The notes under the pieces: model-generated
Seen by the model: the letters and a program-made list of their open reading frames with translations, nothing else
Databases searched by the model: none
What the model was told of the DNA's origin: nothing
Assembly (NCBI GenBank): GCA_001823605.1
Contig: MHUZ01000034.1
Span: 38,589 to 102,588 of the forward strand
DNA length: 64,000 bases
From: Candidatus Yonathbacteria bacterium RIFOXYD1_FULL_52_36
GTDB taxonomy: Bacteria; Patescibacteriota; Minisyncoccia; Phycocordibacterales; UBA1539_B
Direction of reading: 5' to 3'
Shown here: positions 1 through 64,000 of the stretch, in pieces
How positions within the stretch are numbered: position 1 is the first letter of the stretch
Layout: each line of letters begins with the position of its first letter
Translations under genes and position numbers: made by a program

Positions 1-546
1 AGGTCGCCTGAAAACACAACGGTCTTTCCATTACGGGAGAGTTCGATCATCGCTGAACCAAGAATGTGTCCTGCGTCACGGAACACCGCCGTAACTCCAC
101 CAGGAAGCTCAACCGGCTCACGATACGGAACTGATTCCCAGAGCGCCATCGTGTGCTCCACATCATCTTCTCCATACAAAAGCTCTTTCCCTTCAGCCTG
201 TGCTTCCTTGCGAAGGACGCCCATACTGTCGGTCATGATAAGTTCCGCCATCGCCTTGGTGGGTGCGGTCGAGTAAATGGCACCCGAAAACCCTTCTTTG
301 ATGAGGCGCGGGATACGTCCCACATGGTCAAGGTGCGCATGGGTAACCAAAAGTACGTCAACCTCACGCGGGTCAAACAAAAACGGTTCACGGTTTTTTT
401 CATCGCACACCTTTTCACACTGAAAAAGTCCGCAATCAACCATGAGCTTGACCGGCTTCCCCTCCCCGGAGAGCGTTACCAGAAAATTTGATCCTGTTAC
501 CATTCCCGATGCACCGTAAAATCCGATCGTAGTCTTATCAGCCATA
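1..546 (-). CDS. MBL-fold metallo-hydrolase, N-terminal part (gene continues beyond window start). Translation from 546 reads MADKTTIGFYGASGMVTGSNFLVTLSGEGKPVKLMVDCGLF...LLVTHAHLDHVGRIP.
   Basis: Manual reverse-strand translation is open to the window edge. HxHxDH metallo-beta-lactamase motif present. Not in the ORF track because there is no in-window stop. Confidence 0.6.
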
Positions 547-549
547 AAA

Positions 550-924
550 TTATTTCTTGCTTGTAGTATTTCTCCTGGTAAGAACTGCGGTTACTGCGCC
601 TACCATGTCAAACATGAGGTCTTGTTGCGTATCGATCGAATCGCCAATAGCATCGAGGCCGAACTCAAACACCTCCCACGATGCACCGACCACAAGGACC
701 GCCGCGAGTGCGGTGCCAAGGCGCCTCCCGAACGACGCTTGGGGCATACGCGTACCGAGAGCCCACAGCGTCACGGCACTGATCCAAAACCCGCCAAAAA
801 AATGCATCGGAATATCGAACCACCAGATCGTATAGTACCAATGGAAAAAGTTTGCGAGTCCGTTGGCGATCGCGATCAGGAGAACGAGCGCTACCAGGGA
901 GCGCGGAAACGTACTCGATTTCAT
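550..924 (-). CDS. small integral membrane protein, hypothetical
   Basis: 124-aa ORF with 3-4 hydrophobic helices (WYYTIWWFDIPMHFFGGFWISAVTLWALG). Confidence 0.45.
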   Translation of the reverse strand: MKSSTFPRSLVALVLLIAIANGLANFFHWYYTIWWFDIPMHFFGGFWISAVTLWALGTRMPQASFGRRLGTALAAVLVVGASWEVFEFGLDAIGDSIDTQQDLMFDMVGAVTAVLTRRNTTSKK

Positions 925-1203
925 GCTTCTTAGTATACCAGAAAACCAGGGCTTCTTCTGTACGAAAAACCCCCTGCCTGAGGCAGAGGGTCATGCGAAG
1001 GGCTACGTTGGAATATTAGCCCTAGAGATGAATCTAGGTGGGTGCTCTCAGCAATGCGCCACGGCGCAGTACGATTCGAACTCCCGTGCTTAATATCTTT
1101 AGTCTAGATAATATCCCAAGTAACCCTTCCTTAAGTATACGCCCGCGTAAACCGGCTGCAATATTGACTCTAACTTTCTATAATGTTGTAACGTGTCAGG
1201 CAT

Positions 1204-1233
1204 CAAAAAATCCCGCACGGTGCGGGATTTTTT
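1204..1233. terminator. bidirectional rho-independent terminator (AAAAAATCCCGCAC-GG-TGCGGGATTTTTT) downstream of ndk
   Basis: Perfect 12-bp stem flanked by A- and T-tracts on both sides. Confidence 0.75.
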
Positions 1234-1255
1234 ACGCTCACCAAACCTCCATTCT

Positions 1256-1858
1256 CTACTCAAGAATGCCGTCAAGGTTCACGTCGTACAGGATCTCATC
1301 CTGAACAAGGCGATACTTAACGATCTCATCCTCGGTAAACCAGAGATTGATCTCCCGTTCCGCCTCAGACACCTCGTCGGTGCAGTGCAATAAGTTGCGC
1401 ACTGCGCGACCGTCCATACTTGAGAGTTCGTATGAGTCGATCATGAGGTCCCCGCGGATCGTACCGACGTCTGAGGTAAGCGGTTCGGTCGTTCCCACAA
1501 GCTTTTTCACGATAGCCACCGCCTGGTTTCCCTCAACCACCATTGCGAGAACAGGGCCTGAGGTGAGCAAGCTGACACACCCACGGATGATATCTTTACC
1601 GTATTCGATTGGCTCTTTTTCCACCGGCATACTCTGATTTTTAAGGTCTTCAACAGTGCGTAGTCCCTTTTTGAGGAACCATTCGTCGTTTTTATTGTAG
1701 TGATCCCAGCATTGCTCATCCTTGGGAACAATAAACTTCATGGCGACAAATTTTAGACCGGTTCGTTCAATACGGCCAAGGATCTCACTCATGAGACTTC
1801 TTTGGATCGCATCGGGCTTTAAGATAACCAGTGTCCTCTCTTTCTTCGGATGTGCCAT
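1256..1858 (-). CDS. ndk: nucleoside diphosphate kinase (long form)
   Basis: ERTLVILKPDAIQR...GNQAVAIVKKLVG motifs of NDK. Start chosen at MAHPKKERT. Confidence 0.8.
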   Translation of the reverse strand: MAHPKKERTLVILKPDAIQRSLMSEILGRIERTGLKFVAMKFIVPKDEQCWDHYNKNDEWFLKKGLRTVEDLKNQSMPVEKEPIEYGKDIIRGCVSLLTSGPVLAMVVEGNQAVAIVKKLVGTTEPLTSDVGTIRGDLMIDSYELSSMDGRAVRNLLHCTDEVSEAEREINLWFTEDEIVKYRLVQDEILYDVNLDGILE

Positions 1859-1934
1859 AAATATATCAGTAACTAGCAAATAGAGCCCTCATAGTACCAG
1901 ACTCGGGTCAAAAATCAATGCCGACAGAACTACC

Positions 1935-4694
1935 TTATCCCGTGCGATACTTCCGCATGATCTCTGCTTCCACTTCTTCGCGCGGACGGCCATAGAGGAG
2001 CGCGGAGAGCTCTTTTAATTTTGGCACGATCTCCGGATTTCCGGGCGTTGGCGGGAGCGTCGCAATGTTGAACGGGCGCGATGGTACGCCATTCACGAGC
2101 ATCTTTACGTACGCGTTCCTGTTCTCAACCTTGATGATATCTTGCGCAGTGAACGTCGGCTTGAATTCTTCCTGCAAGAACTCGGCATCTTCGGTACCCA
2201 CACGGAACACCACTTTTGAGCCAACGTTGCCGAAGACCGCATTCCTAATATTATCTTCGAGCTGTTTAATATACTGGTGCGCGACCGTAAGCGAGAGGCG
2301 GTACTTACGTGCCTCAGAGAGGATAGTCGCGATCGAATCGGTGGTCACATTCTGAAATTCGTCTATATAAAGATAGAAGTCCGCCGGCTTCTCTCCGCGC
2401 GCGAGCATATCGGTTCGCGAAAGCGCTGCCATGAGGATCTTCCCCACCAGCACAAGACCGATCAAGTTCGAGTTGATCTCTCCCAAGCGCCCCTTGGAAA
2501 GATTCACCAAAAAGATCTTTTTCTGGTCCATGATATCGCGGAAATTGAACGCTGAACGCTCCTGCGCAATGATCGGGCGCATCACGTCATTCGTGATGAA
2601 CACGTCAAACTTGTTGGTGACATAGGGAACATAGTTGGCAAGTCCCTGATCGCCGGTCGTTTTTTCGGCATTATCCCAGAACTGCTTAATGATAGGGTTC
2701 TTACAGCGTGAAAGCTTTAGGTCGCGAAATGCCTTATCCGAGAGTACTCGTCCGATCTCAAGGAGCGTGTTCCCCGAGGAGGGGTCATCCATCACAAGGA
2801 GTGCTGAGTTTCTAAAATATTGCTCAAATGCCGGTCCACCGGCAGTCTTCATATCAAACAATTTGTTAAAGATCGCCAAAAGCTCGTTCGCCACAAAGAT
2901 CTTCTGTTCGGGGAACCGTACATCGTATTCAAGCATATTGAGTCCCATAGGGCGCTCGGTCGCTGCCGGATCAAAATAAATGACGTCATTAATGCGCTCG
3001 CGGGGAATATTCGCCAAAATATCCTCAATATCATTCCCGTGAGGATCAATGAAACACACACCATCGCCGTTTTTGATATCCTGCACGATCATGTTCTTAA
3101 GGAGCGTGGTTTTACCGGTTCCGGTCTGACCGATAACGTACATGTGGCGCACACGATCCTCCTCTGTCATTCGCACCTCGGTTTCCTGCCCCTGGTAGCG
3201 GTTCACGCCGAGCACCACGCCTTGGTTCGGTACATCCACGGGCGCTGGCGCATTCTTGCCTGACACCGCCTGTTTTAATTTGGGCGCATCAAGACGCGTG
3301 ACCGGATAATGAAAGATCGTAGTGAGCTCTTTAGTCGAAAGCTCCATTACCTCTTCAGGAGCGTAGGTGCGAAAAATAAATTCGCGCAACAGTTTTATTC
3401 TTTGAGCGCCTTCAACGTTCTTAAACGCGATCCGATTTCCCACTCCCGTATCAGCAAACTGTTGGAACGCTGACTCGACCTCAAGAAGGATCGCGCGGGC
3501 GCGTACATCATCAGCAGCAGATGCCACTACGCGAATGTTCGTATCCACAACCGGTGTTGAGGTCTTTTTCTCGATCGCTTCGATCAAGCGCTGGTTGACT
3601 TCTTTTTCTGCTGACCGCTTCTCGCCTTCATCTTTTTTCGACGCACCAAAGAAGAGCTCCTTTGCCGATTCTGCAAATTCGTGCGCAACACCTGCTAGTT
3701 CACTTTGAAGCGCCTCTTTGAGCGGGATTCCTTTCTTGATACGCTCTAAAACCTTTCTGTACTCATTGGTGCGAATATGAGAGACCGGAGAAACCACGAT
3801 CTGCACCGCCGCACCCTCCCCTTCACGCTTCATTTTTGAAAAGACGCTCAGCAATACCTGGAGCGGATCATACTGAAATGTATCGTACGTCTTGAGTGGC
3901 AAAATATCTTCTTCCGCAAGGCGCGCATACCCACCAACCGTTGCTCCACTATCTTCAAAAGGATTGTAGTCTTCTCTGTGCTCCCGAAGAGTCACCCCGG
4001 GGAAGATCGCGCGGACATGCTTCTCGAACAAGTCCGCACGGTCGATCGGCACTGCGGTATAAAAAATGATCTCATCGCTGTAATTTGAAAGTGCGATCTC
4101 GATCGTAAAGTGCACATCGGAAACTCCCCCTTTGGGATCTTTGGTGAGTGAGAGCATGCCGGCATAGAATTGCTCCATCTTGGCGACAAGCTCGGCAAAC
4201 GTACGCTTTTCATCGTCATCATCCTCATTCTGAAGCGTCACTTCATACAGCTTCATGCGGAGAGCACCAAAAAGCCTGCCTCCCTGCTCGAGACCGGGAA
4301 TCGGCAACTGTTCTCCCACATACTGAACCAAGAAACGATGGAAGTCATCTTCAAGGTGGGGGTTTTTTGACCGCTCGGCCATGACCAGCGCAGTCTTGAG
4401 CCCTTTCGAGCGCATCACCTCAATGAGTTCGTCCACCCGTCCTTCGTGTGATTCCGACATATTGAGCACTTCGCGCTCAATATGATCAATCGGGTCAAGG
4501 TTCCCCTGTTTGTAGACAGCGATCTCTTCACGGATCATCCGTTCTCTCCCCTCCTGTGAACTAGGTTTCTCGGGCAGGGTGATCTGCTCACGCTCGGCAA
4601 CCTTGGCGCGCAAATACGCGATCTCCTCTTCAGGAGTTTTGAAGTGCGTTCCGGAAAATGTTTCCGGCGCCTTGGTGCCGAATGAAATGTTCAT
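1935..4694 (-). CDS. TraG/TraD/VirD4(TrwB)-family coupling-protein-like P-loop ATPase (FtsK/HerA superfamily), cytoplasmic with no N-terminal TM segment
   Basis: Walker A GQTGTGKTT followed by FIDPHGN (DPKG-like motif of VirD4/TrwB). Walker B LYIDEFQNV. 919 aa. No hydrophobic N-terminus. Confidence 0.6.
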   Translation of the reverse strand: MNISFGTKAPETFSGTHFKTPEEEIAYLRAKVAEREQITLPEKPSSQEGRERMIREEIAVYKQGNLDPIDHIEREVLNMSESHEGRVDELIEVMRSKGLKTALVMAERSKNPHLEDDFHRFLVQYVGEQLPIPGLEQGGRLFGALRMKLYEVTLQNEDDDDEKRTFAELVAKMEQFYAGMLSLTKDPKGGVSDVHFTIEIALSNYSDEIIFYTAVPIDRADLFEKHVRAIFPGVTLREHREDYNPFEDSGATVGGYARLAEEDILPLKTYDTFQYDPLQVLLSVFSKMKREGEGAAVQIVVSPVSHIRTNEYRKVLERIKKGIPLKEALQSELAGVAHEFAESAKELFFGASKKDEGEKRSAEKEVNQRLIEAIEKKTSTPVVDTNIRVVASAADDVRARAILLEVESAFQQFADTGVGNRIAFKNVEGAQRIKLLREFIFRTYAPEEVMELSTKELTTIFHYPVTRLDAPKLKQAVSGKNAPAPVDVPNQGVVLGVNRYQGQETEVRMTEEDRVRHMYVIGQTGTGKTTLLKNMIVQDIKNGDGVCFIDPHGNDIEDILANIPRERINDVIYFDPAATERPMGLNMLEYDVRFPEQKIFVANELLAIFNKLFDMKTAGGPAFEQYFRNSALLVMDDPSSGNTLLEIGRVLSDKAFRDLKLSRCKNPIIKQFWDNAEKTTGDQGLANYVPYVTNKFDVFITNDVMRPIIAQERSAFNFRDIMDQKKIFLVNLSKGRLGEINSNLIGLVLVGKILMAALSRTDMLARGEKPADFYLYIDEFQNVTTDSIATILSEARKYRLSLTVAHQYIKQLEDNIRNAVFGNVGSKVVFRVGTEDAEFLQEEFKPTFTAQDIIKVENRNAYVKMLVNGVPSRPFNIATLPPTPGNPEIVPKLKELSALLYGRPREEVEAEIMRKYRTG

Positions 4695-4741
4695 CCCTTC
4701 TATTATACTGCCCTTCGCATCGAGGGCAAAACACGTTTACC

Positions 4742-5509
4742 CTACGAAAGCGCGGTCAATACCTCGTGTCCTCCCTCAGTGATCAAAATAGTATGTTCAA
4801 AATGCGCACTGCGCTTGCCGTCGGCGGTCTTAAAGGTATAGCCGTCTGGATCAAGGAGAATGCCGCGCGTCCCTTCATTGAGCATCGGCTCGATCGCAAT
4901 CACCATCCCGGGGCGGAACCGCGCACCAGGGGACTTCTGAGTGAAATTTGGAATGTAGGGCTCCTCGTGCACATGACGCCCTACGCCGTGCCCACCCAAT
5001 TCGCGAATGATGCCATAGCGCGAACCCACAAATTTGCCGATCGCGTTGCCAATATCTCCCACCCGTCCTTCCGGACCAACTACCGAAATTGCTTCATCGA
5101 GCGCTCGTTTTGTGGTGTCGATCAACACGCGCGCGGCCTCATCAACAGTCCCTACCGGCACCGTCATTGCCATGTCAACAAAAAATCCCTTGTGGCGTAG
5201 ACCGAGGTCGATCCCAATGATGTCGCCCTCTTTGAGCACATGATCCGCACGCGGAATACCGTGCACGATCTCGTCATTCACCGACGTACAGAGTGTCGCC
5301 GGATAGGGATAGTGCGCACCATCAGGGATGTATCCAAGAAACGCCGGCTCATCTCCCCCTTCACGGATGAGTTTCTCGGCGAGTGCGTCGAGATCTTTGG
5401 TAGAGACGCCGGGGTGAACCGCACCACGAACCAGCACAAGGATCGTGGCGAGACGTTTCCCTCCTTCGCGCAGATGCTGTATTTCTTCCTGTGTGTACGT
5501 CGTGATCAT
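4742..5509 (-). CDS. map: methionine aminopeptidase type I
   Basis: Pita-bread fold signature (IGIDLGLRHKGFFVDMAMTV...GHGVGRHVHEEP). Confidence 0.9.
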   Translation of the reverse strand: MITTYTQEEIQHLREGGKRLATILVLVRGAVHPGVSTKDLDALAEKLIREGGDEPAFLGYIPDGAHYPYPATLCTSVNDEIVHGIPRADHVLKEGDIIGIDLGLRHKGFFVDMAMTVPVGTVDEAARVLIDTTKRALDEAISVVGPEGRVGDIGNAIGKFVGSRYGIIRELGGHGVGRHVHEEPYIPNFTQKSPGARFRPGMVIAIEPMLNEGTRGILLDPDGYTFKTADGKRSAHFEHTILITEGGHEVLTALS

Positions 5510-5513
5510 TTAA

Positions 5514-6110
5514 TTAAAGTTCTTCGCCGCAGACCTGCTTTACGATATCTTGATGCACCTCTTCGATACTACGCTCGCCGTTAATATCCAAAAATGTGTA
5601 GTATGGATCAGACCGAAAGTGTTCGATCACCGGCAAGACTTCCTTCTCAAACCAATCGAGGCGGCTATTGATATACTCATCAGTATCATCTTTGCGGCCG
5701 CGTGCTTTCATGAGGTCGTAGGAGAACTGGCGAGAGGTGTTGAGATATACGATATGCGGATTCTTGACGCCATAAAACTTGAACGCTGAGGTGAGGATTG
5801 ATGCCTCATGAATACGCCGCGAAACACCGTCCAAGATCAGGTGTTCATTGCCGGTGTACTGTTTGAGGAGGAAATCAGACCAGATCCAAACAGGCAAAAA
5901 CTCTGGCATGAGTTTTCCATGTTCCATAACCTCCTTGGTAAGCTTGTTGGAGAGGCCGTCGCCAAGCGTAAAGTCGCGAAGGCGGGCGCCCGTCTCCATA
6001 TAGAGCACTTCTTTGTCCCCTTTTTCTTTGAGGCAATCTATGAGCAGTTTTGCCTGAGTGCCCTTTCCTGAGCCTGATTTTCCAAAAAATACGAGTGTTT
6101 TTGCGTCCAT
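5514..6110 (-). CDS. adk: adenylate kinase
   Basis: P-loop GKSGSGKGTQAKLL. Position after secY as in the spc operon. Start at MDAKTLVFF. Confidence 0.8.
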   Translation of the reverse strand: MDAKTLVFFGKSGSGKGTQAKLLIDCLKEKGDKEVLYMETGARLRDFTLGDGLSNKLTKEVMEHGKLMPEFLPVWIWSDFLLKQYTGNEHLILDGVSRRIHEASILTSAFKFYGVKNPHIVYLNTSRQFSYDLMKARGRKDDTDEYINSRLDWFEKEVLPVIEHFRSDPYYTFLDINGERSIEEVHQDIVKQVCGEEL

Positions 6111-6225
6111 TTGATATATAAGGATAGATACTAATGCAATACGACCACCATACCACAGAGCACCCGTTCGCCCAAACAAAATCCCCGCAGAGCGGGGATT
6201 TTGTTTGGGTAATTAAATGAGCGTT

Positions 6226-7494
6226 CTAATACTCTCTCATGGAGATCTGAGCATCGATCTTTTTGATAAGATCGGTCACCACAGAAACAACAATGAGGAG
6301 TGCTGTGCCACCAATGGCGAGAGATGTGGTTCCCGTAATGGACTGCATGACGAACGGGAGCACTGCCACAAATCCAAGGAAGATCGCGCCTACGAGCGTG
6401 ATGCGCGTAAGAACTTTGGCAAGATACTCTGCAGTTGATTTACCAGGACGAACACCAGGGATGAATGCGCCGTTCTTCTGAAGATTGGTCGCGACTGATT
6501 CCGGCTCAAACGTCACGGCGGTGTAGAAGAAGGTAAAAAGAAACACGAGTGAGAAGTAAAGGATACCGTTCACCCACTGGTTACCGATGAATGAGCTGAT
6601 CCCCTGCGCAATATTCCTCACTGTCTCGTTCTCTGCGCCCGAGAGAACACTTACCAGCATTTGCGGAAACACCAAAATAGAAAGTGCGAAAATGATCGGA
6701 ATCACGCCGGCTTGGTTGATGCGGAGCGGGAGGTAGGTTGAGGTGCCGCCATATACCTTCATGCCGCGCACGCGCTTTGCATAGGTGATTGGGATCGGAC
6801 GCTCTGCTTCAGTCACGATCACCACGCCCAAAATAATAATGATCGAAGTGATCAAAAATCCGAGATAAAGCGGAATCTGCGAAACATCAAATTTAAAGAG
6901 GTTCTGGGCAATGAGCGCAGGGAGCCCGGCAACAATACCCGCAAAAATCACGAGTGACGTACCGTTTCCGATACCAAATTCTGAAATAAGCTCACCGATC
7001 CACATGATGAGGACTGCGCCACCGACAATGATCGCCGTGTTGATGATCATGTCTGTCCCTGAAATTGCCCCCAACATTCCCTGTGTCTTCAGGTACACCA
7101 AGAGCGCATATCCTTGAATGATCGCCAGAGGCACGGTGAGGAGCCGCGAGTATTGCGTAAATCTTCGGCGCCCCATTTCCCCTTCCTCGTGGTACATCGC
7201 CTTAAGGCGCGATGACATCATGGTTGAGAGTTGCATGATGATCGAGGCAGTGATGTACGGACCCACGCCGAGCATCATGAGCGATACTGCCGAAAGTCCG
7301 CCTCCCGTGAGTACGTTAAAGAATCCGAGAGCGTTGTTCTCAGCAAGAAGACCTGCGGCACTCCCTCCCGCTGCGGCAGGGATAGGGATATTTGCCAACA
7401 GACGAAACAGGGCGAGTGCGCCCAGCACAAAGAGGATGCGATTGCGCAACGTTGCGTCGGTGAGCACCATTTTGATCTTTGCAAAAAAATTCAT
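6226..7494 (-). CDS. secY: preprotein translocase subunit SecY
   Basis: 10-TM protein with SecY plug and hinge motifs. Conserved position after rplO. Confidence 0.9.
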   Translation of the reverse strand: MNFFAKIKMVLTDATLRNRILFVLGALALFRLLANIPIPAAAGGSAAGLLAENNALGFFNVLTGGGLSAVSLMMLGVGPYITASIIMQLSTMMSSRLKAMYHEEGEMGRRRFTQYSRLLTVPLAIIQGYALLVYLKTQGMLGAISGTDMIINTAIIVGGAVLIMWIGELISEFGIGNGTSLVIFAGIVAGLPALIAQNLFKFDVSQIPLYLGFLITSIIIILGVVIVTEAERPIPITYAKRVRGMKVYGGTSTYLPLRINQAGVIPIIFALSILVFPQMLVSVLSGAENETVRNIAQGISSFIGNQWVNGILYFSLVFLFTFFYTAVTFEPESVATNLQKNGAFIPGVRPGKSTAEYLAKVLTRITLVGAIFLGFVAVLPFVMQSITGTTSLAIGGTALLIVVSVVTDLIKKIDAQISMREY

Positions 7495-7526
7495 TGTGTG
7501 TGGTGGCCCGCGTTATGAGTAGGCTC

Positions 7527-7976
7527 TTATTCTACGATCGCCCCGCCTGCTTTCTTCACTGCTTCACGTACGCCTCCCGAGACGAGGCATCCTGCGATAT
7601 AAACCTTTTTTGAGATCTCAGTTCCCAAAACCTTTACCTGCGGAACGCGTCCTTTCACGGTCTTGATGAGCCCTTTCATGATGAGCGTATCAGGAGTGAC
7701 CTGTGCGCCATTATCAAAGAGTGCTTCAATACGCCCAAGCGTAACGCTTACGGGGCGTACGCGCGTAGCAACAACCGTGCGTGCGCGGTTTTTTCCGTGT
7801 CCGCGAAGTTTCGGCATCTTCTTGATGGTATCGCGAAGTTCAGGACGTTTCTTGTTTCCTGCACGTGCAGTCTGTCCCTTCCCGCCGCGACCTGAAGTCT
7901 TACCGCGTTTTCCGCCGCGTCCAACACGCTGTTCTTTCTTGTGGGGATTTTTCCTTTTGAGTTCGTGGATCTGCAT
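7527..7976 (-). CDS. rplO: 50S ribosomal protein L15
   Basis: G/R/K-rich N-terminus (RVGRGGKRGKTSGRGGKGQ) and L15 C-terminal domain. Confidence 0.9.
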   Translation of the reverse strand: MQIHELKRKNPHKKEQRVGRGGKRGKTSGRGGKGQTARAGNKKRPELRDTIKKMPKLRGHGKNRARTVVATRVRPVSVTLGRIEALFDNGAQVTPDTLIMKGLIKTVKGRVPQVKVLGTEISKKVYIAGCLVSGGVREAVKKAGGAIVE

Positions 7977-7986
7977 AGTGATTTCG

Positions 7987-8700
7987 TTATGCCTTCACTG
8001 CTTCTTCCGGAGCTACTTCTTCTGCCGGTGCTGCTACAACCTTCTCTCCGCCCTTGGGGCGCTGCATCTGAGAAAGTGCCTCGATTGCGGCGCGTGCAAT
8101 ATTCAATTTATTTTTGCTTCCTGAGAAGATCTTTGCCCCAACGTCCGTAATACCCGCGAGGTCAAGCACCACACGAACTGCGCTTCCTGCGACAATACCG
8201 CGTCCCGGAGCAGGCATGATGCGTACGACCGCGCTTGAGTACTTTGCCTCAACTTCGTGAGGGATAGAGCTCTGCTTGGTGAGTGCGATCTTTATTGCGT
8301 TCTTTTTTGCACTGCGCATCGCCTTTTCGATCGCCGAGGCGGTGTCGCCGGACTTTCCGGTTCCTACACCAACCTTACCCTTGCGGTCTCCCGCAACAAG
8401 TGAAACCGCAAAACTGAAGCGGCGGCCTCCGGCGACCACACGGGCCACACGGCGTACATCGATCGTCTTGTGATCGTACTCGGGTCGAGCGCGCTCAAAA
8501 CCACCACGGCGCTCACCGCGCTTTCCGCCCGGCTTACCACCGCCACGCTGAGGACCACCGCGTCCACCACGGTCGCCGCCACGAAAACGGTTACCGCCTG
8601 CGCGTGCACCGTCTCTCGGAGCAGCCTGGGGAGCGGTGGGGGTAGCAGCCGCTGGTGCGACTATCCCTGCCTCGTTCGTTGTTGTAGGTTCTGAAGACAT
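7987..8700 (-). CDS. rpsE: 30S ribosomal protein S5 with a long Gly/Arg/Pro-rich N-terminal extension
   Basis: S5 dsRBD and C-domain (RRFSFAVSLVAGDRKGKVGVGTGKSGDTASAIEKA). About 70-aa low-complexity N-terminus. Confidence 0.85.
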   Translation of the reverse strand: MSSEPTTTNEAGIVAPAAATPTAPQAAPRDGARAGGNRFRGGDRGGRGGPQRGGGKPGGKRGERRGGFERARPEYDHKTIDVRRVARVVAGGRRFSFAVSLVAGDRKGKVGVGTGKSGDTASAIEKAMRSAKKNAIKIALTKQSSIPHEVEAKYSSAVVRIMPAPGRGIVAGSAVRVVLDLAGITDVGAKIFSGSKNKLNIARAAIEALSQMQRPKGGEKVVAAPAEEVAPEEAVKA

Positions 8701-8703
8701 ATA

Positions 8704-9060
8704 CTAGAAAATAAGACCGCCTTCGCGTGCGCCGAGAGCCAAAGCTTTCACGCGTCCTGTGTAAAGAAACCCTCCGCGATCGAACACGACCTGTTCAACA
8801 CCTTTTGCTTTAGCAAGTTTTGCAAGCGCCGTACCCACAGCGTGTGCGCGCTCTGTCTTTACTTTTCCTTCTTTGACGCCAAGGTCAGATGCAGAAGCGA
8901 TCGTTACGCCCAGATCATCATTGATGAGCTGTGCATACATGTACCGATTCGACTTGAAGACCGCAAGGCGAGGGCGCGCTTCCGTGCCTGAAACCTTAGC
9001 GCGCACTCGTGTGTGCCGCCTTGTGCGTGCTTCTTTTTTTGTATTTGAAAGTGTTTTCAT
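8704..9060 (-). CDS. rplR: 50S ribosomal protein L18
   Basis: [30 protein letters not shown] signature. Confidence 0.9.
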
Positions 9061-9069
9061 ACCTCTCTA

Positions 9070-9603
9070 TTATGCGGCTTTCTTACCCTCCTTACGACGA
9101 ACGACCTCCTTGTCGTAGCGGATACCCTTACCCTTGTACGGCTCAGGCTTCTTCCATGAGCGGATCACTGCGGCAAAGCCACCGACCACTTCTTTGTTAA
9201 TACCTGAAAGTGTCAGGGTGCTCTTCTCGAGCGTTGCGGTAACCCCTTCCGGAACATCAAGATTGACCTTGTGTGAAAATCCGACCGAGAGCACGAGCTT
9301 GTTGCCCGAGACCTCCATCTTGTACCCAACACCTTCGATCAAGAGTTTTTTCTGGAACGGTGTTACGACGCCTTCGATCATGTTTTTGATGTGTGCGGCG
9401 TACGTTCCCCACAATGAGCGAGCAAACTTTGTTTCTTTGAGCGGAGCGAACGTTACCGTTCCTTCTTCGATATTGATCGCCACATCAGGAAGAAACGAGC
9501 GCGTAAGCGTTCCGAGGGGTCCTTTTACCGTAACAACGTCTCCGGTTTTTTCTACCGTGACTTTTTCCGGAATGATGAGAATTTGTTTTCCAATTCGTGA
9601 CAT
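9070..9603 (-). CDS. rplF: 50S ribosomal protein L6
   Basis: MSRIGKQILIIPEKVTV...two L6 repeats. Start at internal Met of the ORF. Confidence 0.9.
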   Translation of the reverse strand: MSRIGKQILIIPEKVTVEKTGDVVTVKGPLGTLTRSFLPDVAINIEEGTVTFAPLKETKFARSLWGTYAAHIKNMIEGVVTPFQKKLLIEGVGYKMEVSGNKLVLSVGFSHKVNLDVPEGVTATLEKSTLTLSGINKEVVGGFAAVIRSWKKPEPYKGKGIRYDKEVVRRKEGKKAA

Positions 9604-9607
9604 ATAA

Positions 9608-10003
9608 TTACCAGATCTTAAACAACATCTCACCGCCAACCGACTCCTTTCGTGCCTCAGAACCCGAGAGCACCCCTTTAGGCGTTGAGAGCATGATCAA
9701 TCCGTATCCGTTACGAACCGGCTTGAGACCTTTTGCTCCGCAGTAAAGGCGACGTGACGGCTTCGAGATACGCTCGACTCCTTTCAACTTCGGTGTCTTG
9801 CGCTCGTCATAGGCAAGTTCGATCTCAAGAAGTTTGATCGCTTTCTTCCCCTTCTTTTCAATACTTACAATGTAGCCGTGACGCTTGAGCGCCTCAGCAA
9901 TCGCCAGTACGAATTTTGAATGCTGCACCGTTACCGTCGGGTGTCGGACAACACCCGCGTTCTTGATGCGATTCAACATGTCTGCAACAGGATCGGTTAC
10001 CAT
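9608..10003 (-). CDS. rpsH: 30S ribosomal protein S8
   Basis: [14 protein letters not shown]-terminus. Confidence 0.9.
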
Positions 10004-10182
10004 GATGATTTCCTTACGCCGGGAATAACGCCTTCGTTGGCAAGTTCACGGAAGCAGATGCGGCAGAGTTCAAAATCGCGCATATACCCCCTCTTTCGAC
10101 CGCACTTAAAACAGCGGCGCACGGTGCGCGTGCTGTACTTTGGCTCCTTTAGTGAGCGTGCAATTACTGATGTTTTTGCCAT
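9997..10182 (-). CDS. rpsN: 30S ribosomal protein S14 type Z (zinc-ribbon form)
   Basis: 61 aa. CFKCGRK...CRIC zinc-binding CxxC...CxxC. Confidence 0.9.
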
Positions 10183-10411
10183 AAAAGATTAACTATAGTG
10201 AGGACATCCTATGGGATGCCTTCTTAGGGTGTGCGATATCGCGCAATTTTCCGGCTCTCCCCGTGTCTAACAGGATGAATCGGAACTATGCGGATCACAC
10301 TGATGCTCTTACAAGCACCACGCGATGCTACCAGAAATAGGTGCTTACGTCAATCACGCCCTGGCCGATGGTCCGTGGTGAACACCCGGCCAGGACGCGA
10401 TTGCTTTTGAA

Positions 10412-10951
10412 TTACGCCTTTTTGAACGGAACACCGATTCCGTCAAAGAACGCAACTGCTTCAGGTTTTGTCTTTGCGGTCGTAACGATCGTCACCGCGA
10501 AACCGAATACATCGCGAAGATCTTCGTCGGCAGTTTCAGGGAAGATTGTGTTCTCCTTGATGCCCAGGGTGAGGTTCCCCATCGCATCGATCGCCTTACG
10601 ATCAAATCCGCGAAAGTCGCGCATACGAGGAACGGCAACGTTGATAAACTTCTCGAGGAATCCCCACATCCGCTCGCCGCGAAGCGTTACCGCAACACCA
10701 ACATTCTCTCCTTCGCGGAGCTTGAATGAGGCGATCGATTTTTTTGCCGCACGAGGAGTCGGGCGCTGGCCGGTAATCTTAGCAAGACGGCTGGACACGA
10801 GCTCAAGTCGGCCCTTGCGGTCAGCGGTCTTTCCGGTACCCACGCTTACCACGACCTTCGTGATGTGCGGAGCAGCCATGATATTTTTCCAGCCAAAATC
10901 TCCCTTGAGTGCCTGGTAAGTTTCCTTTTCTTTTTCCTTGATCGTTTTCAT
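10412..10951 (-). CDS. rplE: 50S ribosomal protein L5
   Basis: L5 signature (ITKVVVSVGTG...LRGERMWGFLEKFIN). Start at MKTIKEKE. Confidence 0.9.
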   Translation of the reverse strand: MKTIKEKEKETYQALKGDFGWKNIMAAPHITKVVVSVGTGKTADRKGRLELVSSRLAKITGQRPTPRAAKKSIASFKLREGENVGVAVTLRGERMWGFLEKFINVAVPRMRDFRGFDRKAIDAMGNLTLGIKENTIFPETADEDLRDVFGFAVTIVTTAKTKPEAVAFFDGIGVPFKKA

Positions 10952-10988
10952 AAAATAGTCAGTGGTTCGTAGTCTGTGAGTTGCGACC

Positions 10989-11300
10989 TTATATCTCCGT
11001 ACCGCTCTTCTTGGCGATGCGCACGCGCTTCTCACCGACAACCTTCTTGCCAATACGTGACGGCTTGCCCGTCTTCGGATCAGCGATCATAACGTTTGAA
11101 ACGTGCATCGGTGCCGCAAACTCGACCGTCTGCCCTTTGGTACCGGCACGACGTGCCTTTACATGACGCTTGCGCATATTCATACCCTCAACAACCACGC
11201 GCGATTCACGCGGCATCGCTTCCGCGACCTTTCCTTTCTTCCCCTTCTCTTTTCCCGCGATAATGACCACGGTGTCTCCTTTTTTGATATTCATAGGCAT
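10989..11300 (-). CDS. rplX: 50S ribosomal protein L24
   Basis: KOW motif IKKGDTVVIIAGKEKGKKGKV. Confidence 0.9.
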   Translation of the reverse strand: MPMNIKKGDTVVIIAGKEKGKKGKVAEAMPRESRVVVEGMNMRKRHVKARRAGTKGQTVEFAAPMHVSNVMIADPKTGKPSRIGKKVVGEKRVRIAKKSGTEI

Positions 11301-11671
11301 TACACTACTTCAGGGGCAAGTGAGATAATCTTCTGATAGCCAAGCTCGGCGAGCTCGCGCGGAATCGGACCGAATACACGACCACCCTTCGGATCCTGCT
11401 TGTCTTTCTCGAGAATGATGACCGCATTGTCGTCAAAGCGGATCATACTGCCGTCTCGGCGGCGGAACGGCTTGCGCTGGCGCACCACAACTGCCTGGAG
11501 GACGTCTTTTTTCTTTACGCCCTTGCGTGGCTCAGCAACTTGTACCGAGAGGATCACCAGATCTCCGATCTCAGCGTAGCGTTTCTTGCTTGAACCGAGC
11601 ACTTTGAAGACGCGGCCGATCTTGCCGCCGCAGTTATCCGTTATTTTTACAATGGAACGAGGTTGGATCAT
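11300..11671 (-). CDS. rplN: 50S ribosomal protein L14
   Basis: MIQPRSIVKITDNCGGK N-terminus. Confidence 0.9.
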   Translation of the reverse strand: MIQPRSIVKITDNCGGKIGRVFKVLGSSKKRYAEIGDLVILSVQVAEPRKGVKKKDVLQAVVVRQRKPFRRRDGSMIRFDDNAVIILEKDKQDPKGGRVFGPIPRELAELGYQKIISLAPEVV

Positions 11672-11680
11672 ATATCAAAA

Positions 11681-11932
11681 TTATGCCTTTGAAATCACTT
11701 GGAAGTGTTTATCCTTTGAGATCGGCGGAACTTCCTGGATGAACACGATATCGCCTACATGGTAGGTGTTTGTCTCATCATGGGCCTTGTAGCGCTTGCT
11801 CCGCGTGATGTACTTCTTGTACTTCGGATGCTTCACGTACCGGTTCACACGAACAACAACCGTCTTTTCCATTTTGTCGGAAACCACAGTGCCCTTGAGT
11901 GTCTTTGGTGTTTTTTTCTCTGGTGTTGTCAT
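11681..11932 (-). CDS. rpsQ: 30S ribosomal protein S17
   Basis: [31 protein letters not shown]. Confidence 0.9.
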
Positions 11933-11941
11933 GGCGGTTGT

Positions 11942-12136
11942 TTAATTCGTTTCGTTGCGGCGAGATGAGAGCTCGGTCATGATCCGGGCGATCTGCTTGC
12001 GGATATTGCGGCCCTCCTTCACGTCTTTGACTTTACCGCCCGCAACCGAAATACGGAAATCAAAGAGACTCTTGCGTGATTCAGCAAGTTCCTTGTGGAG
12101 ATCCTTAATATCTTTTTCTTTATAGTTCGATTGCAT
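11942..12136 (-). CDS. rpmC: 50S ribosomal protein L29
   Basis: 64-aa helical protein in the conserved slot between rplP and rpsQ. Confidence 0.8.
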   Translation of the reverse strand: MQSNYKEKDIKDLHKELAESRKSLFDFRISVAGGKVKDVKEGRNIRKQIARIMTELSSRRNETN

Positions 12137-12173
12137 GGTGGTGTAATACTACGTATATTTACTCGTCCGTCAA

Positions 12174-12599
12174 CTATGCTACATCCCGACCGACCACTTT
12201 GGTCTTGAGCGGGAGCTTCGAACCCGCCTTGCGGAGCGCCTCGCGCGCTACCTCAGGAGTCACACCGTCCACCTCAAACAGCATGCGACCGGGGCGAACC
12301 TGAAATTCGTATCCTTGCGGATCTCCTTTTCCCTTACCCATGCCCACTTCAGCCGGCTTTGCGGTGTAAGGGCGGTCAGGGAAGATGCGGATCCAGAGCT
12401 TGCCGGTCTTGCCAATCGTGCGTGACACAACCTTACGTGCGGCTTCGATCTGGTTTGATCGAACGCGTGCCGGAGTTTCAGCCTTGAGGCCGAATGAGCC
12501 GAATGAAAGCGCAATGCCGCGCGTCTCGCTAAGCGGACGCTTCGGGTTGCGGCGCATGGTGTGCCATTTTCTAAATTTTACTTTCTTCGGGAATAACAT
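12174..12599 (-). CDS. rplP: 50S ribosomal protein L16
   Basis: MLFPKKVKFRKWHTMRRN... Confidence 0.9.
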   Translation of the reverse strand: MLFPKKVKFRKWHTMRRNPKRPLSETRGIALSFGSFGLKAETPARVRSNQIEAARKVVSRTIGKTGKLWIRIFPDRPYTAKPAEVGMGKGKGDPQGYEFQVRPGRMLFEVDGVTPEVAREALRKAGSKLPLKTKVVGRDVA

Positions 12600-12608
12600 G
12601 GTGAAATA

Positions 12609-13292
12609 TTATGCTGTTTGATTCTTGGTCTCAACCGGCTGTTCAAACACATCGCCACGATAGATCCACACCTTGATGCCGACCACGCCGTAGGTCATGT
12701 ATGCCTTCTCGCGTGCGAAATCAATGTCTGAACGGAATGTCTGGAGCGGAATTCCACCGCGCTTGAGTTCCTCGGTGCGGCTCATGTCGGCACCGCCCAA
12801 ACGGCCAGAGAGTGCGAGCTTTGCACCTTTAACGTCGCGGTTCGCCATTACCTTCTCCATGGTCTGCTTAAGCACCATACGGAACGGCAAGCGCTTCTCG
12901 AGGCCTTCAGCGATCATCGCACCAACGATCGCTGCGTTTGACTCAGGAGACTTGATCTCCTCGATGTCGAGACGAAATTCTTTGGGGAACTCGATCTTCT
13001 GGCGCTGCGCAAATTTCATGATGTCTGCGCGGAGCTTCACAGAACCCTCTCCGCTGCGGCCAATGAGCATACCCGGGCGCGAGGTGCGAATGATAAGGCG
13101 GAACATTTTTTCATTGCGCTCGATCTCAACACCGCCAACATAGTTTCCACGAAGGCGCTTGGTGAGATACTCACGAAGGAGGATATCGCCACGAAGTGCG
13201 CCCTTGTAGCGTCCCGGCACGCCGAACCAGCGAGACTTCCAGTCCTTGATGATGCCGAGGCGGTGTGCGTAGGGATGTACAATATGTGTCAT
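12609..13292 (-). CDS. rpsC: 30S ribosomal protein S3
   Basis: KH domain plus S3 C-domain (GIKVWIYRGDVF). Confidence 0.9.
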   Translation of the reverse strand: MTHIVHPYAHRLGIIKDWKSRWFGVPGRYKGALRGDILLREYLTKRLRGNYVGGVEIERNEKMFRLIIRTSRPGMLIGRSGEGSVKLRADIMKFAQRQKIEFPKEFRLDIEEIKSPESNAAIVGAMIAEGLEKRLPFRMVLKQTMEKVMANRDVKGAKLALSGRLGGADMSRTEELKRGGIPLQTFRSDIDFAREKAYMTYGVVGIKVWIYRGDVFEQPVETKNQTA

Positions 13293-13318
13293 AAGCGTCT
13301 AGTCTAAATAGTGTCTCG

Positions 13319-13765
13319 TTATGCTTTCTTAACGGTTTTCTTTACAGGCTTCTTTGCTTCTACTTTTTTTGCCGGTGCTTTCTCTGTGCTTTTCTTGGGA
13401 GCAACGGCTTTTGCTTCCTTGCTGACAAGTTGTGCACCGCTCTTTGAAACGAGCTCTACGACAACATTACTCGCCTTTTTGCGAATAACCGATGAACTGC
13501 CGCGTGCTTTCGGCAAGCTGCGCTTAAGCAACATACCCTTGTCTACACGCATGCTCTTGATCGTCAAATCCTCGTCGGTAGCACCAAAATTGTGGCGTGC
13601 ATTCGCTGCTGCTGATTCAATGAGCTTCTTCATAGGAAGCGCGGCGCGCTTGGTGAGCGCATTAAGCTCATTTAAAGCCTGGGGTACGGTCTTTCCCTGT
13701 ACCATGCGGGCGACAAGGCGTACTTTGCGCGGAGACTGACGATAATTTGAGAGGATCGCTTTCAT
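13319..13765 (-). CDS. rplV: 50S ribosomal protein L22 with Lys/Ala-rich C-terminal extension
   Basis: SPRKVRLVARMVQGKTVPQALNELN... followed by a KKxxKK tail. Confidence 0.9.
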   Translation of the reverse strand: MKAILSNYRQSPRKVRLVARMVQGKTVPQALNELNALTKRAALPMKKLIESAAANARHNFGATDEDLTIKSMRVDKGMLLKRSLPKARGSSSVIRKKASNVVVELVSKSGAQLVSKEAKAVAPKKSTEKAPAKKVEAKKPVKKTVKKA

Positions 13766-13770
13766 AAAAA

Positions 13771-14118
13771 TTATTTCTTCTTCGTGTCAGTTGCGGCAGT
13801 TTTTGCTGCTTTAGCGGCGGTGATCTCGGCCTCTTTCTTCTTCTGCTCGAGTTCCTTCTGCATTTTACCGCCGTGACGAACGAATTTCTTGGTCGGTGAA
13901 AACTCGCCCAAACGGTGCCCGACCATGTCCTCGGTCACCAAAACCTCGATATGATCCTTGCCGTTGTGGACACCAAAGGTAAATCCGACCATTTCAGGTG
14001 CGATCTGGCTTGCACGTGCCCACGTCTTAATAACGCCGCTGGTGCTGGCTTTTTTACCGTCTATTTTCTTAATAAGTTTCGGGTCAATGTAAGGACCCTT
14101 GTGTAGTGATCGTGTCAT
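13771..14118 (-). CDS. rpsS: 30S ribosomal protein S19 with C-terminal extension
   Basis: [12 protein letters not shown]...[17 protein letters not shown]. Confidence 0.9.
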
Positions 14119-14280
14119 AGGAAATTTGCGCCTCGGCCCCGGGAAAATGTACCCGATGGGTCAAATGGGCACAAAAAGAAAAACGAGCCCGGAAAGAGCT
14201 TCAGGTCATATTAGCAGAAACGAAGAGAATGTCAACCGCGTAAGGTTTCTCTGGTGACGATCTGTGGCACGTGAGTTACA

Positions 14281-14318
14281 CCAGAAAACGGCTCACCCAG
14301 GGGTGAGCCGTTTTCTGG
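14281..14318. repeat. AACGGCTCA-family palindromic terminator (copy a), 17-bp stem: CCAGAAAACGGCTCACC-CAGG-GGTGAGCCGTTTTCTGG
   Basis: Read directly from the sequence. Lies 3' of the 794-aa gene and upstream of rpsS. Confidence 0.85.
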
Positions 14319-14374
14319 GCCGTTTCGAGCCTTCTCTCTCGACATGTAGGCCGGGAGCCTTACGGCTTCTACCC

Positions 14375-16759
14375 CTACCGCGGCCTGATCGCGCCAATAT
14401 TAAATTCGCTCGTGTCGGTTGCACTGATACAGCCAGGGTCGGCATCGGCTGGGGTGCCCGCACCGTTAAAATCAGTGTAGCCGTCACTATCGTTGTCGAT
14501 ACCATCACTACAAACTACGTCAGTGAATTGCGTCGAGGAGTCATTTTCGTCATCATCGCTGGAGTCCACACAGCCGGGATCAACCAAAGAGGCGTCGCCG
14601 GTGCCATCATAGTCAATGAATCCGTCGCCGTCATTGTCAGTGTTGTCTACGCACTGCACAGCCACGCAGTACTCCCCATCCCAAACATTACTGCTCCCAC
14701 ACATGGCGGCGGGATAGATCTCAAGGAGCACATCAGTACCATTGCGTGCTTGGATCGTATTCTCCCCGTAGACGATCTCTTTAATTTGCCCAACAGAAGA
14801 CCCTGTCACATACAGTTCTCCTGTTGTTTGGTTGTAGAAGTTCGGAGAAAGCGCGTCGGTAACAGTTCCCACAACGTACGACCAGCACGTACTCATTCCA
14901 CGCGCGATAGTGCAATCGTACGCAGAAAGCGTTGCACTGGGCACAATGGGTGTAGTCGATTCGGTCACGACCACGTCTACCCAGGGGCTGCAGTTGTCAT
15001 TTTCGCTTGTTTCCGGGATGCTGTTGGAACTATCGGCACACGCGCGCATGGAGTAGGTGCCTGCAGTCGGGAATATGTATGAAATACTGCTCACCGCACT
15101 GGTACCACTTGCAAGCGCTGCCCTAGATATCAAGAACTCCTGGATCGTACCCAAACCGTCACTCTGGCTTGCCAGCTCAATCTTGTTCACGAAAGAATTA
15201 CCTGTCGATGCGGCTCCCTCGTTCGTGATGGTCGCAGAGAATGCCGTTGTCTTGCCGGCGAACGCAGTAGTTGGAGCTACTGAAGAAGCCTTGAGGTTGG
15301 ACATGGAGACCGTGACATTTCCCCATGTACTACAATTATTTGATTCATCGGACTCGGCAATGACTCCTCCGTCCGTGCTTGATGACTTGTCAGCACACGC
15401 GCGCATGGAATAGGTGCCTGCTGTCGGGAATGTGTATGCTTTATCTTTTGGGGAAACCGACCCCACATTACTGAGTACGGGGTGCGTCGATGCAGAAAGG
15501 TCTGTGATTCCTCCGTTGCCATCTGCAAGACTTGCCACCTGGAAAAAATACGGGAAGCTTGTGTCGGTGCTTGCGGTACCGTTGTTGTAGATAATTGCTG
15601 AGAATGTCGTGGAGACGCCCGCAATAACGTTTGTGGGCATGGAATACATATTCGCAGTAAGGTCAGGGATACCCAGCCCGCCCGTGACTGTGACCGTGTC
15701 TGATGCGGTTAAGACCGTACCGTCTGTTGCAATACACTGAACAGTAAATACCGTCTTGTCATAAAGAGGAGTCACGGTTGTGTCGAATCCTGCAGTTGCG
15801 TTGCCGGTTTGAAAACCAGAGTCTGCGCCAGAGATCACACTGCACGATGTCGTGTCTCCAGAATCCCAACCCACACTAATGACGTCACCCTTGGAAACAG
15901 TCTTGTACACTGGACCATACGTGAACGCAGTAACATCAACGAACCTCACTTCCGGAGAGACGTACGGGGGCGGAGCCTCACGCTTTTGAATCCTACCTAC
16001 ATCAAAGTTGTTGTCTGCTCCTCCTACAATATACACATTACCTAGGTCATCTGGCTCCATAGAGTATGGTCCATACCAAAGTTGTGCCGCCTCTCCTTGT
16101 ACGGTGTATGGTCCGTAAGTATATTTCGTCATCCATTCCCCTTTGGGAATAGAGTATATTACCCTATTAACAACTCCTTCAGTTGCAGCCTCAATTTGAA
16201 GGTAACTAGGCCAGCTCGAGTTAAAACCTGTATACGTACTGTTCTGCTCAAGAGACAAACTAGTGCGTGAATAGTTGTCATAGACATTACGCATCTTGGT
16301 ATTGTTATCTCCAGCTAAATCATTTACGTCGAAATCTGGACTGGGATCAACATAAACGGAGACAAGACCAAGGTCACTTTTCCTCCTAATCTCCCACGAA
16401 CCTCCCCACATAGATATTTTTATATTATCACTACCATCAAAAGACACATACCTAACTCCATAGGGAGCTACACTTGTTACCTTTGAAAGCAGTGCTCCAC
16501 TACTAGGTGACCACTTTTGAACCAGAGGGGTTGTTACTGTGTAAAAAAAGTAACCGTATCTATTTCTTCCTGTATATACACCAGTTGCATCTGCAGCAGC
16601 GTCAGAAAAATTATCCCCCGCTGAGTCGATTGACCAAATTAAGTCCCCAAAGGCTGCCGATGCCTGCGTGTACCCCGTAAAAAATATCCCTGCGGCAAGC
16701 AGTATGCTTCCTACTGCTGAAAAAATCTGCTTCTGTAGGTAAGTAGTGTTCATGGTCAT
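14375..16759 (-). CDS. large secreted surface protein with beta-propeller-like repeats, two CARDB-like domains, MopE/TSP3-like Ca or metal-binding repeats (CxDGxDNDxDG...DPGC) and a conserved C-terminal tail ...DPGCISATDTSEFNIGAIRPR
   Basis: N-terminal signal peptide (MTMNTTYLQKQIFSAVGSILLAAGIFFTGYTQASA). CARDB-like YTFPTAGTYSMRACAD...NNC modules occur twice. The acidic DNDGDG repeats and C-terminal tail are shared with the 56731-60204 protein. Confidence 0.75.
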   Translation of the reverse strand: MTMNTTYLQKQIFSAVGSILLAAGIFFTGYTQASAAFGDLIWSIDSAGDNFSDAAADATGVYTGRNRYGYFFYTVTTPLVQKWSPSSGALLSKVTSVAPYGVRYVSFDGSDNIKISMWGGSWEIRRKSDLGLVSVYVDPSPDFDVNDLAGDNNTKMRNVYDNYSRTSLSLEQNSTYTGFNSSWPSYLQIEAATEGVVNRVIYSIPKGEWMTKYTYGPYTVQGEAAQLWYGPYSMEPDDLGNVYIVGGADNNFDVGRIQKREAPPPYVSPEVRFVDVTAFTYGPVYKTVSKGDVISVGWDSGDTTSCSVISGADSGFQTGNATAGFDTTVTPLYDKTVFTVQCIATDGTVLTASDTVTVTGGLGIPDLTANMYSMPTNVIAGVSTTFSAIIYNNGTASTDTSFPYFFQVASLADGNGGITDLSASTHPVLSNVGSVSPKDKAYTFPTAGTYSMRACADKSSSTDGGVIAESDESNNCSTWGNVTVSMSNLKASSVAPTTAFAGKTTAFSATITNEGAASTGNSFVNKIELASQSDGLGTIQEFLISRAALASGTSAVSSISYIFPTAGTYSMRACADSSNSIPETSENDNCSPWVDVVVTESTTPIVPSATLSAYDCTIARGMSTCWSYVVGTVTDALSPNFYNQTTGELYVTGSSVGQIKEIVYGENTIQARNGTDVLLEIYPAAMCGSSNVWDGEYCVAVQCVDNTDNDGDGFIDYDGTGDASLVDPGCVDSSDDDENDSSTQFTDVVCSDGIDNDSDGYTDFNGAGTPADADPGCISATDTSEFNIGAIRPR

Positions 16760-17511
16760 TAGGGCATTAGGTAAATCTTCGTTGCGTTGAACCTGTTGAT
16801 CGAGTACACATTCCCCTCACCCCAAGCGGTCACCTGCGCTCCCGCCACAATGTCGCTCATTGTTTTTCCTTCCAAAAACTCCGTGGTCGGGGTAATGGTG
16901 ATCGTGTATCGCTTCGTGACATACGGGACAGTGAACGAGCCACTTGATGTATCGAGACTATCCAGCTTTTCTTCATCGGCAACTTCTGTCTCGATAGTCA
17001 ATGTCTTTCCTCTAACACTGAGTACCTTCCCCGCGATCATGTCGCGTTGTGTAACCTCGTTGATGACTTGTGTTTTGAGATCAAAACGCTCCACGGACAG
17101 CGCCGTGGGGTGATCGGTCTCGTAAATACTTGCGGATAGCACGGTTTTAACGATCAAGCCCGTGGTAATCTCATTCTTCATGAAACCAACGTATGATGTC
17201 TCGGGACTGAGGTTGATAGTGATCTCACGGTCAGAAAACTGAAGTGGTGTCCTTTTTCGCACAGACTCCTCAACAGTATCGACGTCCCCAACTTGAGTTT
17301 TTATGGTGATCGTCGTATCGGTAATCGCCACGACCGTGCCTTCGATATGTGTGCCGCTTGCAATGAGCTCCTGACGAACCTGTGCGGTCAATTCTTCAAC
17401 ACCCATGCCTTGGGGTTCTGGAGTGCGCATGAGGATAAATGCGACGGCCACAACGAGAACCATGAGCCCTACAATGAATACACCCGGCCGTTCTTTTATT
17501 TTTTGAAACAT
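16759..17511 (-). CDS. N-terminally membrane-anchored hypothetical protein, translationally coupled (ATGA overlap) to the downstream surface-protein gene
   Basis: Start at MFQKIKERPGVFIVGLMVLVVAVAFIL (one TM helix), followed by a Thr/Val-rich extracytoplasmic region. Confidence 0.6.
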   Translation of the reverse strand: MFQKIKERPGVFIVGLMVLVVAVAFILMRTPEPQGMGVEELTAQVRQELIASGTHIEGTVVAITDTTITIKTQVGDVDTVEESVRKRTPLQFSDREITINLSPETSYVGFMKNEITTGLIVKTVLSASIYETDHPTALSVERFDLKTQVINEVTQRDMIAGKVLSVRGKTLTIETEVADEEKLDSLDTSSGSFTVPYVTKRYTITITPTTEFLEGKTMSDIVAGAQVTAWGEGNVYSINRFNATKIYLMP

Positions 17512-17582
17512 AGAGAAAGCTGATTTGATTATGTATCTATATAGTACCCCGCGCCAAGAGAAGCGCGGGTGTGGATAACAAA

Positions 17583-17612
17583 AAAAACGGCTCACCTGGG
17601 TGAGCCGTTTTT
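17583..17612. repeat. AACGGCTCA-family palindromic terminator (copy b) immediately 3' of rplB
   Basis: AAAAAAAACGGCTCACC-TG-GGTGAGCCGTTTTTTT. Confidence 0.85.
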
Positions 17613-17619
17613 TTGAAAA

Positions 17620-18492
17620 TTAATCGGTGCCTTTTGAGCGCTTGCCGCGCTTTTTGCGGCGAGAAACGATGAGGAGATTTGAATACTTCTTGGGCTTGCG
17701 TGTCTTTACGCCGCCAGTCTTCTTTCCCCATGCAGTCTTAGGATATTTTGTACCACGCGGCTGGCTTCCTTCACCTCCACCGTACGGGTGGTCAACAGGG
17801 TTCATGGCTGTACCACGAACTGTCGGGCGGATACCGAGCCAACGTGAGCGTCCTGCCTTGCCGATCGTGCGAAGTTTGAATTCTTCGTTCGAAACCTCAC
17901 CGATCGATGCCCATGCGGCATCAGGAATGCGGCGCACTTCTGTTGAGGGGAGTTTTACGTGGGTGTAGCCGGCGTCATGTGCAATCACTTCAGCATAGTT
18001 TCCTGCCGAGCGAACGAGACGCGCACCGCCGTTCGGGTGAATTTCAAGATTGTACACGAATGTCCCGACCGGAACATTGCGAAGGAGTGTGCGGTTTCCC
18101 GGAGTGAGGGGTGCTTTTTCTGAAACCAAAAATGACGTGCCGACACTGAGGGCCTTCGGCGCGATCACGTAGCGGCGCTCGCCGTCTGCGTAACACACCA
18201 GCGCAATAAAGCTTGAGCGGTTCGGGTCGTACTCAATAGTCTCAACCTTTGCGGGGATATCACGCTTTGCGTAAAGAAAATCGATCTCGCGATAGAGGCG
18301 CTTGTGTCCACCTCCTTTGTGGCGCACCGTAATGCGACCATCGGCGTTGCGTCCCATAAAACGCTTGCGGCCCTTAGTGAGGGACTTTTTCGGCTCTGAT
18401 GCCGTCAAAACTCCGCGGTACGAGACCGTAGTCATGTGGCGGCGCGACGGTGTTGTTGGTCGATAGCTTTTCATACGCTTATGCAAATTCAA
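17620..18492 (-). CDS. rplB: 50S ribosomal protein L2
   Basis: L2 signature (GRNADGRITVRHKGGGHKRLYR...). Confidence 0.9.
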   Translation of the reverse strand: MNLHKRMKSYRPTTPSRRHMTTVSYRGVLTASEPKKSLTKGRKRFMGRNADGRITVRHKGGGHKRLYREIDFLYAKRDIPAKVETIEYDPNRSSFIALVCYADGERRYVIAPKALSVGTSFLVSEKAPLTPGNRTLLRNVPVGTFVYNLEIHPNGGARLVRSAGNYAEVIAHDAGYTHVKLPSTEVRRIPDAAWASIGEVSNEEFKLRTIGKAGRSRWLGIRPTVRGTAMNPVDHPYGGGEGSQPRGTKYPKTAWGKKTGGVKTRKPKKYSNLLIVSRRKKRGKRSKGTD

Positions 18493-18862
18493 TTACATCG
18501 CCTTTTTTGAGCATTACATATGCCTTGTGAATGGCGGCTTTCTTTCCTCTTTTTCCACGCACGACCACATTCTTTGCGGGCGTATGGACCACGTTGACCG
18601 ATACGGGATCGAATCCGTAGATCTCTTTGATGGCACGCTTGATCTCGATCTTGTTGGAACGAGCATCAACCTCAAATGCGTAAGTATTTTTCTCAGCAAG
18701 GAGCGCTGCCTTTTCGGTGATGCGCGGGCGCTTGATCACTGAGTGTGATGAGCGCGAAGAAACTGCGGGAGATCCTCCCTTAGTATTCCCTCCTGTCTTA
18801 GAAGCTACCGCCTTTTTTGCGGAGCCGGACTTTTTTGTTTTAAGAATATCGGTGAATGCCAT
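18479..18862 (-). CDS. rplW: 50S ribosomal protein L23 with N-terminal extension
   Basis: C-terminal half matches L23 (KRPRITEKAALLAEKNTYAFEVDARSNKIEIKRAIKEIYG). Confidence 0.85.
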   Translation of the reverse strand: MAFTDILKTKKSGSAKKAVASKTGGNTKGGSPAVSSRSSHSVIKRPRITEKAALLAEKNTYAFEVDARSNKIEIKRAIKEIYGFDPVSVNVVHTPAKNVVVRGKRGKKAAIHKAYVMLKKGDVIEFA

Positions 18863-18872
18863 GGTAGGTATG

Positions 18873-19619
18873 TTATGCGTTCTTTGTCATACGTGAAGCG
18901 ATCGTCTTTACGCTCTCTTCAGGACCGGCAATAACGAGGTACTTGTGATTCATCACGATGTACGGATTCAAGTCCTTTGCCTGCAATACCTCCATGTTGG
19001 AGAAATTGCGGAAACTTTTCTCTGCAGAAATGTTACGGCCAGGGAGTGCAATGAGTGCGGTGTTGGTCTTCTTGGTTGAAAGCTTCTCAAATCCTTTCAC
19101 GGTCGAGAGTGCTCCCACAACGCCCTTCGCGTCTTTGGTCTTTGGTGCTGAAAAATCGAGAGCGTCCACGAAGAGCACATGTCCCGAGCGAAATTTCTCG
19201 GAGAGCACTGTGTAGAGCGCTTTTGCGCGCATCTTTTTGTTGACCTTCTTCGTGTATGCCTTCTCGTTGCGCGGACCATGAGCGACACCACCGCCACGCC
19301 AGAGCGGTGAGCGGATTGATCCGTGACGAGCACGGCCGGTACCCTTCTGGCGCCATGGCTTTTTACCGCCACCAGCAACATCACTGCGATCTTTGGTGTG
19401 AGCCACCGGTGTACGCATGTTTGAGCGGATCGCCTCGACCACTTGGTGCACGAGGTCGGCATTCCAATTAAGGCCGAATACTTCCTCCGGGAGGTTCATT
19501 TTCCCTGATTCTTTGCCTTTCTGGCTGTATACCGTTGCCTCCATACTCAAAGGAGCCTTGGGCGTCTTTGGTGCGCTTGTTTTTGCTCCCTTATTCTGTT
19601 TTGTTTCTTTTTTAGACAT
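18873..19619 (-). CDS. rplD: 50S ribosomal protein L4 with N-terminal extension
   Basis: GGGKKPWRQKGTGRARHGSIRSPLWRGGGVAHGP. Confidence 0.9.
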   Translation of the reverse strand: MSKKETKQNKGAKTSAPKTPKAPLSMEATVYSQKGKESGKMNLPEEVFGLNWNADLVHQVVEAIRSNMRTPVAHTKDRSDVAGGGKKPWRQKGTGRARHGSIRSPLWRGGGVAHGPRNEKAYTKKVNKKMRAKALYTVLSEKFRSGHVLFVDALDFSAPKTKDAKGVVGALSTVKGFEKLSTKKTNTALIALPGRNISAEKSFRNFSNMEVLQAKDLNPYIVMNHKYLVIAGPEESVKTIASRMTKNA

Positions 19620-19657
19620 GGTGTTGCTTGAGTGTTCTCACGAGACACGTATTCAAA

Positions 19658-20272
19658 TTAGCCGCGTACTTCGAGTAGGGTTCCGCGTCGTCCCGGAAGA
19701 GCACCTGAGATAAGCATCTTGCCGCCTTCCGCATCAACCGCAAGAACAGTAAGTTCCTTGACCGTTACCCGATCAGCTCCCATACGCCCTGCCATTCTGC
19801 GTCCCTTGAAAACGCGCTGTGGTCCTGTTGCACCGATCGAACCCGGCTCACGCTCTGAGTGCTTCTGGCCGTGCGAACGCGGACCTCCATGGAATCCATG
19901 GCGCTTGACCACTCCCTGGAATCCTTTACCTTTCGTGATTCCTGAAACAGCGACTTTATCTCCCGGCGCAAAAACGCCTGCATCGATCACTGCACCGCGC
20001 TCATACTTTCCTGCTTCTCCCGCATCAACGCGAAACTCGCGAACGAAACGGAACGAGCCGAGATCTTTCCATGCACCCTTCTGTGCTTTTCCGAGGTTCT
20101 TGTCTGCTTTTGTTCCCATGCCAACCTGTACGGCAGTATACCCGTCGCGTTCAGTCGTGCGAATATCCGACACTTTGTTGGGGGTAGCAGTAATGAGCGT
20201 CGCGGCATATGCTTTGCCGGTCTGGTCGAAAAACTGAACCATTTCTTCTTTTGTTCCGAGAATGAATTTCAT
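19658..20272 (-). CDS. rplC: 50S ribosomal protein L3
   Basis: GITKGKGFQGVVKRHGFHGGP... Confidence 0.9.
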   Translation of the reverse strand: MKFILGTKEEMVQFFDQTGKAYAATLITATPNKVSDIRTTERDGYTAVQVGMGTKADKNLGKAQKGAWKDLGSFRFVREFRVDAGEAGKYERGAVIDAGVFAPGDKVAVSGITKGKGFQGVVKRHGFHGGPRSHGQKHSEREPGSIGATGPQRVFKGRRMAGRMGADRVTVKELTVLAVDAEGGKMLISGALPGRRGTLLEVRG

Positions 20273-20364
20273 ATCTGTTTTCTGAAGCGTCCTTTCGGTA
20301 GCTTACAAGTCCCCTAACGCCTTCCAAAAATGGAGGTCGTCAGGAGACCTAAAGCCGCCCAAAG

Positions 20365-20724
20365 CTACATCATCTTCACGTCAATGCTTACGCCTGAAGG
20401 AAGTGAGAGATTGGTAAGCGATTCAATGACCTTAGGCATCGGGTTCAAGATATCAATCAATCGCTTGTGAATTCGTATTTCGAACTGTTCTCGCGCGTTC
20501 TTGTATACGAATGCTGCACGGTTGACGGTGTATTTCTTGATCTCCGTAGGGAGCGGGATGGGGCCGAGGATCTTTGCATCGTAGCGAAGTGCCGTATCCA
20601 TGATCTGGCGCACTGAAGCGTCCAAGATCTTGCTGTCATACGCACGCACACGAATGCGAAGCTTGTGGGCAACATCCTTTTCTTTTGCCGGTTTTGTTTT
20701 TGTTTTTTTCTCTGCAACAGTCAT
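20365..20724 (-). CDS. rpsJ: 30S ribosomal protein S10 with N-terminal extension
   Basis: HKLRIRVRAYDSKILDASVRQI...PIPLPTE. Confidence 0.9.
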   Translation of the reverse strand: MTVAEKKTKTKPAKEKDVAHKLRIRVRAYDSKILDASVRQIMDTALRYDAKILGPIPLPTEIKKYTVNRAAFVYKNAREQFEIRIHKRLIDILNPMPKVIESLTNLSLPSGVSIDVKMM

Positions 20725-20747
20725 TGTAGGGTAGATAAGGGGGAACG

Positions 20748-21941
20748 TTATGCGACGATCTTTGAGACCACGCCGGCGCCGATTGTCTTGCCACCCTCAC
20801 GGATCGCGAAACGCTGCTTCTCTTCAAGGGCGACCGGGGCGATGAGCTTCACCTTAAAGGTGATCGTGTCGCCTGGCATAACCATCTGCACGCCGTCGGG
20901 GAGGGTAACCTCGCCCGTAACGTCAGCGGTGCGGATGTAGAACTGAGGCTTGTAGCCGTTCATAAATGGGCTGTGGCGGCCACCTTCGTCTTTGTTGAGG
21001 ATGTATACCTCAGCTTCGAAGTCGGTGTGCGGCTTTACAGTACCCGGCTTTGCGATAACCTGACCACGGGTGATGTCCTCCTTTTTGATACCACGGATGA
21101 GGATGCCGGCATTGTCGCCTGCCATACCTTCCGTAAGCGTCTTGTTGAACATTTCGATACCCGTAACGGTTGACTTCATCGCATCCTTGAAACCAAGGAT
21201 CTCGATTTCTTCACCAACCTTTACGATACCGCGCTCGATCTTGCCGGTAACCACCGTACCACGTCCTTCGATCGAGAATACGTCTTCAACCGGCATAATG
21301 AACGGTTTGGTCGTATCGCGCTCAGGGACCGGAATGAAGTCATCGAGAGCCTGCACGAGGTCAAGGACCTTCTTTGCCCACTCGTCGTCAGCAGACTTTG
21401 CCTCGAGAGCTTTGAGGGCTGAACCGCGGATAACCGGGGCATTCTTGCCGTCAAATTCGTTCTTAGTAAGGAGCTCGCGGATTTCTTCTTCCACGAGGTC
21501 GATCATGTCCGGATCATCAACCATATCACACTTGTTGAGGAACACGATGATGCGAGGGACGCCAACCTGACGTGCAAGAAGGATGTGCTCGCGTGTCTGG
21601 GGCATTGCACCGTCAGTTGCAGCAACCACGATGATCGCACCGTCCATCTGTGCTGCGCCGGTGATCATGTTCTTGATGTAGTCGGCGTGGCCCGGAGCGT
21701 CGATGTGCGCGTAGTGGCGCGTATCGCTTTCGTACTCGTTGTGCGAGAGCGCAATAGTGATTCCGCGTGCCTTTTCTTCAGGTGCGGAGTCAATCTGACT
21801 AACTGACTTCATCTTGACCGTCTTTCCTGCCAAGCTCAACACATGGAGGATCGCGGCGGTAAGAGTCGTCTTGCCGTGGTCAACGTGGCCGATAGTACCA
21901 ACGTTTACGTGCGGCTTGGAACGCTTAAATTCTTCTGCCAT
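20748..21941 (-). CDS. tuf: elongation factor Tu
   Basis: [45 protein letters not shown]. Confidence 0.95.
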
Positions 21942-22185
21942 AAGAATAATAGGCTGTGAGAAAACGTCGAAAGATGAGTGCGCGAGAACACTCCCTCATC
22001 CCTCGTCGCTTTCCGCGAGCGCAATGAATTAGTTACTAAAAAGAAAAGCACCGGACAGCTCTCCGTTTAAGACAAAAACAAAAAGCGGAATGCACATCCG
22101 ATATGGGGGCTATAGTATCAGAACGCGGGATTAAGTCAAGCGATTATGGGCCGGTCAACCCCTGAGAAACCCTCGGCGGGCAAAA

Positions 22186-22212
22186 AGAAACCCCGCACAG
22201 GGCGGGGTTCGG
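22186..22212 (-). terminator. rho-independent terminator of the 22232-22750 gene
   Basis: CCCCGC-ACAGG-GCGGGG followed by a T-tract on the minus strand. Confidence 0.6.
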
Positions 22213-22231
22213 TTCTTGGCTGAACAAAAGA

Positions 22232-22750
22232 TCAGGGCGTAAGGTCGATAGCCTTGGTCTGATTGCGCGGAATAAGGATCAATGCCCGTTCGCCAGGTTC
22301 ATTGACCCCTTCTTTTGCGGCAAGCCGTGCCAGAAGGTGGTTTGGATTCAGCCGTTCTGACGGAGCGCGAGTGCATGGAACTTCATACACACAGAGATCG
22401 AACCCCGCGAACGGCGATAGGGCATGGAAAAACTCATATCCCGCATCACCACACAAGGTTTTTGCAACATCACGCTCCTTAGAATCACAGTCGGAAAGGT
22501 ATGTGCGAATATGGCTATCCTGCTGGTCGAAATTAGTAAAAAAATCAACCCAGGGAACATATTCCCCTCTGACAAGATCCATCACCCGCTCATAGTAATC
22601 CTCTCGAGTGGTGTTGTTTTTCCGTAAAATGAAAATTTCATCCTCGCGAGAAAACAATGTTTTCTCAGCCATCGCGGCACGGACCATGAGGTATAACGCA
22701 CCCTCACAACGACCTTGCTGATTCAATACCACCATTGCATTCTTTGGCAT
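22232..22750 (-). CDS. hypothetical protein (172 aa), inserted between tuf and fusA
   Basis: Intact ORF with its own terminator. No family recognised from sequence. Confidence 0.5.
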   Translation of the reverse strand: MPKNAMVVLNQQGRCEGALYLMVRAAMAEKTLFSREDEIFILRKNNTTREDYYERVMDLVRGEYVPWVDFFTNFDQQDSHIRTYLSDCDSKERDVAKTLCGDAGYEFFHALSPFAGFDLCVYEVPCTRAPSERLNPNHLLARLAAKEGVNEPGERALILIPRNQTKAIDLTP

Positions 22751-22822
22751 CTCATACGTCCTCCCTTACAAGTTCATGGAATGTACAACAAAAAACTGTC
22801 GCGCAGTGTACAACAAAAAATC

Positions 22823-23305
22823 CTATTGCGCAAGCTTTGCCCCAAAAATCTTATTGTAGAGCCACGATCCAACGCACCAGTGAGTGGTCGCCATAAGCCC
22901 CGCCGCGACAATATAGCCGACCCCAAAGCCATATCCCCAGGTAGTAGCGCCCACAAAAAACGAATACGTGGCACCAATGAGGAACGCTGCGCCAAGGGCG
23001 CACGCAAAGCGCTTCTGAGGCGGTGCAGGCGGGAGCTTCGGCGTTCGAAACAGCTTGTAAAATAAGGTGTTATAGAGGACATCCACTGGCTGTCCTTTTG
23101 GGAAAATAGTCCCCAAAATTCCAAAAATGCTGAGTACCGCAAAGACCTCCCAGCTCCCCAAAACCATACCGACGACGACACCAACACTGCACACTGTCGG
23201 TGTGAACCGGAGTGGTAGATTGAGTCTAATTTTCTCTTCAGTTGAAAACGCTGTATACCCCTGTGCATCAAGATGCGCGCACGTGCGTGGTGAAATTGTG
23301 TTCAT
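22823..23305 (-). CDS. hypothetical polytopic membrane protein (DUF4395-like)
   Basis: 160-aa ORF with 4 predicted TM helices. The alternative overlapping frame 22774-23271 was judged less protein-like. Confidence 0.45.
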   Translation of the reverse strand: MNTISPRTCAHLDAQGYTAFSTEEKIRLNLPLRFTPTVCSVGVVVGMVLGSWEVFAVLSIFGILGTIFPKGQPVDVLYNTLFYKLFRTPKLPPAPPQKRFACALGAAFLIGATYSFFVGATTWGYGFGVGYIVAAGLMATTHWCVGSWLYNKIFGAKLAQ

Positions 23306-23368
23306 TGTTTAATTGTAACAGAGAACCCGCGCAAGTGCGCGGGTTTTGAACTACGGCTTCTGTAATTA

Positions 23369-23540
23369 TTACTTCAGCACTTTCTGAGGAATATTCTCCG
23401 GAGGGATTTCCCCGAGAATCTCTCTTTTGAGCTTCCGAAGTTGCGCTATCGTATGATTGCATGCGCTGAGGGCACTCTGAAGCTCTGAGCGCACGTCGTG
23501 GCCATTCTTAGGGGTAGTAGAGTTTCGTGACACACCCATC
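23369..23540 (-). CDS. small hypothetical protein (57 aa) with strong RBS
   Basis: AAGGAGGT 6-8 nt upstream of ATG at 23540. Reads MGVSRNSTTPKNGHDVRSELQSALSACNHTIAQLRKLKREILGEIPPENIPQKVLK. Confidence 0.45.
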
Positions 23541-23642
23541 GAGAAACCTCCTTTCGTAATGATCCTCACCCAGCGTACCATGCGGTAACGAAAAAACCAC
23601 ACCTTTTCAGATGTGGTTTTTTCGTTCTAAGGAACAAGATGA

Positions 23643-25685
23643 TTATTTGCGTGCTTCGATGATCGTCTGCGCTACGTTCGTAGGAACGATCTCGTAGTGA
23701 TCGAATTCCATCGTGAAACTTGCGCGACCTTCGGTCATTGAGCGGAGCGACGTAATGTAGCCGAACATTTCCGAAAGAGGAACCTTCGCCTTCACCACTT
23801 TGTACATGCCGCGCTCTTCCATACCTTCGATCTGTCCGCGCTTCGATGAGAGGTTGCCGGTAACATCACCCATGAACTGGTCCGGAGTAACCACCTCAAC
23901 CTTCATGACTGGCTCGAGAATGACCGGAGACGCTTTGCGTGCTGCCTCCTGCAGTGCCTGTGCTGCGGCGATCTTGAACGCAATTTCTGAAGAGTCCACT
24001 TCGTGGAATGAACCGTCGTAGAGCTCTACTGAAATATCAACGAGGTTGTAGCCGGCAAGAATACCGCGCTCCATTCCTTCCTTGAGACCTTTTTCGATCG
24101 GTGAGATGTATTCCTGCGGAATGACGCCTCCTTTGATGCTGTTGATGAATTCAAAACCCTGCTCACGCTTAACGTTCTTTGCGACTGTCTCTCCCTCAGC
24201 GAGGGGTACAAGAGGCTTCATGCGGATCTTCACGTGACCGTACTGACCGCGACCACCGGACTGCTTGATGTACTTGTTTTCCACCTCAGCTTCTTTGGTG
24301 ATGGTTTCTTTGTAGGCCACTTGAGGACGACCAACATTCGTCTCAACGCTAAACTCGCGCTTCATGCGATCAACGAGAATTTCGAGGTGCAATTCACCCA
24401 TTCCCCAAATAACCGTCTCGGCTGTTTCTGCGTTGGTGGTAATGCGGAACGTCGGGTCTTCGTCTGAAAGGCGCTTAAGTGCCATACCCATTTTTTCCTG
24501 GTCTGCTTTTGTCTTTGCGTTCTTGAGACCTACCGCTGCGGCGATATCGCCAGCAAAAACTTTCTTCACTTCCTCGCGCTGGTCTGCCTGAAGGCGCACA
24601 ATGCGGGAAAGGCGTTCCTTTTCCCCGGTTGTTGAGTTGTAAATATATGAACCAGCTTCAAGTGTCCCTGAGTACACACGGAAGAAGGTGAGTTGTCCGA
24701 CGAACGGATCTGACTGGAGCTTGAAGGCGAGTGCAGAGAACGGTTCTGTGTCTGATGCATGGCGCTCGATCGGCTCATCAGTGCGCGGATCAGTACCTTT
24801 CATTGCCTGAATATCCATCGGAGAAGGAAGGTAATCTACCACGGCATCAAGCACGAGCTGAACACCTTTGTTCTTGAGCGCTGTTCCGGTGAATACAGGA
24901 AATATCGCATTCGCAATGACTGCCTTGCGGAGCGTAGCCTTTAGTTTATCCATGGGGATCACGCCTCCGGCGAGGTACTCATTCATGAGCGTCTCGTCGT
25001 TCTCAACGATCTTTTCGATGAGTTCTGCGCGATACTTCTCTGCATCAGCGAGCATGTTCTCTGGAACCTCTCCCTCAATGATCTGCTCGCCCATTTTACC
25101 GTCGTGGCGGTATGACTTCATTTTGAGAAGATCCACAACCCCTTCGAAGTCGCCTTCAGCGCCGATCGGCAGCTGCATGCGAACCGCATTCTTATTCAAG
25201 CGGTCAAGAATGCTCTGGAACGAACGCTCGAATGATGCACCCGTACGATCAAGCTTGTTGATGAAACAAATGCGTGGCACCTGAGCCTCGTCGGCATAGC
25301 GCCAGTTGGTCTCTGACTGAGGCTCAACACCGGCAACACCGTCAAATACCACCACGGCACCGTCGAGGACGCGGAGCGAACGCTTCACCTCCACGGTAAA
25401 GTCAATGTGTCCCGGCGTGTCGATAATATTGAAACGATACTTCGTCTTTGCAGGATCGTCGGTCTTTGTCCAAAAACAGCTCACAGCAGCGGCGGTAATG
25501 GTGATACCGCGCTCGCGCTCTTGTTCCATCCAGTCGGTGACCGTCTCACCTTCGTGAACCTCGCCGATCTTGTGCGTCATCCCCGTGTAGAAGAGGATAC
25601 GCTCTGAAGTGGTTGTCTTTCCTGCGTCAATGTGGGCAATGATCCCAAAATTGCGCAACATTTCCAATGGGTAGTCTCGTTCCAT
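23643..25685 (-). CDS. fusA: elongation factor G
   Basis: [27 protein letters not shown] and all five EF-G domains. Confidence 0.95.
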
Positions 25686-25882
25686 AAATTACTTTGTAAA
25701 ATATTTTAAATTAAAGTTTTTCGGTGGGACACCATCTCAGATCAAGGCGCGTTATTTTGGGTACTCTCCCAACAACGAGCTTCTGTTTTTACGAAAGACT
25801 CACGGAGCGCGGCGGCGCGAGTGTAAGAAAAATTCAGTAGAATTTTATCTGTGTCTTTCGTAAAGACAGAAACGAGCGCCAA

Positions 25883-26353
25883 CTACCAGGCGAAGTGCGC
25901 AAAGGCTTTGTTCGCCTCTGCCATCTTGTGCGTGTTGTCACGCTTCTTGATCGCCTCGCCTTCGTTCTTGCTTGCGGCAATGAGCTCATCAGCGAGCTTC
26001 ATGTGCATAGGCGTTCCTTTTTTTGAACGTGCCGCCTCAAGGATCCAGCGCATCGCAAGTGCCAAACGGCGCTCGGTGCGCACCTCGCGAGGAACGAGAT
26101 AGTTTGCCCCACCAACGCGGCGTGAGCGGATCTCAACGATCGGGCCTGCATTCTTGAGCGCGAGCTCAAAAACCTCAAGCGGATCTTCCGTCTTGAGCTT
26201 CTCTTTGATCACATCAAATGAACCGTACACGATCTTGCGTGCGGTGTTCTTTTTACCCTCTTTCATCACATGGTTGATGAATTTCTCCACCTTCATGGAA
26301 TCATGAATGAGATCAGGTTTTACGATGTTTCGGTTTTTTACGGGTCGACGCAT
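25883..26353 (-). CDS. rpsG: 30S ribosomal protein S7
   Basis: S7 family. Position between rpsL and fusA. Confidence 0.9.
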
Positions 26354-26358
26354 ATGAA

Positions 26359-26781
26359 TTACTTCTTAACTGCCTTAGGGCGCTTATTACCATAGAGTGA
26401 GCGGCCCTTGCGGCGCTTCTCGACACCAGCGGTATCGAGTACACCACGCACGATGTGGTAGCGCACACCGCCCAAGTCTTTGACGCGACCTCCGCGAATG
26501 ACCACTACTGAGTGTTCCTGGAGGTTGTGTCCCATTCCTGGAATGTAGGCGGTAACTTCCATACCGTTCGTCAAACGAACGCGGGCAATCTTACGGAGTG
26601 CCGAGTTCGGCTTTTTCGGCGTGGTGGTAGTAACCTTGGTGCATACTCCGCGCTTGAACGGTGCTGAGTAGTGTACGGGACGATTCTGAAGAGTATTGAA
26701 TCCGCGGCGCAAAGCAACAGAACGCGATTTTTTGATCGGGCTCTTGCGATTCTTGCGAACAAGCTGATTAAGTGTTGCCAT
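26359..26781 (-). CDS. rpsL: 30S ribosomal protein S12
   Basis: [10 protein letters not shown]...[13 protein letters not shown]...[20 protein letters not shown]. Confidence 0.9.
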
Positions 26782-26885
26782 GTGGTGTATTCAAAAGAAA
26801 ATGCCGCCGAAAAGGCAGTGAGGACACTCTACTATGAGGGAGAGAAAAATGCAAGCATCGAGAGGCGGCAATTACTCGTGCGCGC

Positions 26886-27503
26886 CTATAGGGGAAGTGC
26901 TGTTCCGGCGAACAATGCAAAGATGAAGCGCGTAGCAGGGATAACGATCACCCCCGCAAATAAAATGACCGGAATAATAAGGACGTACCAGTACTGTTCC
27001 ATGGTTTCCTCAATGTGCCTAAACTGCACGGGAAGGACCGCAAAGAGCACTTTTGCCCCGTCGAGTGGAGGCACCGGAAGAAGGTTGAACACCGCGAGAA
27101 GCGCGTTCACAAATACAATGATCGCGGAGATCTCAATGAATGCCGGTGGAAGCCCCGCACCGAACCGTATGATCATCCCAAAAACAAAGGCCAGAAGCAG
27201 GTTGGCGAGCACCCCGGCCGCGCCTACGAGAGCCGTCCCCCACCGTTGATTCCTTAGATTGTAAGGGTTGTACGGCACCGGCTTTGCCCAGCCAAACAAT
27301 ATGTTTGAGTGCATGAGCACCAATGTTGCCGGCAAAATGACCGACCCCAACGGGTCAATGTGGGGCAAAGGGTTGAGCGTAAGCCGTCCGGCAAGGCGCG
27401 CGGTCGGATCGCCCAGAATATTCGCCATATATCCGTGGGAAACCTCGTGGATCACCACAGACATAATGAGCACGAGCACATAAAAGATGATATCTGCTTG
27501 CAT
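26886..27503 (-). CDS. site-2 protease family (peptidase M50) zinc metalloprotease
   Basis: HEVSHG HExxH motif inside TM helices. Start at MQADIIFYVLVL. Confidence 0.7.
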   Translation of the reverse strand: MQADIIFYVLVLIMSVVIHEVSHGYMANILGDPTARLAGRLTLNPLPHIDPLGSVILPATLVLMHSNILFGWAKPVPYNPYNLRNQRWGTALVGAAGVLANLLLAFVFGMIIRFGAGLPPAFIEISAIIVFVNALLAVFNLLPVPPLDGAKVLFAVLPVQFRHIEETMEQYWYVLIIPVILFAGVIVIPATRFIFALFAGTALPL

Positions 27504-27534
27504 AATATACCGCTTATGATACCATACGCGGACT

Positions 27535-27768
27535 ATGGCGAAAACATGTCCCATCTGTGATAAAGGTTCCCGCGTCGTTGGCGGATACTCAAACCGCGTT
27601 CGCGCAACCAAGTTCAACCCGACCGGCAAGCGTCGCGTTCACCCCAACCTTCAGTGGGCTCCCCTCTCTGACGGCACTCGCATGAAAATGTGTACCCGCT
27701 GCATGAAGGCAGGCAAGCACCTCGAGGTGAAAGTGAAGGCTCCCAAGAAATCTGTCGTAGCAGCGTAA
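27535..27768 (+). CDS. rpmB: 50S ribosomal protein L28
   Basis: 77 aa with CPICDK...CTRC zinc ribbon and an L28-like core (NRVRATKFNPTGKRRVHPNLQ). Confidence 0.75.
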   Translation: MAKTCPICDKGSRVVGGYSNRVRATKFNPTGKRRVHPNLQWAPLSDGTRMKMCTRCMKAGKHLEVKVKAPKKSVVAA

Positions 27769-27787
27769 TATCTAAGAAAATCAATCA

Positions 27788-27820
27788 AATCAAACGGCTC
27801 ACCCAAGGTGAGCCGTTTGA
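27788..27820. repeat. AACGGCTCA-family palindromic terminator (copy c) 3' of rpmB
   Basis: ATCAAACGGCTCACC-CAA-GGTGAGCCGTTTGAT. Confidence 0.85.
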
Positions 27821-27828
27821 TTTTCAAT

Positions 27829-27853
27829 AAAAAGCGGGGCAATACCCCGCTTT
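27829..27853 (-). terminator. rho-independent terminator of the 27881-28183 gene, convergent with copy c
   Basis: AAAGCGGGG-CAATA-CCCCGCTTT plus T-tract on the minus strand. Confidence 0.6.
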
Positions 27854-27880
27854 GATATATGTTTGACAGTGCGTAAGGGT

Positions 27881-28183
27881 TTAAACCTTCACCTTCGCCT
27901 CATTTTCTTCTGCGTGTTGTATTGCCCCATTGTTTTCTAAATAGTTCCAAGCAAGCTCGTCGGGGGTCGGCTCACGGCCGAGCTTCTTTCCGGTGACATA
28001 TACATTAAAGGGGCTTAGAACCTTCTCCACCTGCATCTGCAGATACTCTTCGCCGCTGATCGTGGGATCATCAGCCAGCTTATTCATAGACACCTCCATA
28101 CAGTGGAATACTACACCTAAGCACGGTACTTCTGTCGATGAGTATATTCCTCCCGCTACTAAATTCAACTCAAGGCTGTGCAT
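27881..28183 (-). CDS. small hypothetical protein
   Basis: ORF with a downstream terminator. True start possibly at the internal Met (MEVSMNKLADD...). Confidence 0.4.
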   Translation of the reverse strand: MHSLELNLVAGGIYSSTEVPCLGVVFHCMEVSMNKLADDPTISGEEYLQMQVEKVLSPFNVYVTGKKLGREPTPDELAWNYLENNGAIQHAEENEAKVKV

Positions 28184-28186
28184 AAC

Positions 28187-29041
28187 TTATCGCACCCGCC
28201 AGATAGTTTTTCCGTCGCTTTTAAAAATGATCGTGCCTTGATCGGCGGTGTTTAAAACTTCGATGTCTGCTTCTTGAAATGTATCGAGAGTTTCCTTGTG
28301 GGGATGGCCATAGGAATTGTTGCTGCCGGAAGAGATGACTGCCGTCTGTGGACTGACTGCCGCAACAAATTCCGGAACACTCGACGTGCGCGAGCCATGA
28401 TGTCCTGCTTTTAAAATATCGCTGTTGACCTTCTCTCCGTCGAGCACGAGCACGTATTGTTCTATCTCGTCCGGTGCATCACCTGGAAACATCACGGACG
28501 TATCGCCGTAGATCAATCGCCCCACGATCGAGCCGGTGTTGGTCGTAACGCCTGAAACATCTCGATCGGGGAACAGCACTTCAAAGTGCGCGCCGCCCCC
28601 AAGGTCGATCACGGTCCCGCGCCGTGCCACGATACGCGTAGCATGGGTGTCTCCTTTTTGTTTCAGAGCCTCATACACGCCGGATGCGCCGATGGTTCCC
28701 GGCTCTACCACCGCGCCGATCCCATACCGCTCAAGAAGCGGAATGAATCCGGCAATATGATCCTTGTCCGGATTTGAAACAAGGATCACATTCACGGTGC
28801 GGTCAAAGAACGGCATCACCTCTGCAAGCGAACGGAGCATCCCACGGTCGGGTCCGCCGTCGATCAACATATCGCCACCGCCCGGCGCACGCACATAGAT
28901 CGCGTCCCCTTGTCCCACGTCGAGAAACGCAATGGTGAGGAGACGCGCATCAGCGCGATACGCTAGATACTGCCATCCAACAAGCGCACAAAAAATACTT
29001 CCCCCAATAACGAAAGCGGTGATCCGGTACGCATTCTTCAT
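28187..29041 (-). CDS. ComEC/Rec2-related metallo-beta-lactamase domain protein, encoded separately from the channel part
   Basis: N-terminal TM then LDVGQGDAIYVRAPGGGDMLIDGG and HHGS motifs of the ComEC C-terminal lactamase_B domain. Confidence 0.8.
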   Translation of the reverse strand: MKNAYRITAFVIGGSIFCALVGWQYLAYRADARLLTIAFLDVGQGDAIYVRAPGGGDMLIDGGPDRGMLRSLAEVMPFFDRTVNVILVSNPDKDHIAGFIPLLERYGIGAVVEPGTIGASGVYEALKQKGDTHATRIVARRGTVIDLGGGAHFEVLFPDRDVSGVTTNTGSIVGRLIYGDTSVMFPGDAPDEIEQYVLVLDGEKVNSDILKAGHHGSRTSSVPEFVAAVSPQTAVISSGSNNSYGHPHKETLDTFQEADIEVLNTADQGTIIFKSDGKTIWRVR

Positions 29042-29043
29042 TC

Positions 29044-29700
29044 ATGAATGGTACAATGCGACGTATGAGCGAAGCAACTATTGAAATGATCATCATCGCC
29101 GCAAGCTACGGCGGCATATTCCTCATGATGATCTTGAATGGCGCGGTAAGCTTCCCCTCAAGTCAGGTCCTCTACATTTTGGTGGGGTACTTCATTGCGC
29201 GCGGAGACCTCGCGCTTGTGCCCGCGGTCATTGCAGGCAGCATCGGCAACATGATCGGCAATATGATCCTCTACGAGATCGCGCGACGCAAGGGCATCGA
29301 GTACATCACGCGCTTCAAACTCTTCCCTCCCGAGATCACTCGTCGCACTGAGATCGCATTCAAAAAACGCGGGGCGTGGTTTGTCTTTGTGGGGAAACTG
29401 CTTCCTGCGATCAAAGTGTTCGTGCCGATCCCTGCCGGTATCGGCAAAATGCACCGCGGGCTTTTTGCTGCGATCATGGTCGTTGCTACGAGTATTTGGG
29501 TACTTCCCTTCACTGCTGTGGGATACTACTTCGGAAAATCGCGTGATGTCTTTGGCGCATACGCATTCGTGCTTCTTGCGATCGCGATCGTGGTCGTCGC
29601 ACTCTTCTTCCGTTATTTAAAGAGCAGTGATGTGGAGCGAGAACTCACCGCACTCGACGAGGGAGAGAGTCGCCACACCAACACGCCGAGTGCTCCGTAG
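29044..29700 (+). CDS. DedA/SNARE-associated family membrane protein
   Basis: Polytopic membrane protein with DedA-like layout. 3' end overlaps the convergent comEC channel gene by 88 nt. Confidence 0.7.
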   Translation: MNGTMRRMSEATIEMIIIAASYGGIFLMMILNGAVSFPSSQVLYILVGYFIARGDLALVPAVIAGSIGNMIGNMILYEIARRKGIEYITRFKLFPPEITRRTEIAFKKRGAWFVFVGKLLPAIKVFVPIPAGIGKMHRGLFAAIMVVATSIWVLPFTAVGYYFGKSRDVFGAYAFVLLAIAIVVVALFFRYLKSSDVERELTALDEGESRHTNTPSAP

Positions 29701-31139
29701 CTGAGAGCCAGAAACCAAACAGGAAGTACCGGGGTCGTTGCGAGTGCGAACGGAAACGAACCAAACCATTCCGCCATACGGAACACATACGCGGAGAGTG
29801 CTTGTGCGAACATACCAAATGGAAACGCCAGAGCAGGAGTAATGAATCCGAGGACCCCTGCAACAAACCCCACGCCCATAATGATCGGTACTACGGGCAA
29901 CACGAGGATGTTCGTGGCGAGGCCAACCACGCTCGCATTGCCGATTGAGAATAGGAGGAGCGGGAGCACAAACACTTCTGCGGCGATCGTCCCCGCGATG
30001 ATCGTGCGTAGTCCAAACGTTTGAGGAACCCGTCCAAGTATTCGTTCAACATGCGGCGCAAACACAATGAGTCCGAGCGTCGCCATAAATGATAACTGAA
30101 ATGAAAGATCGTAAAGAAGAATATGCGGCCGATGTAAAACCATCGCCACGCCGGCGATCACGAGCCCTCGCAAAAGATCATTTGGTCGTCCGAGCGCACG
30201 CGCCAGAACCACCAAAAGCGCCATGATACTCGCGCGTACGACCGTGGACCCTGCACCGGCAAGCAGGGCGAAGAGTACAATGCTCACACTACCGGCGGCA
30301 AACGAAACTGCGCGCGGCAAAAACGCCGTCATGCGCATGAGCGCTTCAGCAACAATGGTGATGTTGTAACCCGAAAGGACGATGATGTGCACGATCCCCG
30401 CATTACGCAGGAGCTCAAGCAGGCGCTCTCCGAGCGATTGCTTCGCACCCAAGAGCATTCCTGCGACCAACGAGGATTCCGGCTCTTCAATACTACGCCC
30501 CAGCGATCCTATGAATGCACCTTTAAGGTCATACAGTGAGCGCTTGAGAGCACTCCCTCCTTCGCCGTCTTCTTGGGTCACGCGGGGAAATGCAATTTCG
30601 TATCCAATGCTGTCCTTTGCAAGGAATCGCTCGTAGTTGAACACACGCCCATCATCACCTTTAAATGATTCGGGGATTTTCAAAATTCCTTCCGCACGAA
30701 TACGATCGCCGTAGGAAAATGCGGGGTACGTCGACACTGAAATGCGCACCCGAATATCTGTTTCGGTATCTGCGACGCGTTCAGCACGAATTACCAAAAA
30801 TGTTTTTGCATCACGTTCATCGGGCTCATCAGCAACAAAACCCTGCACCGCCACGCGCGTGCCGATGAACGACTCAAGGGACACATCACGAAGCGTTCGC
30901 TCTTCATACTCGTATCGAACCGCACCCGCCATTCCGGCAACAAGAGCCCCTGAAACAAGAATGAGTGATATCGATCGTCGCGGTACCGCAAACACAAGCG
31001 CAAGCGCTGCCGCTACGGCAAGCACTTTCAAGAGAACCATTCCGCCTAAAAGCGTCTGCACAAGCACGCCACCAATGAACCCTGCGCAAAGTAGTGCGAG
31101 GATCCGATCGCGCATACCTACGCGTTCCGTGCACCCCAC
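29613..31139 (-). CDS. comEC: ComEC/Rec2 DNA-uptake channel (DUF4131 OB-fold plus Competence domain), no fused MBL domain
   Basis: N-terminal TM helices, OB-fold region (RVAVQGFVADEPDER), Competence-domain helices (HIIVLSGYNITIV). 508 aa. Confidence 0.8.
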   Translation of the reverse strand: MGCTERVGMRDRILALLCAGFIGGVLVQTLLGGMVLLKVLAVAAALALVFAVPRRSISLILVSGALVAGMAGAVRYEYEERTLRDVSLESFIGTRVAVQGFVADEPDERDAKTFLVIRAERVADTETDIRVRISVSTYPAFSYGDRIRAEGILKIPESFKGDDGRVFNYERFLAKDSIGYEIAFPRVTQEDGEGGSALKRSLYDLKGAFIGSLGRSIEEPESSLVAGMLLGAKQSLGERLLELLRNAGIVHIIVLSGYNITIVAEALMRMTAFLPRAVSFAAGSVSIVLFALLAGAGSTVVRASIMALLVVLARALGRPNDLLRGLVIAGVAMVLHRPHILLYDLSFQLSFMATLGLIVFAPHVERILGRVPQTFGLRTIIAGTIAAEVFVLPLLLFSIGNASVVGLATNILVLPVVPIIMGVGFVAGVLGFITPALAFPFGMFAQALSAYVFRMAEWFGSFPFALATTPVLPVWFLALSYGALGVLVWRLSPSSSAVSSRSTSLLFK

Positions 31140-31837
31140 GCTTGGGCGATCGCACGCTCGTCATCAGCAGAAAATGCTTTTTTGAATCTCGCCCCTTTCA
31201 CTCCTTTCACTCGCTTCTCGCATTCCGCCCAACTGGTGTGACGCATAAAATGTCCATCAACAAAACTTACGTATGAAAATGCTTTGGCACGGGAACGTTC
31301 GCGCGTAGCCGAACGTGCTTTCTGTTTTTCCTCATCGTACGAAACATTCAAAATATCCGGTGAATACTTTTCAAGTGACCCATGATATAGGTTCGGAATA
31401 TCGTCATCAGCAAATGCGGTCGCAATCTCATCGGCACGTTCATTCCCCGGAAGACCCGCGTGCCCCGAAATGCGGTTCCACGTGATCGAGAGCGGTGTGG
31501 CAACTTCATCGAGGCGTTCCCAGAGATCTCGATTTTCCACCGGCGTCTTTGTGCTCGTGATCCAATTGTTGCGCTTCCATCCTTTCACCCATTTCGTGAT
31601 GCCATTCACCACATAGCTTGAATCCACGTACATAATGACGGGCTTACTCTTTCCCTTCACATGCGCGAGCGCTTCAATGGCTGCCAAGAGCTCCATCTTG
31701 TTGTTCGTCGTGTGTTTATCCCCGCCGCCAAGCTCGGTGACCGTTTCACCATCCACCACAATAGACCCCCACCCGCCAGGCCCGGGATTCCCGCGCGAAC
31801 TGCCGTCGGTGAAAATAACAATAGAGGTATCGCTCAT
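31118..31837 (-). CDS. rnhA: ribonuclease HI with a C-terminal hybrid-binding (RNase_H1_N/Cauli_VI-like) domain
   Basis: N-terminal RNase H catalytic core (IVIFTDGSSRGNPGPGGWG...TNNKMELLAAIEAL...ISGHAGLPGNERADEIA). C-terminal FSYVSFVDGHFMRHTSWAECEKRVKGVKGARFKKAFSADDERAIAQAW. Confidence 0.8.
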   Translation of the reverse strand: MSDTSIVIFTDGSSRGNPGPGGWGSIVVDGETVTELGGGDKHTTNNKMELLAAIEALAHVKGKSKPVIMYVDSSYVVNGITKWVKGWKRNNWITSTKTPVENRDLWERLDEVATPLSITWNRISGHAGLPGNERADEIATAFADDDIPNLYHGSLEKYSPDILNVSYDEEKQKARSATRERSRAKAFSYVSFVDGHFMRHTSWAECEKRVKGVKGARFKKAFSADDERAIAQAWGARNA

Positions 31838-31902
31838 ATAGCAATCAATATACCACGCGCAAAAGAAAACCCGCGGCAAGCCGCGGGGGAAACCATAAGA
31901 TT

Positions 31903-32589
31903 TCATTGTAAATTCGATACGGTGTCCTGAATTAAGTATCGTTCAATGACCACGCGTTCAGAGGTAGTGAATAGATCACCCTGTTTCTCTAAAAGAGACC
32001 TGCTGAGGTTTACGAGCGCCACGCCTTTCACGTTGTGGATACTTAATCTATCGTATCCGGACCCTGACCATTCGCCGTTGCAGATCTTCTTGAAGAGGAT
32101 CGCACGGATGTTGGTCCCTGAAATTGCGATACCAAGTGCGTCCATCACCCCGCTTCGATCATAGCGATCGTACATGCTGTTAGGGATGGGATCATCGTGC
32201 CAGGTTGCCCCCGGGTACCACGAACTGGGATCGAAGTAATCGCGATAGTTATATATCAACCCAGGAACTTCGACCTGAAACAGTTCCGCATGTTCCAGGG
32301 ACGTCGCATGCCCTATCCATATCCGCCACGAAGGGTCAAAGAAGATCGTTTTATCCTTCCACAATCCAAATCGTGATTCCACCGTTCTGTCGAAGGTGAG
32401 TCCGACGCATGACTCGAACCCTGTCGGCAATTTTTTTGTTTCCAAAATGCCGTGCAGGGTGGCTTCGAATCGTACCGGATCTACCGGATCACCCGGTTGT
32501 GTTAGCGTGCACCGGATCCATGCCCGCCCAAGGCCTCGGAGCATCTGTTCCGCCTTAGCCCGACCATTTGCTGTTGCGATCTCGTTCAT
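31903..32589 (-). CDS. hypothetical protein (228 aa)
   Basis: Intact ORF, Trp/Asp-rich. No family recognised. Confidence 0.5.
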   Translation of the reverse strand: MNEIATANGRAKAEQMLRGLGRAWIRCTLTQPGDPVDPVRFEATLHGILETKKLPTGFESCVGLTFDRTVESRFGLWKDKTIFFDPSWRIWIGHATSLEHAELFQVEVPGLIYNYRDYFDPSSWYPGATWHDDPIPNSMYDRYDRSGVMDALGIAISGTNIRAILFKKICNGEWSGSGYDRLSIHNVKGVALVNLSRSLLEKQGDLFTTSERVVIERYLIQDTVSNLQ

Positions 32590-32658
32590 GCCACAACCTC
32601 CCCTATAAAGTCTCTGGGCATTATACAGAGATACTGATAGGACGCAATCAAAACCCCG

Positions 32659-32997
32659 CTATGAAGCGGGGCAATAGAGGTGCTGTATTGAAAGAACGGA
32701 GCGCCGGTGAATGTGTTCTAAAATCCCCCAACGATCTGGAACGGGGATCGAGTATATGAACCACCCGAGCCGTGGTGCAATAAGAATAGTTCTTCCATGA
32801 AGAATGGTGCCATCTTTGTGCGTAAATACACCCAGTTCGAACTGGTCACCAAGATCAGCAACCCACTCCACTTTTACAAACCACGAATGAGTCGGATCAT
32901 CGCAAAACAATATTTTAAGGATACTTCCTGGGCAACACGAGCCTAGCGTGTTCATTGCACGATTAAATTCTGGGTTTACTTGCCTTTTCTTGAGCAT
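32659..32997 (-). CDS. hypothetical protein (112 aa) whose stop codon lies in the loop of its own terminator hairpin
   Basis: ORF ends inside AAAACCCCGCT-ATGA-AGCGGGG (32650-32676). Confidence 0.35.
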   Translation of the reverse strand: MLKKRQVNPEFNRAMNTLGSCCPGSILKILFCDDPTHSWFVKVEWVADLGDQFELGVFTHKDGTILHGRTILIAPRLGWFIYSIPVPDRWGILEHIHRRSVLSIQHLYCPAS

Positions 32998-33085
32998 TCG
33001 GAACCCTCCTCACCATAATCATTTCCATCTCTGCCCTCGTTGTACTATCGTTCAAAAAGCATGTCAATACAGTGAACTGGCCTCC

Positions 33086-34771
33086 TTACATTACGTCCAT
33101 GATGCGCAGCCGCAATTCCGGTCGGCCGCGGAACATCGACTTCTCAAGTGTTGCGTAGAGATCTATCCGTGCACCCGCCACCGGTTTTACTTTGAACGAT
33201 TCATCGGTCGCAAAAAATCCGATCGCAGAAACTTTTTGTCCACGACCGTTACGAAATGAGAGCTCGAGGTGATTTTTTTCTTTCCCGAACATGCGCACCT
33301 CAAACACCTCAATGCCTTTGAGTACAAATATTGGTTTAGGATTCTCTACACCGAATGGTGCGAGTTTTTCAACGACATCCCACGTCTTCCATGCCACATC
33401 ATCAATCGTCAGTTCTGCATCCGCAATGATCGCACGATCATCTGCCGTCTTTTTTTCGAGCCGTTCATACGCTTCCAGGATCGCATCTTCCAAAAAATGT
33501 ACGTTCTCGTGTGATACCGAGAATCCGCCCGAGTATTCGTGCCCTCCAACATTCAAGAAAAATCCTTCGCGCACCGAGGTCATGAGCTTCACCACATTGA
33601 TCGATCCGTCAGAACGACATGAGCCCTTGATGTGCTCGCTCTCTGCTCGTCCCCACACGAATGCCGGACGCCCATAATCTTCCATGAGCTTGTTCGCGGC
33701 GAGCCCCAAGACGCCTGGACGCCACAGGGGATTTCCTACCACGATCACCTTGCGGAGTTCGCGCATTTCAAGATTGTGTCGCGCCTCCTTGATCATAGTG
33801 GCCACGATTCCCTTACGCGTATCATTAAGGCTGTTTAGATGATTCGCCAGATGCTCAGCGCGCGCAGGATCAGTGGTTGAGAGCAGCTCAAACGCCTCGA
33901 ACGGAGTGCTCATGCGCGATGCAGCATTGATACGCGGTGCGATCATGAATCCCACATCGTCTTCAGCAAGATATGCCTGAGAAACACCTGCTTTCTGTAA
34001 AAGTATTTTGAGCCCGGGGCGCTTGCTCTTACGAAGCACCTTCAGTCCAAAGTATGCAAGTGCACGATTCTCTTTTTTGAGCGGCACCATGTCTGCAATA
34101 GTGGAAAGTCCCGCCATGTCCAAAAGCCATTTCTCAAACCCTTCCGGAATTTTTGCACGAAGTTCCGCTGGTGCACGGGCAATGAGTGCCTGCGAAAGTT
34201 TCCATGCAACACCCGCGCCGCAGAGCATGTTGTCGGGATATGTGTCACCTTCTTGTTTTGAATTAAGGATCGTATACGCGGGCGGAAGCACTTCTTGTGG
34301 TAAGTGGTGGTCCGTCACAATGACATCGACCCCGAGCTCCTGCGCACGGGTTACTGACACCACGTCCGCAATACCGCAATCAACCGTGATGATGAGCTTC
34401 ACGCCCTCGTCGGCAAATTTCTCAACTGCGTTCAAGTTGAGGCCATACCCTTCCTCGTGACGATGCGGAATATAGTTCTTGAAGTGCGGATATTCGAATT
34501 TTTTTAGCATATCGTGGAGCACGACCGAGCCAGGGATGCCATCGCAATCGTAGTCCCCATAGACAACAATGCTTTCATTGCGCTCCATTGCGGAAAAAAT
34601 ACGCTCCACCGCACGCTCCATATTAAGGATCCCGAACGGATCGCCAATGTCGCGCTCATAGGAAGGGTTCAAAAACACTTCGGCTTCTGCTGTATTAGTG
34701 ATTCCCCGCTTGCGAAGAAGCGTCGCGAGAAGTGGCGGATATCCCGCGAGATCGTCAGTCATGGAGCGCAT
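33086..34771 (-). CDS. recJ: single-stranded-DNA-specific exonuclease RecJ
   Basis: DHH motifs (VVYGDYDCDGIPGS, DHH) and DHHA1 domain. Start ambiguous: 34771, 34762 or 34804. Confidence 0.85.
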   Translation of the reverse strand: MRSMTDDLAGYPPLLATLLRKRGITNTAEAEVFLNPSYERDIGDPFGILNMERAVERIFSAMERNESIVVYGDYDCDGIPGSVVLHDMLKKFEYPHFKNYIPHRHEEGYGLNLNAVEKFADEGVKLIITVDCGIADVVSVTRAQELGVDVIVTDHHLPQEVLPPAYTILNSKQEGDTYPDNMLCGAGVAWKLSQALIARAPAELRAKIPEGFEKWLLDMAGLSTIADMVPLKKENRALAYFGLKVLRKSKRPGLKILLQKAGVSQAYLAEDDVGFMIAPRINAASRMSTPFEAFELLSTTDPARAEHLANHLNSLNDTRKGIVATMIKEARHNLEMRELRKVIVVGNPLWRPGVLGLAANKLMEDYGRPAFVWGRAESEHIKGSCRSDGSINVVKLMTSVREGFFLNVGGHEYSGGFSVSHENVHFLEDAILEAYERLEKKTADDRAIIADAELTIDDVAWKTWDVVEKLAPFGVENPKPIFVLKGIEVFEVRMFGKEKNHLELSFRNGRGQKVSAIGFFATDESFKVKPVAGARIDLYATLEKSMFRGRPELRLRIMDVM

Positions 34772-34802
34772 TGTAGCACATACCACATGGTATACTTTTC
34801 CC

Positions 34803-35219
34803 ATGCATAACGATTGCTTATTTTGCAAGATAATCGCGGGAGAGATCCCCTCCACAAAAGTGTACGATGACGAGCACGTACTCGTATTTCTTGATATTCA
34901 CCCCGTGAACATCGGGCACACACTCGTAATCCCAAAAACACATCACACAAACCTCTATGAAACGCCTGATGAAATACTTGCGCATCTCGCCATCATCGTC
35001 AAAAAACTTTCAATCGCAGTCAAAGAGGCAGTCAGTGCTGACGGCATCAACATTGAAATGAACAACGACCCCGTTGCAGGGCAGATCATCTTTCATGCGC
35101 ACATCCACATCGTTCCGCGCTTCGCAGGCGACGGCTTCACTCACTGGCAAGGCGCACGGGATTATGCAGAAGGTGAGTCCGAAACTATTGCAAAAAAAAT
35201 ACACGCACGTCTCAAGTAA
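34803..35219 (+). CDS. HIT-family (histidine triad) hydrolase
   Basis: MHNDCLFCKIIAGEIP...HAHIHIVPR triad. Confidence 0.85.
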   Translation: MHNDCLFCKIIAGEIPSTKVYDDEHVLVFLDIHPVNIGHTLVIPKTHHTNLYETPDEILAHLAIIVKKLSIAVKEAVSADGINIEMNNDPVAGQIIFHAHIHIVPRFAGDGFTHWQGARDYAEGESETIAKKIHARLK

Positions 35220-35222
35220 TCA

Positions 35223-35432
35223 CTACGGTAACTGGTCCATTACTGCATTCTCTTCTGCGGCGCGGGAATCAAGGATCATTTTGATCTCTTTGCTCTGCTC
35301 AACCCCTTCGATTCCCTGTTCAAGTCGACCATTCTCTTTTGTCTCTTCTTTTAAATAAAGCCCAATAAGCAACAGGGTGATGGCAAGTGCAACAAGAGAC
35401 CCAGCGCCAACTGTTTTGAATTGCGTTCCCAT
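35223..35432 (-). CDS. small membrane protein, hypothetical
   Basis: 69 aa with one TM helix. Immediately upstream of pgk. Confidence 0.35.
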   Translation of the reverse strand: MGTQFKTVGAGSLVALAITLLLIGLYLKEETKENGRLEQGIEGVEQSKEIKMILDSRAAEENAVMDQLP

Positions 35433-35440
35433 ACCTATCT

Positions 35441-36583
35441 TTATTTGCGTGTGCGTTTTTTTATGATCGCATCGATGCCGGGAAGTTTTCCGTCGGCCAA
35501 ATAATCAAGCATTGCCCCGCCGCCTGTTGAAACAAACGTGAACGATCCTTCGAGTTTTAGTTTTTCAATGAGCGCGATCGTATCGCCACCACCCAAAATG
35601 GTCTTCCCGCGCGCCTTGGCAAGAATTTTCAACAGCGTATCCGTACCCTCTTCAAATCCTTCTTCGTAATTTCCCAAGGGGCCATTCCAAACCACAAGTT
35701 TTGCCTTGCGGATCACCTCTTCTAGTGCGCGGAGCGTTGCCGGACCTGCGTCGAGGATCCTATCGCCTTTCTCTATATGGTCAGCGCGCCGTACCGCACG
35801 ATTCTGTGTTTTATCAAGCACTACCACATCCACCGGAAGCACCACGTTCTTTTTCTTGAAAAGCGGACGGAGGCCGAATGTTCCTTTCTCCACGAATGAC
35901 TTCCCGATCTGCATTCCTTCCTCTTTGAAAAAATTGTTCGCCAGTGCGCCGCCAACGAACACCGTGTCCGCAAGTCGCGTAAACTTTTTCATGAGGGGCA
36001 TCTTGGTCGAAACCTTGGCGCCACCGGTCACAAACACGAACGGGTGGGCTGGCTTGAGTGCCATTGAGAGATGTTTTAATTCATCAAGAAACAAAAAGCC
36101 GAACGCGGAAGGCAGAAGCTTGGGAAGCCCCACGATCGACGCGTGTTCGCGGTGCGACGCAGAGAATGCATCGTTTATGTAGTAGTCACCGAATGAAGCA
36201 AGAAGCTCTGCGAGCGCGGGATCGTTCTTTTCTTCGCGTGCATCTATCCGCAAGTTCTCGAACACCACCACGCTCCCTTCTTTCATGTGCGCCACCACAT
36301 CACGTGCTTCTTGGGTACGAAAATCAGGAACGAACCCAATATCAAACTCTCGCTTTAGGTACGCAACCACGGGGCGCAGACTTGATTCTTTCCCTTTGCC
36401 GATATGGCTCAACACGATCACCTTCGCTTTTTTCTTGCGCAAATATTCGATGGTCGGAAGTGAACGGCGGATGCGGTAATCTTCAACAAGCGCATTGCCT
36501 TCCATGGGCACATTCCAATCAGCGCGCACGATCACGCGCTTGCCTTTCAGATCCTTAAGGTCTCGTGGTGAGGGGAAATTCAT
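35441..36583 (-). CDS. pgk: phosphoglycerate kinase
   Basis: RADWNVP, GGGA hinge motifs. 380 aa. Confidence 0.9.
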   Translation of the reverse strand: MNFPSPRDLKDLKGKRVIVRADWNVPMEGNALVEDYRIRRSLPTIEYLRKKKAKVIVLSHIGKGKESSLRPVVAYLKREFDIGFVPDFRTQEARDVVAHMKEGSVVVFENLRIDAREEKNDPALAELLASFGDYYINDAFSASHREHASIVGLPKLLPSAFGFLFLDELKHLSMALKPAHPFVFVTGGAKVSTKMPLMKKFTRLADTVFVGGALANNFFKEEGMQIGKSFVEKGTFGLRPLFKKKNVVLPVDVVVLDKTQNRAVRRADHIEKGDRILDAGPATLRALEEVIRKAKLVVWNGPLGNYEEGFEEGTDTLLKILAKARGKTILGGGDTIALIEKLKLEGSFTFVSTGGGAMLDYLADGKLPGIDAIIKKRTRK

Positions 36584-36594
36584 AGTGTAAAAAC

Positions 36595-37356
36595 TTATAT
36601 GCCGGTATTGGCTGTGCGCACGATCCCACCGAACGTCTTCGCCGAAAGGCTTGCGCGGCCAACGAGGAGTCCGTCCATTCCTGCATCAAACAAAAAATCT
36701 TTCGCGTTCTTCTCGTCAACAGAACCGCCGTAGAGGATCGGTATCGATTCTGCAACAGGACGGGTGAACAGGTGCGCCAATGTGCGACGGATCACGATCG
36801 CCATTTCGAGGCCTTCTTCTTTGGTGGCGGAACGTTTCGCCTGCTTGCCGATCGCCCAGATCGGCTCATACGCCACCACCACGTGCGAAGCATCAACACG
36901 CGGGAGTCCTTTGAGCGCTGCGGTAAGTTGTGCGGTTACGAACGAAATATGCTCGCCCTCGCCGGCGCGTTCACGTTCTCCGACACAAAGGATCGGGATA
37001 AGCTTTGCGGCAAGTGCGGCCTTTACCTTGCGGGCGATGTCTTCGTCGGACTCACCCCGCGCGCGGCGTTCGGAGTGTCCGACGATCACCATTTTTGCTC
37101 CGCTGTTTGCAATCATCGCGCCCGACGCCTCCCCGGTAAATGCGCCCTCCTTTTCCCAAAAAAGATCTTGAGCGCCCAGCGAAACTTTTTTTTCTTTGAG
37201 CGCCGCGAGCGGGTTCAGATACATATCCGGCGCACACACCGCAACAGAGGCTTTTGTAATAGTACGCGCTTCACGTACCACATCTTTAAAAAGTTTTACC
37301 GCGTCCCGCGTCGTCTGCGGGTTCATCTTCCAGTTACCGACGATCAGTTTTTTCAT
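36595..37356 (-). CDS. tpiA: triosephosphate isomerase
   Basis: GNWKMN...AYEPIWAIG...GGS. Confidence 0.9.
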   Translation of the reverse strand: MKKLIVGNWKMNPQTTRDAVKLFKDVVREARTITKASVAVCAPDMYLNPLAALKEKKVSLGAQDLFWEKEGAFTGEASGAMIANSGAKMVIVGHSERRARGESDEDIARKVKAALAAKLIPILCVGERERAGEGEHISFVTAQLTAALKGLPRVDASHVVVAYEPIWAIGKQAKRSATKEEGLEMAIVIRRTLAHLFTRPVAESIPILYGGSVDEKNAKDFLFDAGMDGLLVGRASLSAKTFGGIVRTANTGI

Positions 37357-37508
37357 GGTTCTATCTTACCACAGAGGCATACGGGTGGGCATTTTTGCGT
37401 GATATGCGCGAAGCCGTCGAGTACCGAACCGAGGCATACTGAAGCGGTATGGTGAGGGAGGAACGGAGACGGCGACAAAGCAGATCGCCAAAAATGCCCG
37501 CCCCTATA

Positions 37509-39332
37509 TTATTCGACTTCTTTCCATGAGGAAACATTCCACCCCCCGCCCGGCCCCGAAGAAAAGGTCGTATCCGCAACGCCTTGCTCGTAGGTAATGA
37601 CCGCATTGTTTGAAATATTGAGTTTATACCCCACCACCGCTTTCATGTCCGCGTTGTTCGCAACATTGATCATTGAGTCGGTCGTATAGAAAACGGCACC
37701 GGTAAGGTTGTTGCCGAGGTTGATGCCTGAATATCCGGATGCGCACCCTGAGGCAGTCGTTCCGTTACACCCCTCTTTGGTGGACACCGCGAGAAGATAG
37801 CTCCCCGTCTGCCCTGATCCGGCAAATGTCGCGTTGTTGTTGCCATCAATGTATCCATCGGCGAGGAGTACGCAACTATCAGCGCCAAACGTCACATCGC
37901 AGCGAATAGTTGATCCGTTCTCTACGGTAATGTTCCCCTGCACATACACCACCCCCGTGAGATTCATGGTCTCTCCGTTCGTGACCGAAAGATTCCCCGT
38001 GATACGCGCAGGGCCGATCGAGATCGTCCCACCACCGGAACATCCCGCAACGCCGCCCGTATCACCACAGTTACCACTGTACGTTACGCCTGCTGTAGCA
38101 TCAGTTTTCCATTGTTCAATGTTGCCGTCTGAGAGCGGCATATTGAGCGGCGAGGGATCTGCCTGTGATGTGTTGCACGCTTTATTATTGCTTGATCCGC
38201 TCTGACAGTAGAGTGAGCCAGTGATCGTGCTATTGGTAACGGTGTTCGCACGCGCTGCGGCACCAATATCAACATTGTTGATGATCCCCGGACCTCCTCC
38301 TAGGTATGTCTTGAAAGCGAAATCCCCCGTGATTGCCGCAGACCATGCGCTGCCACTACTCCAGCTCGCGCGGTACTTGCCCACACCATTACCGAATCCG
38401 TTATTGCTGTCCTTGCACCAGATAAAATAATTTGTGGTATTAGCACCATCGTCATCGAGAATGATCCAATAGGTATTTCCACCAACAAGACTTGCGGGCG
38501 AAGAGAACGTAACATCAACCCAGCCGTAGGTGGTGGTTATCAAACTTGTCTGAAGCGTAGCGCTTGCGAGTGTCGTTGTGTTGGGTACACCACTTCCATT
38601 ATCTGCGACGACACGGATCGTCTGGTTCCCCGGACTGCCAGTCTTTTTTATATACAAACTTACTTTGTACAGCGGCTTGGAATCGGCGGGAGAAAAACTT
38701 TGTGCAAAGTCGATCTCGGGGCTTGTGCGCGCAATGTTTTGATCAAGGTTACACACCGTCGACTGCGCTTGCACATCCTCCTCAACGCTTGTTGCCACCA
38801 CCGCATCGCCAGTCACTTCGGCACCATTCGCGCCCGTGATCGGCCCGTTCGAGTATACGTTTCCTACCGCGCCGCCAGTCCCCTCAATACTTGAATTTCC
38901 CCCCATGACAATCCCTCCATCACCCACCTGCGCCCCATAGGCAAAGTCAGAACCGACGCCGGCACTGACGACAAGTTTTACGTTGCGATCATTACTGCCC
39001 ACTGCGCCCGATGCCAAGATCTCTTTTTGCGTACCACTCACGGCCGTCACGGCGACCGAAACTGTTCCGCCATTGAGCGCGAGTACTTCCGGGCTCGAAA
39101 GGAGCATCGCTTCCTTGGTGCGATAGTATGCATCTTCGATCCCCGCATCAGAAGTGTAGTAAGAACTCTTTGACTTCATCAACGTCTGCGCATTTTTGAG
39201 ATCACGTACCACCGGCGACATTGAGCCCAAAACGATCGCGATCGATACGATCAAGAAAAACAGGACAGTGATCGTGAGCGCCGCACCACGTGTGTACACC
39301 ATTCTTTTCTGTTGTTGTTTTGATAGGGTCAT
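37509..39332 (-). CDS. large pilus-associated protein (PilX/PilY-like candidate tip or minor subunit) with N-terminal TM anchor and Gly/Asn/Thr-rich extracellular domain
   Basis: 607 aa, N-terminal hydrophobic helix. Last gene of the type IV pilus cluster. Confidence 0.5.
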   Translation of the reverse strand: MTLSKQQQKRMVYTRGAALTITVLFFLIVSIAIVLGSMSPVVRDLKNAQTLMKSKSSYYTSDAGIEDAYYRTKEAMLLSSPEVLALNGGTVSVAVTAVSGTQKEILASGAVGSNDRNVKLVVSAGVGSDFAYGAQVGDGGIVMGGNSSIEGTGGAVGNVYSNGPITGANGAEVTGDAVVATSVEEDVQAQSTVCNLDQNIARTSPEIDFAQSFSPADSKPLYKVSLYIKKTGSPGNQTIRVVADNGSGVPNTTTLASATLQTSLITTTYGWVDVTFSSPASLVGGNTYWIILDDDGANTTNYFIWCKDSNNGFGNGVGKYRASWSSGSAWSAAITGDFAFKTYLGGGPGIINNVDIGAAARANTVTNSTITGSLYCQSGSSNNKACNTSQADPSPLNMPLSDGNIEQWKTDATAGVTYSGNCGDTGGVAGCSGGGTISIGPARITGNLSVTNGETMNLTGVVYVQGNITVENGSTIRCDVTFGADSCVLLADGYIDGNNNATFAGSGQTGSYLLAVSTKEGCNGTTASGCASGYSGINLGNNLTGAVFYTTDSMINVANNADMKAVVGYKLNISNNAVITYEQGVADTTFSSGPGGGWNVSSWKEVE

Positions 39333-39336
39333 ACTA

Positions 39337-39855
39337 CTAGTAGGAACCGCGAAGCACGATCGTCGTGTAAAAATTCCTTGTCTTGCTTAAGTCCCCACGC
39401 GTGGCCGTGATCGTTGCCTCAACCTTCACCGCTTCGGTGCTGGCATTGGTGAGCTGCCGCACAATAAAAGAATCGATTGTTGTATTCGAACTCATGATGG
39501 ATCCTTGCGCTACACCGTTTTCGCGGATCTTTACCAAGCTATTCTCGACATAAAACTCGACCGTGGTAGCCGAACCACCCGAGTCGGTCGTGTTGAGCGT
39601 GAGGCGTCCCGGATGCGACCCAAGCGTGCTCTGTGCCGTATCCACGCTGTTTGCACTACGCATATCGCGTGACATGCGCTCCAAAAGTGCTGTTGCGGAA
39701 CTGTTGAGATCACGCGAGACGCGCAGATCGGCAAATGCGCGCGTCATCGAGAGCGTTGACTGTATCGCGAGCACCGTAATGACGGTGAGGAGTGCTATGT
39801 ACACGACCAGTTCAACCATGGTGAATCCTTGCAGTGTCCCGGTTGTGCGTTTCAT
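39337..39855 (-). CDS. type IV minor pilin (prepilin-type N-terminal cleavage/methylation domain)
   Basis: GFTMVELVVYIALLTVITVLAI class III signal. Confidence 0.7.
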   Translation of the reverse strand: MKRTTGTLQGFTMVELVVYIALLTVITVLAIQSTLSMTRAFADLRVSRDLNSSATALLERMSRDMRSANSVDTAQSTLGSHPGRLTLNTTDSGGSATTVEFYVENSLVKIRENGVAQGSIMSSNTTIDSFIVRQLTNASTEAVKVEATITATRGDLSKTRNFYTTIVLRGSY

Positions 39856-39856
39856 A

Positions 39857-40321
39857 TTAAAAAACATTCGTGAGATAGGTCGAAACAGTTCGCGTCGTGG
39901 TCGCTGTACGGTCCCAGAAGCTTACCGTTACGGTTACCTTGCGCGTGTTTGGATCAACAGTACCGCCCACGGCAACAATATCATCACTCAGATCACGCGA
40001 TACATCATTGAGCGTGATCGAGCGTTCGAACACCCCATCAACAAACCCTGTGTCGGTCGTACTTGTGGCAAACGCAGTCCCGTTAAAAGCGAGGTAGTAC
40101 ACCGTGCCGTCAGCAGGTGCGCCCACGTTCGCCCAGCCGGTATCGCGGAAAAATCGAGCCACCTCGATCCCCTCTTCGAGCAAAAAACTTGCCTGTACGA
40201 TCTGCGCTGTTGTTCGACTCACCTGAAGTGACGACTGGTAGTACGCGGAAATCCCTACGAGCGACGTCGCAAGGATCGCACTTCCCACAATGATCTCAAT
40301 GAGTCCGAATCCACGATGCAT
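39857..40321 (-). CDS. type IV minor pilin
   Basis: GFGLIEIIVGSAILATSLVGI prepilin signal. Confidence 0.7.
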   Translation of the reverse strand: MHRGFGLIEIIVGSAILATSLVGISAYYQSSLQVSRTTAQIVQASFLLEEGIEVARFFRDTGWANVGAPADGTVYYLAFNGTAFATSTTDTGFVDGVFERSITLNDVSRDLSDDIVAVGGTVDPNTRKVTVTVSFWDRTATTTRTVSTYLTNVF

Positions 40322-40355
40322 AAATATGCTTTTAGTATACACCTCCCCAACACTC

Positions 40356-40817
40356 TTACGAAGAACTCGCCACCCCCGTTCCATTCACGGTGATCGTACG
40401 CGTCTTTGCGGTATCGTTCGTGACGCGGATCACGAACGTGCCGTTCTGTGATGTTTTGCCGGTCAACCGATCAAATAGTACATTCTGTCCGCCTCCCGTA
40501 AGCGTGATCGAGGTGATCTCGAGCGCGCCATCAAGCACAACGTCTTGATTATTCGAATCAGAACTTGAATACGTCGCGCCCTGATAGATCACCGCTTTGT
40601 CTGCTTGGAGGTGTACGCCATATTGGAGGCCATCTTTTGAGGAAAGCGTATCTCCGCGCGCCTGCGAGAGTGCAGTAAGCACGTCTTCTACTGCCGTATC
40701 GAGCACCTTGCTGTTGCGAAATGCGGAAAACGAAGAGAGCACGATCGCTGACAACACCGCAAGGACCGCAACGACGATCAGGAGCTCAAGCAACGTAAAA
40801 CCTTTTTTAGTGAACAT
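40356..40817 (-). CDS. pilA: type IV major pilin (PilA-like)
   Basis: MFTKKGFTLLELLIVVAVLAVLSAIVLSSF canonical prepilin leader plus G/FTLxE. Confidence 0.8.
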   Translation of the reverse strand: MFTKKGFTLLELLIVVAVLAVLSAIVLSSFSAFRNSKVLDTAVEDVLTALSQARGDTLSSKDGLQYGVHLQADKAVIYQGATYSSSDSNNQDVVLDGALEITSITLTGGGQNVLFDRLTGKTSQNGTFVIRVTNDTAKTRTITVNGTGVASSS

Positions 40818-40823
40818 ATGCTC

Positions 40824-42035
40824 CTAGATATTATTCATGACCGAATACATCGGCGAGATCATCGAGATCGCAAAGAATCCAACGCCACCTCCGATCACGA
40901 GCATGAGGATCGGCTCAATAATGGTTGCCATGTCTTTCGTCGCCGCTTCAACCTCTGCTTCGTAGAATGACGCAACGCGCATGAGCATTTCTGAGAGCTT
41001 GCCGGTCTCCTCACCCACTTCGACCATCTCGCCCACCAGGATCGGGTAGATATTGTCTGCCTCTGCGAACGCCACTGAGAGCGCGGTTCCTTTTTGCACG
41101 CCCTGCGATGCCTTTTCGAGCACCTCTTTGTAGTATGAATTCTGGAGCACATCACGCGTAATGTTGATGGACTCGATAATATCCACGCCGGAAGAAAGGA
41201 GCGAGGAAAGCGTGCGCGCGGTGAGCGCCGAGTTTGCTTCTTTGGCGATCCCCGAGACCACCGGCATGTGGAGCACGAACCACTCAAAACTGCGCCTGCC
41301 TCTCGGCGTACGGAGCGCCATGATAAAACCTGTTACCAACACCACGAATCCCAGCAACACCCAAAGCCCATAATTCTGGAGACTATCGCTTATAAAAATG
41401 ATTGCCTTGGTCGAAGCAGGAAGATCACCACCGATCTCCTTGAATGTCCCAATGAGCGTGGGCACCACATAAATGAACATGAGGACCGCAATGATGAGCA
41501 TTGCCGAGATGACCACCGAAGGATAGATCATCGCGCCCTTGATCTTCTTGCGTAGGTTGTAGCTTTTTTCAAGCTGGTTGCCGATCACCGTAAGCGCCTG
41601 TGAAAGGTTGCCTGACTCTTCTCCTGCGCGCACCATGGAAACAAAGAGCGTCGAGAACACCTTTTCGTGCTTGCCCATCGCGTCGGAGAGACTGTTACCT
41701 TTGCTGATCTCTTCGTTTAGGTCGTGGAGGATGCCCTTGAACTTTATGTTCTGGGTTTGCTTCTCAAGGACCGAGAGTCCGCGCGAAAGTGAAAGCCCTG
41801 CATCGATCATCGCCGAAAGATTTTTGGCGAACACGATACGGTCCTGCATCTTGATACGCGTGAGGTACTTGCTCACGTCAATATTCATACCCTTCTTCTC
41901 GACCTCATCGATCGCGATCACCTCTTTGCCTTGTGCTTTGAGCTCTTTGGCGAGCGCGAACTTGTCCGCCGCGTCAGAATCCCCCTCAGTGATTGCGCCG
42001 GAACTTTCTCGTACTTTGTAATGGAATGTAGACAT
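40824..42035 (-). CDS. pilC: type IV pilus assembly platform protein PilC (GspF family)
   Basis: Two T2SSF repeats. 403 aa. 3 TM segments. Confidence 0.85.
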   Translation of the reverse strand: MSTFHYKVRESSGAITEGDSDAADKFALAKELKAQGKEVIAIDEVEKKGMNIDVSKYLTRIKMQDRIVFAKNLSAMIDAGLSLSRGLSVLEKQTQNIKFKGILHDLNEEISKGNSLSDAMGKHEKVFSTLFVSMVRAGEESGNLSQALTVIGNQLEKSYNLRKKIKGAMIYPSVVISAMLIIAVLMFIYVVPTLIGTFKEIGGDLPASTKAIIFISDSLQNYGLWVLLGFVVLVTGFIMALRTPRGRRSFEWFVLHMPVVSGIAKEANSALTARTLSSLLSSGVDIIESINITRDVLQNSYYKEVLEKASQGVQKGTALSVAFAEADNIYPILVGEMVEVGEETGKLSEMLMRVASFYEAEVEAATKDMATIIEPILMLVIGGGVGFFAISMISPMYSVMNNI

Positions 42036-42039
42036 GGGA

Positions 42040-43794
42040 TTATTCGGACACCACGCGGAAGATCTCTTCGATGCTCGTGAGCCCCTTCGCGGCTTTATAG
42101 ATACCGTCTTCGATCATCGTGATCATCTCTTCTTTCTTTGCCTGCGTTTCGATCTCGGCGGCCGTGGATCCCTTGATCACCAGCTCTTTGATCGTGGGCG
42201 ACATTTTCAAAATCTCGTGGATCCCGATGCGTCCCTTGTAGCCATCTTCACACTCATCTGATTTTTTCGCACGATAGAACGGAATGTCACCCCAATCCTG
42301 ATCATCCTTGATGATCTTCTCTTCTTTGAGCACGCCGAGCACGCGATCAAGGTCAATGATCTTGCTGAGACGTGCGATCTCATCATCGTTAAGCAAATAG
42401 CGTTCTTTGCCCGCGTCACACAAACGGCGCACGAGGCGCTGTGCAATGATCACGTTGACCGTCGAAACAATAAGGAACGGCTCAACACCCATGTCGATCA
42501 TGCGCGGGATCGCACCCGCAGCAGAGTTGGTGTGGAGTGTCGAGAGCACCAGGTGTCCCGTGAGTGACGCGTTGATTGCGAGCGATGCCGTTTCTTGGTC
42601 ACGCACCTCTCCCACCATGATGATGTCCGGGTCTTGACGCATGAGCGTACGGAGGCCGTTCGCAAAGGTGAGGCCGATCTCCGATTTCACCTGCGTCTGA
42701 TTCACGCGCGCCATTTGGTATTCGATCGGATCCTCGATCGTCGAGATGTTCACCTCGGGCGTATTCAAAATATCGAGCATTGTATAGAGCGTCGTGGTCT
42801 TTCCTGATCCCGTCGGTCCTGTGGTGAGGAGGAGTCCCACCTTTTGCTTCATGGCATCATGGATGCGCTCAAGTCCTAGGCCGTGAAAACCAAGGCCTTC
42901 GAGCGTAAATCCTGACGATGAGTCCCTCAAAAGACGCATGACGGTCTTTTCACCAAAGTATGTCGGGAGTGTCGAGACGCGGAACGATACTTTCTGATCG
43001 GCGGTCTCGATCTTGAAGCGTCCGTCCTGAGGAAGACGCTTTTCATCGAGCTTCAAGTTCGAAAGCACCTTCAAGCGTGCCGTAATGCCCGGAGCCACAT
43101 CTTTGGGGAGCACCATCGCGTCATGGAGAATGCCGTCAATGCGATACCGAATGACCATTTGTCCTTCCATCGGCTCGATATGAATATCTGACGCTCCCTG
43201 CAGAATGGCGTGGTTGAGCAGCGTATCCACGATCTTCACGATCGGCAGATCTTCAGCAAGCTCTTTCAGGTCTTTTTCTGACTTCTCGCCCCCTTCTTCA
43301 TCCGAAAGCGATTTTACCGATACGGCTTCTTTCTGAATGATGTCACCGAATTCTGACTTGAGGTCTTTTTGGTATTGGACGAGCGCCCCTTTGAGCGAAT
43401 CCTGATCGGTGAGACGGGGGAGAATCTTGAGTCCCACCTTTTTCTTGACGAATTCGATGGCCGTCAGGTTGTCGGTGTCGAGCATCGCCACCTCGAGCGC
43501 CGTGGTGGTCTTTTTGAACGCCACAATGTTGTGTTTGCGGGCGATCGGCTCCGGGATCATCGAAAGCACTTCAAAATCGATCTTCTGACCTTTGAGTGAG
43601 ACGAAGGGGATGCCGAGAATGTACGCTTCTGTTCGGCGCAGATCGTCTTCAGTGACTTTGCCATCGCTTACCAAAATTTCACCGAGGTAGCGCCGTTTGT
43701 CGTGCGCCTTCTTGAGGGCAGCATCAAGGTCAGACGAGGGAATAAGTCCCGCATCGAGGAGAAACTCACCAAGTTGTTCGTCGCGAACGTTCAT
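42040..43794 (-). CDS. pilB: type IV pilus assembly ATPase PilB (GspE family)
   Basis: N-terminal T2SSE_N domain. Walker A TGPTGSGKTTTLY, Asp and His boxes, tetracysteine motif. Confidence 0.9.
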   Translation of the reverse strand: MNVRDEQLGEFLLDAGLIPSSDLDAALKKAHDKRRYLGEILVSDGKVTEDDLRRTEAYILGIPFVSLKGQKIDFEVLSMIPEPIARKHNIVAFKKTTTALEVAMLDTDNLTAIEFVKKKVGLKILPRLTDQDSLKGALVQYQKDLKSEFGDIIQKEAVSVKSLSDEEGGEKSEKDLKELAEDLPIVKIVDTLLNHAILQGASDIHIEPMEGQMVIRYRIDGILHDAMVLPKDVAPGITARLKVLSNLKLDEKRLPQDGRFKIETADQKVSFRVSTLPTYFGEKTVMRLLRDSSSGFTLEGLGFHGLGLERIHDAMKQKVGLLLTTGPTGSGKTTTLYTMLDILNTPEVNISTIEDPIEYQMARVNQTQVKSEIGLTFANGLRTLMRQDPDIIMVGEVRDQETASLAINASLTGHLVLSTLHTNSAAGAIPRMIDMGVEPFLIVSTVNVIIAQRLVRRLCDAGKERYLLNDDEIARLSKIIDLDRVLGVLKEEKIIKDDQDWGDIPFYRAKKSDECEDGYKGRIGIHEILKMSPTIKELVIKGSTAAEIETQAKKEEMITMIEDGIYKAAKGLTSIEEIFRVVSE

Positions 43795-43914
43795 GGGTGC
43801 TTTGGTCAAAGTATACCACGACAATTCGCGCAACGCTGGGGATTAGTATGATTTTCCGATCATGCAAAAATCCCAGAAGATCATTCTGGGGAGGTCCTGG
43901 CTTCTCCAGGGAGA

Positions 43915-44112
43915 TTACTTTGTTCTTCCGTACCGTTTCTCTAGCTCTCCGGAAGCGAGTTCTTTTCCCGACCAGCGTCCAAACCGCGCACCGCATGCCT
44001 GACACGAGATTTCACTTGCCCCATCGTATCGCTCAGGGCTTCCTGGAGCATGCTCAACAAAGACCACGTTCGTGCTGTCACATTTCTTGCATTTTTCTTT
44101 TCCGTTTTCCAT
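43915..44112 (-). CDS. small zinc-ribbon protein
   Basis: CKKCDS...CQAC four-Cys pattern in 65 aa. Confidence 0.35.
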   Translation of the reverse strand: MENGKEKCKKCDSTNVVFVEHAPGSPERYDGASEISCQACGARFGRWSGKELASGELEKRYGRTK

Positions 44113-44125
44113 AAAATATTTGGTC

Positions 44126-45325
44126 TTAATTTTTCTTATTTAAGGACGATGGAACAAAACCGTTTTTCTCCAGGACATAAAATATACCCCGTAGTAAATA
44201 ATTATTGATAAAACCAATCGTGTACACCCTGCTCTTCCCGGGCACAGGACGAAGCATTTCCTTATCTTTAAGTCGCTTGAGAATGCGCGAGCGCTGAACG
44301 GGTGATTCTTTTCCGATGATCACATCGAGGTCTGATGATTTGACGCTCATTGATTTGCTTTTAACCAAAGCGGTTAAAATGCTGAACTCACGTTCAGTAA
44401 TAAGTTTTCGTTCAAGCGCATACGACAAAGACGGTATCAGAATTGTCTCGGTTATATACTTCAGATCAAGCAAGCGATCAATTTTTTCGATCTCCTCTCT
44501 CAGTCCCTCAAGAACGTACGCACACCACCGTAACACCTGTTCTTGCTCACCAGTATCCGCAAGTGCCAAGTTTGCATAGTATTCATTTCGATCCATGCAA
44601 AAGATCGCTGTCGGGTTGAGAATTCTTCCGTTATGGACCTTGAAGCCCTGCTTAATGAGCAGTGCGTAGGTAAACATACGAATTAAACGTCCGTTGCCGT
44701 TATCAAACGGGTGAATCCACGCCATACGATGATGAGAGAGTGCCGTGACCAAGAGGTCGTTCTGGGGACTAGTGTCTGCGTTCACAAAAGCAATAAGCTC
44801 CTCAAAGTAATCCGGCACTTTCACCATATCGGGTGGGATATGTGATGAACCTTGAATTCCGACATTGATCGGTCGCAGACCACCTGGGTAACGAGACCCT
44901 TCTCCGGATGGCGGTGGAGTAAGACCATCCACAATGATCTTGTGCAATTCTGAAATGTGGGCACGCGTGATTATTCCACCCTCCGTAATGGTCTCTTCAA
45001 TGAATTTAATTGCTCGCTCAATGTTAAAAATCTCTCGAATGGATTCCTCTTTGGTATCTTTCGGAACCTGGTCAATGATCTTTTCGACGAATTCTGCAAG
45101 AGTTGTATGATTCCCTTCAATACGCGCAGATCCGAGGCTCTCCATCAGCTGAAAAATATCTTTCAGCTGAAAGAAAATGTACGGCGGCACTGGTCCGCCA
45201 AGCTTTTTTACGCGCAACTTTTCAAGCTCGACAATGGTGCTGGCGAGCTCCGACCCCCACGCCGGTTCGTATATTTTTAGAGGGATTTCTTTGAATTCCC
45301 CTTTATTTACATCTTTAGATTCCAT
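44126..45325 (-). CDS. Fic/DOC family protein (AMPylase-type) with inhibitory helix motif
   Basis: Fic core HPFDNGNGRLIRM. N-terminal SARIEGN matches the (S/T)xxxE(G/N) inhibitory motif. Lower GC than the core genome. Confidence 0.85.
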   Translation of the reverse strand: MESKDVNKGEFKEIPLKIYEPAWGSELASTIVELEKLRVKKLGGPVPPYIFFQLKDIFQLMESLGSARIEGNHTTLAEFVEKIIDQVPKDTKEESIREIFNIERAIKFIEETITEGGIITRAHISELHKIIVDGLTPPPSGEGSRYPGGLRPINVGIQGSSHIPPDMVKVPDYFEELIAFVNADTSPQNDLLVTALSHHRMAWIHPFDNGNGRLIRMFTYALLIKQGFKVHNGRILNPTAIFCMDRNEYYANLALADTGEQEQVLRWCAYVLEGLREEIEKIDRLLDLKYITETILIPSLSYALERKLITEREFSILTALVKSKSMSVKSSDLDVIIGKESPVQRSRILKRLKDKEMLRPVPGKSRVYTIGFINNYLLRGIFYVLEKNGFVPSSLNKKN

Positions 45326-45432
45326 TAATTAACATTTTAAGATAAATTATCTAGTAAATCAAGTGTTTAACAAGATATCTGCTGTACGGTAATTTAACAT
45401 TCTTACATTAACGAAATTAACAGTGGCTCAAA

Positions 45433-45477
45433 AACAAACGGCTCAGCGTAGCTGAGCCGTTTGTTGAGCCGTTTAAT
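45433..45477. repeat. AACGGCTCA palindrome (copy d) with an extra right half-site. Its 26-bp core is identical to copy e.
   Basis: AACAAACGGCTCAGC-GTA-GCTGAGCCGTTTGTT then GAGCCGTTTAAT. Confidence 0.85.
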
Positions 45478-45497
45478 CCATTGCAAATACTGGCTTT

Positions 45498-45956
45498 TTA
45501 CCGGATCGTATAAAACACGTCCTTGCCGGTGGTGCCGTGCTGGCGGATATGTCCTTCTTGTTCAAGCTCGTGGAGATACCGCTCCGCGCTCGCGTCAGAG
45601 ACGCCGAGCAGAGCTTCTACATCGTTATTTTGCACTTGACCGCGCTCGGTGATGAGCGCTAAGACCCGCGCCTTGCGCGCTTCTTTCTCGGCATTCGGTT
45701 CTTTTGCATACACCACTGTCTTGGGTGCGCTTCCCTCCCCATCCTCGATCACGTATGCCGGAAGCTTGCCGCTTGCCATGAGCCAGACCACAGAACCGGA
45801 GCCCACGAACACGAGTGTGAAGAACAGATACTCTGCCGTGCCCATCTCAGGTGCTCCGGCAAAGAATTGCTTGTACGTAACAAAAAGCCAAATAGCGACG
45901 AACAACGGCGGCACGAACCGCTTCTGCCACGCCGGCAAATATACGTTCTTTTTCAT
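45498..45956 (-). CDS. membrane protein with C-terminal winged helix-turn-helix domain
   Basis: Two TM helices then a DeoR/MarR-like wHTH (ERGQVQNNDVEALLGVSDASAERYLHELEQEGHIRQ). Confidence 0.55.
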   Translation of the reverse strand: MKKNVYLPAWQKRFVPPLFVAIWLFVTYKQFFAGAPEMGTAEYLFFTLVFVGSGSVVWLMASGKLPAYVIEDGEGSAPKTVVYAKEPNAEKEARKARVLALITERGQVQNNDVEALLGVSDASAERYLHELEQEGHIRQHGTTGKDVFYTIR

Positions 45957-46100
45957 GTGATTATTGTACCGCAAAACTCCCCAGTAAATCCACAGGCTGT
46001 CCCCAAAAATCACGTCAGGGCATGATTTTGCAGCCCACGGGCTTGATATAATTTAGTTACTGGGATTAGTCGAGCCAGTACAATAAGGAACGAATAGCGT

Positions 46101-46280
46101 ATGGCAAAATATTACCTGAAGAAGGACGTGCGAGGCCAATACTACTGGATTCTCAATTCCAAGAATGGGGAAACAGTTTGCATGAGTAGTGAATCCTACC
46201 TATCCAAGGAGGGAGCAGAAAAATCCCTTAAATGGAACCAGGCAAACGGAAAAACTACTTCTGTTATCGATCTTGCATGA
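46101..46280 (+). CDS. YegP-like (DUF1508) small protein
   Basis: 59 aa, MAKYYLKKDVRGQYYWILNSKNGETVCMSSESYLSKEGAEKSLKWNQANG. RBS AAGGAA. Below the ORF-track length cutoff. Confidence 0.55.
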   Translation: MAKYYLKKDVRGQYYWILNSKNGETVCMSSESYLSKEGAEKSLKWNQANGKTTSVIDLA

Positions 46281-46415
46281 CACAAGAGGTTAATTGAGCA
46301 AACGTGCCGGGCTATAGAGATCCCGCGGAGAAGGAGAATTGATTGTGTCACGGCTACTCACCTACGGAGCTAGAAAAGCACACCTCGTTCATGGTAAAAC
46401 CCACGAAAGTGGGTT

Positions 46416-46970
46416 TTACCATTTTAAGTATTGTTTTGCCTCAACTAAGACCGCATTGCGCACTGCCTTACAGAGATTTAGTAATTTTGTTTGCTCGAGA
46501 ATCATAAAATCATTCTTTTTAGGCGTAAGTACTCCGTACCTCAAAGACTCGACTGGGTAAACCCTGATAATCTCGTTACTTAAATAAAAATCAAAGTAGT
46601 GGTGATTGAATGTTTTCCCGTTACTCTTTTGTTTAGAAAGTTTCACTTTCTTTACCCCTGCGGTTAACATAAAATCTTCACCGACCCCTTGATAATGATA
46701 TATATGATCTAACTCGTGACCAAAAGCTGACGCTCTTTTATTTATTTCCTCAATATCAAGGTTATCGTATTTCTCCCAACGCAAACACATAAACGATTTG
46801 GCATACAACTCAAGAGCATTAGAAGCAAGGAATAAGTAGGCTCCTCCAGCATCCGAAACATCATTTTTTGTCTTTTCCATCAGCGAAACACATTCGGACG
46901 CAAATTTAAAAGTTAGGTAGCGAGCTAAAAATAATTCTGCAATCTTTTTTGCATCGTTATTATTTTTCAT
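46416..46970 (-). CDS. low-GC hypothetical protein with a possible HEPN-like Rx5H motif (RASAFGHELDH)
   Basis: 184 aa, AT-rich codon usage unlike the core genome. Family call is tentative. Confidence 0.45.
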   Translation of the reverse strand: MKNNNDAKKIAELFLARYLTFKFASECVSLMEKTKNDVSDAGGAYLFLASNALELYAKSFMCLRWEKYDNLDIEEINKRASAFGHELDHIYHYQGVGEDFMLTAGVKKVKLSKQKSNGKTFNHHYFDFYLSNEIIRVYPVESLRYGVLTPKKNDFMILEQTKLLNLCKAVRNAVLVEAKQYLKW

Positions 46971-47052
46971 GATTTTAAAATAAATTAAAATTATCTATTT
47001 GTATGTTTTTATACAACTCAAATAAAAATTCAATGCGGGATTCTTTGGTGGG

Positions 47053-47829
47053 CTATCTCCATCCACGCCCCCTTTTTACTATTTTTTCGTGTGTCTGCTT
47101 CTTGGGGCATGCCGTTAGGCTTGTTTCAAATTGCTCATTGCACACCGAGCATATACACATGCCTTCCTTTCCTAAAAGCGGAGCTCCATTAATCTCATAC
47201 AGCAGGATCAAAAAATCCCTCAAGGTCACGCTCGCCCACTCACAAAAATTTTTAGTTAATTGAACTTTATACGATCTGCGCCCTTTCCATTTATACTTAT
47301 ATATGCGAACCGCGCCTTTGCGATTTTTACTTAAACGTTTAAAGGCAGCAAATGATTTTTCATCCTTCCCTACAAAATCATAGCCATCATTATGTGCAAA
47401 AAAATTCCTTATTTTATTTAAATCAGTAACCTTTTCCAATTCCTGCGGAATAACCCCATTGCATACACTCTCCAAATACTTAAAAGATCGCCAAGTTCCA
47501 TTCCCATCAAGATCTCGCACCTTAATGTTATGTACCTGCTCTTCCATTACGCACAGATTGGCAAGATATCTTTCAAAATCACTGTAGAGCACAAGGAGGT
47601 ACGCGCCATACCAGTGATTTAAATTTGCAAAATTAGCCCAATGCTGATCTGCTTCTCGTTCCAGCAACAACCTCCTGCTTTTTGAGATACTGCCATAATG
47701 TTCTGTAAAAATGCTCAAGTACTCTGACTTACGATGATTTATATTCTCGTCGATGAGATTAAGCAGATCGAAATGCTTTGAAAGAAAGTCTTCTTCAATC
47801 CACTTTACTTCGCTTTGATCCAAAAACAT
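47053..47829 (-). CDS. Abi_2/HEPN-like abortive-infection-family protein
   Basis: IRNFFAHNDGY matches the RNxxAH (Rx4-6H) HEPN/Abi_2 motif. Low GC. Cys-rich C-terminus. Confidence 0.55.
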   Translation of the reverse strand: MFLDQSEVKWIEEDFLSKHFDLLNLIDENINHRKSEYLSIFTEHYGSISKSRRLLLEREADQHWANFANLNHWYGAYLLVLYSDFERYLANLCVMEEQVHNIKVRDLDGNGTWRSFKYLESVCNGVIPQELEKVTDLNKIRNFFAHNDGYDFVGKDEKSFAAFKRLSKNRKGAVRIYKYKWKGRRSYKVQLTKNFCEWASVTLRDFLILLYEINGAPLLGKEGMCICSVCNEQFETSLTACPKKQTHEKIVKRGRGWR

Positions 47830-47842
47830 ACAAGGGGTAAAG

Positions 47843-50593
47843 CTAAGTTACTGCTACCATCTTTCTTTTTACGGAAGTTTTCTTGTTTTCGCTTGCAGTG
47901 TATTTGCAATACAGTTCAAACAGGAACTCGATTCTCTCCTCTTTATTCGAAAACTTTTTGCCGTAGCAGGCGTCAACAGCGCGGTCGAGGTCGGTGTGGG
48001 CTTTGACCAGGTCGGGTGGCATTGTGTTGGGGTCATAGAGATCAGCGAGAGAACTCTCGGGAAACCGAGCTCGCGCATCGAGTACTCTTTGCGCACACTC
48101 CTCTACTTTTTTCCTGTGCTCGTCCGACACACTCTCGGGCCATGGAAAATTATTGTAAACGATATCTTTTGAGTAGCGATACCGACTTTCAAGCCGTCCG
48201 CAGGTGTATCTCACCCATGTCATATGCATAAGTGACTGCAAGATACCAAGGTGAAACAAGGTCGCCCCAGACCCGATAAGGCAGAGGTTGCTCGTAATAA
48301 CACTCTCATCCATAAAACCCAAGGGGATATAAGCCCTCCTTTCCGATGAGACACTGGGAATAAGCAGATATCGCCCATTTGGAAAATTTTCTACATGGAA
48401 TCGTGTCGGCGTTTCCGCAAGTTTTTGCGTTGGTGGACTCACGCTATCTAATCGAAGTTTTCGCACAGCTTCAATGCGCTTTAATACTTCAGGCATTTCA
48501 CGTAATTCATGGGGCGGAGTATCTCCAAGCCACAAACACCAACGCTCATACCCATTCAAGAACTCATCTGCTCCGATCCACTTACGAAACAATTTCTCAC
48601 TTTTTGGCTCATGTTTTATAAATTCATTCTTTTCCTCGGGTGTAAAAAGGTAATTCCCACCATCGATCGGCTTGTTCCCAATTCCGATATTTGGAACATC
48701 TTCCACGATCGGCTTCGAGCGTGATTCCACAAACACGTCTTCGCCTGCAACAAGATATGCATTAATATGCTCCACCTCTTTTTCCTTCGGCTCGCTTTTT
48801 ATCGTCTCATATTCGTAGAGATATTTCTTTGGAGTATCCACGCACGCAAAGCCAACAATCACGCAGTACACCGCCGCCACCCCTGGCGCGTCATTGTTCC
48901 ACTTGAAAGTCTGGTGCGCAAAATGAATAATGATGCCGTATTTTTCTTTGAGACGCTTCCACAGAATACCCACTTGCTCACCTTGGCAGATCGAGTTGGT
49001 GGACACAAACGCAGTTTTGATATTGGTGCCAACCATATACCTTGACGCCTTTTCATACCACGCTGTTACAAAATCGAGATTACCTGCGCCTTTTGCATTA
49101 TCAAAGATATTAAGAAATGCTTCTTTTTGTTCTTTTTCCATTAACCGTGCTCCAACAAACGGCGGATTGCCAAGAATATACGAGAGTTTGTGTTTTGGCA
49201 CAACCTCTTCCCAATCTTTTGTAAGCGCATTGTCGTTCACGATCGTCGCGGGCTCACGAAGCGGGATGCGTGCGTACGGCTTGCCAAACTTCTCTGACAA
49301 AAGCTGGTTCATTTGATGATCGGCGAGATACATCGCTACGCGGGCGATCAGTGCGGGAAATTCTTCGATCTCTATTCCGTAGAACTGATTGACGTTGATG
49401 CGCGAAATGTCTTCAACCCCCAATATTGCTATCTGGTCGTCTTTTTTCTTTCGCAAAAGAATTTCGAGTTCCAGTTTTCGCAGTTCACGGTACGCAACAA
49501 CGAGAAAGTTTCCACACCCGCACGCAGGATCAAGAAACGTGAGGTTTGCAAGCTTATTGTGAAACGCATCGAGCTTCTTGGCGTCATACTTCACCTGATC
49601 GAATTCAACATGCAATTCATCAAGAAAGAGCGGTTGAATGACCTTCAAAATATTCTTTTCGGAAGTGTAGTGCGCACCAAGTTGCCTGCGTGTGTTCTCA
49701 TCCATCATCCCTTGGAACAGGGATCCGAAGATTGATGCAGATATCTGTGACCAATCAAAACTACAACATTTCAATAACTTGAGATACGCGGTTGCGTCCA
49801 AGGAAACAGGCGCGATCTGCTCTGCGAAAATACCGCCGTTGATGTATCCGAACATCATCAACTGCTCGTCTAAATTTGTCTGCCTCTTTTCCTTTGGCGT
49901 ATTGAGGATGTGGAAAATTTGCATCAGATGAATCCCCAGATCGGACCCGTCGTGATTGATTCGATTTTCTACGTATGAGCGAAAATGATTTTTAGGGAAA
50001 ATACCTGTGTCGTCGGCAAAAAGACAAAAGAGGATGCGGATGAGAAAAACTTCGAGGTCGTGCCCACTGTACCCCGTCTTGGCAAGTTCGTTATGGAAAT
50101 CAGCCATCAACTTCACGGCTTCAATGCTCACCTCCTCTTCTTTTTCGTAGGCGCGGACAGTGTATCCAGATATAAACCCAAAGAGATCTATGTTTTTGTG
50201 GAGCTCTTTAAGTAAAAATTCTTCTTGAGTGTTCTTGTCCAGATCGTACAATCGTATTTTTTCAAAGTCAGAAACGACTACATAGCGCGGAAGTTCCACG
50301 TCTTTCAACCCGGGGAAATAATCCTTCGCTTGTGTGTACGCCTTGTCCAAATTTTTGCCGCGAGTTTTGTGTTCCGCAAGCATCACGCCTTTCCATAGAA
50401 CATCAATGAATCCCTGTGCCCCACCCTGCTTTTTTACAAAGTGCTCAAAGGAAGCGACGCGTCGGCGTGGAACGCCAAACACCTCAAAGAAGCCGTCCCA
50501 AAAGCTTTTTGCCTCTGCGTCTTCGTTGGATTCTTGCTCCCATTCGTGCGCAAAGGTGATTGCGCGATTTCGGATTTCGTTGATGCTTATCAT
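47843..50593 (-). CDS. MmeI-family type IIL/IIG restriction-modification enzyme (fused endonuclease, N6-adenine methyltransferase and TRD)
   Basis: N-terminus MISINEIRNRAITFAHEWEQESNEDAEAKSFWDGFFEVFGVPRRRVASFEHFVKK closely parallels MmeI. Methyltransferase motif IV LGNPPFVGA. 916 aa. Confidence 0.85.
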   Translation of the reverse strand: MISINEIRNRAITFAHEWEQESNEDAEAKSFWDGFFEVFGVPRRRVASFEHFVKKQGGAQGFIDVLWKGVMLAEHKTRGKNLDKAYTQAKDYFPGLKDVELPRYVVVSDFEKIRLYDLDKNTQEEFLLKELHKNIDLFGFISGYTVRAYEKEEEVSIEAVKLMADFHNELAKTGYSGHDLEVFLIRILFCLFADDTGIFPKNHFRSYVENRINHDGSDLGIHLMQIFHILNTPKEKRQTNLDEQLMMFGYINGGIFAEQIAPVSLDATAYLKLLKCCSFDWSQISASIFGSLFQGMMDENTRRQLGAHYTSEKNILKVIQPLFLDELHVEFDQVKYDAKKLDAFHNKLANLTFLDPACGCGNFLVVAYRELRKLELEILLRKKKDDQIAILGVEDISRINVNQFYGIEIEEFPALIARVAMYLADHQMNQLLSEKFGKPYARIPLREPATIVNDNALTKDWEEVVPKHKLSYILGNPPFVGARLMEKEQKEAFLNIFDNAKGAGNLDFVTAWYEKASRYMVGTNIKTAFVSTNSICQGEQVGILWKRLKEKYGIIIHFAHQTFKWNNDAPGVAAVYCVIVGFACVDTPKKYLYEYETIKSEPKEKEVEHINAYLVAGEDVFVESRSKPIVEDVPNIGIGNKPIDGGNYLFTPEEKNEFIKHEPKSEKLFRKWIGADEFLNGYERWCLWLGDTPPHELREMPEVLKRIEAVRKLRLDSVSPPTQKLAETPTRFHVENFPNGRYLLIPSVSSERRAYIPLGFMDESVITSNLCLIGSGATLFHLGILQSLMHMTWVRYTCGRLESRYRYSKDIVYNNFPWPESVSDEHRKKVEECAQRVLDARARFPESSLADLYDPNTMPPDLVKAHTDLDRAVDACYGKKFSNKEERIEFLFELYCKYTASENKKTSVKRKMVAVT

Positions 50594-50676
50594 GGGATGA
50601 TCTCCAGTTTTTGACTAGACCTCCTATCCAAACCGTTTCTTCATAATCCCACAAAATAAGCCTTAAATCAACGGCG

Positions 50677-50718
50677 GAAAACGGCTCAGGGAACGGCTCA
50701 GCGTAGCTGAGCCGTTTA
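50677..50718. repeat. AACGGCTCA palindrome (copy e) with an extra left half-site. Mirror of copy d.
   Basis: AAAACGGCTCAGGG then AACGGCTCAGC-GTA-GCTGAGCCGTTTAA. Confidence 0.85.
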
Positions 50719-50839
50719 ATTGTTCTGGTTTTCAGGGGTTTCCAGCCGGGCGGAAAACCATGCCGTGGCTCACATTGACAAAATCCGTTTCATAAATTAT
50801 AATTTGAATACGTTTCAACGTCCACAAGGAGATATTCCG

Positions 50840-51040
50840 ATGCGTTGCAAGATCTTTGTATTCGAACTTGTTTCCAGCATGATGGAGGAAAAAATTAACC
50901 GCTGGTTGGCGGAGAATCCTAACATCAAGATATTGAATATGGCCCAAAGCTCAGCAAGTGGAAACACGAGCGGCGACCCAAGAGATGGTGAAAATGTTGA
51001 GACGACTCTCACTATCTTCTACGCCCCCTTTTGTCCTTAG
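50840..51040 (+). CDS. small hypothetical protein (66 aa)
   Basis: AAGGAGA RBS 7 nt upstream. Strong terminator immediately downstream. Confidence 0.45.
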   Translation: MRCKIFVFELVSSMMEEKINRWLAENPNIKILNMAQSSASGNTSGDPRDGENVETTLTIFYAPFCP

Positions 51041-51050
51041 AAGATCATTC

Positions 51051-51088
51051 GTCCGGTACGCCAATTGGCGTACCGGACATTTTGTTTG
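51051..51088 (+). terminator. rho-independent terminator
   Basis: GTCCGGTACGCC-AATT-GGCGTACCGGAC followed by ATTTTGTTT. Confidence 0.8.
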
Positions 51089-51113
51089 AGATCGAGGCAT
51101 TTCATGCGCCATA

Positions 51114-51141
51114 TTGACAATAGGTGTGGATTTGCTATACT
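51114..51141 (+). promoter_or_regulatory. sigma70-like promoter of nusA (TTGACA, 16-nt spacer, TATACT)
   Basis: Consensus -35 and -10 hexamers read directly from the sequence. Confidence 0.6.
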
Positions 51142-51149
51142 ATATGAGT

Positions 51150-51333
51150 GAGTTGTTCAGGTGCGCCCCGGTCCGTTCCGCCAAGGAAACGGCCTTTTTT
51201 ATAAGCGACGTAGGGCGAACGAAATGGAAGCGTACTCGTTTACATTTCTGAGCCGAGGAGCTTATATGGATGCCCTAGTGTTGCGGAGCAACCCTAGGGC
51301 ATCCATATTTAAACAAAATTACTACAAACTATC
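51150..51333 (+). promoter_or_regulatory. structured nusA leader: terminator-like hairpin plus U-tract (CCGTTCCGCCAAGGAAACGGCCTTTTTTAT) and a perfect 11-bp hairpin (GGATGCCCTAG...CTAGGGCATCC)
   Basis: Stems read directly. Candidate attenuator. Confidence 0.45.
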
Positions 51334-52701
51334 ATGATGGACCTCAAAGTATTGAACTCGGCACTCCACCAGCTCGAAGAAGAGCGCGGGATCCCGAAAG
51401 ACAAGATCGTCGACGCGATCGAGCAGGCGCTCGCCGCGGCGTACAAAAAAGACTACGGCAAAAAAGGTCAGATCGTGCGCGCGCACTTTGACCTTTCTTC
51501 AGGCATGACCGAATTCGCTCAGGTCAAAGTCGCCGTGGATGAATCCATGGTGCGCATGGAGGAAGAAGGCGAGGAAGACGAAGTGACCGAGCGCGCGGAA
51601 ATCGCCGACGGCGAAGAAGTCCTCCCCCGCTTTAATCCTGAACAACATATTCTCATCGAAGACGCCCGCCGCATCAAAAAAGACGTAATCCCCGGCGAAG
51701 AACTCGTTTTTGCTTTGGAAACCAAGGACGATTACGGCCGCATCGCCGCACAGACCGCCAAGCAGGTCATCATTCAGCGCATCCGTGAGGCAGAGAAAGT
51801 TTCCGTCATGGAGGAGTACGGCAAGCGCGAAGGAGAGATCATCTCCGGAACCGTACAGCGCATTGAGCGCGGCAATATCTTTGTTGACCTGGGCAAGGCA
51901 ACCGGAATCCTTCCGTATGAGGAACAGATCCGCAATGAGCGCTACCGCCAAGGCGAGCGCGTTCGTGCCTACCTTTTCTCAGTCGAGGAAACACCCCGTG
52001 GTATCAACCTCCGCCTCTCACGCTCGCACCCGATCTTTCTCCGCAAGCTCTTCGAGATCGAAGCGCCCGAGATTGCATCCGGTGTTGTCGAGATCAAGGC
52101 GATCGCCCGCGAAGCAGGTTCGCGCTCAAAGATCGCGGTCTTCTCGAACGATAGCCACGTGGATCCTGTCGGTTCGTGTGTCGGTCAGCGCGGTGTACGC
52201 GTTTCGACCGTCATGAGCGAGCTCGGCGGTGAAAAGATCGACATTATCGAATGGTCAGCCGACCCGGTGCAATTCATTGAGGACGCCCTTTCTCCGGCAC
52301 GCGCACAGTCTGTCGAGATCTTCGAGGCCGAAAAGCGCGCCACGGTAAAGGTATCCGGCGACGAGCTCTCGCTTGCGATCGGTAAAGGAGGCCAGAATGT
52401 ACGCCTTGCGGCAAAGCTCACTGGCTGGAGGATCGACATCCAAGGCGACGCGCCAACAACCGTCCCTGTTGATGAAACACTTGCCCAAGAAGTTGCGGTA
52501 ATGAACGGCGCCAAGGAGATCGAGGAAGTTGAGGAGTCTGCACACGAAGACGAGCTCATCGCCGAAGAGATCCAGGAGCGAAACAACTCGACCGACGAGG
52601 ATGCTGACGCTTCGTCCAAAACCCCCGAGGAGGTTGAGGGATCGATCGATGATCTCAAAGCAGAGTCCGAGGAGGCACGCGACGAAGAGGAAAAGGCGTA
52701 G
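51334..52701 (+). CDS. nusA: transcription termination/antitermination factor NusA with acidic C-terminal tail
   Basis: NusA N-domain, S1 domain, two KH domains (GKGGQNVRLAAKLTGWRIDI). Confidence 0.9.
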   Translation: MMDLKVLNSALHQLEEERGIPKDKIVDAIEQALAAAYKKDYGKKGQIVRAHFDLSSGMTEFAQVKVAVDESMVRMEEEGEEDEVTERAEIADGEEVLPRFNPEQHILIEDARRIKKDVIPGEELVFALETKDDYGRIAAQTAKQVIIQRIREAEKVSVMEEYGKREGEIISGTVQRIERGNIFVDLGKATGILPYEEQIRNERYRQGERVRAYLFSVEETPRGINLRLSRSHPIFLRKLFEIEAPEIASGVVEIKAIAREAGSRSKIAVFSNDSHVDPVGSCVGQRGVRVSTVMSELGGEKIDIIEWSADPVQFIEDALSPARAQSVEIFEAEKRATVKVSGDELSLAIGKGGQNVRLAAKLTGWRIDIQGDAPTTVPVDETLAQEVAVMNGAKEIEEVEESAHEDELIAEEIQERNNSTDEDADASSKTPEEVEGSIDDLKAESEEARDEEEKA

Positions 52702-52758
52702 CGGCGCATGTGCGGTCATCCGCGTGTATACTACGTACTACTAACCACAAACTAAACC

Positions 52759-53289
52759 ATGAACCTTTGGCACGATATTGAAGCAGGAAAGAACGCCCCC
52801 GAAACGGTGAACGTCATCGTCGAGATCAACAAGGGGTCAAAGAATAAATACGAGATCGACAAAGAAACGGGCATGATCGCGCTTGACCGTGTGGCGCACA
52901 CCACGCAAGACTTTCCGTTTGACTATGGCTTCATCCCGAAGACACTGTGGGATGACGGCGACGCCGTGGACGTGGTGCTCCTCACCACGCACCCACTCGT
53001 TCCGGGAATTCTCGTCAAAGCGCGGCCGGTTGCCATCATGCGCATGATCGATTCAGGAGAAGGTGATGACAAAATCATCGCCGTACCCAAAGACGATCCG
53101 CGCTGGGAACACGTAAAGGACATCAAAGACATCAACCCGCATACGATCAAAGAGATCGAGCACTTCTATTCCACATACAAAAAACTCCAGCACAAGGAGG
53201 TTACCATTGAAGGATTTGAGGGAGTTGCCGCCGCACACGAAGCAGTCGAGCGCGGAAAAACGCTCTATCACGAAAAATTCGGCGCGTAG
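52759..53289 (+). CDS. ppa: inorganic pyrophosphatase (family I)
   Basis: VIVEINKGSKNKYEID...DGDAVDVVLL signature. Confidence 0.9.
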   Translation: MNLWHDIEAGKNAPETVNVIVEINKGSKNKYEIDKETGMIALDRVAHTTQDFPFDYGFIPKTLWDDGDAVDVVLLTTHPLVPGILVKARPVAIMRMIDSGEGDDKIIAVPKDDPRWEHVKDIKDINPHTIKEIEHFYSTYKKLQHKEVTIEGFEGVAAAHEAVERGKTLYHEKFGA

Positions 53290-53325
53290 CACGCATAGCC
53301 CACGAAACTGTTGCTCACCAACGCA

Positions 53326-53356
53326 AAAACACCCGCCCCAAGCGGGTGTTTTTGCG
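53326..53356 (+). terminator. rho-independent terminator after ppa
   Basis: AAAAACACCCGC-CCCAA-GCGGGTGTTTTTG. Confidence 0.8.
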
Positions 53357-53471
53357 TTTGGGGCAGTTATCAACAGCACCATTCCATTATGTAGCGCAAA
53401 ACCGCTATAATGAGTCTGAGGTAATAACTTCACTGTTTAGTAATTATTCGTTTTAGTTTTGAATACGCACA

Positions 53472-54362
53472 ATGACATCGACAGATAAAAAATTGGGTAT
53501 CGCACTTGCGCTCGTCGGCGCACTTGCGTTCGGAGCATCGGCATTCGCGGAGGAAATGTCGACTGACGGCTCAGTGAGCGTTGACGCTACCGTAAAGACG
53601 GAGGCCACGGTAACAGCACCGACCCCGGAAGATGTACGCGCGAAGATGGAAGCACGCGCACGTGAAGCGCGCGAACTTGCCGAGAAGAAACGCCTAGAGG
53701 CAGAAGCAAAGCGCGGTGAATTGCAGGCAAAAAAGGCCAGCACCACGCAAATGATCGCGGAAAAGCGCACGGTCATGGAGCAGAAGCGTGAAGATTTTCA
53801 AGACAAGCGTGCAAGCACGACGGAGGCCTTGAAAGGAAAGCGTGAGGAATTGCAGGTAAAGCGTGCAAGCACCACCGAGGCTATCAAGCAAAAGCGTGAG
53901 GAAGTGCGCAACAACCTTGAAGAGAAGCGCAAAGAGATCATCCTTGCGCACGCAAACCGCATGGAGGAACGTTTCAACGCCGCCTTTGACCGCTTCGACA
54001 AACTTGCCGATCGCATCGAGGAACGCTTGATCAAACTTGAAGCAGCAAACAAAAATATCCAGACCGCAACGGCTCATTCGCTCGTTGACCAAGCTCGGCT
54101 CAAGATCGAAGAGGGACGGCTCCTTTCAGCAGAGCTCTCTGCTGAAGTAGAACTTGCGATAGTATCTGAGGACCCCAAGGCAGCATTCGACGGTGCACGT
54201 GGTGCCATAAACGAAGTTATCGGGGTAATGAAAACAGCTCAGAAGCTCTTGGTGGACGCAGTGAAGTCGATCAAGGCAAATACGCCTGACGAGCTCGAAA
54301 ATGACGATGACGACAACGGTTCAACCGCTACGACGACCACAGCCACAACAACGGCTCAGTAA
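53472..54362 (+). CDS. secreted coiled-coil repeat protein with Thr-rich C-terminus
   Basis: Signal peptide (KKLGIALALVGALAFGASAFA), triplicated KRASTTEA-x-K-x-KREE heptad-like repeats, ends TATTTTATTTAQ. Confidence 0.6.
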   Translation: MTSTDKKLGIALALVGALAFGASAFAEEMSTDGSVSVDATVKTEATVTAPTPEDVRAKMEARAREARELAEKKRLEAEAKRGELQAKKASTTQMIAEKRTVMEQKREDFQDKRASTTEALKGKREELQVKRASTTEAIKQKREEVRNNLEEKRKEIILAHANRMEERFNAAFDRFDKLADRIEERLIKLEAANKNIQTATAHSLVDQARLKIEEGRLLSAELSAEVELAIVSEDPKAAFDGARGAINEVIGVMKTAQKLLVDAVKSIKANTPDELENDDDDNGSTATTTTATTTAQ

Positions 54363-54390
54363 ACTATTTATTATCTAACCCTTATCACGT

Positions 54391-54744
54391 ATGGATGAAC
54401 AGAATGCAACTCAGACCCCTGTGCAACAGCCACAAAATCAGGGCGTGCAGCAGGACGTAGCAGCAAATGTGTTCGATGAGAAATCAGGCGGCATTGGCCC
54501 GATTGTCGGTGTGATCATTGTGGTCGTACTCCTCATCATTGGCGGCGTATACTACTATATGAACATGCAGGGAGTCGCGGGACCGGCAATGGAAGTGCCG
54601 ACCGGCGCAGATCCAACAGCTGAGGTGCTTCGCCAGCAGAGCGACTCAACGAACGTTGCTGATATTGAGGCAGACCTCAATTCAACAAACCTTGATGTTC
54701 TCGTGGAGGACATTCAGGCGATGGAACTCCAGCTCGCCCAGTAA
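54391..54744 (+). CDS. small single-pass membrane protein, Gln-rich N-terminus
   Basis: 117 aa, one TM helix (IGPIVGVIIVVVLLIIGGVYYY). Confidence 0.45.
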   Translation: MDEQNATQTPVQQPQNQGVQQDVAANVFDEKSGGIGPIVGVIIVVVLLIIGGVYYYMNMQGVAGPAMEVPTGADPTAEVLRQQSDSTNVADIEADLNSTNLDVLVEDIQAMELQLAQ

Positions 54745-54764
54745 CAGGACGCAGCTTCTTCTCA

Positions 54765-54800
54765 AAAAACACCCCGATGTCCTCGGGGTGTTTTTTGTTT
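54765..54800 (+). terminator. rho-independent terminator
   Basis: AAAAACACCCCGA-TGTCC-TCGGGGTGTTTTTTG. Confidence 0.8.
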
Positions 54801-54839
54801 GCAGAACAAAGAAAAACACGTTACACTGCCCGCACATAT

Positions 54840-54925
54840 ATAGCTCCCCCGTCAGGGGCCGAGGGAGGGGAGCTATAGTAGCTCCTCGGCTCGGAAATGG
54901 GAATGAGTACATTCCCATTTCGCTC
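54840..54925 (+). promoter_or_regulatory. structured tig leader with nested hairpins (GCCGAGG...CCTCGGC enclosing GAGCTA-TAG-TAGCTC, then GAAATGGGAATG-AGTA-CATTCCCATTTC)
   Basis: Perfect stems read directly, immediately upstream of the tig ATG. Confidence 0.4.
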
Positions 54926-54930
54926 GCTCT

Positions 54931-55995
54931 ATGTCGCTAATGAAACAAAAAATGTCATACACCATAAATATAAAAGAGATTCCGGAGACCTCTGAGGTTG
55001 AGGTGACGGGAGAGATTGCTACGGATTCATTTGCCGTCTACGAACCGGGAGTTGTGGCGTACTTCGCACAGACCGCAACCCTCCCAGGATTTCGCAAAGG
55101 TCATGTCCCCGAAAAGATCATCCGTGAGCGCATGGGTGACGATACCATTCTTCACGAAATGGCTGAGCGCGCGATCGCGGATGCATATCCCAAGATCATT
55201 CAGGAAAAGAGTCTCGAGCCCTTGGGGCGCCCTGAGGTGGCGCTCACCAAAGTCGTCCGCGGAAATCCGCTTGGATTTACGATCCGCTTTGGGGTAATGC
55301 CGAAATTCTCACTCCCCGACTACAAAGCGCTCGCCGCAAAAGTACCCGCGGAGCCGGTAGTGGCCGAGGAGAAGGAGATCGATGATGCGCTCGAAGAACT
55401 TCGCAAACGCGTGGCGCGTTTTGACCAATCAAAGAACGGTGGTTCGCCGACACAAGAGATCCCTGACGAATTACTCCCGACGCTTGATGATGCATTCGCC
55501 GAGCACGTTGCCGGAGTCAAGACGCTTGCGGAACTCCGCGAGAAAATGCGCGCCGGGATCATCGAAGAAAAGAATCTTCGCACGCGAAGCACCCGCCGCA
55601 GTAAGATCCTTGACGCGATCCTTTCTGCAACAACGATCGCGGTCCCGCCCATTGTGGTTGCGGGAGAAACTGACGTGTTGCTTGGAGAGCTCCGCACCGA
55701 CATCGAACGTCTGGGTATCACCTTTAGCGATTATCTGAAGCACGCAGGGAAAACCGAAGAGGAGTTACGCAAAGATGTTGCTCCTGACGCCGGAAAACGT
55801 GCTCGCATTCAGTTCATCTTGAATGCAATCGCCGAGAAGGAAAACATCCTCCCCGACAAAGCTATCCTTGAGAGCGAGACTGCGCGCCTGATGCAAGCAT
55901 ATCCCGATGCGGAGAAGACGCGCGTTATGGTCCATGTGGGCACCAAGCTCGTGAATGAGCAGACACTTAAGCTCCTTGAGAACGCAGGGGCATAG
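54931..55995 (+). CDS. tig: trigger factor lacking the FKBP-type PPIase domain
   Basis: N-domain signature [10 protein letters not shown] (GFRxGxxP ribosome-binding loop) joined directly to the C-terminal chaperone domain. 354 aa. Confidence 0.75.
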
Positions 55996-56057
55996 CTTGC
56001 TATTCACATCCCCCTCCTCGTATAATTGAGCGATACTCACTAACCCCATTTAATTCT

Positions 56058-56651
56058 ATGTCCTACCTCATCCCCACCGTCATCGAAAAATCACCGAACG
56101 GCGAGCGCGCGTATGATATTTATTCGCGACTCCTCAAGGAGCGCATCATTTTCCTATCGGGCGTGATCGACGATGACGCGGCAAACATTGCCATCGCCCA
56201 GCTCCTTTTCCTTGAGTCTGAGGATCCCAAGAAAGATATTTCGATCTACATAAACTCACCCGGGGGATCAGTGACTGCGGGCATGGCGCTCTACGACACC
56301 ATGCAACATGTTAAACCAGCCGTGGCAACGATCTGCGTCGGCATGGCGGCATCGATGGGTGCGGTGCTCCTCTCTGCTGGTGCCAAAGGTAAGCGCTTCA
56401 TCCTTCCCAACGCCGAAGTGATGATCCATCAGCCGCTCGGCGGTACTGAAGGCCAGGCGTCCGACATCGCCATCACCGCAAAACATATCTTGAAGATCAG
56501 AGAGAACCTGAATAAGATCCTTTCGAAAAATACCGGTAATCCGTTGTCGCAGATCGAAAAGGATACCGATCGCGACTTCTATATGTCAGCGGAAGAAGCA
56601 AAGAAATACGGCATCATTGACGAGATCTACAAGCCAAAGAATCCTCGTTAA
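56058..56651 (+). CDS. clpP: ATP-dependent Clp protease proteolytic subunit
   Basis: [19 protein letters not shown]...AASMGAVLL...MIHQP (Ser-His-Asp triad context). Confidence 0.95.
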
Positions 56652-56667
56652 GAAACCCTTTCACCAC

Positions 56668-56710
56668 AACAAAACAAACGGCTCAGCATTGCTGAGCCGT
56701 TTGTTTTGTT
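56668..56710. repeat. AACGGCTCA-family palindromic terminator (copy f) shared by convergent clpP and the giant surface-protein gene
   Basis: AACAAAACAAACGGCTCAGC-ATT-GCTGAGCCGTTTGTTTTGTT. Confidence 0.85.
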
Positions 56711-56730
56711 GGTTGGTTGGGTAGTATCCC

Positions 56731-59700
56731 CTACCGCGGTCTGATCGTGCCGATGTTAAATTCGCTGGTATCGGCGGCACTGGTACATCCTGGGTCTGCG
56801 TTGGCAGGGTTTCCATTACCATCCCAGTCGATTTTGCTATCGCTATCGTTGTCGATACCGTCGTTGCACTGAGTGGGGGGTACATTGAACTCGTCACTGT
56901 CGCGCGGATCATACGTGCCGGATGTGTTTTCGCAGCCAAGATCGTCGACATCGACATCTCCGTCCCCATCATCATCACTGTTGTTTGAACAGGCCGGGTT
57001 TGGTGATTCAGTGGTGTCGGTTGCACTGGAGCAGCCCGGGTCGGCTGGGTAGTTGTTCAGACCGTCACCATCGTTGTCTGTCGTGTCGCTACATTGAGGC
57101 GCGGCAGGTGCGCAAATCGTACCGTTCCAAGGGGCACTTGAGACACATGCGGCATTGACGGTGATGTCCCGTATAAACGTAGTATTGTCACGTGCCCGAA
57201 TAGTGTTGTTGCCGTAGCCAAGCGTACATGGCGCATTGGTACCCGTAGCACCGGTTCCACAAGAGGCACTGCGTGTCTGGTTGTAGACGTTGGGGGTGGT
57301 TGCGTTCTGAATGACCCACGTCACTCGTCCGGGGCAGGTACTTGCATTTGCGGCAATGGTACAGGTGGTCGCAGTGAGGGTGGGTGCAGTGGGGGCGGAG
57401 CCGGAGACGGTAATGTTCTGCCATGGGCCGCAGTTATTGGTTTCGCTCGCCTCAACGACAGTGCCCGCATCTGAAGCGGATCCTTTATCTGCACAGGCAC
57501 GTGCAGAGTATGTTTGTATATTAGGGAACGTATACGAACGCGTAATGGGAGAATTTGCTCCGGCGGCAAGCGTAGATATTGTTGACGGCAAGAGGCCGGT
57601 GATTACTCCACCCCCGTTTGCGCCACTTGCCACTTGGAAGAAGTTCTGGAACCCTGAATGAGCACCTATTTTGGTGACACTGGTGGCAGCATTATTCGTG
57701 ACCCACATATTCGTGCCGTCAAAGGCGATGCCCCAAGGACTATTCCCTGTTCCAGAGTATACGGTAGCCGCCCCTGATGGAGAGATCCTTGTCACGCTAT
57801 TGTTGCTAAAGTTCGCAGCCCACATATTCGTGCCGTCAAAGGCAATATCTGTTACGACCCTAGCCAGCGGGTATGTGGTCATGCCACCTGTGGGGGAGAT
57901 CCTCGTCACGCTACTCCCAGAGAGCGCGGTTCCGTTCGCCGTCCACATATTCGTTCCGTCAAAGGCGATCGCTCGTGGAACAGACCCCGTACCGCTATAG
58001 GTGGTCATTGTTCCTGTGGGAGAAATTTTTGTAACACGATTCGCATTATAGTTTGCTACCCACATATTGGTGCCGTCGGAGGCAATGCCCCAAGGCGCAC
58101 CTCCAACAGGAAGCGCATACGTGGTCATACCACCCGCGGGGGTAATCTTTGTTACAGAGTTACTCCCGATATTTGCCGTCCACATGTTCGTGCCGTCAAA
58201 GGCAATATCCCACGGGCCACCTCCAGTTCCTCCATACGAAGTTCTTACTCCACCAGGAGTAATCCTGGTCACACTATTGCTATTAGTATTTGCGACCCAC
58301 ATGTTCGTGCCGTCAAAGGCAATCCCCCGGGGGCCACCCCCTACTCCTCCATATGTTGTCATGGTTCCCGTAGGAGAAACTTTCGTAACACTATTCGCGC
58401 TTCCGTTGGTCACCCACATATTGGTGCCATCGGAGGCAATGCCAAATGGTCCTGCCCCCGTCCCTCCATACGTGGTCATACTGCCAATAATCGTGCTCGG
58501 GGTAGCTGTACCGCCAATGTTCCGTATTTGGGCAGAAAGAGAAACTGGCGTGTTCCGTACTGCAGTAACAGGAGTTACTGCAGATGCGACAAGGTCGGGC
58601 TGAGAAGGTGCTGGGGTTACCGTTACAGTTACTGAGTCGCACGGCGACCACGCCATTGAATTGTCGCGCACGTGGAAGTAGATAGTGTTCGTGCCGACAG
58701 GGAGATCACTTTTTGTAAATGAACTTGCGCTTGAAATATTTGCGCCTGCACCACAGCCACCACGATTCCATCCATACGCAGCGATAGTCCCGTCGGGGTC
58801 ATTTCCCGTGCCGGTGAACGTCACGGTGCTACCGGAAGCGACGGTAATGTTCCCTGCGGGGACGGTAATGGTGGCGGTAGGGACTTGGTTGGAAGGCGGA
58901 AGGACAGGGACGCCATCGAGTTCCCGCTTCTGAAGGACAGCTGACGCTGAAGTGTTCGAAGCAAAGATCGTTCTCAATACATACATATACTCATCGTTGC
59001 CCTCAATACCGACAGGGAATGATTGGGGTGGCAATCCGCCAACTTCCCAACCAAGTGCCCCATTGGTTAGACTTCTTTTTTGAAGAAAAGCGGGCGAAGC
59101 ACCCACACGACGGATACCATAGATCCCCTGATTACCGAGTACATAACCATATGATGTCCCCGACACCATCGGCAGTGGCGCACTCCAGGCCGGACCTCCT
59201 GAACTCGTATTCCTTGCAGTCAAAGAAAATGTTGGGTTGACGATCGTACCCCCCATCGCAAGGCCATGTGTCCGTGTACCAGGGTTCTCTATTACGCCAC
59301 CTTTTATTCGTTCTGAGATTCCCGTATAGTTGCCGGAAGTAGACCAGACCGGTGATCCTCCTAATCCCCATTTTTCTGTCGTAGCCGAACCTGTCGCCAT
59401 GAATGATGCTTGTTGAAGGTAGAGATTCTGAGCATCGATACCAAAGATCTTCGTGACATTCGGTGTTCGCCTCCACACCAGATTTCCATTCGTAAGATTA
59501 CGGCGTTCCACAAAACCAGAGCTGACTCCCCACGTTACACCATACGTCCCCGCCACATAGACGCCTGAGCCGTTTACCGCAATCGAACTTGGAGATACTC
59601 CTTGTCCTAACACAGTATTCTCAGCCCATACCAGAGCACCATTGGTTTTATTGATACGCACAATTCGTGCATATCCGTTCCCGGAAAAATACTGCCCTAC

Positions 59701-60204
59701 ACCGTATACCGATGTGCCGTCAACGACAATACCGTTATCAAATGTGGGGATGTTCCCCACAACACGAGACCATATAACCAAGCCATTCACCTTTGAGCGC
59801 TTCTCAATCCTCCACGTTGATCCTCCAGCGAGACCGCCGCCTGAATTGTTTACTCCTGAAATATAGACCCCCGTGGCATCTAACTCAATTTCCCGCGGAC
59901 AGTCTGAGGTGTTGGTGTAGTTCTCTGATCTTTGCCACGCACGGCTTCCATCAAGATTCCGCTTCTCCACATACCATCGAGCCCCACGCAGGGTTGGCGA
60001 CCACCCTCCGGCACAAGCTCCACCAGACTCACCCGCTAAGTAAACCCCTGTGGCATCATTTGCATACACACTGGGCAAAGCGTACCCCGAACTGTGGGTT
60101 ATTGCTTGCTGCCAAACCAGGTCACCTCGCACCGCATACGCAACTGAAAACGATACCCCCCAAATAGCCGCTATAAAAAGTACTTTTTTGTAGAGTGAGG
60201 CCAT
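56731..60204 (-). CDS. giant secreted surface protein: N-terminal PQQ-like beta-propeller repeats, about 8 NHL/Vgb-like propeller repeats, CARDB-like domain, MopE/TSP3-like Ca or metal-binding repeats, conserved C-terminal tail ...DPGCTSAADTSEFNIGTIRPR
   Basis: Signal peptide from MASLYKKVLFIAAIWGVSFSVAYA (start 60204; upstream in-frame ATGs at 60225 and 60300 are possible). Repeats read from translation: G(V/I)Y(V/L)(A/S)G...W.(I/V)E(K/R)R..(N/D)G...W.R, and GGGPRGIAFDGTNMWVANTNSNSVTRI. Confidence 0.75.
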   Translation of the reverse strand: MASLYKKVLFIAAIWGVSFSVAYAVRGDLVWQQAITHSSGYALPSVYANDATGVYLAGESGGACAGGWSPTLRGARWYVEKRNLDGSRAWQRSENYTNTSDCPREIELDATGVYISGVNNSGGGLAGGSTWRIEKRSKVNGLVIWSRVVGNIPTFDNGIVVDGTSVYGVGQYFSGNGYARIVRINKTNGALVWAENTVLGQGVSPSSIAVNGSGVYVAGTYGVTWGVSSGFVERRNLTNGNLVWRRTPNVTKIFGIDAQNLYLQQASFMATGSATTEKWGLGGSPVWSTSGNYTGISERIKGGVIENPGTRTHGLAMGGTIVNPTFSLTARNTSSGGPAWSAPLPMVSGTSYGYVLGNQGIYGIRRVGASPAFLQKRSLTNGALGWEVGGLPPQSFPVGIEGNDEYMYVLRTIFASNTSASAVLQKRELDGVPVLPPSNQVPTATITVPAGNITVASGSTVTFTGTGNDPDGTIAAYGWNRGGCGAGANISSASSFTKSDLPVGTNTIYFHVRDNSMAWSPCDSVTVTVTPAPSQPDLVASAVTPVTAVRNTPVSLSAQIRNIGGTATPSTIIGSMTTYGGTGAGPFGIASDGTNMWVTNGSANSVTKVSPTGTMTTYGGVGGGPRGIAFDGTNMWVANTNSNSVTRITPGGVRTSYGGTGGGPWDIAFDGTNMWTANIGSNSVTKITPAGGMTTYALPVGGAPWGIASDGTNMWVANYNANRVTKISPTGTMTTYSGTGSVPRAIAFDGTNMWTANGTALSGSSVTRISPTGGMTTYPLARVVTDIAFDGTNMWAANFSNNSVTRISPSGAATVYSGTGNSPWGIAFDGTNMWVTNNAATSVTKIGAHSGFQNFFQVASGANGGGVITGLLPSTISTLAAGANSPITRSYTFPNIQTYSARACADKGSASDAGTVVEASETNNCGPWQNITVSGSAPTAPTLTATTCTIAANASTCPGRVTWVIQNATTPNVYNQTRSASCGTGATGTNAPCTLGYGNNTIRARDNTTFIRDITVNAACVSSAPWNGTICAPAAPQCSDTTDNDGDGLNNYPADPGCSSATDTTESPNPACSNNSDDDGDGDVDVDDLGCENTSGTYDPRDSDEFNVPPTQCNDGIDNDSDSKIDWDGNGNPANADPGCTSAADTSEFNIGTIRPR

Positions 60205-60226
60205 GGAGTGATTTGTACTATTCATA

Positions 60227-60931
60227 TTATTGAGCGATTGGTGTTGCCATTCCCTGGTAATAGGCCGCGATGCAATGTTTCTGGAAAACCTCTGTTGCAA
60301 ACTCGCTGCAAAATTCTTGTGTCAACGAAGCCTGGCTATCAAGTGATCCTTGAAGTACGTTGCAATCTTTTTCCATTTTCTGATCATCGAACAAATCGCA
60401 CTGCGTTGTCGCCAAACCCCCTGACATCACTGTTGCAAATGAAAATTCGTCACGACACGAAGACTGTTTCTCTTCTGGCGCTTGATCACATAGTGTTTGG
60501 TCATTCTTTTTGAGTGCAAGTGACAAGTAAAAATTGTCCTTGCATGCTGTTTTTTCCTCTTCTACAACCATCTCATCACACACAGAGACACTTTCGTCTC
60601 GTAACGCTTTTGCATTTACCACTGAGCGTTCACAGTCCACGCGCGGCACTAGCACATCGTCAAGGAGTGCACAGTTGGATACGTCGAGTGTTTCCTGCGC
60701 TTTGTTGAGCGCGATATTGTTACGGCACACCGTACGGTACATCGTATCCTTGATCTGATCACAGGAATCGATCTGCCCCTGCTCGACAAGCGCACTCACT
60801 TCATTTTGAAGCAGAACCTCCTGGTCAGAAGAAAGTCCTCCTGGAGAGCGGCCGACAAAAAAAACTACCATAGCAAGCACTAAAACAATGAGTGCCGCAC
60901 CGACGACGATCTTTCGTTTCTCAATGTGCAT
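60227..60931 (-). CDS. N-terminally membrane-anchored Cys-rich protein upstream of the giant surface-protein gene
   Basis: One TM helix (IVVGAALIVLVLAMVVFFV), at least 12 Cys in the extracytoplasmic part. 22-nt gap to the downstream gene. Confidence 0.5.
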   Translation of the reverse strand: MHIEKRKIVVGAALIVLVLAMVVFFVGRSPGGLSSDQEVLLQNEVSALVEQGQIDSCDQIKDTMYRTVCRNNIALNKAQETLDVSNCALLDDVLVPRVDCERSVVNAKALRDESVSVCDEMVVEEEKTACKDNFYLSLALKKNDQTLCDQAPEEKQSSCRDEFSFATVMSGGLATTQCDLFDDQKMEKDCNVLQGSLDSQASLTQEFCSEFATEVFQKHCIAAYYQGMATPIAQ

Positions 60932-61239
60932 AAGTAATCGCGCTGTTTAGAAATAGATACACTTATTCTAACAGTCCTCCCTTGTTAAAACTACAAAATG
61001 TGGGGAAAACTGCGGCGGCGCAAGCTCCATAGACACCCCCGAAAACGTCTGGTACTATGTGAATGTAGACATTTACATTTACCCATTAGCGTACTGATTG
61101 ACCGACCTGCGACTGAATTTCTATGCGAAATCCCGAAAATACCCTTTTGTTTTCTGAAAAAATCGTTTTCTCTCCCGAACATCCCGTTCGCCTGTTTCCG
61201 CATACAATGCACCGTTAAGATCGGTCTTCACCCGACCGT

Positions 61240-62769
61240 ATGTCATTAAAAATAGCATTACTTCTGGCAAGCATTGCCGGAGTGGTGGGAATCGCCTTCG
61301 GCTATTTTTTGCGCTGGCTTGTCACCTTGGGTAAACGCGGGTCCATTGAGCTTGAGGTCAAGCAAATGATGCTCGCCGCCAAGGAAGAGGCACAAAAAAT
61401 AACCGAGGAGGCCGAGAAAAAGGCACTTTCCACCATTGAAGACGCCCGTCGAGAGGAAAAGGAGAAGGAAAAACGACTCAAACAAACCGAGGAACGCCTT
61501 ATTAAAAAGGAGGAATTGCTGGACCGCCGTCAAACTGATATTGACGATGGTTCTGAGCGCCTCAAAGAACGCGAACAGGAAGTTGAACTGATCAAAACAA
61601 AAGCGGAACAAGCAGGAGAACGCGCTCGCCTTGAAACAGAGCGTGTTGCGAAACTCTCTACCGAAGAGGCGAAAGCTGAGCTGTTTCGCCGTGTTGAGGT
61701 TGAAGCACAAGAGGATACCCTTATCCGCATCAAAAAACTCGAGCAGGAAAGCCAGGAGCGGCTTGAGCGCAAAGCAAAAGATATCCTTGCCACGTCGATC
61801 CAGCGTCTGGCTGCATCCACCGCGTCCGAAACCATGGCAACCGCGGTTTCTATCCCCTCAGAGGACTTGAAGGGTAAGATCATCGGGAAAGAAGGCCGAA
61901 ATATAAGGGCATTTGAGCGAGCAGCGGGGGTTGAGCTCATTGTGGATGATACGCCGGGAGCAATCGTGGTCTCATCGTTTGACCCTGTACGCCGACAGAT
62001 TGCCCGCGTCGCTCTTGAAAACCTTATTCTCGATGGCCGTATCCAACCAGTAAAGATTGAGGAGATGGTCGAAAAAGCAAAAGAAACCATTGGTAAGATC
62101 ATTAAAGACAAGGGTGAGCAGGCGGCATACGAGTGTGGCGTCTTCAATCTTGATGCGCGCCTCATTATGATCCTTGGTCGCCTCTACTTCCGCACAAGCT
62201 ACGGCCAGAATGTTCTTCAACACTCGATTGAAATGGCGCACATCGCCGGGATGATCGCCCAGGAACTCGGTGCCGATGTGAACATTGCCCGCGCAGGGGC
62301 ACTCCTCCACGACATCGGCAAAGCTGTCGATCATGAAGTTCAGGGGACCCATGTGGAGATCGGACGCCGCATTCTCCAGAAATTCAACGTGGACGAGCGC
62401 GTCATTAAGGCGATGCAATCCCACCATGAAGAGTACCCGTATGAGACGATCGAGTCGATTATCGTGCAGACCGCTGATGCCATCTCGGGTGGCCGTCCAG
62501 GCGCCCGTCGCGACAGCGTAGAGAACTACATCAAGCGTCTCCAAGACCTTGAGGCGATCGCCAACTCGTTCGACGGTGTCGAAAAAACCTTTGCAATACA
62601 AGCCGGAAGAGAAATCCGTGTCTTTGTGACCCCGGACAAGATCTCTGACCTTGAGGCGAGAACGCTGGCGCGCACTATCGCGCTCCGGATCGAAAATGAG
62701 CTCAAATACCCTGGAGAGATCAAGGTCAATGTGATCCGCGAGCTCCGTGTTCTTGAGTTCGCCCGGTAA
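61240..62769 (+). CDS. rny: ribonuclease Y
   Basis: N-terminal TM, coiled coil, KH domain (GKIIGKEGRNIRAFE), HD domain (LLHDIGKA...H). Confidence 0.9.
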   Translation: MSLKIALLLASIAGVVGIAFGYFLRWLVTLGKRGSIELEVKQMMLAAKEEAQKITEEAEKKALSTIEDARREEKEKEKRLKQTEERLIKKEELLDRRQTDIDDGSERLKEREQEVELIKTKAEQAGERARLETERVAKLSTEEAKAELFRRVEVEAQEDTLIRIKKLEQESQERLERKAKDILATSIQRLAASTASETMATAVSIPSEDLKGKIIGKEGRNIRAFERAAGVELIVDDTPGAIVVSSFDPVRRQIARVALENLILDGRIQPVKIEEMVEKAKETIGKIIKDKGEQAAYECGVFNLDARLIMILGRLYFRTSYGQNVLQHSIEMAHIAGMIAQELGADVNIARAGALLHDIGKAVDHEVQGTHVEIGRRILQKFNVDERVIKAMQSHHEEYPYETIESIIVQTADAISGGRPGARRDSVENYIKRLQDLEAIANSFDGVEKTFAIQAGREIRVFVTPDKISDLEARTLARTIALRIENELKYPGEIKVNVIRELRVLEFAR

Positions 62770-62845
62770 GTACGCGACTCTCTTGGCAACAGAAAAATCA
62801 GGTTGTCGAGGGTTCAGGGTTTTCCCCTGTATGTATTGCACAAAA

Positions 62846-62874
62846 ACCCCTATGCTATATACTTATTTTTATGG
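62846..62874 (+). promoter_or_regulatory. sigma70-like promoter upstream of hup (TTGCAC, 17 nt, TATACT)
   Basis: Hexamers read from the sequence about 110 nt upstream of the hup ATG. Confidence 0.4.
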
Positions 62875-62980
62875 GCACTATGGCCGTGTTGGCACGACGC
62901 CCTAGAAAAGGTCGAGGCGCGACTTGTCGTGGGGGTCGCAAACCATACACGGTTTCATTTATTAGCACAACGAAAACCAT

Positions 62981-63253
62981 ATGAATAAAGTAGGACTTGT
63001 TGAAGTTGTTCACGAGACACTCGGTGGAACCAAGACAGCAGCAGAAGGTGTTGTCGACACAATCATCGAGACCATTGTGAAGTCGCTCAAGAAAGGTGAG
63101 GAAGTTTCAATCGCAGGACTCGGTATCTTTTCAGTCAAGGCACGCGCTGCACGCACTGCACGCAATCCGAAGACTGGTGAGGCCGTCCAGGTTGCCGCAA
63201 CGAACGTTCCTAAGTTCCGCGCAGCAAAGGCACTCAAAGACGCTGTTAAGTAG
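62981..63253 (+). CDS. hup: DNA-binding protein HU
   Basis: 90 aa. GLGIFSVKARAARTARNPKTGEAVQV beta-arm signature. Confidence 0.9.
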   Translation: MNKVGLVEVVHETLGGTKTAAEGVVDTIIETIVKSLKKGEEVSIAGLGIFSVKARAARTARNPKTGEAVQVAATNVPKFRAAKALKDAVK

Positions 63254-63274
63254 TATCACTTTTTGATACCGAGA

Positions 63275-63309
63275 AACACGCCATCGGCATACCCCGATGG
63301 CGTGTTTTA
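63275..63309 (+). terminator. rho-independent terminator after hup
   Basis: AACACGCCATCGG-CATACC-CCGATGGCGTGTTTT. Confidence 0.8.
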
Positions 63310-63539
63310 CGTTATGCCCATTTCTACGCTATACACAGCCCTGCCTCCCAAATAAATATCTTTGAACTACAAAACTATATCCTGCTATGGTTTCCGAAAA
63401 TGCACGATCTCATCCCTTAAACTCGCTTTGGGTAACTCTGCTACGACAAAACTCGTTTTCGGGCGACCTCGCGCATTTCCGGAACCCTCGCAACGAACCT
63501 AGTTTTGTAATTCAAAGTGCTATACTATTCAGTAATGAT

Positions 63540-64000
63540 AATTTCCTGGAAGATCATCGTCGCGCCGATCACGATCATCACTTTGTGGGTGTTGCTTTCC
63601 ATCCACATATTTCAATCGAACGATGTGGATCTTCTCGAGATCAGTATTTTTATTGTCTCATTCTTCTTAGGAGGATTCCTCTTCTACACCGCCTACCTTG
63701 AATCCCGCCAACGACAGGCCCTGCAGCTGATGGCGGACAACCTGCGCACCCTGAATGAAACGCTTGAGTCGCGTGTTTCTGAACGCACTGAAGATATGTT
63801 TCGCGCCAAGATCCACACCGATGCGATCATTGAGAGCCTCACACTTGGTCTCATCGAATACCGCGGTGACCACACGGTCGTACGACTTAACAGAGCGGCA
63901 GAGGACATGCTTGGTGTGAAACGCGAAACGATCACCGGGAAACAGCTTCTTCCTGCCGATATGAGCAAACAGGAACTTTCTTCTCTTGGTGAAGTGACCT
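63540..64000 (+). CDS. membrane-anchored sensor protein, N-terminal part (probable PAS-containing histidine kinase; runs off window end)
   Basis: Manual translation MIISWKIIVAPITIITLWVLLSIHIF...(two TM helices)...coiled-coil...DAIIESLTLGLIEYRGDHTVVRLNRAAEDMLGVKRETITGKQL (PAS-like). Open to the window end. Confidence 0.45.

What the first reader, a model, noticed from the sequence alone, without database searches (positions are those of the whole stretch)
1935..4694. Orphan cytoplasmic TraG/VirD4-like coupling-protein ATPase with no T4SS neighbours
The 919-aa protein has Walker A GQTGTGKTT immediately followed by FIDPHGN (the DPKG-type motif of TrwB/VirD4) and Walker B LYIDEFQNV. These are hallmarks of conjugative coupling proteins and FtsK/HerA-like DNA translocases. 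It has no N-terminal membrane anchor. No relaxase, VirB4 or VirB-like genes are nearby; it sits between ndk and map at the tail of the ribosomal superoperon. In an organism with T4P- and ComEC-based DNA uptake, such a soluble DNA-pumping ATPase could work in DNA import or processing rather than conjugation.
Basis: partly seen in the sequence, partly recalled or inferred. Interest (0 to 1): 0.5.

Follow-up and report, generated by a model that had tools for sequence, protein, structure and literature searches.

The report
Domesticated soluble coupling-protein ATPase in Patescibacteria
This gene encodes a membrane-free relative of the ATP-driven "coupling proteins" that feed DNA into bacterial conjugation machines, and in one large group of ultrasmall bacteria (Paceibacteria) it is a conserved housekeeping gene with no conjugation genes beside it, so it has probably been repurposed.

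Summary
The 919-aa ORF (1935-4694, minus strand) is real and all three quoted motifs are present. It is identical to a hypothetical protein of a Candidatus Yonathbacteria MAG.

the C-terminal half is a coupling-protein (T4CP; VirD4/TraD/TrwB) type ATPase with an inserted all-alpha domain. It has no membrane segment. No T4SS or relaxase gene lies in the 64-kb window.
  - aa 1-135 are a helical domain that in sister lineages is a separate small gene in front of a membrane-anchored version.
- **Relatives outside Patescibacteria** sit in Gram-positive conjugation modules, beside a Replic_Relax relaxase and a separate VirB4.
- **In Paceibacteria** the gene is vertically inherited. It occurs in at least 558 species genomes, keeps the map-X-ndk order in about 85% of loci, and is nearly as conserved as map.
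- **Already published:** a 2025 survey counted thousands of T4CP homologues encoded away from virB4 in Patescibacteria. It lists the likely source assemblies as VirB4-positive.

Verdict: a domesticated coupling protein, probably serving the relaxase-less chromosomal T4SS. A T4SS-independent DNA-handling role is not excluded. New variant of a known kind; moderate interest.

The parts
1935..4694 (-). Whole coding sequence (919 aa plus stop codon) of the DUF8128-type coupling-protein ATPase
   Evidence: ORF and translation; identical protein on record; homologues.
4290..4694 (-). N-terminal helical domain, aa 1-135 (six predicted helices), found only in the 'long' form. It holds the near-invariant motif NPHLEDDFHRFLVQY (aa 111-125, window 4320..4364).
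   Evidence: AF2 model; invariant columns. An HMM of this region hits only the small ORFs directly upstream of membrane-anchored relatives, at E=3.5e-5 and 5.8e-4 among 11,509 ORFs. No Pfam hit.
3285..4289 (-). DUF8128 (PF26449) domain, aa 136-470, with a predicted VirB4 N-terminal-domain-like alpha/beta fold
3225..3284 (-). Linker, aa 471-490, partly low-confidence in the model
   Evidence: pLDDT below 50 at aa 467-470 and 476-478.
2055..3224 (-). Coupling-protein-type nucleotide-binding domain, aa 491-880. Walker A is at 3105..3131, the FIDPHGN strand at 3033..3053, Walker B at 2346..2372 and the AHQ motif at 2268..2282.
   Evidence: Pfam and NCBIfam; PDB sequence hits to TrwB and DotL; Foldseek TM-score 0.63-0.66 to TrwB, normalised to TrwB length. 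Walker A residues G522, T524, G525, G527 and K528 are invariant, and D778/E779 are at least 90% conserved across 52 sequences. Motif coordinates.
2565..2906 (-). All-alpha domain inserted in the nucleotide-binding domain, aa 597-710
   Evidence: DSSP on the model shows only helices between strands 571-574 and 727-731. Pfam TrwB_AAD_bind matches in two stretches.
1938..2054 (-). Conserved C-terminal helical tail, aa 881-919
   Evidence: Helices 889-901 and 905-917; conserved columns G885, K894, S897, G902, Y901, R905.
4702..4729 (-). Promoter-like site (TTGCCC-16-TATAAT) in the 47-bp gap between map and the ORF; weak evidence only
   Evidence: Consensus scan found 6 sites against 7.0 expected, so this is not significant on its own. 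Sequence read.
4742..5509 (-). map (methionine aminopeptidase), the conserved upstream neighbour
   Evidence: Translation. Upstream on the same strand within 3 kb in 51 of 60 relatives' loci.
1256..1879 (-). ndk (nucleoside diphosphate kinase), the conserved downstream neighbour
   Evidence: Translation. Downstream on the same strand within 3 kb in 52 of 61 loci, and directly adjacent in 33.

Best explanation
The gene encodes a soluble, three-part member of the type IV coupling protein (T4CP) branch of the FtsK-HerA ATPases. The parts are a 135-aa helical domain, a DUF8128 domain with the fold of the VirB4 N-terminal domain, and a TrwB/TraD-like nucleotide-binding domain with an inserted all-alpha domain and intact catalytic motifs.

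Shown:
- Outside Patescibacteria, its relatives are encoded in monoderm conjugation modules, next to a Replic_Relax relaxase and alongside a separate VirB4.
- In Paceibacteria the gene has been domesticated. It is inherited vertically, sits in a fixed housekeeping position (map-X-ndk at the end of the ribosomal-protein/secY cluster), has no relaxase nearby, and is about as conserved as map.
- The 'long' form in this window arose from a membrane-anchored form. It lost the anchor and fused with a small partner gene that lies directly upstream in sister lineages.

Inferred:
- It forms a hexameric ring that uses ATP to receive and push or pull a polymer substrate.
- It docks through its VirB4-like domain and fused partner domain, not through a membrane anchor, onto the relaxase-less chromosomal T4SS that these bacteria encode elsewhere.
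- The substrate and the direction of transport are unknown. With no relaxase and a neighbourhood of nucleotide-handling genes, nucleic acid rather than a relaxase-piloted plasmid strand is the most attractive candidate.
For: **Identity**
- Pfam PF10412, PF02534 and PF12696 score above threshold. The best NCBIfam hits are TraD families.
- TrwB and DotL are the only T4SS ATPases hit by the family profile.
- The AF2 model has pLDDT 84.7. TrwB matches the C-terminal half at TM 0.63-0.66, and TrwK/VirB4 aligns over about 900 columns.

**Relatives in conjugation modules**
- Context in Bacillus, Shouchella and Embleya plasmids: homolog + Replic_Relax + TcpC/TcpE/PrgI + VirB4 (AAA_10, 389 bits).
- BLASTP of the window protein against these homologues gives E 5e-59 to 2e-39 over 680-760 aa. 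Against the same plasmids' VirB4 it gives E>=1e-3.
- Phage relatives: phrog_5156 at E=1e-94, and SPO1 gp27.4 next to a Replic_Relax gene.

**Domestication**
- At least 558 GTDB species genomes carry it, all Patescibacteria.
- Synteny holds in 51/60 and 52/61 loci.
- Median identity is 53.5%, against map 57.7, secY 62.2, adk 37.5 and ndk 36.4 in the same loci.
- No Replic_Relax ORF was found in 1.66 Mb of held DNA: window, CPR loci and the six phage/plasmid loci. No full-length copy was found on viral contigs.

**Fusion and anchor loss:**

**T4SS elsewhere**
- Table S1 of PMC12102498 lists the candidate source assemblies as VirB4-positive.
- That paper reports 5,713 T4CP homologues in Patescibacteria, of which only 148 are near virB4.
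- Anchor-less relatives sit inside plasmid T4SS modules.
Against: - No tool result links this protein physically or genetically to the T4SS.
- I did not see the T4SS of this genome myself. I rely on a published table and on inferring the assembly from protein identity and GC content.
- Two of 11 family-bearing assemblies I could look up are listed as VirB4-negative (Yonathbacteria 43_27 and Nomurabacteria CG1_02_43_90), although these are incomplete MAGs.
- In Southlakia epibionticum the t4cp homologue was not essential while other T4SS genes were (PMC12102498). I could not check whether that homologue is of the DUF8128 type.
- The membrane-anchored relatives in other Patescibacteria are not next to virB4 either.
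- The mapping of this family onto the paper's 't4cp1' calls is inferred from gene order, not verified by accession.
Confidence: 0.5

Rival explanations
1. A T4SS-independent cytoplasmic nucleic-acid translocase. It would work in DNA uptake or processing, for example pulling incoming DNA through ComEC or feeding DNA to nucleases for nucleotide salvage. This is essentially the first reader's idea.
For: - The protein has no membrane anchor and no T4SS neighbours.
- The neighbourhood is made of nucleotide-handling genes. These are adk and ndk in this window, and CYTH (9 loci) and NUDIX (5 loci) genes inserted between X and ndk in relatives.
- ComEC, RecJ and a type IV pilus cluster lie in the same window.
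- A membrane-anchored relative overlaps rmuC.
- Two family-bearing assemblies are listed as VirB4-negative.
- In S. epibionticum the t4cp was dispensable while the T4SS was essential.
Against: - ComEC lies about 25 kb away, and no competence gene is a conserved neighbour.
- Every relative with an informative context sits in a T4SS module.
- The VirB4-like N-domain is a T4SS-machine docking domain in the only solved example.
- Housekeeping neighbours may reflect expression level rather than function.
Confidence: 0.25
2. A chromosome-handling motor that works like FtsK/SpoIIIE (segregation or dimer resolution at division) and has replaced or supplements FtsK in these reduced genomes.
For: - The gene is core, vertically inherited and highly conserved.
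- It belongs to the FtsK-HerA superfamily.
- Membrane-anchored relatives lie near ftsQ-like (POTRA_1) and dnaX genes.
Against: - The FtsK_SpoIIIE Pfam match is below threshold and covers only 28 residues.
- There is no gamma (KOPS-reading) domain. The long form has no membrane tether to the septum.
- I could not test whether these genomes lack ftsK.
Confidence: 0.08
3. It is the VirB4 ATPase of a T4SS rather than a coupling protein.
For: - The best full-length structural matches are TrwK/VirB4, and the N-domain has the VirB4 N-domain fold.
- There is a weak NCBIfam match to a VirB4-like family at aa 357-440.
Against: - No VirB4 Pfam family (AAA_10, P-loop_TraG, CagE_TrbE_VirB) appears among the hits.
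- TIGR00929 scores 29.5 bits against a cut-off of 643.
- No VirB4 chain is reached by the family profile at E<=10.
- Plasmid relatives coexist with a true VirB4, which gives E>=1e-3 against this protein.
- The published Patescibacteria VirB4 is a different protein (virb4 profile with PF19044 or PF12846).
Confidence: 0.05
4. A component of an anti-phage defence system, or a decaying remnant of an integrated mobile element.
For: - PADLOC mad8 matches at E=7e-16 over aa 493-842.
- Structural neighbours include DndH-C, TdpA and HerA defence ATPases.
- Relatives occur on plasmids and phages.
Against: - Synteny is fixed inside a housekeeping cluster.
- Conservation is at housekeeping level and the catalytic motifs are invariant.
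- GC content is the same as the surroundings.
- There are no partner defence genes, integrase or repeats nearby.
- The mad8 match covers only the generic ATPase domain.
Confidence: 0.04

Closest known systems
Type IV coupling proteins VirD4/TrwB/TraD (T4CP, FtsK-HerA superfamily)
   Same: P-loop nucleotide-binding domain with an inserted all-alpha domain. Pfam T4CP families score above threshold. TM-score 0.63-0.66 to TrwB.
   Different: It has no N-terminal membrane anchor. It has about 470 extra N-terminal residues in two domains. It is not encoded with a relaxase or T4SS genes. It is a vertically inherited core gene rather than mobile-element cargo.
DUF8128-type coupling-protein-like genes of Gram-positive plasmids and phages. 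Examples: the 886-aa 'DUF87 domain-containing protein' of B. subtilis plasmid NZ_CP032854, the Embleya plasmid homologue, SPO1 gp27.4, and phrog_5156.
   Same: Collinear homology over about 75-80% of the length, covering both the DUF8128 core and the ATPase. Several members also lack a membrane segment.
   Different: Those genes sit next to a Replic_Relax relaxase, within T4SS or actin-like partition modules on mobile DNA, and share only 22-29% identity. The window's gene has no such partner, carries an extra fused N-terminal domain, and is chromosomal and syntenic.
T4CP homologues of Patescibacteria encoded away from virB4 (Quinonero-Coronel et al. 2025, PMC12102498)
   Same: This protein very probably belongs to that published set: 5,713 VirD4-type homologues, only 148 of them near virB4. 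The authors raised the possibility that they were exapted.
   Different: In the sections and tables I read, the paper does not describe the DUF8128/VirB4-like domain, the missing anchor, the map-X-ndk synteny, the fusion with a small partner, or the link to Replic_Relax-type modules. My mapping to their 't4cp1' hits is inferred, not verified.
VirB4 (TrwK of R388)
   Same: Two-domain layout, with the same N-terminal-domain fold followed by a related ATPase domain.
   Different: The ATPase domain scores with T4CP models, not VirB4 models. Relatives coexist with a separate VirB4.
HerA and FtsK/SpoIIIE DNA translocases
   Same: Same superfamily. The DPHG-type strand after Walker A is also typical of HerA/DUF87 (recalled from memory, not tested here). 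HerA is a good structural match to the ATPase core.
   Different: No HAS-barrel, no NurA partner and no FtsK gamma domain. The Pfam matches are short stretches around the P-loop, and only DUF87 just reaches its threshold.

Membership tests
T4CP (VirD4/TrwB/TraD) | FtsK-HerA-type P-loop domain with intact Walker A and Walker B | tested here: met
   GQTGTGKT at aa 522-529 and DEFQN at aa 778-782. K528 is invariant and D778/E779 are at least 90% conserved in 52 sequences.
T4CP (VirD4/TrwB/TraD) | Match to curated T4CP family models above their thresholds | tested here: met
   PF10412 scores 31.5 bits (cut-off 20.5), PF02534 31.3 (20.1) and PF12696 29.3 (22). All cover only part of each model.
T4CP (VirD4/TrwB/TraD) | Membership of a named equivalog (TraD of SXT, TOL or F type; CD1115 VirD4-like) | tested here: not met
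   The best is TIGR03743 at 65 bits against a cut-off of 366. The others are further below their cut-offs.
T4CP (VirD4/TrwB/TraD) | All-alpha domain inserted in the nucleotide-binding domain | tested here: met
   Helix-only insertion at aa 597-710 in the AF2 model. The TrwB alignment spans 413-462 columns at TM 0.63-0.66.
T4CP (VirD4/TrwB/TraD) | N-terminal transmembrane anchor | tested here: not met
   The maximum 19-residue hydropathy is 1.78, inside the ATPase core. The anchored relative scores 3.09 at its N-terminus.
T4CP (VirD4/TrwB/TraD) | Encoded with a relaxase and/or T4SS genes | tested here: not met
   None was found among the larger ORFs of the 64-kb window or in the two relatives' loci whose genes were listed with Pfam labels. 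No Replic_Relax ORF occurs in the 1.66 Mb of held DNA, which includes all fetched relatives' loci. The feature is met for the plasmid relatives.
T4CP (VirD4/TrwB/TraD) | Hexameric ring that recruits substrates to a T4SS channel | not testable with these tools
   This needs a multimer prediction or an experiment.
VirB4 | VirB4-type N-terminal domain | tested here: met
   [not shown]
VirB4 | VirB4-type ATPase domain (AAA_10 / P-loop_TraG / TIGR00929) | tested here: not met
   These Pfam families are not among the hits. TIGR00929 scores 29.5 bits against 643. No VirB4 chain is reached at E<=10 with the family profile.
VirB4 | Encoded beside VirB3, VirB6 or VirB8-type genes | tested here: not met
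DUF8128-type T4CP-like family (Pfam PF26449 + T4CP domain; phrog_5156) | Collinear DUF8128 core plus ATPase domain | tested here: met
   phrog_5156 matches at E=1.2e-94 over aa 147-915. All listed homologues carry PF26449. BLASTP to plasmid members gives E 5e-59 to 2e-39.
DUF8128-type T4CP-like family (Pfam PF26449 + T4CP domain; phrog_5156) | Adjacent Replic_Relax (PF13814) gene, as in the plasmid members examined and in phage SPO1 | tested here: not met
   No Replic_Relax-like ORF occurs in the window or in any held Patescibacteria locus.
FtsK/SpoIIIE | FtsK_SpoIIIE domain above threshold, membrane domain and gamma domain | tested here: not met
   PF01580 scores 19.2 bits against a cut-off of 24, over 28 residues only. 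There is no membrane segment.
HerA | HerA central and C-terminal domains with a HAS-barrel, and a NurA partner | tested here: not met
   DUF87 scores 24.2 bits against 23.2, over 39 residues only. HerA_C scores 12 against 22. The N-domain is VirB4-like, not a HAS-barrel. There is no NurA neighbour.
MADS defence system (mad8) | mad8-like protein encoded with the other mad genes | tested here: not met
   The partial mad8 match covers the ATPase domain only. The neighbours are map, ndk, adk and secY.

The most novel reading that the evidence does not exclude
A conjugation coupling protein has been turned into a core housekeeping motor of Paceibacteria that imports nucleic acid. It would sit in the cytoplasm under the relaxase-less T4SS (or work on its own) and pull host-derived DNA or RNA into the cell, feeding the adjacent nucleotide-kinase and hydrolase genes (adk, CYTH, NUDIX, ndk). 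That would be the 'alternative means of nucleotide acquisition' that specialists say must exist, because competence is dispensable for growth (PMC11665869). It would also mean that this subfamily keeps an ancestral VirB4-like two-domain layout that links the two T4SS ATPase families.
Probability: 0.2. Interest if true: 0.8.

Novelty: new variant of a known kind. Interest (0 to 1): 0.5.

Why it matters
Patescibacteria cannot make nucleotides, amino acids or lipids. In the one species tested genetically, Southlakia epibionticum, the T4SS is essential, yet its role is described as completely unknown (PMC11665869; PMC12857230).

This gene is a coupling-protein ATPase that is about as conserved as map, is fixed in a housekeeping operon, and has lost both its relaxase partner and its membrane anchor. 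That makes it a concrete, testable candidate for the cytoplasmic motor or substrate receptor of that system, or for a new stand-alone use of a conjugation protein.

Three further points would interest specialists:
- Assigning the VirB4 N-domain fold to DUF8128 gives a function-free Pfam family a structural context.
- It points to a class of coupling proteins that keep the two-domain layout of VirB4.
- The link to Replic_Relax relaxases suggests that relaxase surveys based on standard MOB profiles may miss the partner family, on Gram-positive plasmids at least.

Tried and rejected
- **Literature:** no paper mentions DUF8128. Searches on MADS mad8 and on Replic_Relax-linked coupling proteins in Bacillus gave nothing useful.
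- **Structure tools:** I used an alignment of the window fragment with full-length database proteins instead. The afdb50 fold library was not available.
- **Defence reading:** the PADLOC mad8 and HerA/DndH hits cover only the generic ATPase domain. I rejected this reading because of the fixed housekeeping synteny.
- **Viral contigs:** only ATPase-domain matches at 33-42% identity were found, with no full-length copy. This gives no support for a phage-borne origin of the Patescibacteria form.
- **Hidden relaxase:** an HMM built from four Replic_Relax proteins found nothing in 1.66 Mb of held DNA.
- **Promoter and terminator scan:** site counts were at chance level. The one well-placed promoter-like site is recorded but not relied on.
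- **Published table:** I could not verify by accession that the family equals the paper's 't4cp1' hits. The stored supplementary table is cut off before the Yonathbacteria rows.
- **Membrane-anchored relatives:** I checked whether they sit in T4SS clusters, and they do not. Their neighbours are a small partner ORF, membrane proteins, rmuC, ftsQ-like and dnaX genes.


Full report
**1. Observation**

The minus-strand ORF 1935..4694 encodes 919 residues. FIDPHGN lies 17 residues after the Walker A motif, not immediately after it.

The neighbours are all on the same strand. They are ndk (1256..1879), the ORF, map (4742..5509), adk, secY and then ribosomal protein genes, with intergenic gaps of 55 and 47 bp. 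The protein is identical to OHA82816.1/OHA84862.1 (UniRef100_A0A1G2SJE6) of a Candidatus Yonathbacteria MAG.

There is no membrane segment. The most hydrophobic 19-residue window scores 1.78 and lies in a helix of the ATPase core. Pfam scans of the larger ORFs across the 64-kb window found ComEC, RecJ, PilB, PilC, an MmeI-type restriction enzyme and housekeeping genes. They found no VirB4, relaxase or other T4SS gene.

**2. Anatomy**

The C-terminal half (about aa 491-880) is a coupling-protein-type ATPase.
- Pfam TrwB_AAD_bind, T4SS-DNA_transf and TraG-D_C all exceed their gathering scores.
- The best NCBIfam matches are TraD families, though far below equivalog cut-offs.
- TrwB and DotL are the only T4SS ATPases reached by the single sequence or by a 52-sequence profile. 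No VirB4 chain is reached.

An AlphaFold2 model built on 52 homologues has mean pLDDT 84.7. It shows a helix-only insertion at aa 597-710 inside the nucleotide-binding fold, in the place of the all-alpha domain of TrwB. TrwB superposes on this half at TM 0.63-0.66. The Walker A residues are invariant, and Walker B D778/E779 are at least 90% conserved across the family. I therefore expect an active enzyme.

- Homologues carry Pfam PF26449, which is DUF8128. No paper in the library mentions that name.
- In the full-length Foldseek search, the best matches were the R388 VirB4 protein TrwK, aligned over about 900 columns (E=3.7e-15).
- In Foldseek, all 13 hits with E<=1e-3 were TrwK chains.

DUF8128 therefore has the predicted fold of the VirB4 N-terminal domain. 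The match cannot be to the ATPase half of TrwK, because TrwB, HerA, FtsK and RecA do not appear among the hits.

**3. The first 135 residues**

A search of 1.84 billion representative proteins with aa 1-469 found 840 proteins at E<=1e-3. The full-length ones fall mainly into two size classes.
- The roughly 910-930-aa class is like the window protein.
- The roughly 800-820-aa class begins at about aa 140-200 of the query. In place of the helical extension it has a strong N-terminal transmembrane helix (hydropathy 3.09).

In three loci of this anchored form, a small ORF of 129-162 aa lies directly upstream. I built an HMM from the N-terminal extension of 43 long forms and searched it against 11,509 stop-to-stop ORFs of all held loci. 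Apart from the long forms themselves, it hit only two of these small ORFs (E=3.5e-5 and 5.8e-4). They share a KG..A...NPH..D..H..LV motif.

A rough neighbour-joining tree, without support values, places the long forms inside the anchored forms. All Patescibacteria forms group apart from the plasmid and phage relatives. The long form therefore looks like a fusion of the small partner with a coupling protein that lost its anchor.

**4. Relatives elsewhere**

The PHROGs family phrog_5156 (function unknown) matches aa 147-915 at E=1e-94. Phage relatives cover about half to 80% of the protein at 22-24% identity: roughly 70-80% for SPO1-like phages, phage G, D6E, Brevibacillus phage MRSA107 and phage 0105phi7-2, and about 47-51% for TP-84, SP-10 and Geobacillus phage vB_GthS_PK2.1. 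In SPO1 the homologue gp27.4 overlaps a downstream Replic_Relax gene and follows an actin-like partition gene. D6E has the same actin-like gene upstream.

On plasmids the picture is clearer.
- In Bacillus subtilis and Shouchella clausii plasmids, the 883-886-aa homologue is followed by a Replic_Relax gene, TcpC (shown by Pfam for the B. subtilis plasmid), TcpE, a true VirB4 (AAA_10, 389 bits) and further transfer genes.
- In an Embleya plasmid the order is PrgI (VirB3), VirB4, the homologue, Replic_Relax, then an NlpC/P60 hydrolase.
- BLASTP of the window protein gives E=5e-59 to 2e-39 against these homologues. Against the same plasmids' VirB4 proteins it gives E>=1e-3.

Outside Patescibacteria, then, the family occupies the coupling-protein position of monoderm conjugation modules. 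The Bacillus versions and SPO1 gp27.4 also lack a membrane segment. Lack of an anchor therefore does not argue against work with a T4SS.

**5. Status in Patescibacteria**

All those listed are Paceibacteria-type Patescibacteria: Nomura-, Yonath-, Taylorbacteria, Paceibacterota and Minisyncoccia.

Among loci with enough flank, ndk lies downstream on the same strand within 3 kb in 52 of 61 (directly adjacent in 33). map lies upstream on the same strand in 51 of 60. Where ndk is not adjacent, the inserted genes are mostly a CYTH-domain gene (9 loci) or a NUDIX gene (5 loci).

Median identity to the window protein is 53.5% over 84 loci. In the same loci the figures are 57.7% for map, 62.2% for secY, 49.0% for L15, 37.5% for adk and 36.4% for ndk.

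GC content matches the surroundings. No Replic_Relax-like ORF exists in the 1.66 Mb of held DNA. No full-length copy occurs on viral contigs. This is the signature of a vertically inherited, strongly constrained core gene, not of mobile-element cargo.

**6. What is already known**

Quinonero-Coronel et al. 2025 (PMC12102498) surveyed T4SS genes in Patescibacteria.
- They report a distinct chromosomal T4SS related to monoderm conjugation systems.
- Relaxases are almost absent (109 in 103 genomes).
- They found 5,713 VirD4-type T4CP homologues in 2,918 genomes, only 148 of them near virB4.
- They note that exaptation of t4cp 'cannot be ruled out', because the homologue in Southlakia epibionticum was not essential while other T4SS genes were.

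Their Table S1 lists all Yonathbacteria assemblies with 51-52% GC in their names as VirB4-positive. Of 11 family-bearing assemblies I could look up, 9 are VirB4-positive and 2 are negative.

Their Table S3 shows, in typical Paceibacteria genomes, one high-coverage 't4cp1' hit far from the VirB3/VirB4/VirB2 cluster. By gene order this is probably the present family, but I could not verify it by accession.

Reviews state that the role of this T4SS is unknown. They also note that competence is dispensable for growth, so another route for nucleotide acquisition must exist, with the T4SS as a candidate (PMC11665869; PMC12857230).

**7. Interpretation**

These points are shown:
- the domain identities;
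- the loss of the anchor and the fusion;
- the relatives in conjugation modules;
- the fixed housekeeping position and the high conservation;
- the absence of a relaxase or T4SS nearby.

These points are inferred:
- The protein forms an ATP-driven hexameric ring.
- It docks through its VirB4-like domain and fused partner domain onto the chromosomal T4SS encoded elsewhere, or possibly works alone.
- It handles a polymer substrate that is not a relaxase-piloted plasmid strand.

I rate the T4SS-linked reading at about 0.5 and a T4SS-independent nucleic-acid role at about 0.25. An FtsK-like role, a true VirB4 identity, and a defence or remnant reading are each below 0.1. It missed the N-terminal domains, and its 'orphan' status probably holds only for the locus, not for the genome.

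**8. Novelty and score**

The existence of many T4CP homologues away from virB4 in this phylum is published. I did not find the following described in the papers I read:
- the VirB4-like fold of DUF8128;
- the family link to Replic_Relax-type conjugation modules and to SPO1-like phage genes;
- the map-X-ndk synteny with housekeeping-level conservation;
- the partner-fusion and anchor-loss history.

I classify it as a new variant of a known kind, with interest 0.5. The most novel reading that is not excluded is a domesticated coupling protein acting as a nucleic-acid import motor. That reading would make an acknowledged open question directly testable.

Noticed in passing
window 14375..17595 (minus strand): Two non-ribosomal genes sit inside the S10 ribosomal operon between rplB (17620..18492) and rpsS (13771..14118). 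One is a 278-aa protein with no Pfam match and the other is a 794-aa CARDB-domain surface protein. In one relative (L001) the coupling-protein gene itself follows rplB, so this junction seems to tolerate insertions.
   Followed up: partly
window about 44000..50600: A low-GC island (GC 0.39-0.46 against about 0.52 elsewhere) carries a Fic-domain gene (44126..45325) and a complete MmeI-family restriction-modification enzyme (47843..50593). It is probably horizontally acquired.
   Followed up: partly
window 28187..31139 (minus strand): ComEC appears split. The Competence and DUF4131 domains are in ORF 29613..31139, and a separate metallo-beta-lactamase ORF lies at 28187..29041, with a plus-strand ORF between them.
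   Followed up: no
L087 9479..12415; L092 9615..12472; L093 9574..12523: Other Patescibacteria carry a membrane-anchored version (about 800-840 aa) of the same protein, preceded by a small 129-162-aa ORF. In two of three cases that ORF is homologous to the N-terminal domain of the window protein. In L092 the gene overlaps rmuC. None of the three is next to virB4.
   Followed up: partly
L089 and L090 (Bacillus subtilis plasmid NZ_CP032854, Shouchella clausii plasmid NZ_CP012476): Plasmids typed 'non-mobilizable' by MOB-suite carry TcpE, a VirB4 (AAA_10), a Replic_Relax gene and the coupling-protein homologue, and in the B. subtilis plasmid also TcpC. They look conjugative, so standard relaxase typing may miss the Replic_Relax family.
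   Followed up: partly
L085 (phage SPO1, genes 27.9 to 27.3) and L086 (phage D6E ORF22-23): The lytic phage SPO1 and the integrase-carrying phage D6E carry a plasmid-like module. It comprises an actin-like partition protein, the coupling-protein homologue (SPO1 gp27.4) and, in SPO1, a Replic_Relax gene annotated 'replication initiation by nicking'.
   Followed up: partly
[not shown]
   Followed up: no
loci L011, L014, L018, L028, L029, L033, L034, L043, L045, L049 and others, between the family gene and ndk: Where ndk is not directly adjacent, the inserted genes are mostly a CYTH-domain triphosphatase-like gene (9 loci) or a NUDIX hydrolase gene (5 loci). The gene therefore sits in a small cluster of nucleotide-handling genes.
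   Followed up: partly
window 4702..4741 (minus strand): The 47-bp gap between map and the ORF holds a short inverted repeat (GCCCT-N8-AGGGC) followed by TATAAT and a GAAGGG Shine-Dalgarno-like stretch just before the ATG. This may be an internal promoter or an attenuator.
   Followed up: no

Follow-up and report, generated by a model that had tools for sequence, protein, structure and literature searches.

The junction between rplB (L2) and rpsS (S19) in Candidatus Yonathbacteria bacterium RIFOXYD1_FULL_52_36, a groundwater Parcubacteria (CPR) genome derived from a metagenome, is probably an operon boundary that serves as a gene-turnover hot spot, and not a site of expression coupling to the ribosomal genes. 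The full reading, in which the ribosomal cluster consists of separate units, the L2|S19 border is a turnover hot spot, and the slot is filled here by a native surface module, is regarded as probable. The analysis was conducted on a window of 64,000 nt, namely the whole stretch of DNA under consideration (GCA_001823605.1, contig MHUZ01000034.1, 38,589-102,588 of the forward strand); coordinates are window positions, and the features described lie on the minus strand.

In the canonical S10 operon, the genes S10-L3-L4-L23-L2-S19-L22-S3-L16-L29-S17 form a single unit. The window does not show the contiguous arrangement, in which L2 and S19 lie tens of base pairs apart without an internal terminator or promoter: the rplB stop and the rpsS start were separated by 3,501 bp holding two genes, in agreement with the insert of about 3.5 kb described by the first-pass annotation. 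The rplB gene (17620..18435; Pfam Ribosomal_L2_N, E = 1e-33, and Ribosomal_L2_C, E = 3e-47) lies in an ORF spanning 17620-18492, whose probable start is the ATG at 18435, giving a 271-aa product that matches the call in the public assemblies; the L23 gene occupies 18479-18862. While rplB is the final gene of a predicted upstream unit, tuf-S10-L3-L4-L23-L2, rpsS (13771..14118; Pfam Ribosomal_S19, E = 1e-32) opens the next predicted unit, S19-L22-S3-L16-L29-S17-L14-L24-L5. Between them, in the same orientation as the ribosomal operon and after a spacer of 108 bp from L2, lie the genes for a 250-aa protein (16759..17511, ATG at 17511) and a 794-aa protein (14375..16759). The smaller product had been counted as 251 aa and the genes as overlapping by ATGA; the actual overlap was TAATG, with a single common base at 16759. 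Both GC and GC3 of the insert were native to the genome.

The first-pass annotation had rplB and the 794-aa gene each end in a palindromic terminator, and both hairpins were found to be stable. The predicted intrinsic terminator after rplB, AAAAAAACGGCUCACC-CAG-GUGAGCCGUUUUUUUU (17580..17614), belongs to the AACGGCTCA palindrome family and displayed a dG of -22.2 kcal/mol (z -7.3) with an 8-U tail. The second terminator-like hairpin of this family (14278..14320; dG -34 kcal/mol, z -6.1) closes the cassette and forms the right boundary of the insert. Each combines the stable GC-rich hairpin and U-tract expected of an intrinsic (Rho-independent) terminator; the latter is probably the weaker of the two, since its U-run UUUUCUGG lies partly within the extended stem. 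The AACGGCTCA palindrome was enriched, at 22 matches versus an expectation of 4.4, and the window contains six full copies. It was also located 3' of a Fic gene and of an MmeI-type R-M gene, and appears to be the general terminator of the genome. Two copies of one ~24-bp palindrome, AACGGCTCACC...GGTGAGCCGTT, flank the insert, and unrelated genes elsewhere end in the same palindrome; the terminators of the closest relative (L101) differ from it. Among related loci, a terminator-like hairpin within 120 nt of the L2 stop was observed in 55 of 81, and a second terminator 5' of the S19 promoter in just 8 of 34 cargo-bearing relatives, so that insulation is not universal.

The putative promoter region of the cassette, which is also its left insert boundary (17512..17579), opens with GTTATCCACACC at 17579-17568, including the DnaA-box consensus TTATCCACA, followed by the -10-like elements TACTAT and CATAAT. 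A promoter scan returned a weak sigma-70-like site here, TTGGCG-18-CATAAT at 17557-17528, scoring 9/12. The element GTTATCCACA directly after the terminator T-run was also present in a diverged strain (L091/L092), in L093 and in L101, and in L093 the unit from GTTATCCACA to the terminator was located in a non-ribosomal context.

A separate rpsS promoter, anticipated by the first-pass annotation within 14119-14280, was predicted at 14208..14235 as TTGACA-16-(TGc)TAATAT, matching 10/12 consensus positions with an extended -10 TG. It was the top sigma-70-like site across the 18 kb scanned, and its elements correspond to those of a sigma-70-type promoter (-35 TTGACA, spacer of 16-18 nt, -10 TATAAT, optional TG). 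In 46 of 50 relatives a homologous promoter, conserved in position and sequence, reached a score of 9/12 or more, versus 24% of shuffles, and a score of 10/12 or more was reached in 64% of loci versus 4.5% of shuffles; that of L101 was near-identical to the window's. Immediately downstream, the predicted rpsS leader (14174..14207) begins at about +1 with the hairpin AGCUC-UUUCC-GGGCU, which is followed by a U-rich tract. We defined the promoter-leader module as a -10 box, a hairpin AGCUC-N3-7-GAGCU at about +1 and a U-rich tract, and built a covariance model (R1) from 40 relatives with the window left out. This model matched 14213-14174 with 25.4 bits (E = 0.006), the sole significant match in the window, and 37 of the 48 leader-motif matches in 1.25 Mb of related loci were upstream of S19. 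The complete module of promoter, hairpin and U-run was present upstream of S19 in 43/54 loci, tuf in 18/61, fusA in 16/57, S14 in 6/31 and L3 in 4/25, and upstream of 0/17 other genes checked. In the leader alignment, 83% of cells were paired in register versus at most 54% when slid. The covariation term was just -0.11 kcal/mol; because the stem is almost invariant, its core pairs hardly varying, covariation lends little support to an RNA structure. A search of Rfam gave no match for the leader, and no rRNA was detected in the window or in the related loci.

To place the junction in its clade, the 80 nearest species representatives only, all related Paceibacteria with L2 66-73% identical, were surveyed. 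Of 57 loci, 37 had an L2|S19 gap longer than 300 bp, 21 one longer than 1 kb, and only 3 one of 30 bp or less; in 23 of the 80 loci S19 was not found downstream of L2, 7 of these having the full 10 kb flank. Gaps above 300 bp were never observed at S19-L22, L22-S3, L3-L4, L4-L23, S8-L6 and others. At L5|S14, 19 of 34 loci had such a gap, the largest being 4.3 kb, with S14-to-S8 always tight; at fusA|tuf, 32 of 39 did. The universal conservation that had been assumed for rplB-rpsS does not hold in this lineage: among related Paceibacteria no other junction of the cluster varies as much as L2|S19, and an insertion there is therefore common in the clade and not exceptional. The gap size switched between sister taxa, and empty sites of 100-250 bp retained the predicted terminator, promoter and leader. 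The cargo in relatives included DAG kinase, pseudopilins, ComEC, glycosyltransferases, SOD and SHMT, with no enrichment of secreted proteins (30% versus 30% background). The junction thus displays the features of a hot spot sensu Oliveira et al. (2017), namely a core-flanked interval with differing accessory genes and rapid turnover.

Comparison with the nearest relatives revealed both empty and occupied states. The L2|S19 site was empty in three sister lineages (210-241 bp). In L101, whose L2, S19 and S3 were 95-96% identical to those of the window, the cassette proteins in the same slot were just 28% and ~40% identical to the window's, and the large one resembled a 1189-aa window paralogue more than the 794-aa protein; by these alignments, the surface-protein family is the same in the L101 slot, but the member that occupies it is another one. 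The paralogue belongs to a paralogous two-gene module (56731..60931) composed of a 234-aa TM-anchored, Cys-rich protein (60227-60931) and then the 1189-aa protein, which has a PKD/Vgb-lyase-like propeller/CARDB architecture ending in ...IRPR and is followed by the palindrome at 56677-56701; the C-terminal 285 aa of the 794-aa protein were 39% identical to it. In a strain variant, identity to the window was 100% for L2, 82% for the 250-aa protein and 96% for the N-terminus of the 794-aa protein. With pN/pS values against a co-occurring strain of 0.25 and 0.14 for the 250-aa and 794-aa proteins, respectively, the cassette was shown, at the level of such comparisons, to be under purifying selection yet very fast-changing. 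By the terms of the first-pass annotation, an insertion that proved widespread and already annotated in close relatives would count against its reading; usage of the site is widespread, and the two-gene cassette itself occurs only in the window lineage and the relatives nearest to it.

The view that the insert encodes a membrane-anchored and a secreted protein was borne out by prediction, both products being putative envelope or secreted proteins. The 250-aa protein starts with K/R residues and a 20-residue hydrophobic helix (modelled at 9-29 with low pLDDT), and its AF2 model (pLDDT 77) contains beta-barrels at 55-142 and 158-248; Pfam gave a weak DUF5666 match. The predicted topology is that of a type II membrane protein whose two small barrels, OB-like (DUF5666-like) in fold, lie outside the cell. 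The 794-aa protein appears to be a mosaic of a signal peptide (K-rich n-region, hydrophobic h-region and ASA|AF c-region, as read from the sequence), an orphan N-terminal part of ~230 aa, an Ig-like module (~265-360), two CARDB stretches (~366-590; PF07705, 71.3 bits versus a cut-off of 22.7, E = 8e-20), a further beta-rich region and two Cys/Asp-rich repeats, ending in ...NIGAIRPR; its AF2 model was unusable (pLDDT 32). Of the domains first assigned to it, CARDB was confirmed, and the beta-propeller and Ca-binding repeats lacked Pfam support. Residues 36-267 gave no Pfam match even at E = 10 and no relatives of the N-terminus were found among 1.84e9 representatives, and a Vgb-lyase-like propeller is present in the 1189-aa paralogue. 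Repeats of the form CxDxxDNDxDGxxD...DPGC are readable, their likeness to Ca-binding repeats being a resemblance only, and residues 674-794 gave no Pfam match at E = 10. A full-length homologue of the 794-aa protein was not found.

Several other explanations of the insert were weighed. The first-pass annotation had proposed that the cassette is embedded for co-transcription with, and retention by, the most highly expressed region, with read-through from rplB. The cassette and the operon read in the same direction, an orientation also seen for 30 of 40 cargo ORFs in relatives, and the spacer between L2 and the cassette is short (108 bp); since the cassette's own promoter is weak by sigma-70 standards (9/12), some read-through may be possible. 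Such coupling is nevertheless contradicted by the strong predicted rplB terminator (-22 kcal/mol and 8 U), the second hairpin and the separate, conserved cassette 5' region, which moves along into non-ribosomal contexts (L093); moreover, rpsS has its own conserved promoter, and the cargo of relatives is arbitrary and often lost. We consider this explanation unlikely. Recent horizontal acquisition by a site-targeting mobile element, for which the same ~24-bp palindrome at both ends, the absence of the insert from three sister lineages and the relocated GTTATCCACA-to-terminator unit of L093 might be cited, is likewise improbable: the insert is native in GC and GC3, the genome holds elsewhere a paralogue that shares its C-terminus and its terminator, the palindrome appears to be the genome's general terminator, and a Pfam search of both insert proteins and their sub-regions detected no integrase, transposase, relaxase or recombinase domain, only CARDB and the weak DUF5666.

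A ribosome- or RNA-related function, with the tandem OB fold of the 250-aa protein resembling S1, SSB and uS17 and its position being functional, would fit the location between ribosomal-protein genes and the Foldseek matches to OB-fold RNA-/DNA-binding proteins. The matches in the PDB were, however, generic OB-fold matches only (TM-scores ~0.22), the predicted N-terminal signal-anchor should put the barrels outside the cell, the partner is a CARDB protein with a putative signal peptide, and the site is empty in sister species, all of which renders this function very improbable. An assembly or binning chimera at 14.2 and 17.6 kb might be suspected in a metagenome-derived window with repeated palindromes at both junctions. 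Its likelihood is negligible, because the 794-aa gene was present on at least 17 public contigs, produced by four assembly pipelines, and 7 of the 10 contigs examined span the identical L2-to-S19 junction. Six of these match the reference contig (L001) at 99.6-100% identity where they align, and the only difference in the seventh (L007) is a scaffold N run. The same junctions were recovered in IDBA-type scaffolds, MEGAHIT contigs and JGI and Logan assemblies from several samples, and the diverged strain (L091/L092) and the sister species (L101), from other data sets, keep the L2-to-cassette or cassette-to-S19 links.

In the preferred reading, that of separate units with a turnover-prone border, the str-S10-spc supercluster of Parcubacteria/Paceibacteria would be cut at fusA|tuf, L2|S19 and L5|S14, and in one subclade at S10|L3 too. 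At L2|S19, the upstream unit would usually stop at an intrinsic terminator, and the downstream unit would start from a dedicated, conserved sigma-70-type promoter followed by the short hairpin at about +1 and the U-rich tract. The terminator-promoter interval would be dispensable for ribosomal-protein expression, and insertions would consequently be tolerated there; it has become a turnover hot spot between two of the most conserved genes of the genome. The window lineage probably acquired its occupied slot after the split from the sister species with the empty site, the filler being a native surface module in which a small membrane-anchored OB-fold protein is paired with a large secreted one, a CARDB member of the ...IRPR paralogue family. 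This module would bring along a 5' control region (GTTATCCACA...) and a terminator of its own; it changes very fast, though kept by purifying selection, with other family members replacing it in the nearest relative. The favored putative insertion route is recombination, either of one paralogous cassette with another or at the recurring terminator palindromes, and DNA uptake with ribosomal genes as homology arms possibly aids it.

A more far-reaching version, held tentatively and considered rather doubtful, is that the cluster has been rewired into at least four independently transcribed modules, in which the rpsS leader is a new autoregulatory or stabilizing element, the borders are recombination-anchored cassette slots, and GTTATCCACA controls the cargo promoters. 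If true, the S19-L5 unit would be without both classical regulators, L4 and S8, which are now in other units; strain-variable surface cassettes would be swapped among paralogues by transformation, with near-invariant ribosomal genes as homology arms; the DnaA-box-like GTTATCCACA element would govern cargo promoters; and the rpsS 5' leader would be previously undescribed.

Known insertions at the borders of translation-gene clusters are alike in that a few unrelated genes lie at a transcription-unit border and in that the flanks later separate fully in some lineages. They are rare and located at the canonical rpoBC|str and str|S10 borders, and the text describing them mentions neither rplB nor rpsS, whereas the L2|S19 case concerns a border inside the E. 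coli/B. subtilis S10 operon, is clade-wide, and combines a dedicated promoter and leader with repeated turnover. As for the leader, that of the E. coli S10 operon acts by L4-mediated attenuation. A candidate L2 r-leader has been described upstream of rplB-rpsS-rplV-rpsC in Alphaproteobacteria (Eckert and Weinberg, 2020; PMC7247131). Like these, the window element would be a conserved structured 5' element of a ribosomal-protein unit in the S10 cluster, and its hairpin and U-run resemble an attenuator; unlike them, it precedes rpsS instead of rplB or rpsJ and consists only of a 5-7 bp hairpin at the extreme 5' end, and it could be a 5' stabilizer instead of a regulatory leader. The HGT hot spots of Oliveira et al. 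(2017; PMC5635113) share the core-flanked interval, varying accessory genes and rapid turnover in related genomes; here, in contrast, the flanks are ribosomal-protein genes within the most conserved cluster, mobile-element genes were not seen, and in the window's genus paralogues from a single surface-protein family replace one another as cargo. Large beta-rich repeat proteins are known from Parcubacteria (Nelson and Stegen, 2015; PMC4508563). Like the CARDB adhesin-like proteins of this group, the 794-aa protein combines a putative signal peptide with beta-sandwich repeats of the Ig-like and CARDB types, varies at the strain level and has a family of paralogues in the genome; it differs in its orphan N-terminal ~230 aa, its small anchored OB-fold partner and its family-specific ...IRPR C-terminus.

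The two other borders were also located in the window. The L5|S14 spacer (10183..10411) carries no cargo and contains a promoter-like TTGACG-17-TAGCAT at 10353-10325. The fusA|tuf break point (21942..23642) holds three ORFs (77 aa, DUF4395 of 160 aa, and 172 aa), and the predicted tuf promoter, TTGACT-16-TACTAT at 22139-22112, is followed by a hairpin and TTTTTGTTTTT.

On the minus strand of the window, the ribosomal genes are arranged in the order S12-S7-fusA-(three ORFs)-tuf-S10-L3-L4-L23-L2-(250 aa)-(794 aa)-S19-L22-S3-L16-L29-S17-L14-L24-L5-S14-S8-L6-L18-S5-L15-SecY-adk-map, in which L2 (rplB, 17620-18435) and S19 (rpsS, 13771-14118) lie 3,501 bp apart. The cassette between them comprises two minus-strand genes encoding proteins of 250 aa (16759-17511) and 794 aa (14375-16759), which share one base in TAATG rather than the ATGA overlap described in the first-pass annotation. 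An identical 794-aa protein was encoded on at least 17 contigs, which stem from separate Rifle samples and from four pipelines (ANAN16 scaffolds, MEGAHIT k141, JGI, and Logan), and seven of ten contigs examined spanned L2 through S19. Six contigs, including L007, were 99.6-100% identical to the reference contig L001 across the aligned region (three-digit L numbers denote the contigs and loci compared); L007 was rejected as a variant allele of the 250-aa gene, its sole difference being a run of scaffold Ns. The recurrence of the L2-S19 junction across samples and pipelines thus demonstrated that the insert is no assembly artefact. A foreign origin by composition was also rejected, the GC and GC3 of the insert being native. 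Both genes are annotated as hypothetical in Candidatus Yonathbacteria bacterium RIFOXYC1_FULL_52_10 (Parcubacteria group).

Although the rplB-rpsS junction had been taken as universally conserved, it was found not to be so among related Paceibacteria. Scanning of species-representative genomes with L2 yielded 80 loci (L2 66-73% identical) from the nearest species, namely Nomura-, Yonath-, Vogel- and Taylorbacteria-type Paceibacteria. In the 57 loci with S19 downstream, the distance from the L2 stop to the S19 start was at most 30 bp in 3, 70-260 bp in 16, 300-1,000 bp in 17, and above 1 kb, with a maximum of 8.1 kb, in 21. In the 23 further loci, no S19 was detected downstream of L2, 7 of these having a full 10 kb flank, and in approximately 11 of the 80 loci the sequence stops within 3 kb of L2. 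As an internal control, no gap over 300 bp was observed at L3-L4, L4-L23, S19-L22, L22-S3, S3-L16, S17-L14, L14-L24, or S8-L6. In the L3-L4-L23-L2 tree, sister taxa differed in the L2|S19 gap (162 vs 1,546 bp; 146 vs 1,665 bp), and these flips in size implied repeated gain and loss.

Among loci L011-L090, L5|S14 exceeded 300 bp in 19 of 34 gaps (maximum 4.3 kb), S14|S8 being tight in all; L029 and L045, the pair of relatives in which L2|S19 is tight, were tight at L5|S14 as well. In the window, L5|S14 (10183-10411) is an empty 229-bp spacer carrying TTGACG-17-TAGCAT at 10353-10325 and a leader of ~140 nt. The fusA-tuf distance was greater than 300 bp in 32 of 39 relatives; the window harbors three extra ORFs there (21942-23642; 77 aa, DUF4395 160 aa, and 172 aa), together with a predicted tuf promoter (TTGACT-16-TACTAT, 22139-22112), after which come a short hairpin and TTTTTGTTTTT, and the sister Yonathbacteria L095/L096 have a DUF4395 gene and a 179-aa ORF in the same position upstream of tuf.

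The top promoter-like site of the 18 kb scanned, TTGACA-16-TGcTAATAT at 14235-14208, is located upstream of rpsS, and this predicted site is in good agreement with the separate rpsS promoter proposed in the first-pass annotation. The motif TTGAC(A/T)-N16-(TTTGc)TAnnAT was present upstream of S19 at 9/12 or better in 46 of 50 loci as compared with 24% of shuffles, and at 10/12 or better in 64% of loci against 4.5% of shuffles. Its -10 box ends ~40 nt ahead of the ATG, and 6-9 nt past the box, at around +1, a conserved hairpin is followed by a U-run (consensus AAGCUCG-UUAG-GAGCUU plus UUUUGUUUA), hereafter the leader. The stem was 83% paired in register versus at most 54% when slid; covariation was weak (term -0.11) because the stem core is nearly invariant, and the variable length of the loop, from 3 to 7 nt, was more in keeping with a hairpin in RNA than with an operator in double-stranded DNA. 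Within 1.25 Mb, 37 of 48 motif matches fell within 130 nt upstream of S19, and a covariance model built from 40 relatives with the window left out gave one significant match in the 64-kb window (14213-14174, 25.4 bits, E = 0.006). The combination of promoter, hairpin, and U-run was found upstream of S19 in 43/54 cases, tuf in 18/61, fusA in 16/57, S14 in 6/31, and L3 in 4/25, and upstream of none of 17 other cluster genes; judged by these predicted elements, transcription within the cluster would start most consistently at S19.

The leader would be an RNA structure with a function, such as an attenuator, a ribosomal-protein binding site, or a 5' stabilizer. Neither the window nor seven related loci gave an Rfam match at the gathering threshold, and when the rpsS leader region was scanned against Rfam by E-value, the sole match was of the terminator palindrome described below to enterobacterial sRNA terminators; no tRNAs were detected in the window or in 30 loci. 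The leader falls outside the published r-leader candidates, the nearest being the L2 leader of Alphaproteobacteria (PMC7247131). The rpsS promoter-leader offers a tangible candidate for a cis-regulatory element in organisms about whose gene regulation very little is known.

Related arrangements were observed elsewhere. In a Vogelbacteria-like subclade, the same promoter and AAGCUC...GAGCU hairpin precede L3 (L014:8291-8335, L032:8200-8244, L025:8062-8106, and L082:141-187), with an S10|L3 expansion of 286-886 bp, so S10 is split from L3 there. Leaders of S14 (L043, L048) and fusA (L079, L039) share the architecture of the rpsS leader with different stems. An inverted repeat of ~70-85 nt, of the gtagtaGAAAATGGCAT...ATGCCtTTTTCactac type, lies between the rpsS -10 box and the leader hairpin in L101 (3600-3700); in L096 (9810-9880) it precedes the rpsS promoter. 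It is possibly a small palindromic element with mobility. In L097 and L099, the 5' UTR of rpsS has three GGGCGCAACACGTTCGCA repeats in tandem instead.

Terminator-like hairpins bracket the cassette. The rplB gene is followed by the hairpin AAAAAAACGGCUCACC-CAG-GUGAGCCGUUUUUUUU (-22.2 kcal/mol, z -7.3), and the 794-aa gene by a longer form of this palindrome (-34 kcal/mol, z -6.1). The palindrome (consensus AAACGGCTCA(C/G)C...G(G/C)TGAGCCGTTT) is conserved in sequence at the ends of at least six unrelated genes in the window (14287-14312, 17586-17609, 27793-27817, 45437-45461, 50692-50716, and 56677-56701), with 22 matches against 4.4 expected, single half-sites also occurring elsewhere. Because it also ends such unrelated genes as those of an MmeI-type R-M enzyme and a Fic protein, it was regarded as the general terminator of this genome. 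The former is an MmeI-family type IIL enzyme with all five MmeI domains (47843-50593) and the latter a Fic/DOC protein (44126-45325), each with the AACGGCTCAG palindrome 3' of the gene. That a single specific sequence recurs as a terminator brings to mind, by analogy, the DNA-uptake sequences that occur as inverted pairs in the terminators of competent bacteria.

In 55 of 81 loci, a terminator-like hairpin was present no more than 120 nt past the stop codon of L2; of the 34 relatives that bear cargo, only 8 had a second, window-like terminator directly before the S19 promoter. Empty sites, 100-250 bp in length, correspond exactly to terminator, promoter, and leader. This evidence suggested that L2|S19 is probably a genuine operon border in the clade, and its best-supported reading, from sequence comparison, is an operon border that would have turned into a gene-turnover hot spot. 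The coupling of cassette expression to the ribosomal operon envisaged in the first-pass annotation was unsupported, an operon border holding a self-contained module being preferred.

The 250-aa protein is predicted to comprise a signal-anchor helix and two small OB-like barrels (AF2 pLDDT 77), with only generic OB-fold matches (TM ~0.22) and a weak match to DUF5666; a metagenome scan with its alignment gave no match, close relatives being seemingly absent from that collection. The 794-aa protein consists of a putative signal peptide, an N-terminal region of ~230 aa, an Ig-like module, two CARDB domains, and Cys/Asp-rich C-terminal repeats ending in ...NIGAIRPR. Among 1.84e9 representatives, only the Ig-like module (~265-360) obtained relatives and the N-terminal ~230 aa obtained none; P0018 (796 aa) was rejected as a full-length homologue, the Ig-like module alone being common to both. 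The single-sequence AF2 model was unusable (pLDDT 32), a PDB sequence search gave no match, and Pfam searches of four sub-regions at E = 10 returned nothing relevant, so that the beta-propeller and Ca-binding repeats formerly assigned to this protein were unsupported.

A module of like design at 56731-60931 encodes a 234-aa anchored protein followed by a 1189-aa PKD/propeller/CARDB protein, whose C-terminal 285 aa are 39% identical to those of the 794-aa protein and which shares with it the ...IRPR end and the palindrome. The large proteins of the family all terminate in ...(F)NIG(A/S/T)IRPR (window 14375-14400 and 56731-56760; L093:1-27; L101:3530-3555), an end conserved even in nucleotides (ATCAG(G/A)CCGCGGTAG) while the rest of the proteins has diverged; this peptide may be a C-terminal sorting/anchoring signal or a recombination junction.

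In a co-occurring strain (L091/L092), L2 was identical, the N-terminus of the 794-aa protein 96% identical, and the 250-aa protein only 82% identical. The corresponding pN/pS values (0.25 for the 250-aa gene, 0.14 for the 794-aa gene, and 0 for L2) indicated that both insert genes are real and selected, the 250-aa gene evolving fastest. In the closest relative, L101, from an unrelated study, L2, S19, and S3 are 96%, 96%, and 95% identical, and the slot holds a 257-aa plus 726-aa cassette. The 257-aa protein is 28% identical to the 250-aa protein, and the 726-aa protein resembles the 794-aa protein in the C-terminal third only (40%) and the 1189-aa paralogue in three segments (53%, 49%, and 33%). 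Such divergence between flanks of 95-96% identity indicated replacement or shuffling among family members, not divergence in place. In three lineages with S19 ~87% identical, including Yonathbacteria RIFCSPHIGHO2_01_FULL_51_10, the slot is empty (210-241 bp) with promoter and leader already there. In the window's genus, the slot would now be held by a rapidly changing surface-protein module equipped with a control region and a terminator of its own.

In the window, L091/L092, L093, and L101, the cassette begins on its left side with a terminator T-run and then GTTATCCACA, which stands ~22 nt before a -10-like box; in L093 the unit is preceded by another ...IRPR family gene, not L2. Copies of GTTATCCACA (window 17568-17579; L019:11189, L021:17158, L025:7401, L093:84, and L101:528) lie 21-29 nt upstream of -10-like boxes, the 10-mer standing ahead of cargo genes in L019 and L021 and ahead of a -10-like box elsewhere in L025, and approximately 10 further exact copies occur in 1.25 Mb of related loci. 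The element includes a perfect DnaA-box consensus, TTATCCACA, and may serve as an activator or DnaA-type site of -35-less promoters; allowing one mismatch, DnaA boxes were not enriched in the window (13 matches vs 11.2 expected).

Across species, the gap ORFs were mostly unrelated, small clusters being inherited within subclades, such as a DAG kinase in one seven-species clade. Pfam assignments covered DAG kinase, pseudopilins, ComEC, glycosyltransferases, OMP decarboxylase, SOD, SHMT, and PKD-/CARDB-type proteins, and 30 of 40 cargo ORFs were co-oriented with the operon. Specific recruitment of surface genes by the slot was rejected, as secreted or anchored proteins were not enriched (N-terminal hydrophobic segments in 30% of cargo and 30% of background). 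PADLOC returned only domain-level cross-hits (MBL, protease) and no defence-island evidence for the cargo.

The S10-spc block has been treated as nearly immutable, and CPR phylogeny and binning rely on its 16 syntenic ribosomal proteins as the standard single-scaffold marker set. A whole class of Parcubacteria appears to cut this block at fixed points and to load variable, sometimes strain-hypervariable, genes there; contig breaks and marker loss are thus predicted at L2|S19, L5|S14, and fusA|tuf. Insertion tolerance in the cluster would be set by operon borders, not gene identity, and the slot, lying between conserved rplB/rpsS primers, offers an easily amplified locus for tracking surface-protein variation in uncultured epibionts. 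Inter-operon insertions in the ribosomal cluster, with a course of insertion then disconnection, have been described in Gammaproteobacteria and Bacilli (PMC8046335, PMC6735719); the present case resembles these in following that course in the same gene cluster, and also resembles HGT hot spots flanked by core genes (PMC5635113). It extends Brandis and colleagues' insertion-then-disconnection model to a new lineage and new borders, the positions L2|S19 and L5|S14 lying inside the classical S10 and spc operons; the apparently clade-wide borders, the putative dedicated rpsS promoter-leader, and the likely paralogue swapping are likewise new. Within the searchable library, neither an interruption of rplB|rpsS nor an S19 leader was found to have been reported for CPR.

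Nomurabacteria-like L2|S19 spacers of 400-900 bp (L047:10802-11206, L035:9750-10235, L073:10802-11330, L078:6820-7327, and L052:10402-10860) are devoid of long ORFs and mostly GC-richer than their own loci. Each resembles a mini transcription unit with a TGTTATAAT-type promoter, a long hairpin leader, an SD-preceded ORF, and its own terminator; the ORFs (41-71 aa) are usually very basic and not conserved across loci, and the fold of the L073 spacer has z = -3.0. Rfam and tRNA searches gave no match in these spacers, nor did the small ORFs match Pfam above the curated cut-off; the spacers may hold small-protein genes or an undescribed RNA.

At the distal end of the cluster, S5 (7987-8700) and L15 (7527-7976) are separated by 10 bp (7977-7986) with no L30 gene between them, in agreement with the reported absence of L30 from CPR bacteria. 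Directly after map, a 919-aa TraG/VirD4-like coupling protein (1935-4694; T4SS-DNA_transf, TrwB_AAD_bind, and TraG-D_C) is encoded where infA-L36-S13-S11-S4-rpoA-L17 normally continue, indicating that this alpha-operon part is detached in the window's genome.

Follow-up and report, generated by a model that had tools for sequence, protein, structure and literature searches.

DUS of Neisseriaceae and USS of Pasteurellaceae occur about once per kb, are evenly spread and to a large share lie isolated within genes; their density in the coding sequences (CDS) of Neisseria or Haemophilus is far above the ~0.07 per kb found here. Whole families use a common word or a dialect of it, and in Neisseria and Pasteurellaceae the word is also found as inverted pairs in terminator positions. 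To our knowledge, competence genes are nearly universal in CPR (Patescibacteria), and relatives of the bacterium studied here should carry them, while we know of no receptor such as ComP in this organism.

It has been suggested in a first-pass annotation that a 9-mer, AACGGCTCA, in the genome of a groundwater CPR bacterium is a word of this DUS/USS-like type. The stretch analysed measures 64,000 nt (the window) and forms, together with 26.6 kb of flanks, the 90 kb known of this genome. The uptake gene context that accompanied the suggestion (a PilB/PilC/pilin cluster, a split ComEC and RecJ) was confirmed:

28187-29041, minus strand: ComEC, MBL part
29613-31139, minus strand: ComEC, DUF4131 and Competence part
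33086-34855, minus strand: RecJ
39337-40817, minus strand: three pilin-like genes
40824-42035, minus strand: PilC
42040-43833, minus strand: PilB

Copy number and distribution of the motif

The exact word occurs 18 times in the window, on both strands, compared with a mean of 0.58 and a maximum of 4 in 100 dinucleotide shuffles of the window, a 31-fold over-representation that bears out the earlier estimate of at least 17 copies where well under one was expected. Because its one-mismatch variants hardly exceed chance (25 versus 15.8 +/- 4), the exact word is sharply preferred; decayed copies are nearly absent, and this scarcity suggests that the exact word is maintained by something. Six perfect hairpins, two of them with an extra half-site, account for 14 of the 18 copies, all in the non-coding 13% of the window, whereas only four lie in CDS, isolated within genes. 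This intragenic number exceeds that of a codon-shuffle null (0.46 expected, P = 0.001), at a density of only ~0.07 per kb:

42476-42484, plus strand: isolated copy in pilB, whose coding (minus) strand reads GTT GAG CCG TTC
54068-54076, plus strand: isolated copy in a 296-aa coiled-coil ORF (53472-54362), encoding T-A-H
54350-54358, plus strand: isolated copy in the last codons of the same ORF (..T-A-Q-stop)
59566-59574, minus strand: isolated copy in a 1189-aa surface-protein gene

The pilB copy, overlooked by the first-pass annotation, which had located the other three, encodes the conserved ATPase peptide VEPF, and protein conservation therefore explains it. The 296-aa ORF also holds three one-mismatch copies on the same strand, so that its exact copies at 54068 and 54350 are not independent.

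Across the 90 kb known, the distribution of copies is clustered and not even. An elevated frequency beyond the window, as had been predicted, was not found: the 26.6 kb of flanks contain no copy of AACGGCTCA or even of the 8-mer, the first 14 kb of the window have no copy of the word, and every copy is confined to one 45-kb half. Motif hairpins make up 6 of the 18 hairpins inside this zone versus none of the 18 outside it (Fisher p ~0.02).

Under the uptake reading, some part of the type IV pilus/ComEC machinery has a preference for DNA with AACGGCTCA, and this bias, together with recombination, would have spread the word, inverted pairs surviving where they are usable as terminators. The strong excess on both strands, the preference for the exact word, the tandem half-sites, the isolated CDS copies that beat the codon-shuffle null and the inverted pairs in terminator positions, as in DUS/USS, are in line with such a bias, as are the presence of the same core in several CPR classes, the lack of any target-site duplication or transposase among the features found, and the competence genes of the window, ComEC-dependent natural transformation having been shown in Saccharibacteria (PMC10633639). 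On the other hand, the clustering with empty flanks, the sparse CDS copies (one accounted for by VEPF and two in one repetitive gene), and the neighbour-wise sub-families and 26-nt identical copies described below, which indicate copying and not convergence by point mutation, all speak against it, and S. epibionticum was transformed with synthetic linear DNA in a report whose available excerpt mentions no uptake signal (PMC10633639). The checks proposed along with the uptake reading did not support it, and it is regarded as decidedly unlikely.

The six motif hairpins

All six hairpins that had been described as sharing a stem proved to be perfect palindromes with paired copies of the word. They have an A-rich outer stem, a common inner stem formed by the extended core AAACGGCTCA(C/G)C and a loop of 3-4 nt, with stems of 11-21 bp and predicted stabilities of -21 to -40 kcal/mol. 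The 9-12 base motif is present in about a quarter of the strong hairpins, 6 of the 22 perfect ones whose stems reach at least 9 bp:

14281-14318, no strand: hairpin 1, stem 17 bp, loop 4, CACC sub-family
14316-14324, minus strand: degenerate third half-site AACGGCCCA beside hairpin 1
17581-17614, no strand: hairpin 2, stem 15 bp, loop 4, A7/T7 flanks, CACC sub-family, -22 kcal/mol
27787-27823, no strand: hairpin 3, stem 17 bp, loop 3, CACC sub-family
27831-27853, minus strand: unrelated canonical terminator AAAGCGGGGTATTGCCCCGCTTTTT, immediately preceding hairpin 3 on that transcript
45433-45465, no strand: hairpin 4, stem 15 bp, loop 3, CAGC sub-family (element 45433-45474)
45465-45473, minus strand: extra half-site beside hairpin 4
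50680-50688, plus strand: extra half-site beside hairpin 5
50692-50716, no strand: hairpin 5, stem 11 bp, loop 3 (element 50679-50717)
56667-56711, no strand: hairpin 6, stem 21 bp, loop 3, CAGC sub-family

Five of the six are located at gene 3' ends. Hairpin 1 (predicted at -34 kcal/mol, z = -7.4) lies 57 nt 3' of a CARDB gene and upstream of rpsS, hairpin 2 begins 6 nt past the rplB stop codon, hairpin 3 is found downstream of the comEC-MBL gene and a 100-aa ORF (27881-28183), hairpin 4 is 3' of a TM+wHTH gene, and hairpin 6, with predicted values of -40 and -39 kcal/mol for the two strands, separates the convergent clpP (56058-56651, plus strand) and the 1189-aa CARDB/PKD/Vgb-like surface-protein gene (56731-60300, minus strand). 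The claim that each hairpin sits at a gene 3' end thus fails for hairpin 5, which lies between divergent gene starts, with the start of an MmeI-type gene at 50593 and a promoter-like site for a small ORF at 50775-50803. A canonical long T-run (U-tract) is present at hairpin 2 and at none of the other five. Hairpin 3 is dispensable for termination at its site, because the canonical terminator at 27831-27853 comes first. The extra half-sites beside hairpins 4 and 5 were found as described, and the other strong hairpins (51051, 53320, 54763 and 63274) do have unrelated stems. An Rfam search with the motif hairpin gave no match. The members of each of the two sub-families are neighbours, CACC at 14.3, 17.6 and 27.8 kb and CAGC at 45.4, 50.7 and 56.7 kb, and hairpins 4 and 5 are identical over 26 nt.

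Hairpin-bracketed inserts

Two gene blocks are bracketed by motif hairpins:

14319-17580, minus strand: two-gene insert between hairpins 1 and 2 (from gene calls and Pfam)
14208-14235, minus strand: promoter-like site TTGACA-16-TGnTAATAT between hairpin 1 and rpsS (consensus match only)
45475-50678, minus strand: low-GC defence island, GC 34-55% per 500 nt, mostly below 48%
45498-46013: island gene, TM+wHTH
46101-46280, plus strand: island gene, DUF1508
46416-46970 and 47053-47829: island genes, HEPN-like ORFs
47843-50593: island gene, MmeI-type restriction-modification

The first insert, consisting of a DUF5666-like gene (16759-17511) and a CARDB surface-protein gene (14375-16759), interrupts the S10 operon of ribosomal-protein genes between rplB (17620-18435) and rpsS (13771-14118) and is present in 10 of the 10 contexts listed, from at least six samples; judging by its sequence, the promoter-like site could allow transcription to start again for the ribosomal genes further downstream. 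The island has hairpin 4 as its left and hairpin 5 as its right bracket, and its ends are mirror-image 39-nt inverted arrays of three half-sites each, with a 26-nt perfect direct repeat. Neither a recombinase gene nor a target-site duplication was found for the island, and no integrase or transposase lies within or adjoining either insert. Because both inserts are present in all near-identical strains, no empty site was seen. In strain L134 (99% identical), a different hairpin and different DNA begin just after the wHTH gene ends, and the two island brackets are not identical to each other. Some metagenome contigs of other samples (e.g. L222, L224 and L225) start or stop ~35-60 nt from hairpins 1 and 2.

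The hairpin could be a recombination or integration site that joins foreign gene blocks to the chromosome, acting either in folded form as single-stranded DNA or as portable homology over a patch of 25-45 bp, through a hairpin-specific recombinase encoded elsewhere or through RecA-mediated crossover between hairpins after transformation. Such a site would accord with both bracketed inserts, the repeats and arrays at the island ends, the truncated half-sites near hairpins, which resemble crossover scars, the L134 identity switch adjoining hairpin 4, and the contig ends. It is nevertheless unlikely, given the absence of an integrase or transposase in and beside both inserts, the lack of an empty site and the differing L134 brackets; moreover, any terminator family would favour operon and insert edges, and in other CPR genomes motif hairpins are mostly found beside ordinary housekeeping genes.

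The motif in relatives and other CPR genomes

Relatives were sampled as 80 related CPR contigs around ClpP homologues (66-88% identity), chosen by ClpP similarity and totalling 835 kb. The expectation that related genomes share the motif was not borne out, as these 835 kb contain no motif hairpin and only 14 single AACGGCTCA copies versus 6.25 expected; nor do they contain an alternative word at DUS-like density, which, despite the competence genes expected in them, is a further point against uptake. At the clpP 3' end, nearly all sampled relatives have a hairpin unrelated to the motif, the exception being L151, with a one-base compensated core variant, AAACGGCTCG...CGAGCCGTTT, at the same position. 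Local repeated inverted-repeat families of their own, with cores unrelated to the motif, were found in ~3 of 27 long relative loci, those of L137 and L156 being hairpins. Perfect hairpins number 339 in the 835 kb, with 0.4 long ones per kb, and several 9-mer cores, e.g. AAAACCGCC and AAAAGCCCC, recur in 3-5 unrelated loci.

The same exact core is present in hairpins of many CPR assemblies from several classes, with GC contents of 30-64%, its invariance in the fetched loci being built in by the search pattern. At least two motif hairpins were obtained from 12 assemblies (11 labelled CPR and one unlabelled; one gave eight) and from no non-CPR assembly. Away from the seeding hairpin, the 9-mer was counted 18 times versus 3.3 expected in CPR loci and once versus 2.6 in non-CPR loci, and in the hairpin arms of an unbiased sample ACGGCTC ranked 2nd of 420 composition-matched 7-mers (2 versus a mean of 0.08). 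Copies in other genomes form sub-families with common loops and flanks (e.g. JBDRBW01, SCTV01 and JBAZXD01). Non-CPR matches resemble ordinary A/T-flanked terminators, some being orthologous copies, and a viral scan gave only 8 matches, about chance by a rough estimate.

These last two results, together with the abundance of perfect hairpins and the recurrence of other 9-mer cores in unrelated loci, would agree with chance convergence of the core across lineages, CPR genomes being full of palindromes with A-runs and GC stems in a small sequence space, so that only the amplification within genomes would be real. The restriction of multi-hairpin assemblies to those labelled CPR and one unlabelled, the excess of off-seed copies and the rank of ACGGCTC make this very improbable.

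The hairpin has also been considered as bound by a sequence-specific protein that only some CPR lineages possess, the target being an RNA 3' hairpin or extruded or duplex DNA, the protein for instance an RNA processing, stability or termination factor or a nucleoid protein, and selection for binding keeping the core exact. In this regard, the core is exact while loops and outer stems vary, here and in other CPR genomes, decayed copies are few, the core recurs over CPR classes and GC contents, L151 has its compensated variant, and a small wHTH gene is directly followed at its 3' side by a motif hairpin three times, once each in the window, in the divergent L134 allele and in L019. However, a loop or spacer length that varies from 3 to 9 nt speaks against binding of a dimer to the duplex, the invariance of the core among fetched loci is a consequence of the search pattern, absence from the close relatives sampled is unexpected for a conserved factor, and neither a co-occurring candidate protein nor an Rfam match was found, which renders this reading rather improbable.

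No RAYT/Y1 transposase or other recombinase was found in the 90 kb known, no such gene turns up repeatedly among the 137 that flank 78 hairpins (non-control loci, 68 labelled CPR), and no target-site duplications were found at motif hairpins; a MITE, raised earlier as an alternative, is therefore unsupported.

A REP-like family as the best reading

The tests fit a locally copied REP-like family marking the edges of inserted blocks better than an uptake signal, and the REP-like terminator family that the first-pass annotation had held as an alternative fits best. The best reading, with a chance of being correct that we judge about even, is a genome-specific family of REP-like terminator or insulator hairpins spread by copying. 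The hairpins would serve as bidirectional intrinsic terminators or insulators where operons end and where inserted gene blocks have their borders, and the common core would stem from copying and not from independent evolution toward an uptake signal. Copying, whether through duplication or through recombination or a template switch from one hairpin to another, would yield near-identical neighbours, truncated half-sites by full hairpins and hairpin pairs around inserts. The sequences, positions, statistics, predicted stabilities, sub-families, the bracketing of both inserts, the clustering and the absence from sampled relatives are what the analysis shows, and the role in transcription and the copying route are what we infer. 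Termination alone cannot explain every site, because the 27.8 kb hairpin follows a canonical terminator and the 50.7 kb hairpin is not at a 3' end.

Counting for the REP-like reading are the neighbouring sub-family members, the 26-nt repeat and the 39-nt arrays, the bracketed inserts with the promoter-like site after hairpin 1, the L134 switch and the 45-kb clustering; relatives that have no motif hairpin yet possess local families of their own, and the general abundance of perfect long hairpins; the 14 of 18 copies in intergenic hairpins, mostly at gene 3' ends, with stable long stems; and the sub-families with common loops and flanks in other genomes. Counting against it are the absence of REP hallmarks (an imperfect palindrome and a GTAG-type 5' tetranucleotide) and of any RAYT/Y1 transposase or other recombinase in the 90 kb, the recurrence of the exact core across CPR assemblies, the near-absence of decayed copies, the intragenic excess (4 versus 0.46) and the off-seed enrichment of the 9-mer in other CPR loci.

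Comparison with known systems

With DUS/USS the motif shares a 9-12 nt word in strong excess on both strands, inverted pairs forming terminators downstream of genes, and a type IV pilus and ComEC machinery encoded in the same genome; it differs in that its copies lie nearly all in hairpins, within 45 of 90 kb, and are absent in the sampled relatives. Integron attC sites are likewise palindromic, hairpin-folding sites, located 3' in gene blocks that lack a promoter, and here too inserts are bracketed, but there is no IntI integrase, no R''/R' core (RYYYAAC/GTTRRRY) and no extrahelical base, the conserved part adjoins the loop and not the outer ends, and attC sites are much longer than these elements. 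MITEs such as the Correia elements of Neisseria are also small intergenic repeats with inverted termini and possible effects on transcription, whereas the unit found here measures only 25-45 bp, is entirely palindrome, and has neither target-site duplications nor extended similarity past the palindrome in this genome.

Like ordinary bidirectional intrinsic terminators, the hairpins combine a GC-rich stem and a short loop with flanks that are A-rich on the 5' side and T-rich on the 3' side, a terminator-like architecture that is general for strong hairpins of this genome and its relatives. They depart from such terminators in the 12-nt inner stem common to six of them and in their unusual stem length of up to 21 bp; in addition, one hairpin comes after a canonical terminator that is itself complete, and another is located away from any gene 3' end. 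Although they are perfect palindromes without a GTAG-type 5' tetranucleotide, have no RAYT gene in the 90 kb or beside the 78 hairpins elsewhere, and contain a core present in several CPR classes, they resemble REP/BIME elements, REPINs and their RAYT (TnpA-REP) systems in being extragenic palindromes that recur at the 3' ends of genes and between convergent ones, predicted here to act as terminators or mRNA stabilisers, genome-specific, divided into sub-families and associated with sites of rearrangement.

An over-represented 9-mer and its hairpins

The 9-mer AACGGCTCA is the commonest 9-mer of the window, where it occurs in 18 copies on both strands (0.28 per kb), compared with 0.58 on average and at most 4 in dinucleotide shuffles. 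Fourteen of the 18 copies form six perfect palindromes, and the over-represented palindromic element proposed in the first-pass annotation is real. One-mismatch variants are near chance level (25 versus 15.8 +/- 4).

Copies of the 9-mer in the window (half-site: one copy of the 9-mer)
14281-14318, hairpin 1, adjoined by a degenerate half-site
17581-17614, hairpin 2
27787-27823, hairpin 3
45433-45465, hairpin 4, adjoined by an extra half-site
50692-50716, hairpin 5, adjoined by an extra half-site
56667-56711, hairpin 6
42476, isolated intragenic copy
54068, isolated intragenic copy
54350, isolated intragenic copy
59566, isolated intragenic copy

The isolated copies named in the annotation are all present, its count of three being short by one. 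The extended core is AAACGGCTCA(C/G)C, from which the stems run outward through A-rich/T-rich bases to 11-21 bp. Two sub-families each consist of neighbouring members, CACC at 14.3, 17.6 and 27.8 kb and CAGC at 45.4, 50.7 and 56.7 kb, and hairpins 4 and 5 are identical across 26 nt. The motif is found in six of the 22 perfect hairpins of the window with a stem of at least 9 bp; within this set the other terminators singled out earlier do have unrelated stems, as had been claimed.

Predicted termination

Stable stems are predicted at all six motif hairpins, with folding energies of -21 to -40 kcal/mol and z-scores of about -7 to -9 in five of them and -3.4 at hairpin 5. A position at gene 3' ends, which had been asserted for every hairpin, holds for five, while hairpin 5 sits between divergent gene starts. 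A canonical U-run is present at 17581-17614 (hairpin 2) only, the other five having interrupted T-rich tails. At 27.8 kb the motif hairpin directly follows a complete canonical terminator, in one predicted transcript, and for this reason the motif hairpin cannot simply be equated with the local terminator. The whole window gave no Rfam 15 match at the gathering score and no match in a tRNA scan.

Distribution within the genome and among relatives

An over-representation extending evenly beyond the window, as for a DNA uptake sequence, was not borne out: the 26.6 kb of same-genome flanks that were retrieved (17.8 kb on the left side, 8.8 kb on the right) hold zero copies of the 9-mer or of the 8-mer, and the motif is missing from all 14 of their strong hairpins. 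No copy lies in window positions 1-14280 or 59575-64000 either, so that all copies lie inside 45 kb of the 90 kb known and the remaining half is empty; of the 18 hairpins in the occupied 45 kb, 6 have the motif, as against 0 of the 18 outside it (Fisher p about 0.02, by our own count). Comparison of intergenic with coding sequence gave a divided outcome, in that 14 of the 18 copies fall within the non-coding 13% of the window and the four CDS copies (22% of copies) exceed the 0.46 expected from codon-order shuffling (P = 0.001). Of these four, one represents the codons of VEPF, a peptide conserved in PilB, and two share a single repetitive gene in which three near-copies occur on the same strand.

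Relatives were sampled by a metagenome scan anchored on ClpP and blind to the motif, yielding 80 loci and 835 kb with ClpP 66-88% identical. No motif hairpin occurs in these 835 kb, nor does any other word reach DUS-like density in any of the ClpP-anchored relatives; single 9-mer copies number 14 versus 6.25 expected. The hairpins at the clpP 3' end of relatives are ordinary and have stems unrelated to the motif, with the sole exception of locus L151, where a compensated variant, AAACGGCTCG...CGAGCCGTTT, follows clpP.

The results on flanks and relatives weaken the suggestion that the motif is a true DNA uptake sequence (DUS/USS), which we consider quite improbable. In its favour are the genes for PilB, PilC, three pilin-like proteins, two ComEC parts and RecJ, all of which were recovered where the first-pass annotation had placed them.

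Two further ideas were examined and set aside. Conservation of the motif across all CPR and binding by core machinery, prompted by the at least 68 CPR loci among at least 119 matches described below, was rejected because the unbiased ClpP-anchored 835 kb are without a motif hairpin. Ancient conserved positions (the clpP 3' end, upstream of nusA, near M50/rpsL genes) were discarded as well, since the post-clpP hairpins of most relatives are unrelated; the few positional matches are roughly as expected from limited intergenic space.

Some relatives have their own local inverted-repeat families with unrelated cores (L137 12467-14090; L156 420-580 and 7647-7680; L205 26-4940), in which the repeats are AAAGGCCCGAAC in three copies, GTGCAACAT in three copies and CCCGTTAGA...TCTAACGGG pairs with arms about 40-60 nt apart. 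The 11-mer hairpin arm GACTGCTCGGC, identical in three unrelated ClpP-anchored loci (L191, L209 and L215), may be a conserved structured element.

Bracketed inserts and signs of copying

A two-gene insert in the S10 operon (window 13771-18435), consisting of a DUF5666-like gene and a gene for a 794-aa CARDB surface protein, is bracketed by hairpins 1 and 2 and interrupts the rplB-rpsS junction, which is otherwise universal; rpsS is preceded, after hairpin 1, by a promoter-like site at 14235-14208 on the minus strand. This insert is present in all 10 contexts shown, from at least six samples. Hairpins 4 and 5 with their extra half-sites form 39-nt mirror-image arrays around a second insert, a 5.2-kb low-GC island encoding an MmeI-type IIL restriction-modification enzyme, two HEPN-like proteins (so labelled from RNxxxH motifs recognized by eye in two ORFs that have no Pfam match), a DUF1508 protein and a membrane-anchored wHTH protein. 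No empty site was found, all strains with an identical NusA or S19 protein carrying both inserts. A Fic gene lies just outside the low-GC defence-type island (window 44126-50593).

Strain L134, elsewhere 99% identical, switches immediately beyond the wHTH gene's 3' end to a divergent allele, to another motif hairpin (with GCCC as its inner stem) and to DNA that is unrelated, and some contigs from other samples (e.g. L222, L224 and L225) start or stop about 35-60 nt from hairpins 1 and 2. The bracketing of inserts and this switch are features that a hairpin-based recombination or integration site for cassettes would present; there is no recombinase within either insert and no target-site duplication, and we regard such a site as unlikely.

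Homologues of the wHTH protein are found only in hairpin-seeded loci (L014, L019, L023 and L064), and the small wHTH protein was considered as a partner of the motif and rejected, true 3' adjacency being limited to L019 and the window's own alleles; it is kept as a weak lead. In these loci a conserved two-gene module encodes first a small TM+wHTH protein, a relative of the one at window 45498-46013, and then a Pro/Glu-rich protein that has a wHTH as well.

Occurrences of the TM+wHTH module
L014, 4387-5254
L023, 5096-6534
L064, 95-706
L019, 1313-1591

The motif "hairpin" of L064 is coding sequence of the Pro/Glu-rich protein (..PTAQPVEPLG..).

Recurrence of the core in other genomes

Searching 185,579 species genomes with the pattern AACGGCTCA-N5-9-TGAGCCGTT gave at least 119 loci; among the matches listed, 68, from about 50 assemblies, are labelled CPR, 44 non-CPR and seven are unlabelled, the CPR groups comprising many Parcubacteria/Paceibacteria, Saccharibacteria, Jacksonbacteria and a WS2 bin. 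As CPR genomes make up a small fraction of this collection, they are over-represented among the matches listed. Two or more hairpins came, among these matches, from 12 assemblies (11 CPR-labelled and one unlabelled), one of which gave eight, and none labelled non-CPR gave more than one; one and the same terminator, in orthologous copies, accounts for several of the non-CPR matches. At distances above 60 nt from the seeding hairpin, the 9-mer is enriched in the listed CPR loci (18 versus 3.3 expected) and shows no enrichment in the listed non-CPR loci (1 versus 2.6). Most hairpins of the non-control loci (68 of 78 among the matches listed) lie outside any long ORF, and their neighbours are ordinary housekeeping genes.

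Some of this recurrence across lineages is to be expected, because perfect hairpins are dense in the ClpP-sample CPR contigs (0.4 per kb, with an A-run and GC stem design) and several other hairpin cores recur in 3-5 unrelated loci; a scan of viral contigs gave eight matches, about chance level by a rough estimate. Chance convergence alone is nevertheless a highly improbable source of the cross-lineage matches, given that ACGGCTC ranks second of 420 composition-matched 7-mers in the hairpin arms of the unbiased sample (2 versus a mean of 0.08) and that the 9-mer is enriched away from the seeding hairpins of CPR loci. The same exact core in distant CPR genomes would also fit a binding site of a sequence-specific protein found in a subset of CPR lineages, a reading that we judge rather unlikely; among the 137 genes flanking hairpins in the matches listed there is no recurrent family.

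A partner gene beside the hairpins was sought by all-against-all clustering of ORFs within 1.5 kb and by Pfam annotation of the 137 flanking proteins, and was dropped, as no transposase appeared either. The half-site also occurs in 8-nt-periodic tandem runs, (AACGGCTC)n, beside or inside hairpin arms in two CPR loci (L046 3061-3100 and L059 4695-4726, the latter with symmetric runs on both arms) and one Omnitrophota locus (L050 44-90).

Other features of the window and its surroundings

With RNase Y, a short trigger factor, a split ComEC, type IV pilus genes and CARDB surface proteins, the genes of the window suggest a bacterium of the Candidate Phyla Radiation (CPR, Patescibacteria), and identical proteins are found on Rifle aquifer metagenome contigs as well as in NCBI assembly GCA_036831865.1. 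Another over-represented word, TGCCGTCAA(AGGCA), was traced to an internal protein repeat of a 1189-aa gene and set aside. In this CARDB/PKD/Vgb-like gene (window 57582-59715), whose length varies among strains from 1112 to 1189 aa, TTCGTGCCGTCAAAGGCA occurs four times (57714, 57831, 58191 and 58308, with 117 nt within each pair), also as an internal protein repeat. The palindrome GATCGCGATC has four copies (868, 29580, 39234 and 41910) versus 0.19 expected.

A 66-aa ORF at 50840-51040 combines a perfect match to a promoter, TTGACA-17-TATAAT, with a strong, unrelated terminator at 51051-51078; this region (window 50775-51078) has no Rfam match and may represent a small protein or else a small RNA. 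The genes tuf and fusA lie 1.7 kb apart (window 21942-23642) with three ORFs between them (172 and 165 aa without Pfam match, and one of 77 aa) and no motif hairpins at the edges of the gap, and a 919-aa VirD4/TraG-like coupling ATPase (DUF8128) is encoded between map and ndk (window 1935-4694). A cluster of TTCACGTGAA, three copies versus 0.03 expected, lies about 6.6 kb beyond the right end of the window, in a stretch (L129 19361-19600) that has several hairpins and no genes; this word, which resembles the core of a parS site, is also clustered in L183 (18647-19410), L194 and L197.

Interpretation and significance

These CPR genomes abound in perfect bidirectional hairpins, with one hairpin core amplified in individual lineages, and such hairpins bracket inserted gene blocks, even within the ribosomal S10 operon. 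The account best supported by these observations, to which we give an even chance, is that of a lineage-amplified family of bidirectional terminator/insulator hairpins that would spread by copying or by recombination between hairpins and would be located where operons end and along the borders of acquired gene blocks; both the termination and the copying mechanism are inferred. The account is weakest on two facts, that decayed copies are nearly absent and that the exact core recurs in distant CPR genomes, which keep the more interesting readings alive.

Among these, it has been considered that AACGGCTCA might be an uptake and/or recombination signal of several CPR classes, marking exchangeable DNA in natural transformation, which we hold to be improbable. 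If true, hairpin-bracketed cassettes of surface proteins and defence genes could move between CPR genomes, the occurrence of the same core, sometimes amplified, in unrelated CPR genomes would be accounted for, and this would be the first known signal of the uptake type outside Proteobacteria. The genomes of CPR bacteria are tiny, and almost all of them carry DNA-uptake genes; since these genes are near-universal and at least some members are naturally transformable, a self-recognition uptake signal would matter for CPR gene flow and genetic tools. ComEC-dependent natural transformation with synthetic linear DNA has been described in Saccharibacteria, in a paper whose retrieved passages make no mention of an uptake signal (PMC10633639). 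Literature searches returned no paper joining "DNA uptake sequence" with Patescibacteria, neither "uptake sequence" nor "extragenic palindromic" was found in the top-ranked CPR/Saccharibacteria literature, and matches to the 9-mer itself are unrelated primers. The uptake reading is unlikely here, and the feature is real and moderately interesting; in CPR metagenomes, hairpins of this kind can help to annotate transcription units and islands and to account for contig breaks.

Comparison with known classes

In Neisseria and Haemophilus, DUS/USS occur at about one copy per kb, are evenly spread and often intragenic, and consist of a word common to the family. The hairpins described here resemble them in their inverted-pair intergenic copies within terminator-like hairpins (six, five of them at 3' ends), but they lack an even high density (0.28 per kb in the window and 0 in the flanks, compared with about 0.3-1 per kb for DUS/USS), and the 80 ClpP-related contigs have no motif hairpin and no other word at DUS-like density; three of the four computable features of DUS/USS were absent or weak. 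In contrast to MITEs, neither the hairpins nor the low-GC island are flanked by target-site duplications or other direct repeats, and the unit measures only 25-45 bp, no larger than the palindrome. Integron attC sites differ in that the stems here are perfect, without extrahelical bases, with the core adjoining the loop, and that no integrase domain is present among the Pfam-scanned window ORFs.

Repeated extragenic palindromes (REP) are likewise found mostly at gene 3' ends, whereas the present palindromes are perfect rather than imperfect and have no conserved flanking tetranucleotide of the GTAG type, either at the six window hairpins or at the 78 non-control hairpins among the matches listed. 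No gene for RAYT, the Y1/HUH transposase of REP, was found among the Pfam-scanned window ORFs or the precomputed Pfam families of flank genes. As no RAYT gene was found in this set and both the GTAG tetranucleotide and imperfect palindromes are missing, membership of the RAYT-dependent REP class is not established; in its behaviour the family is REP-like.
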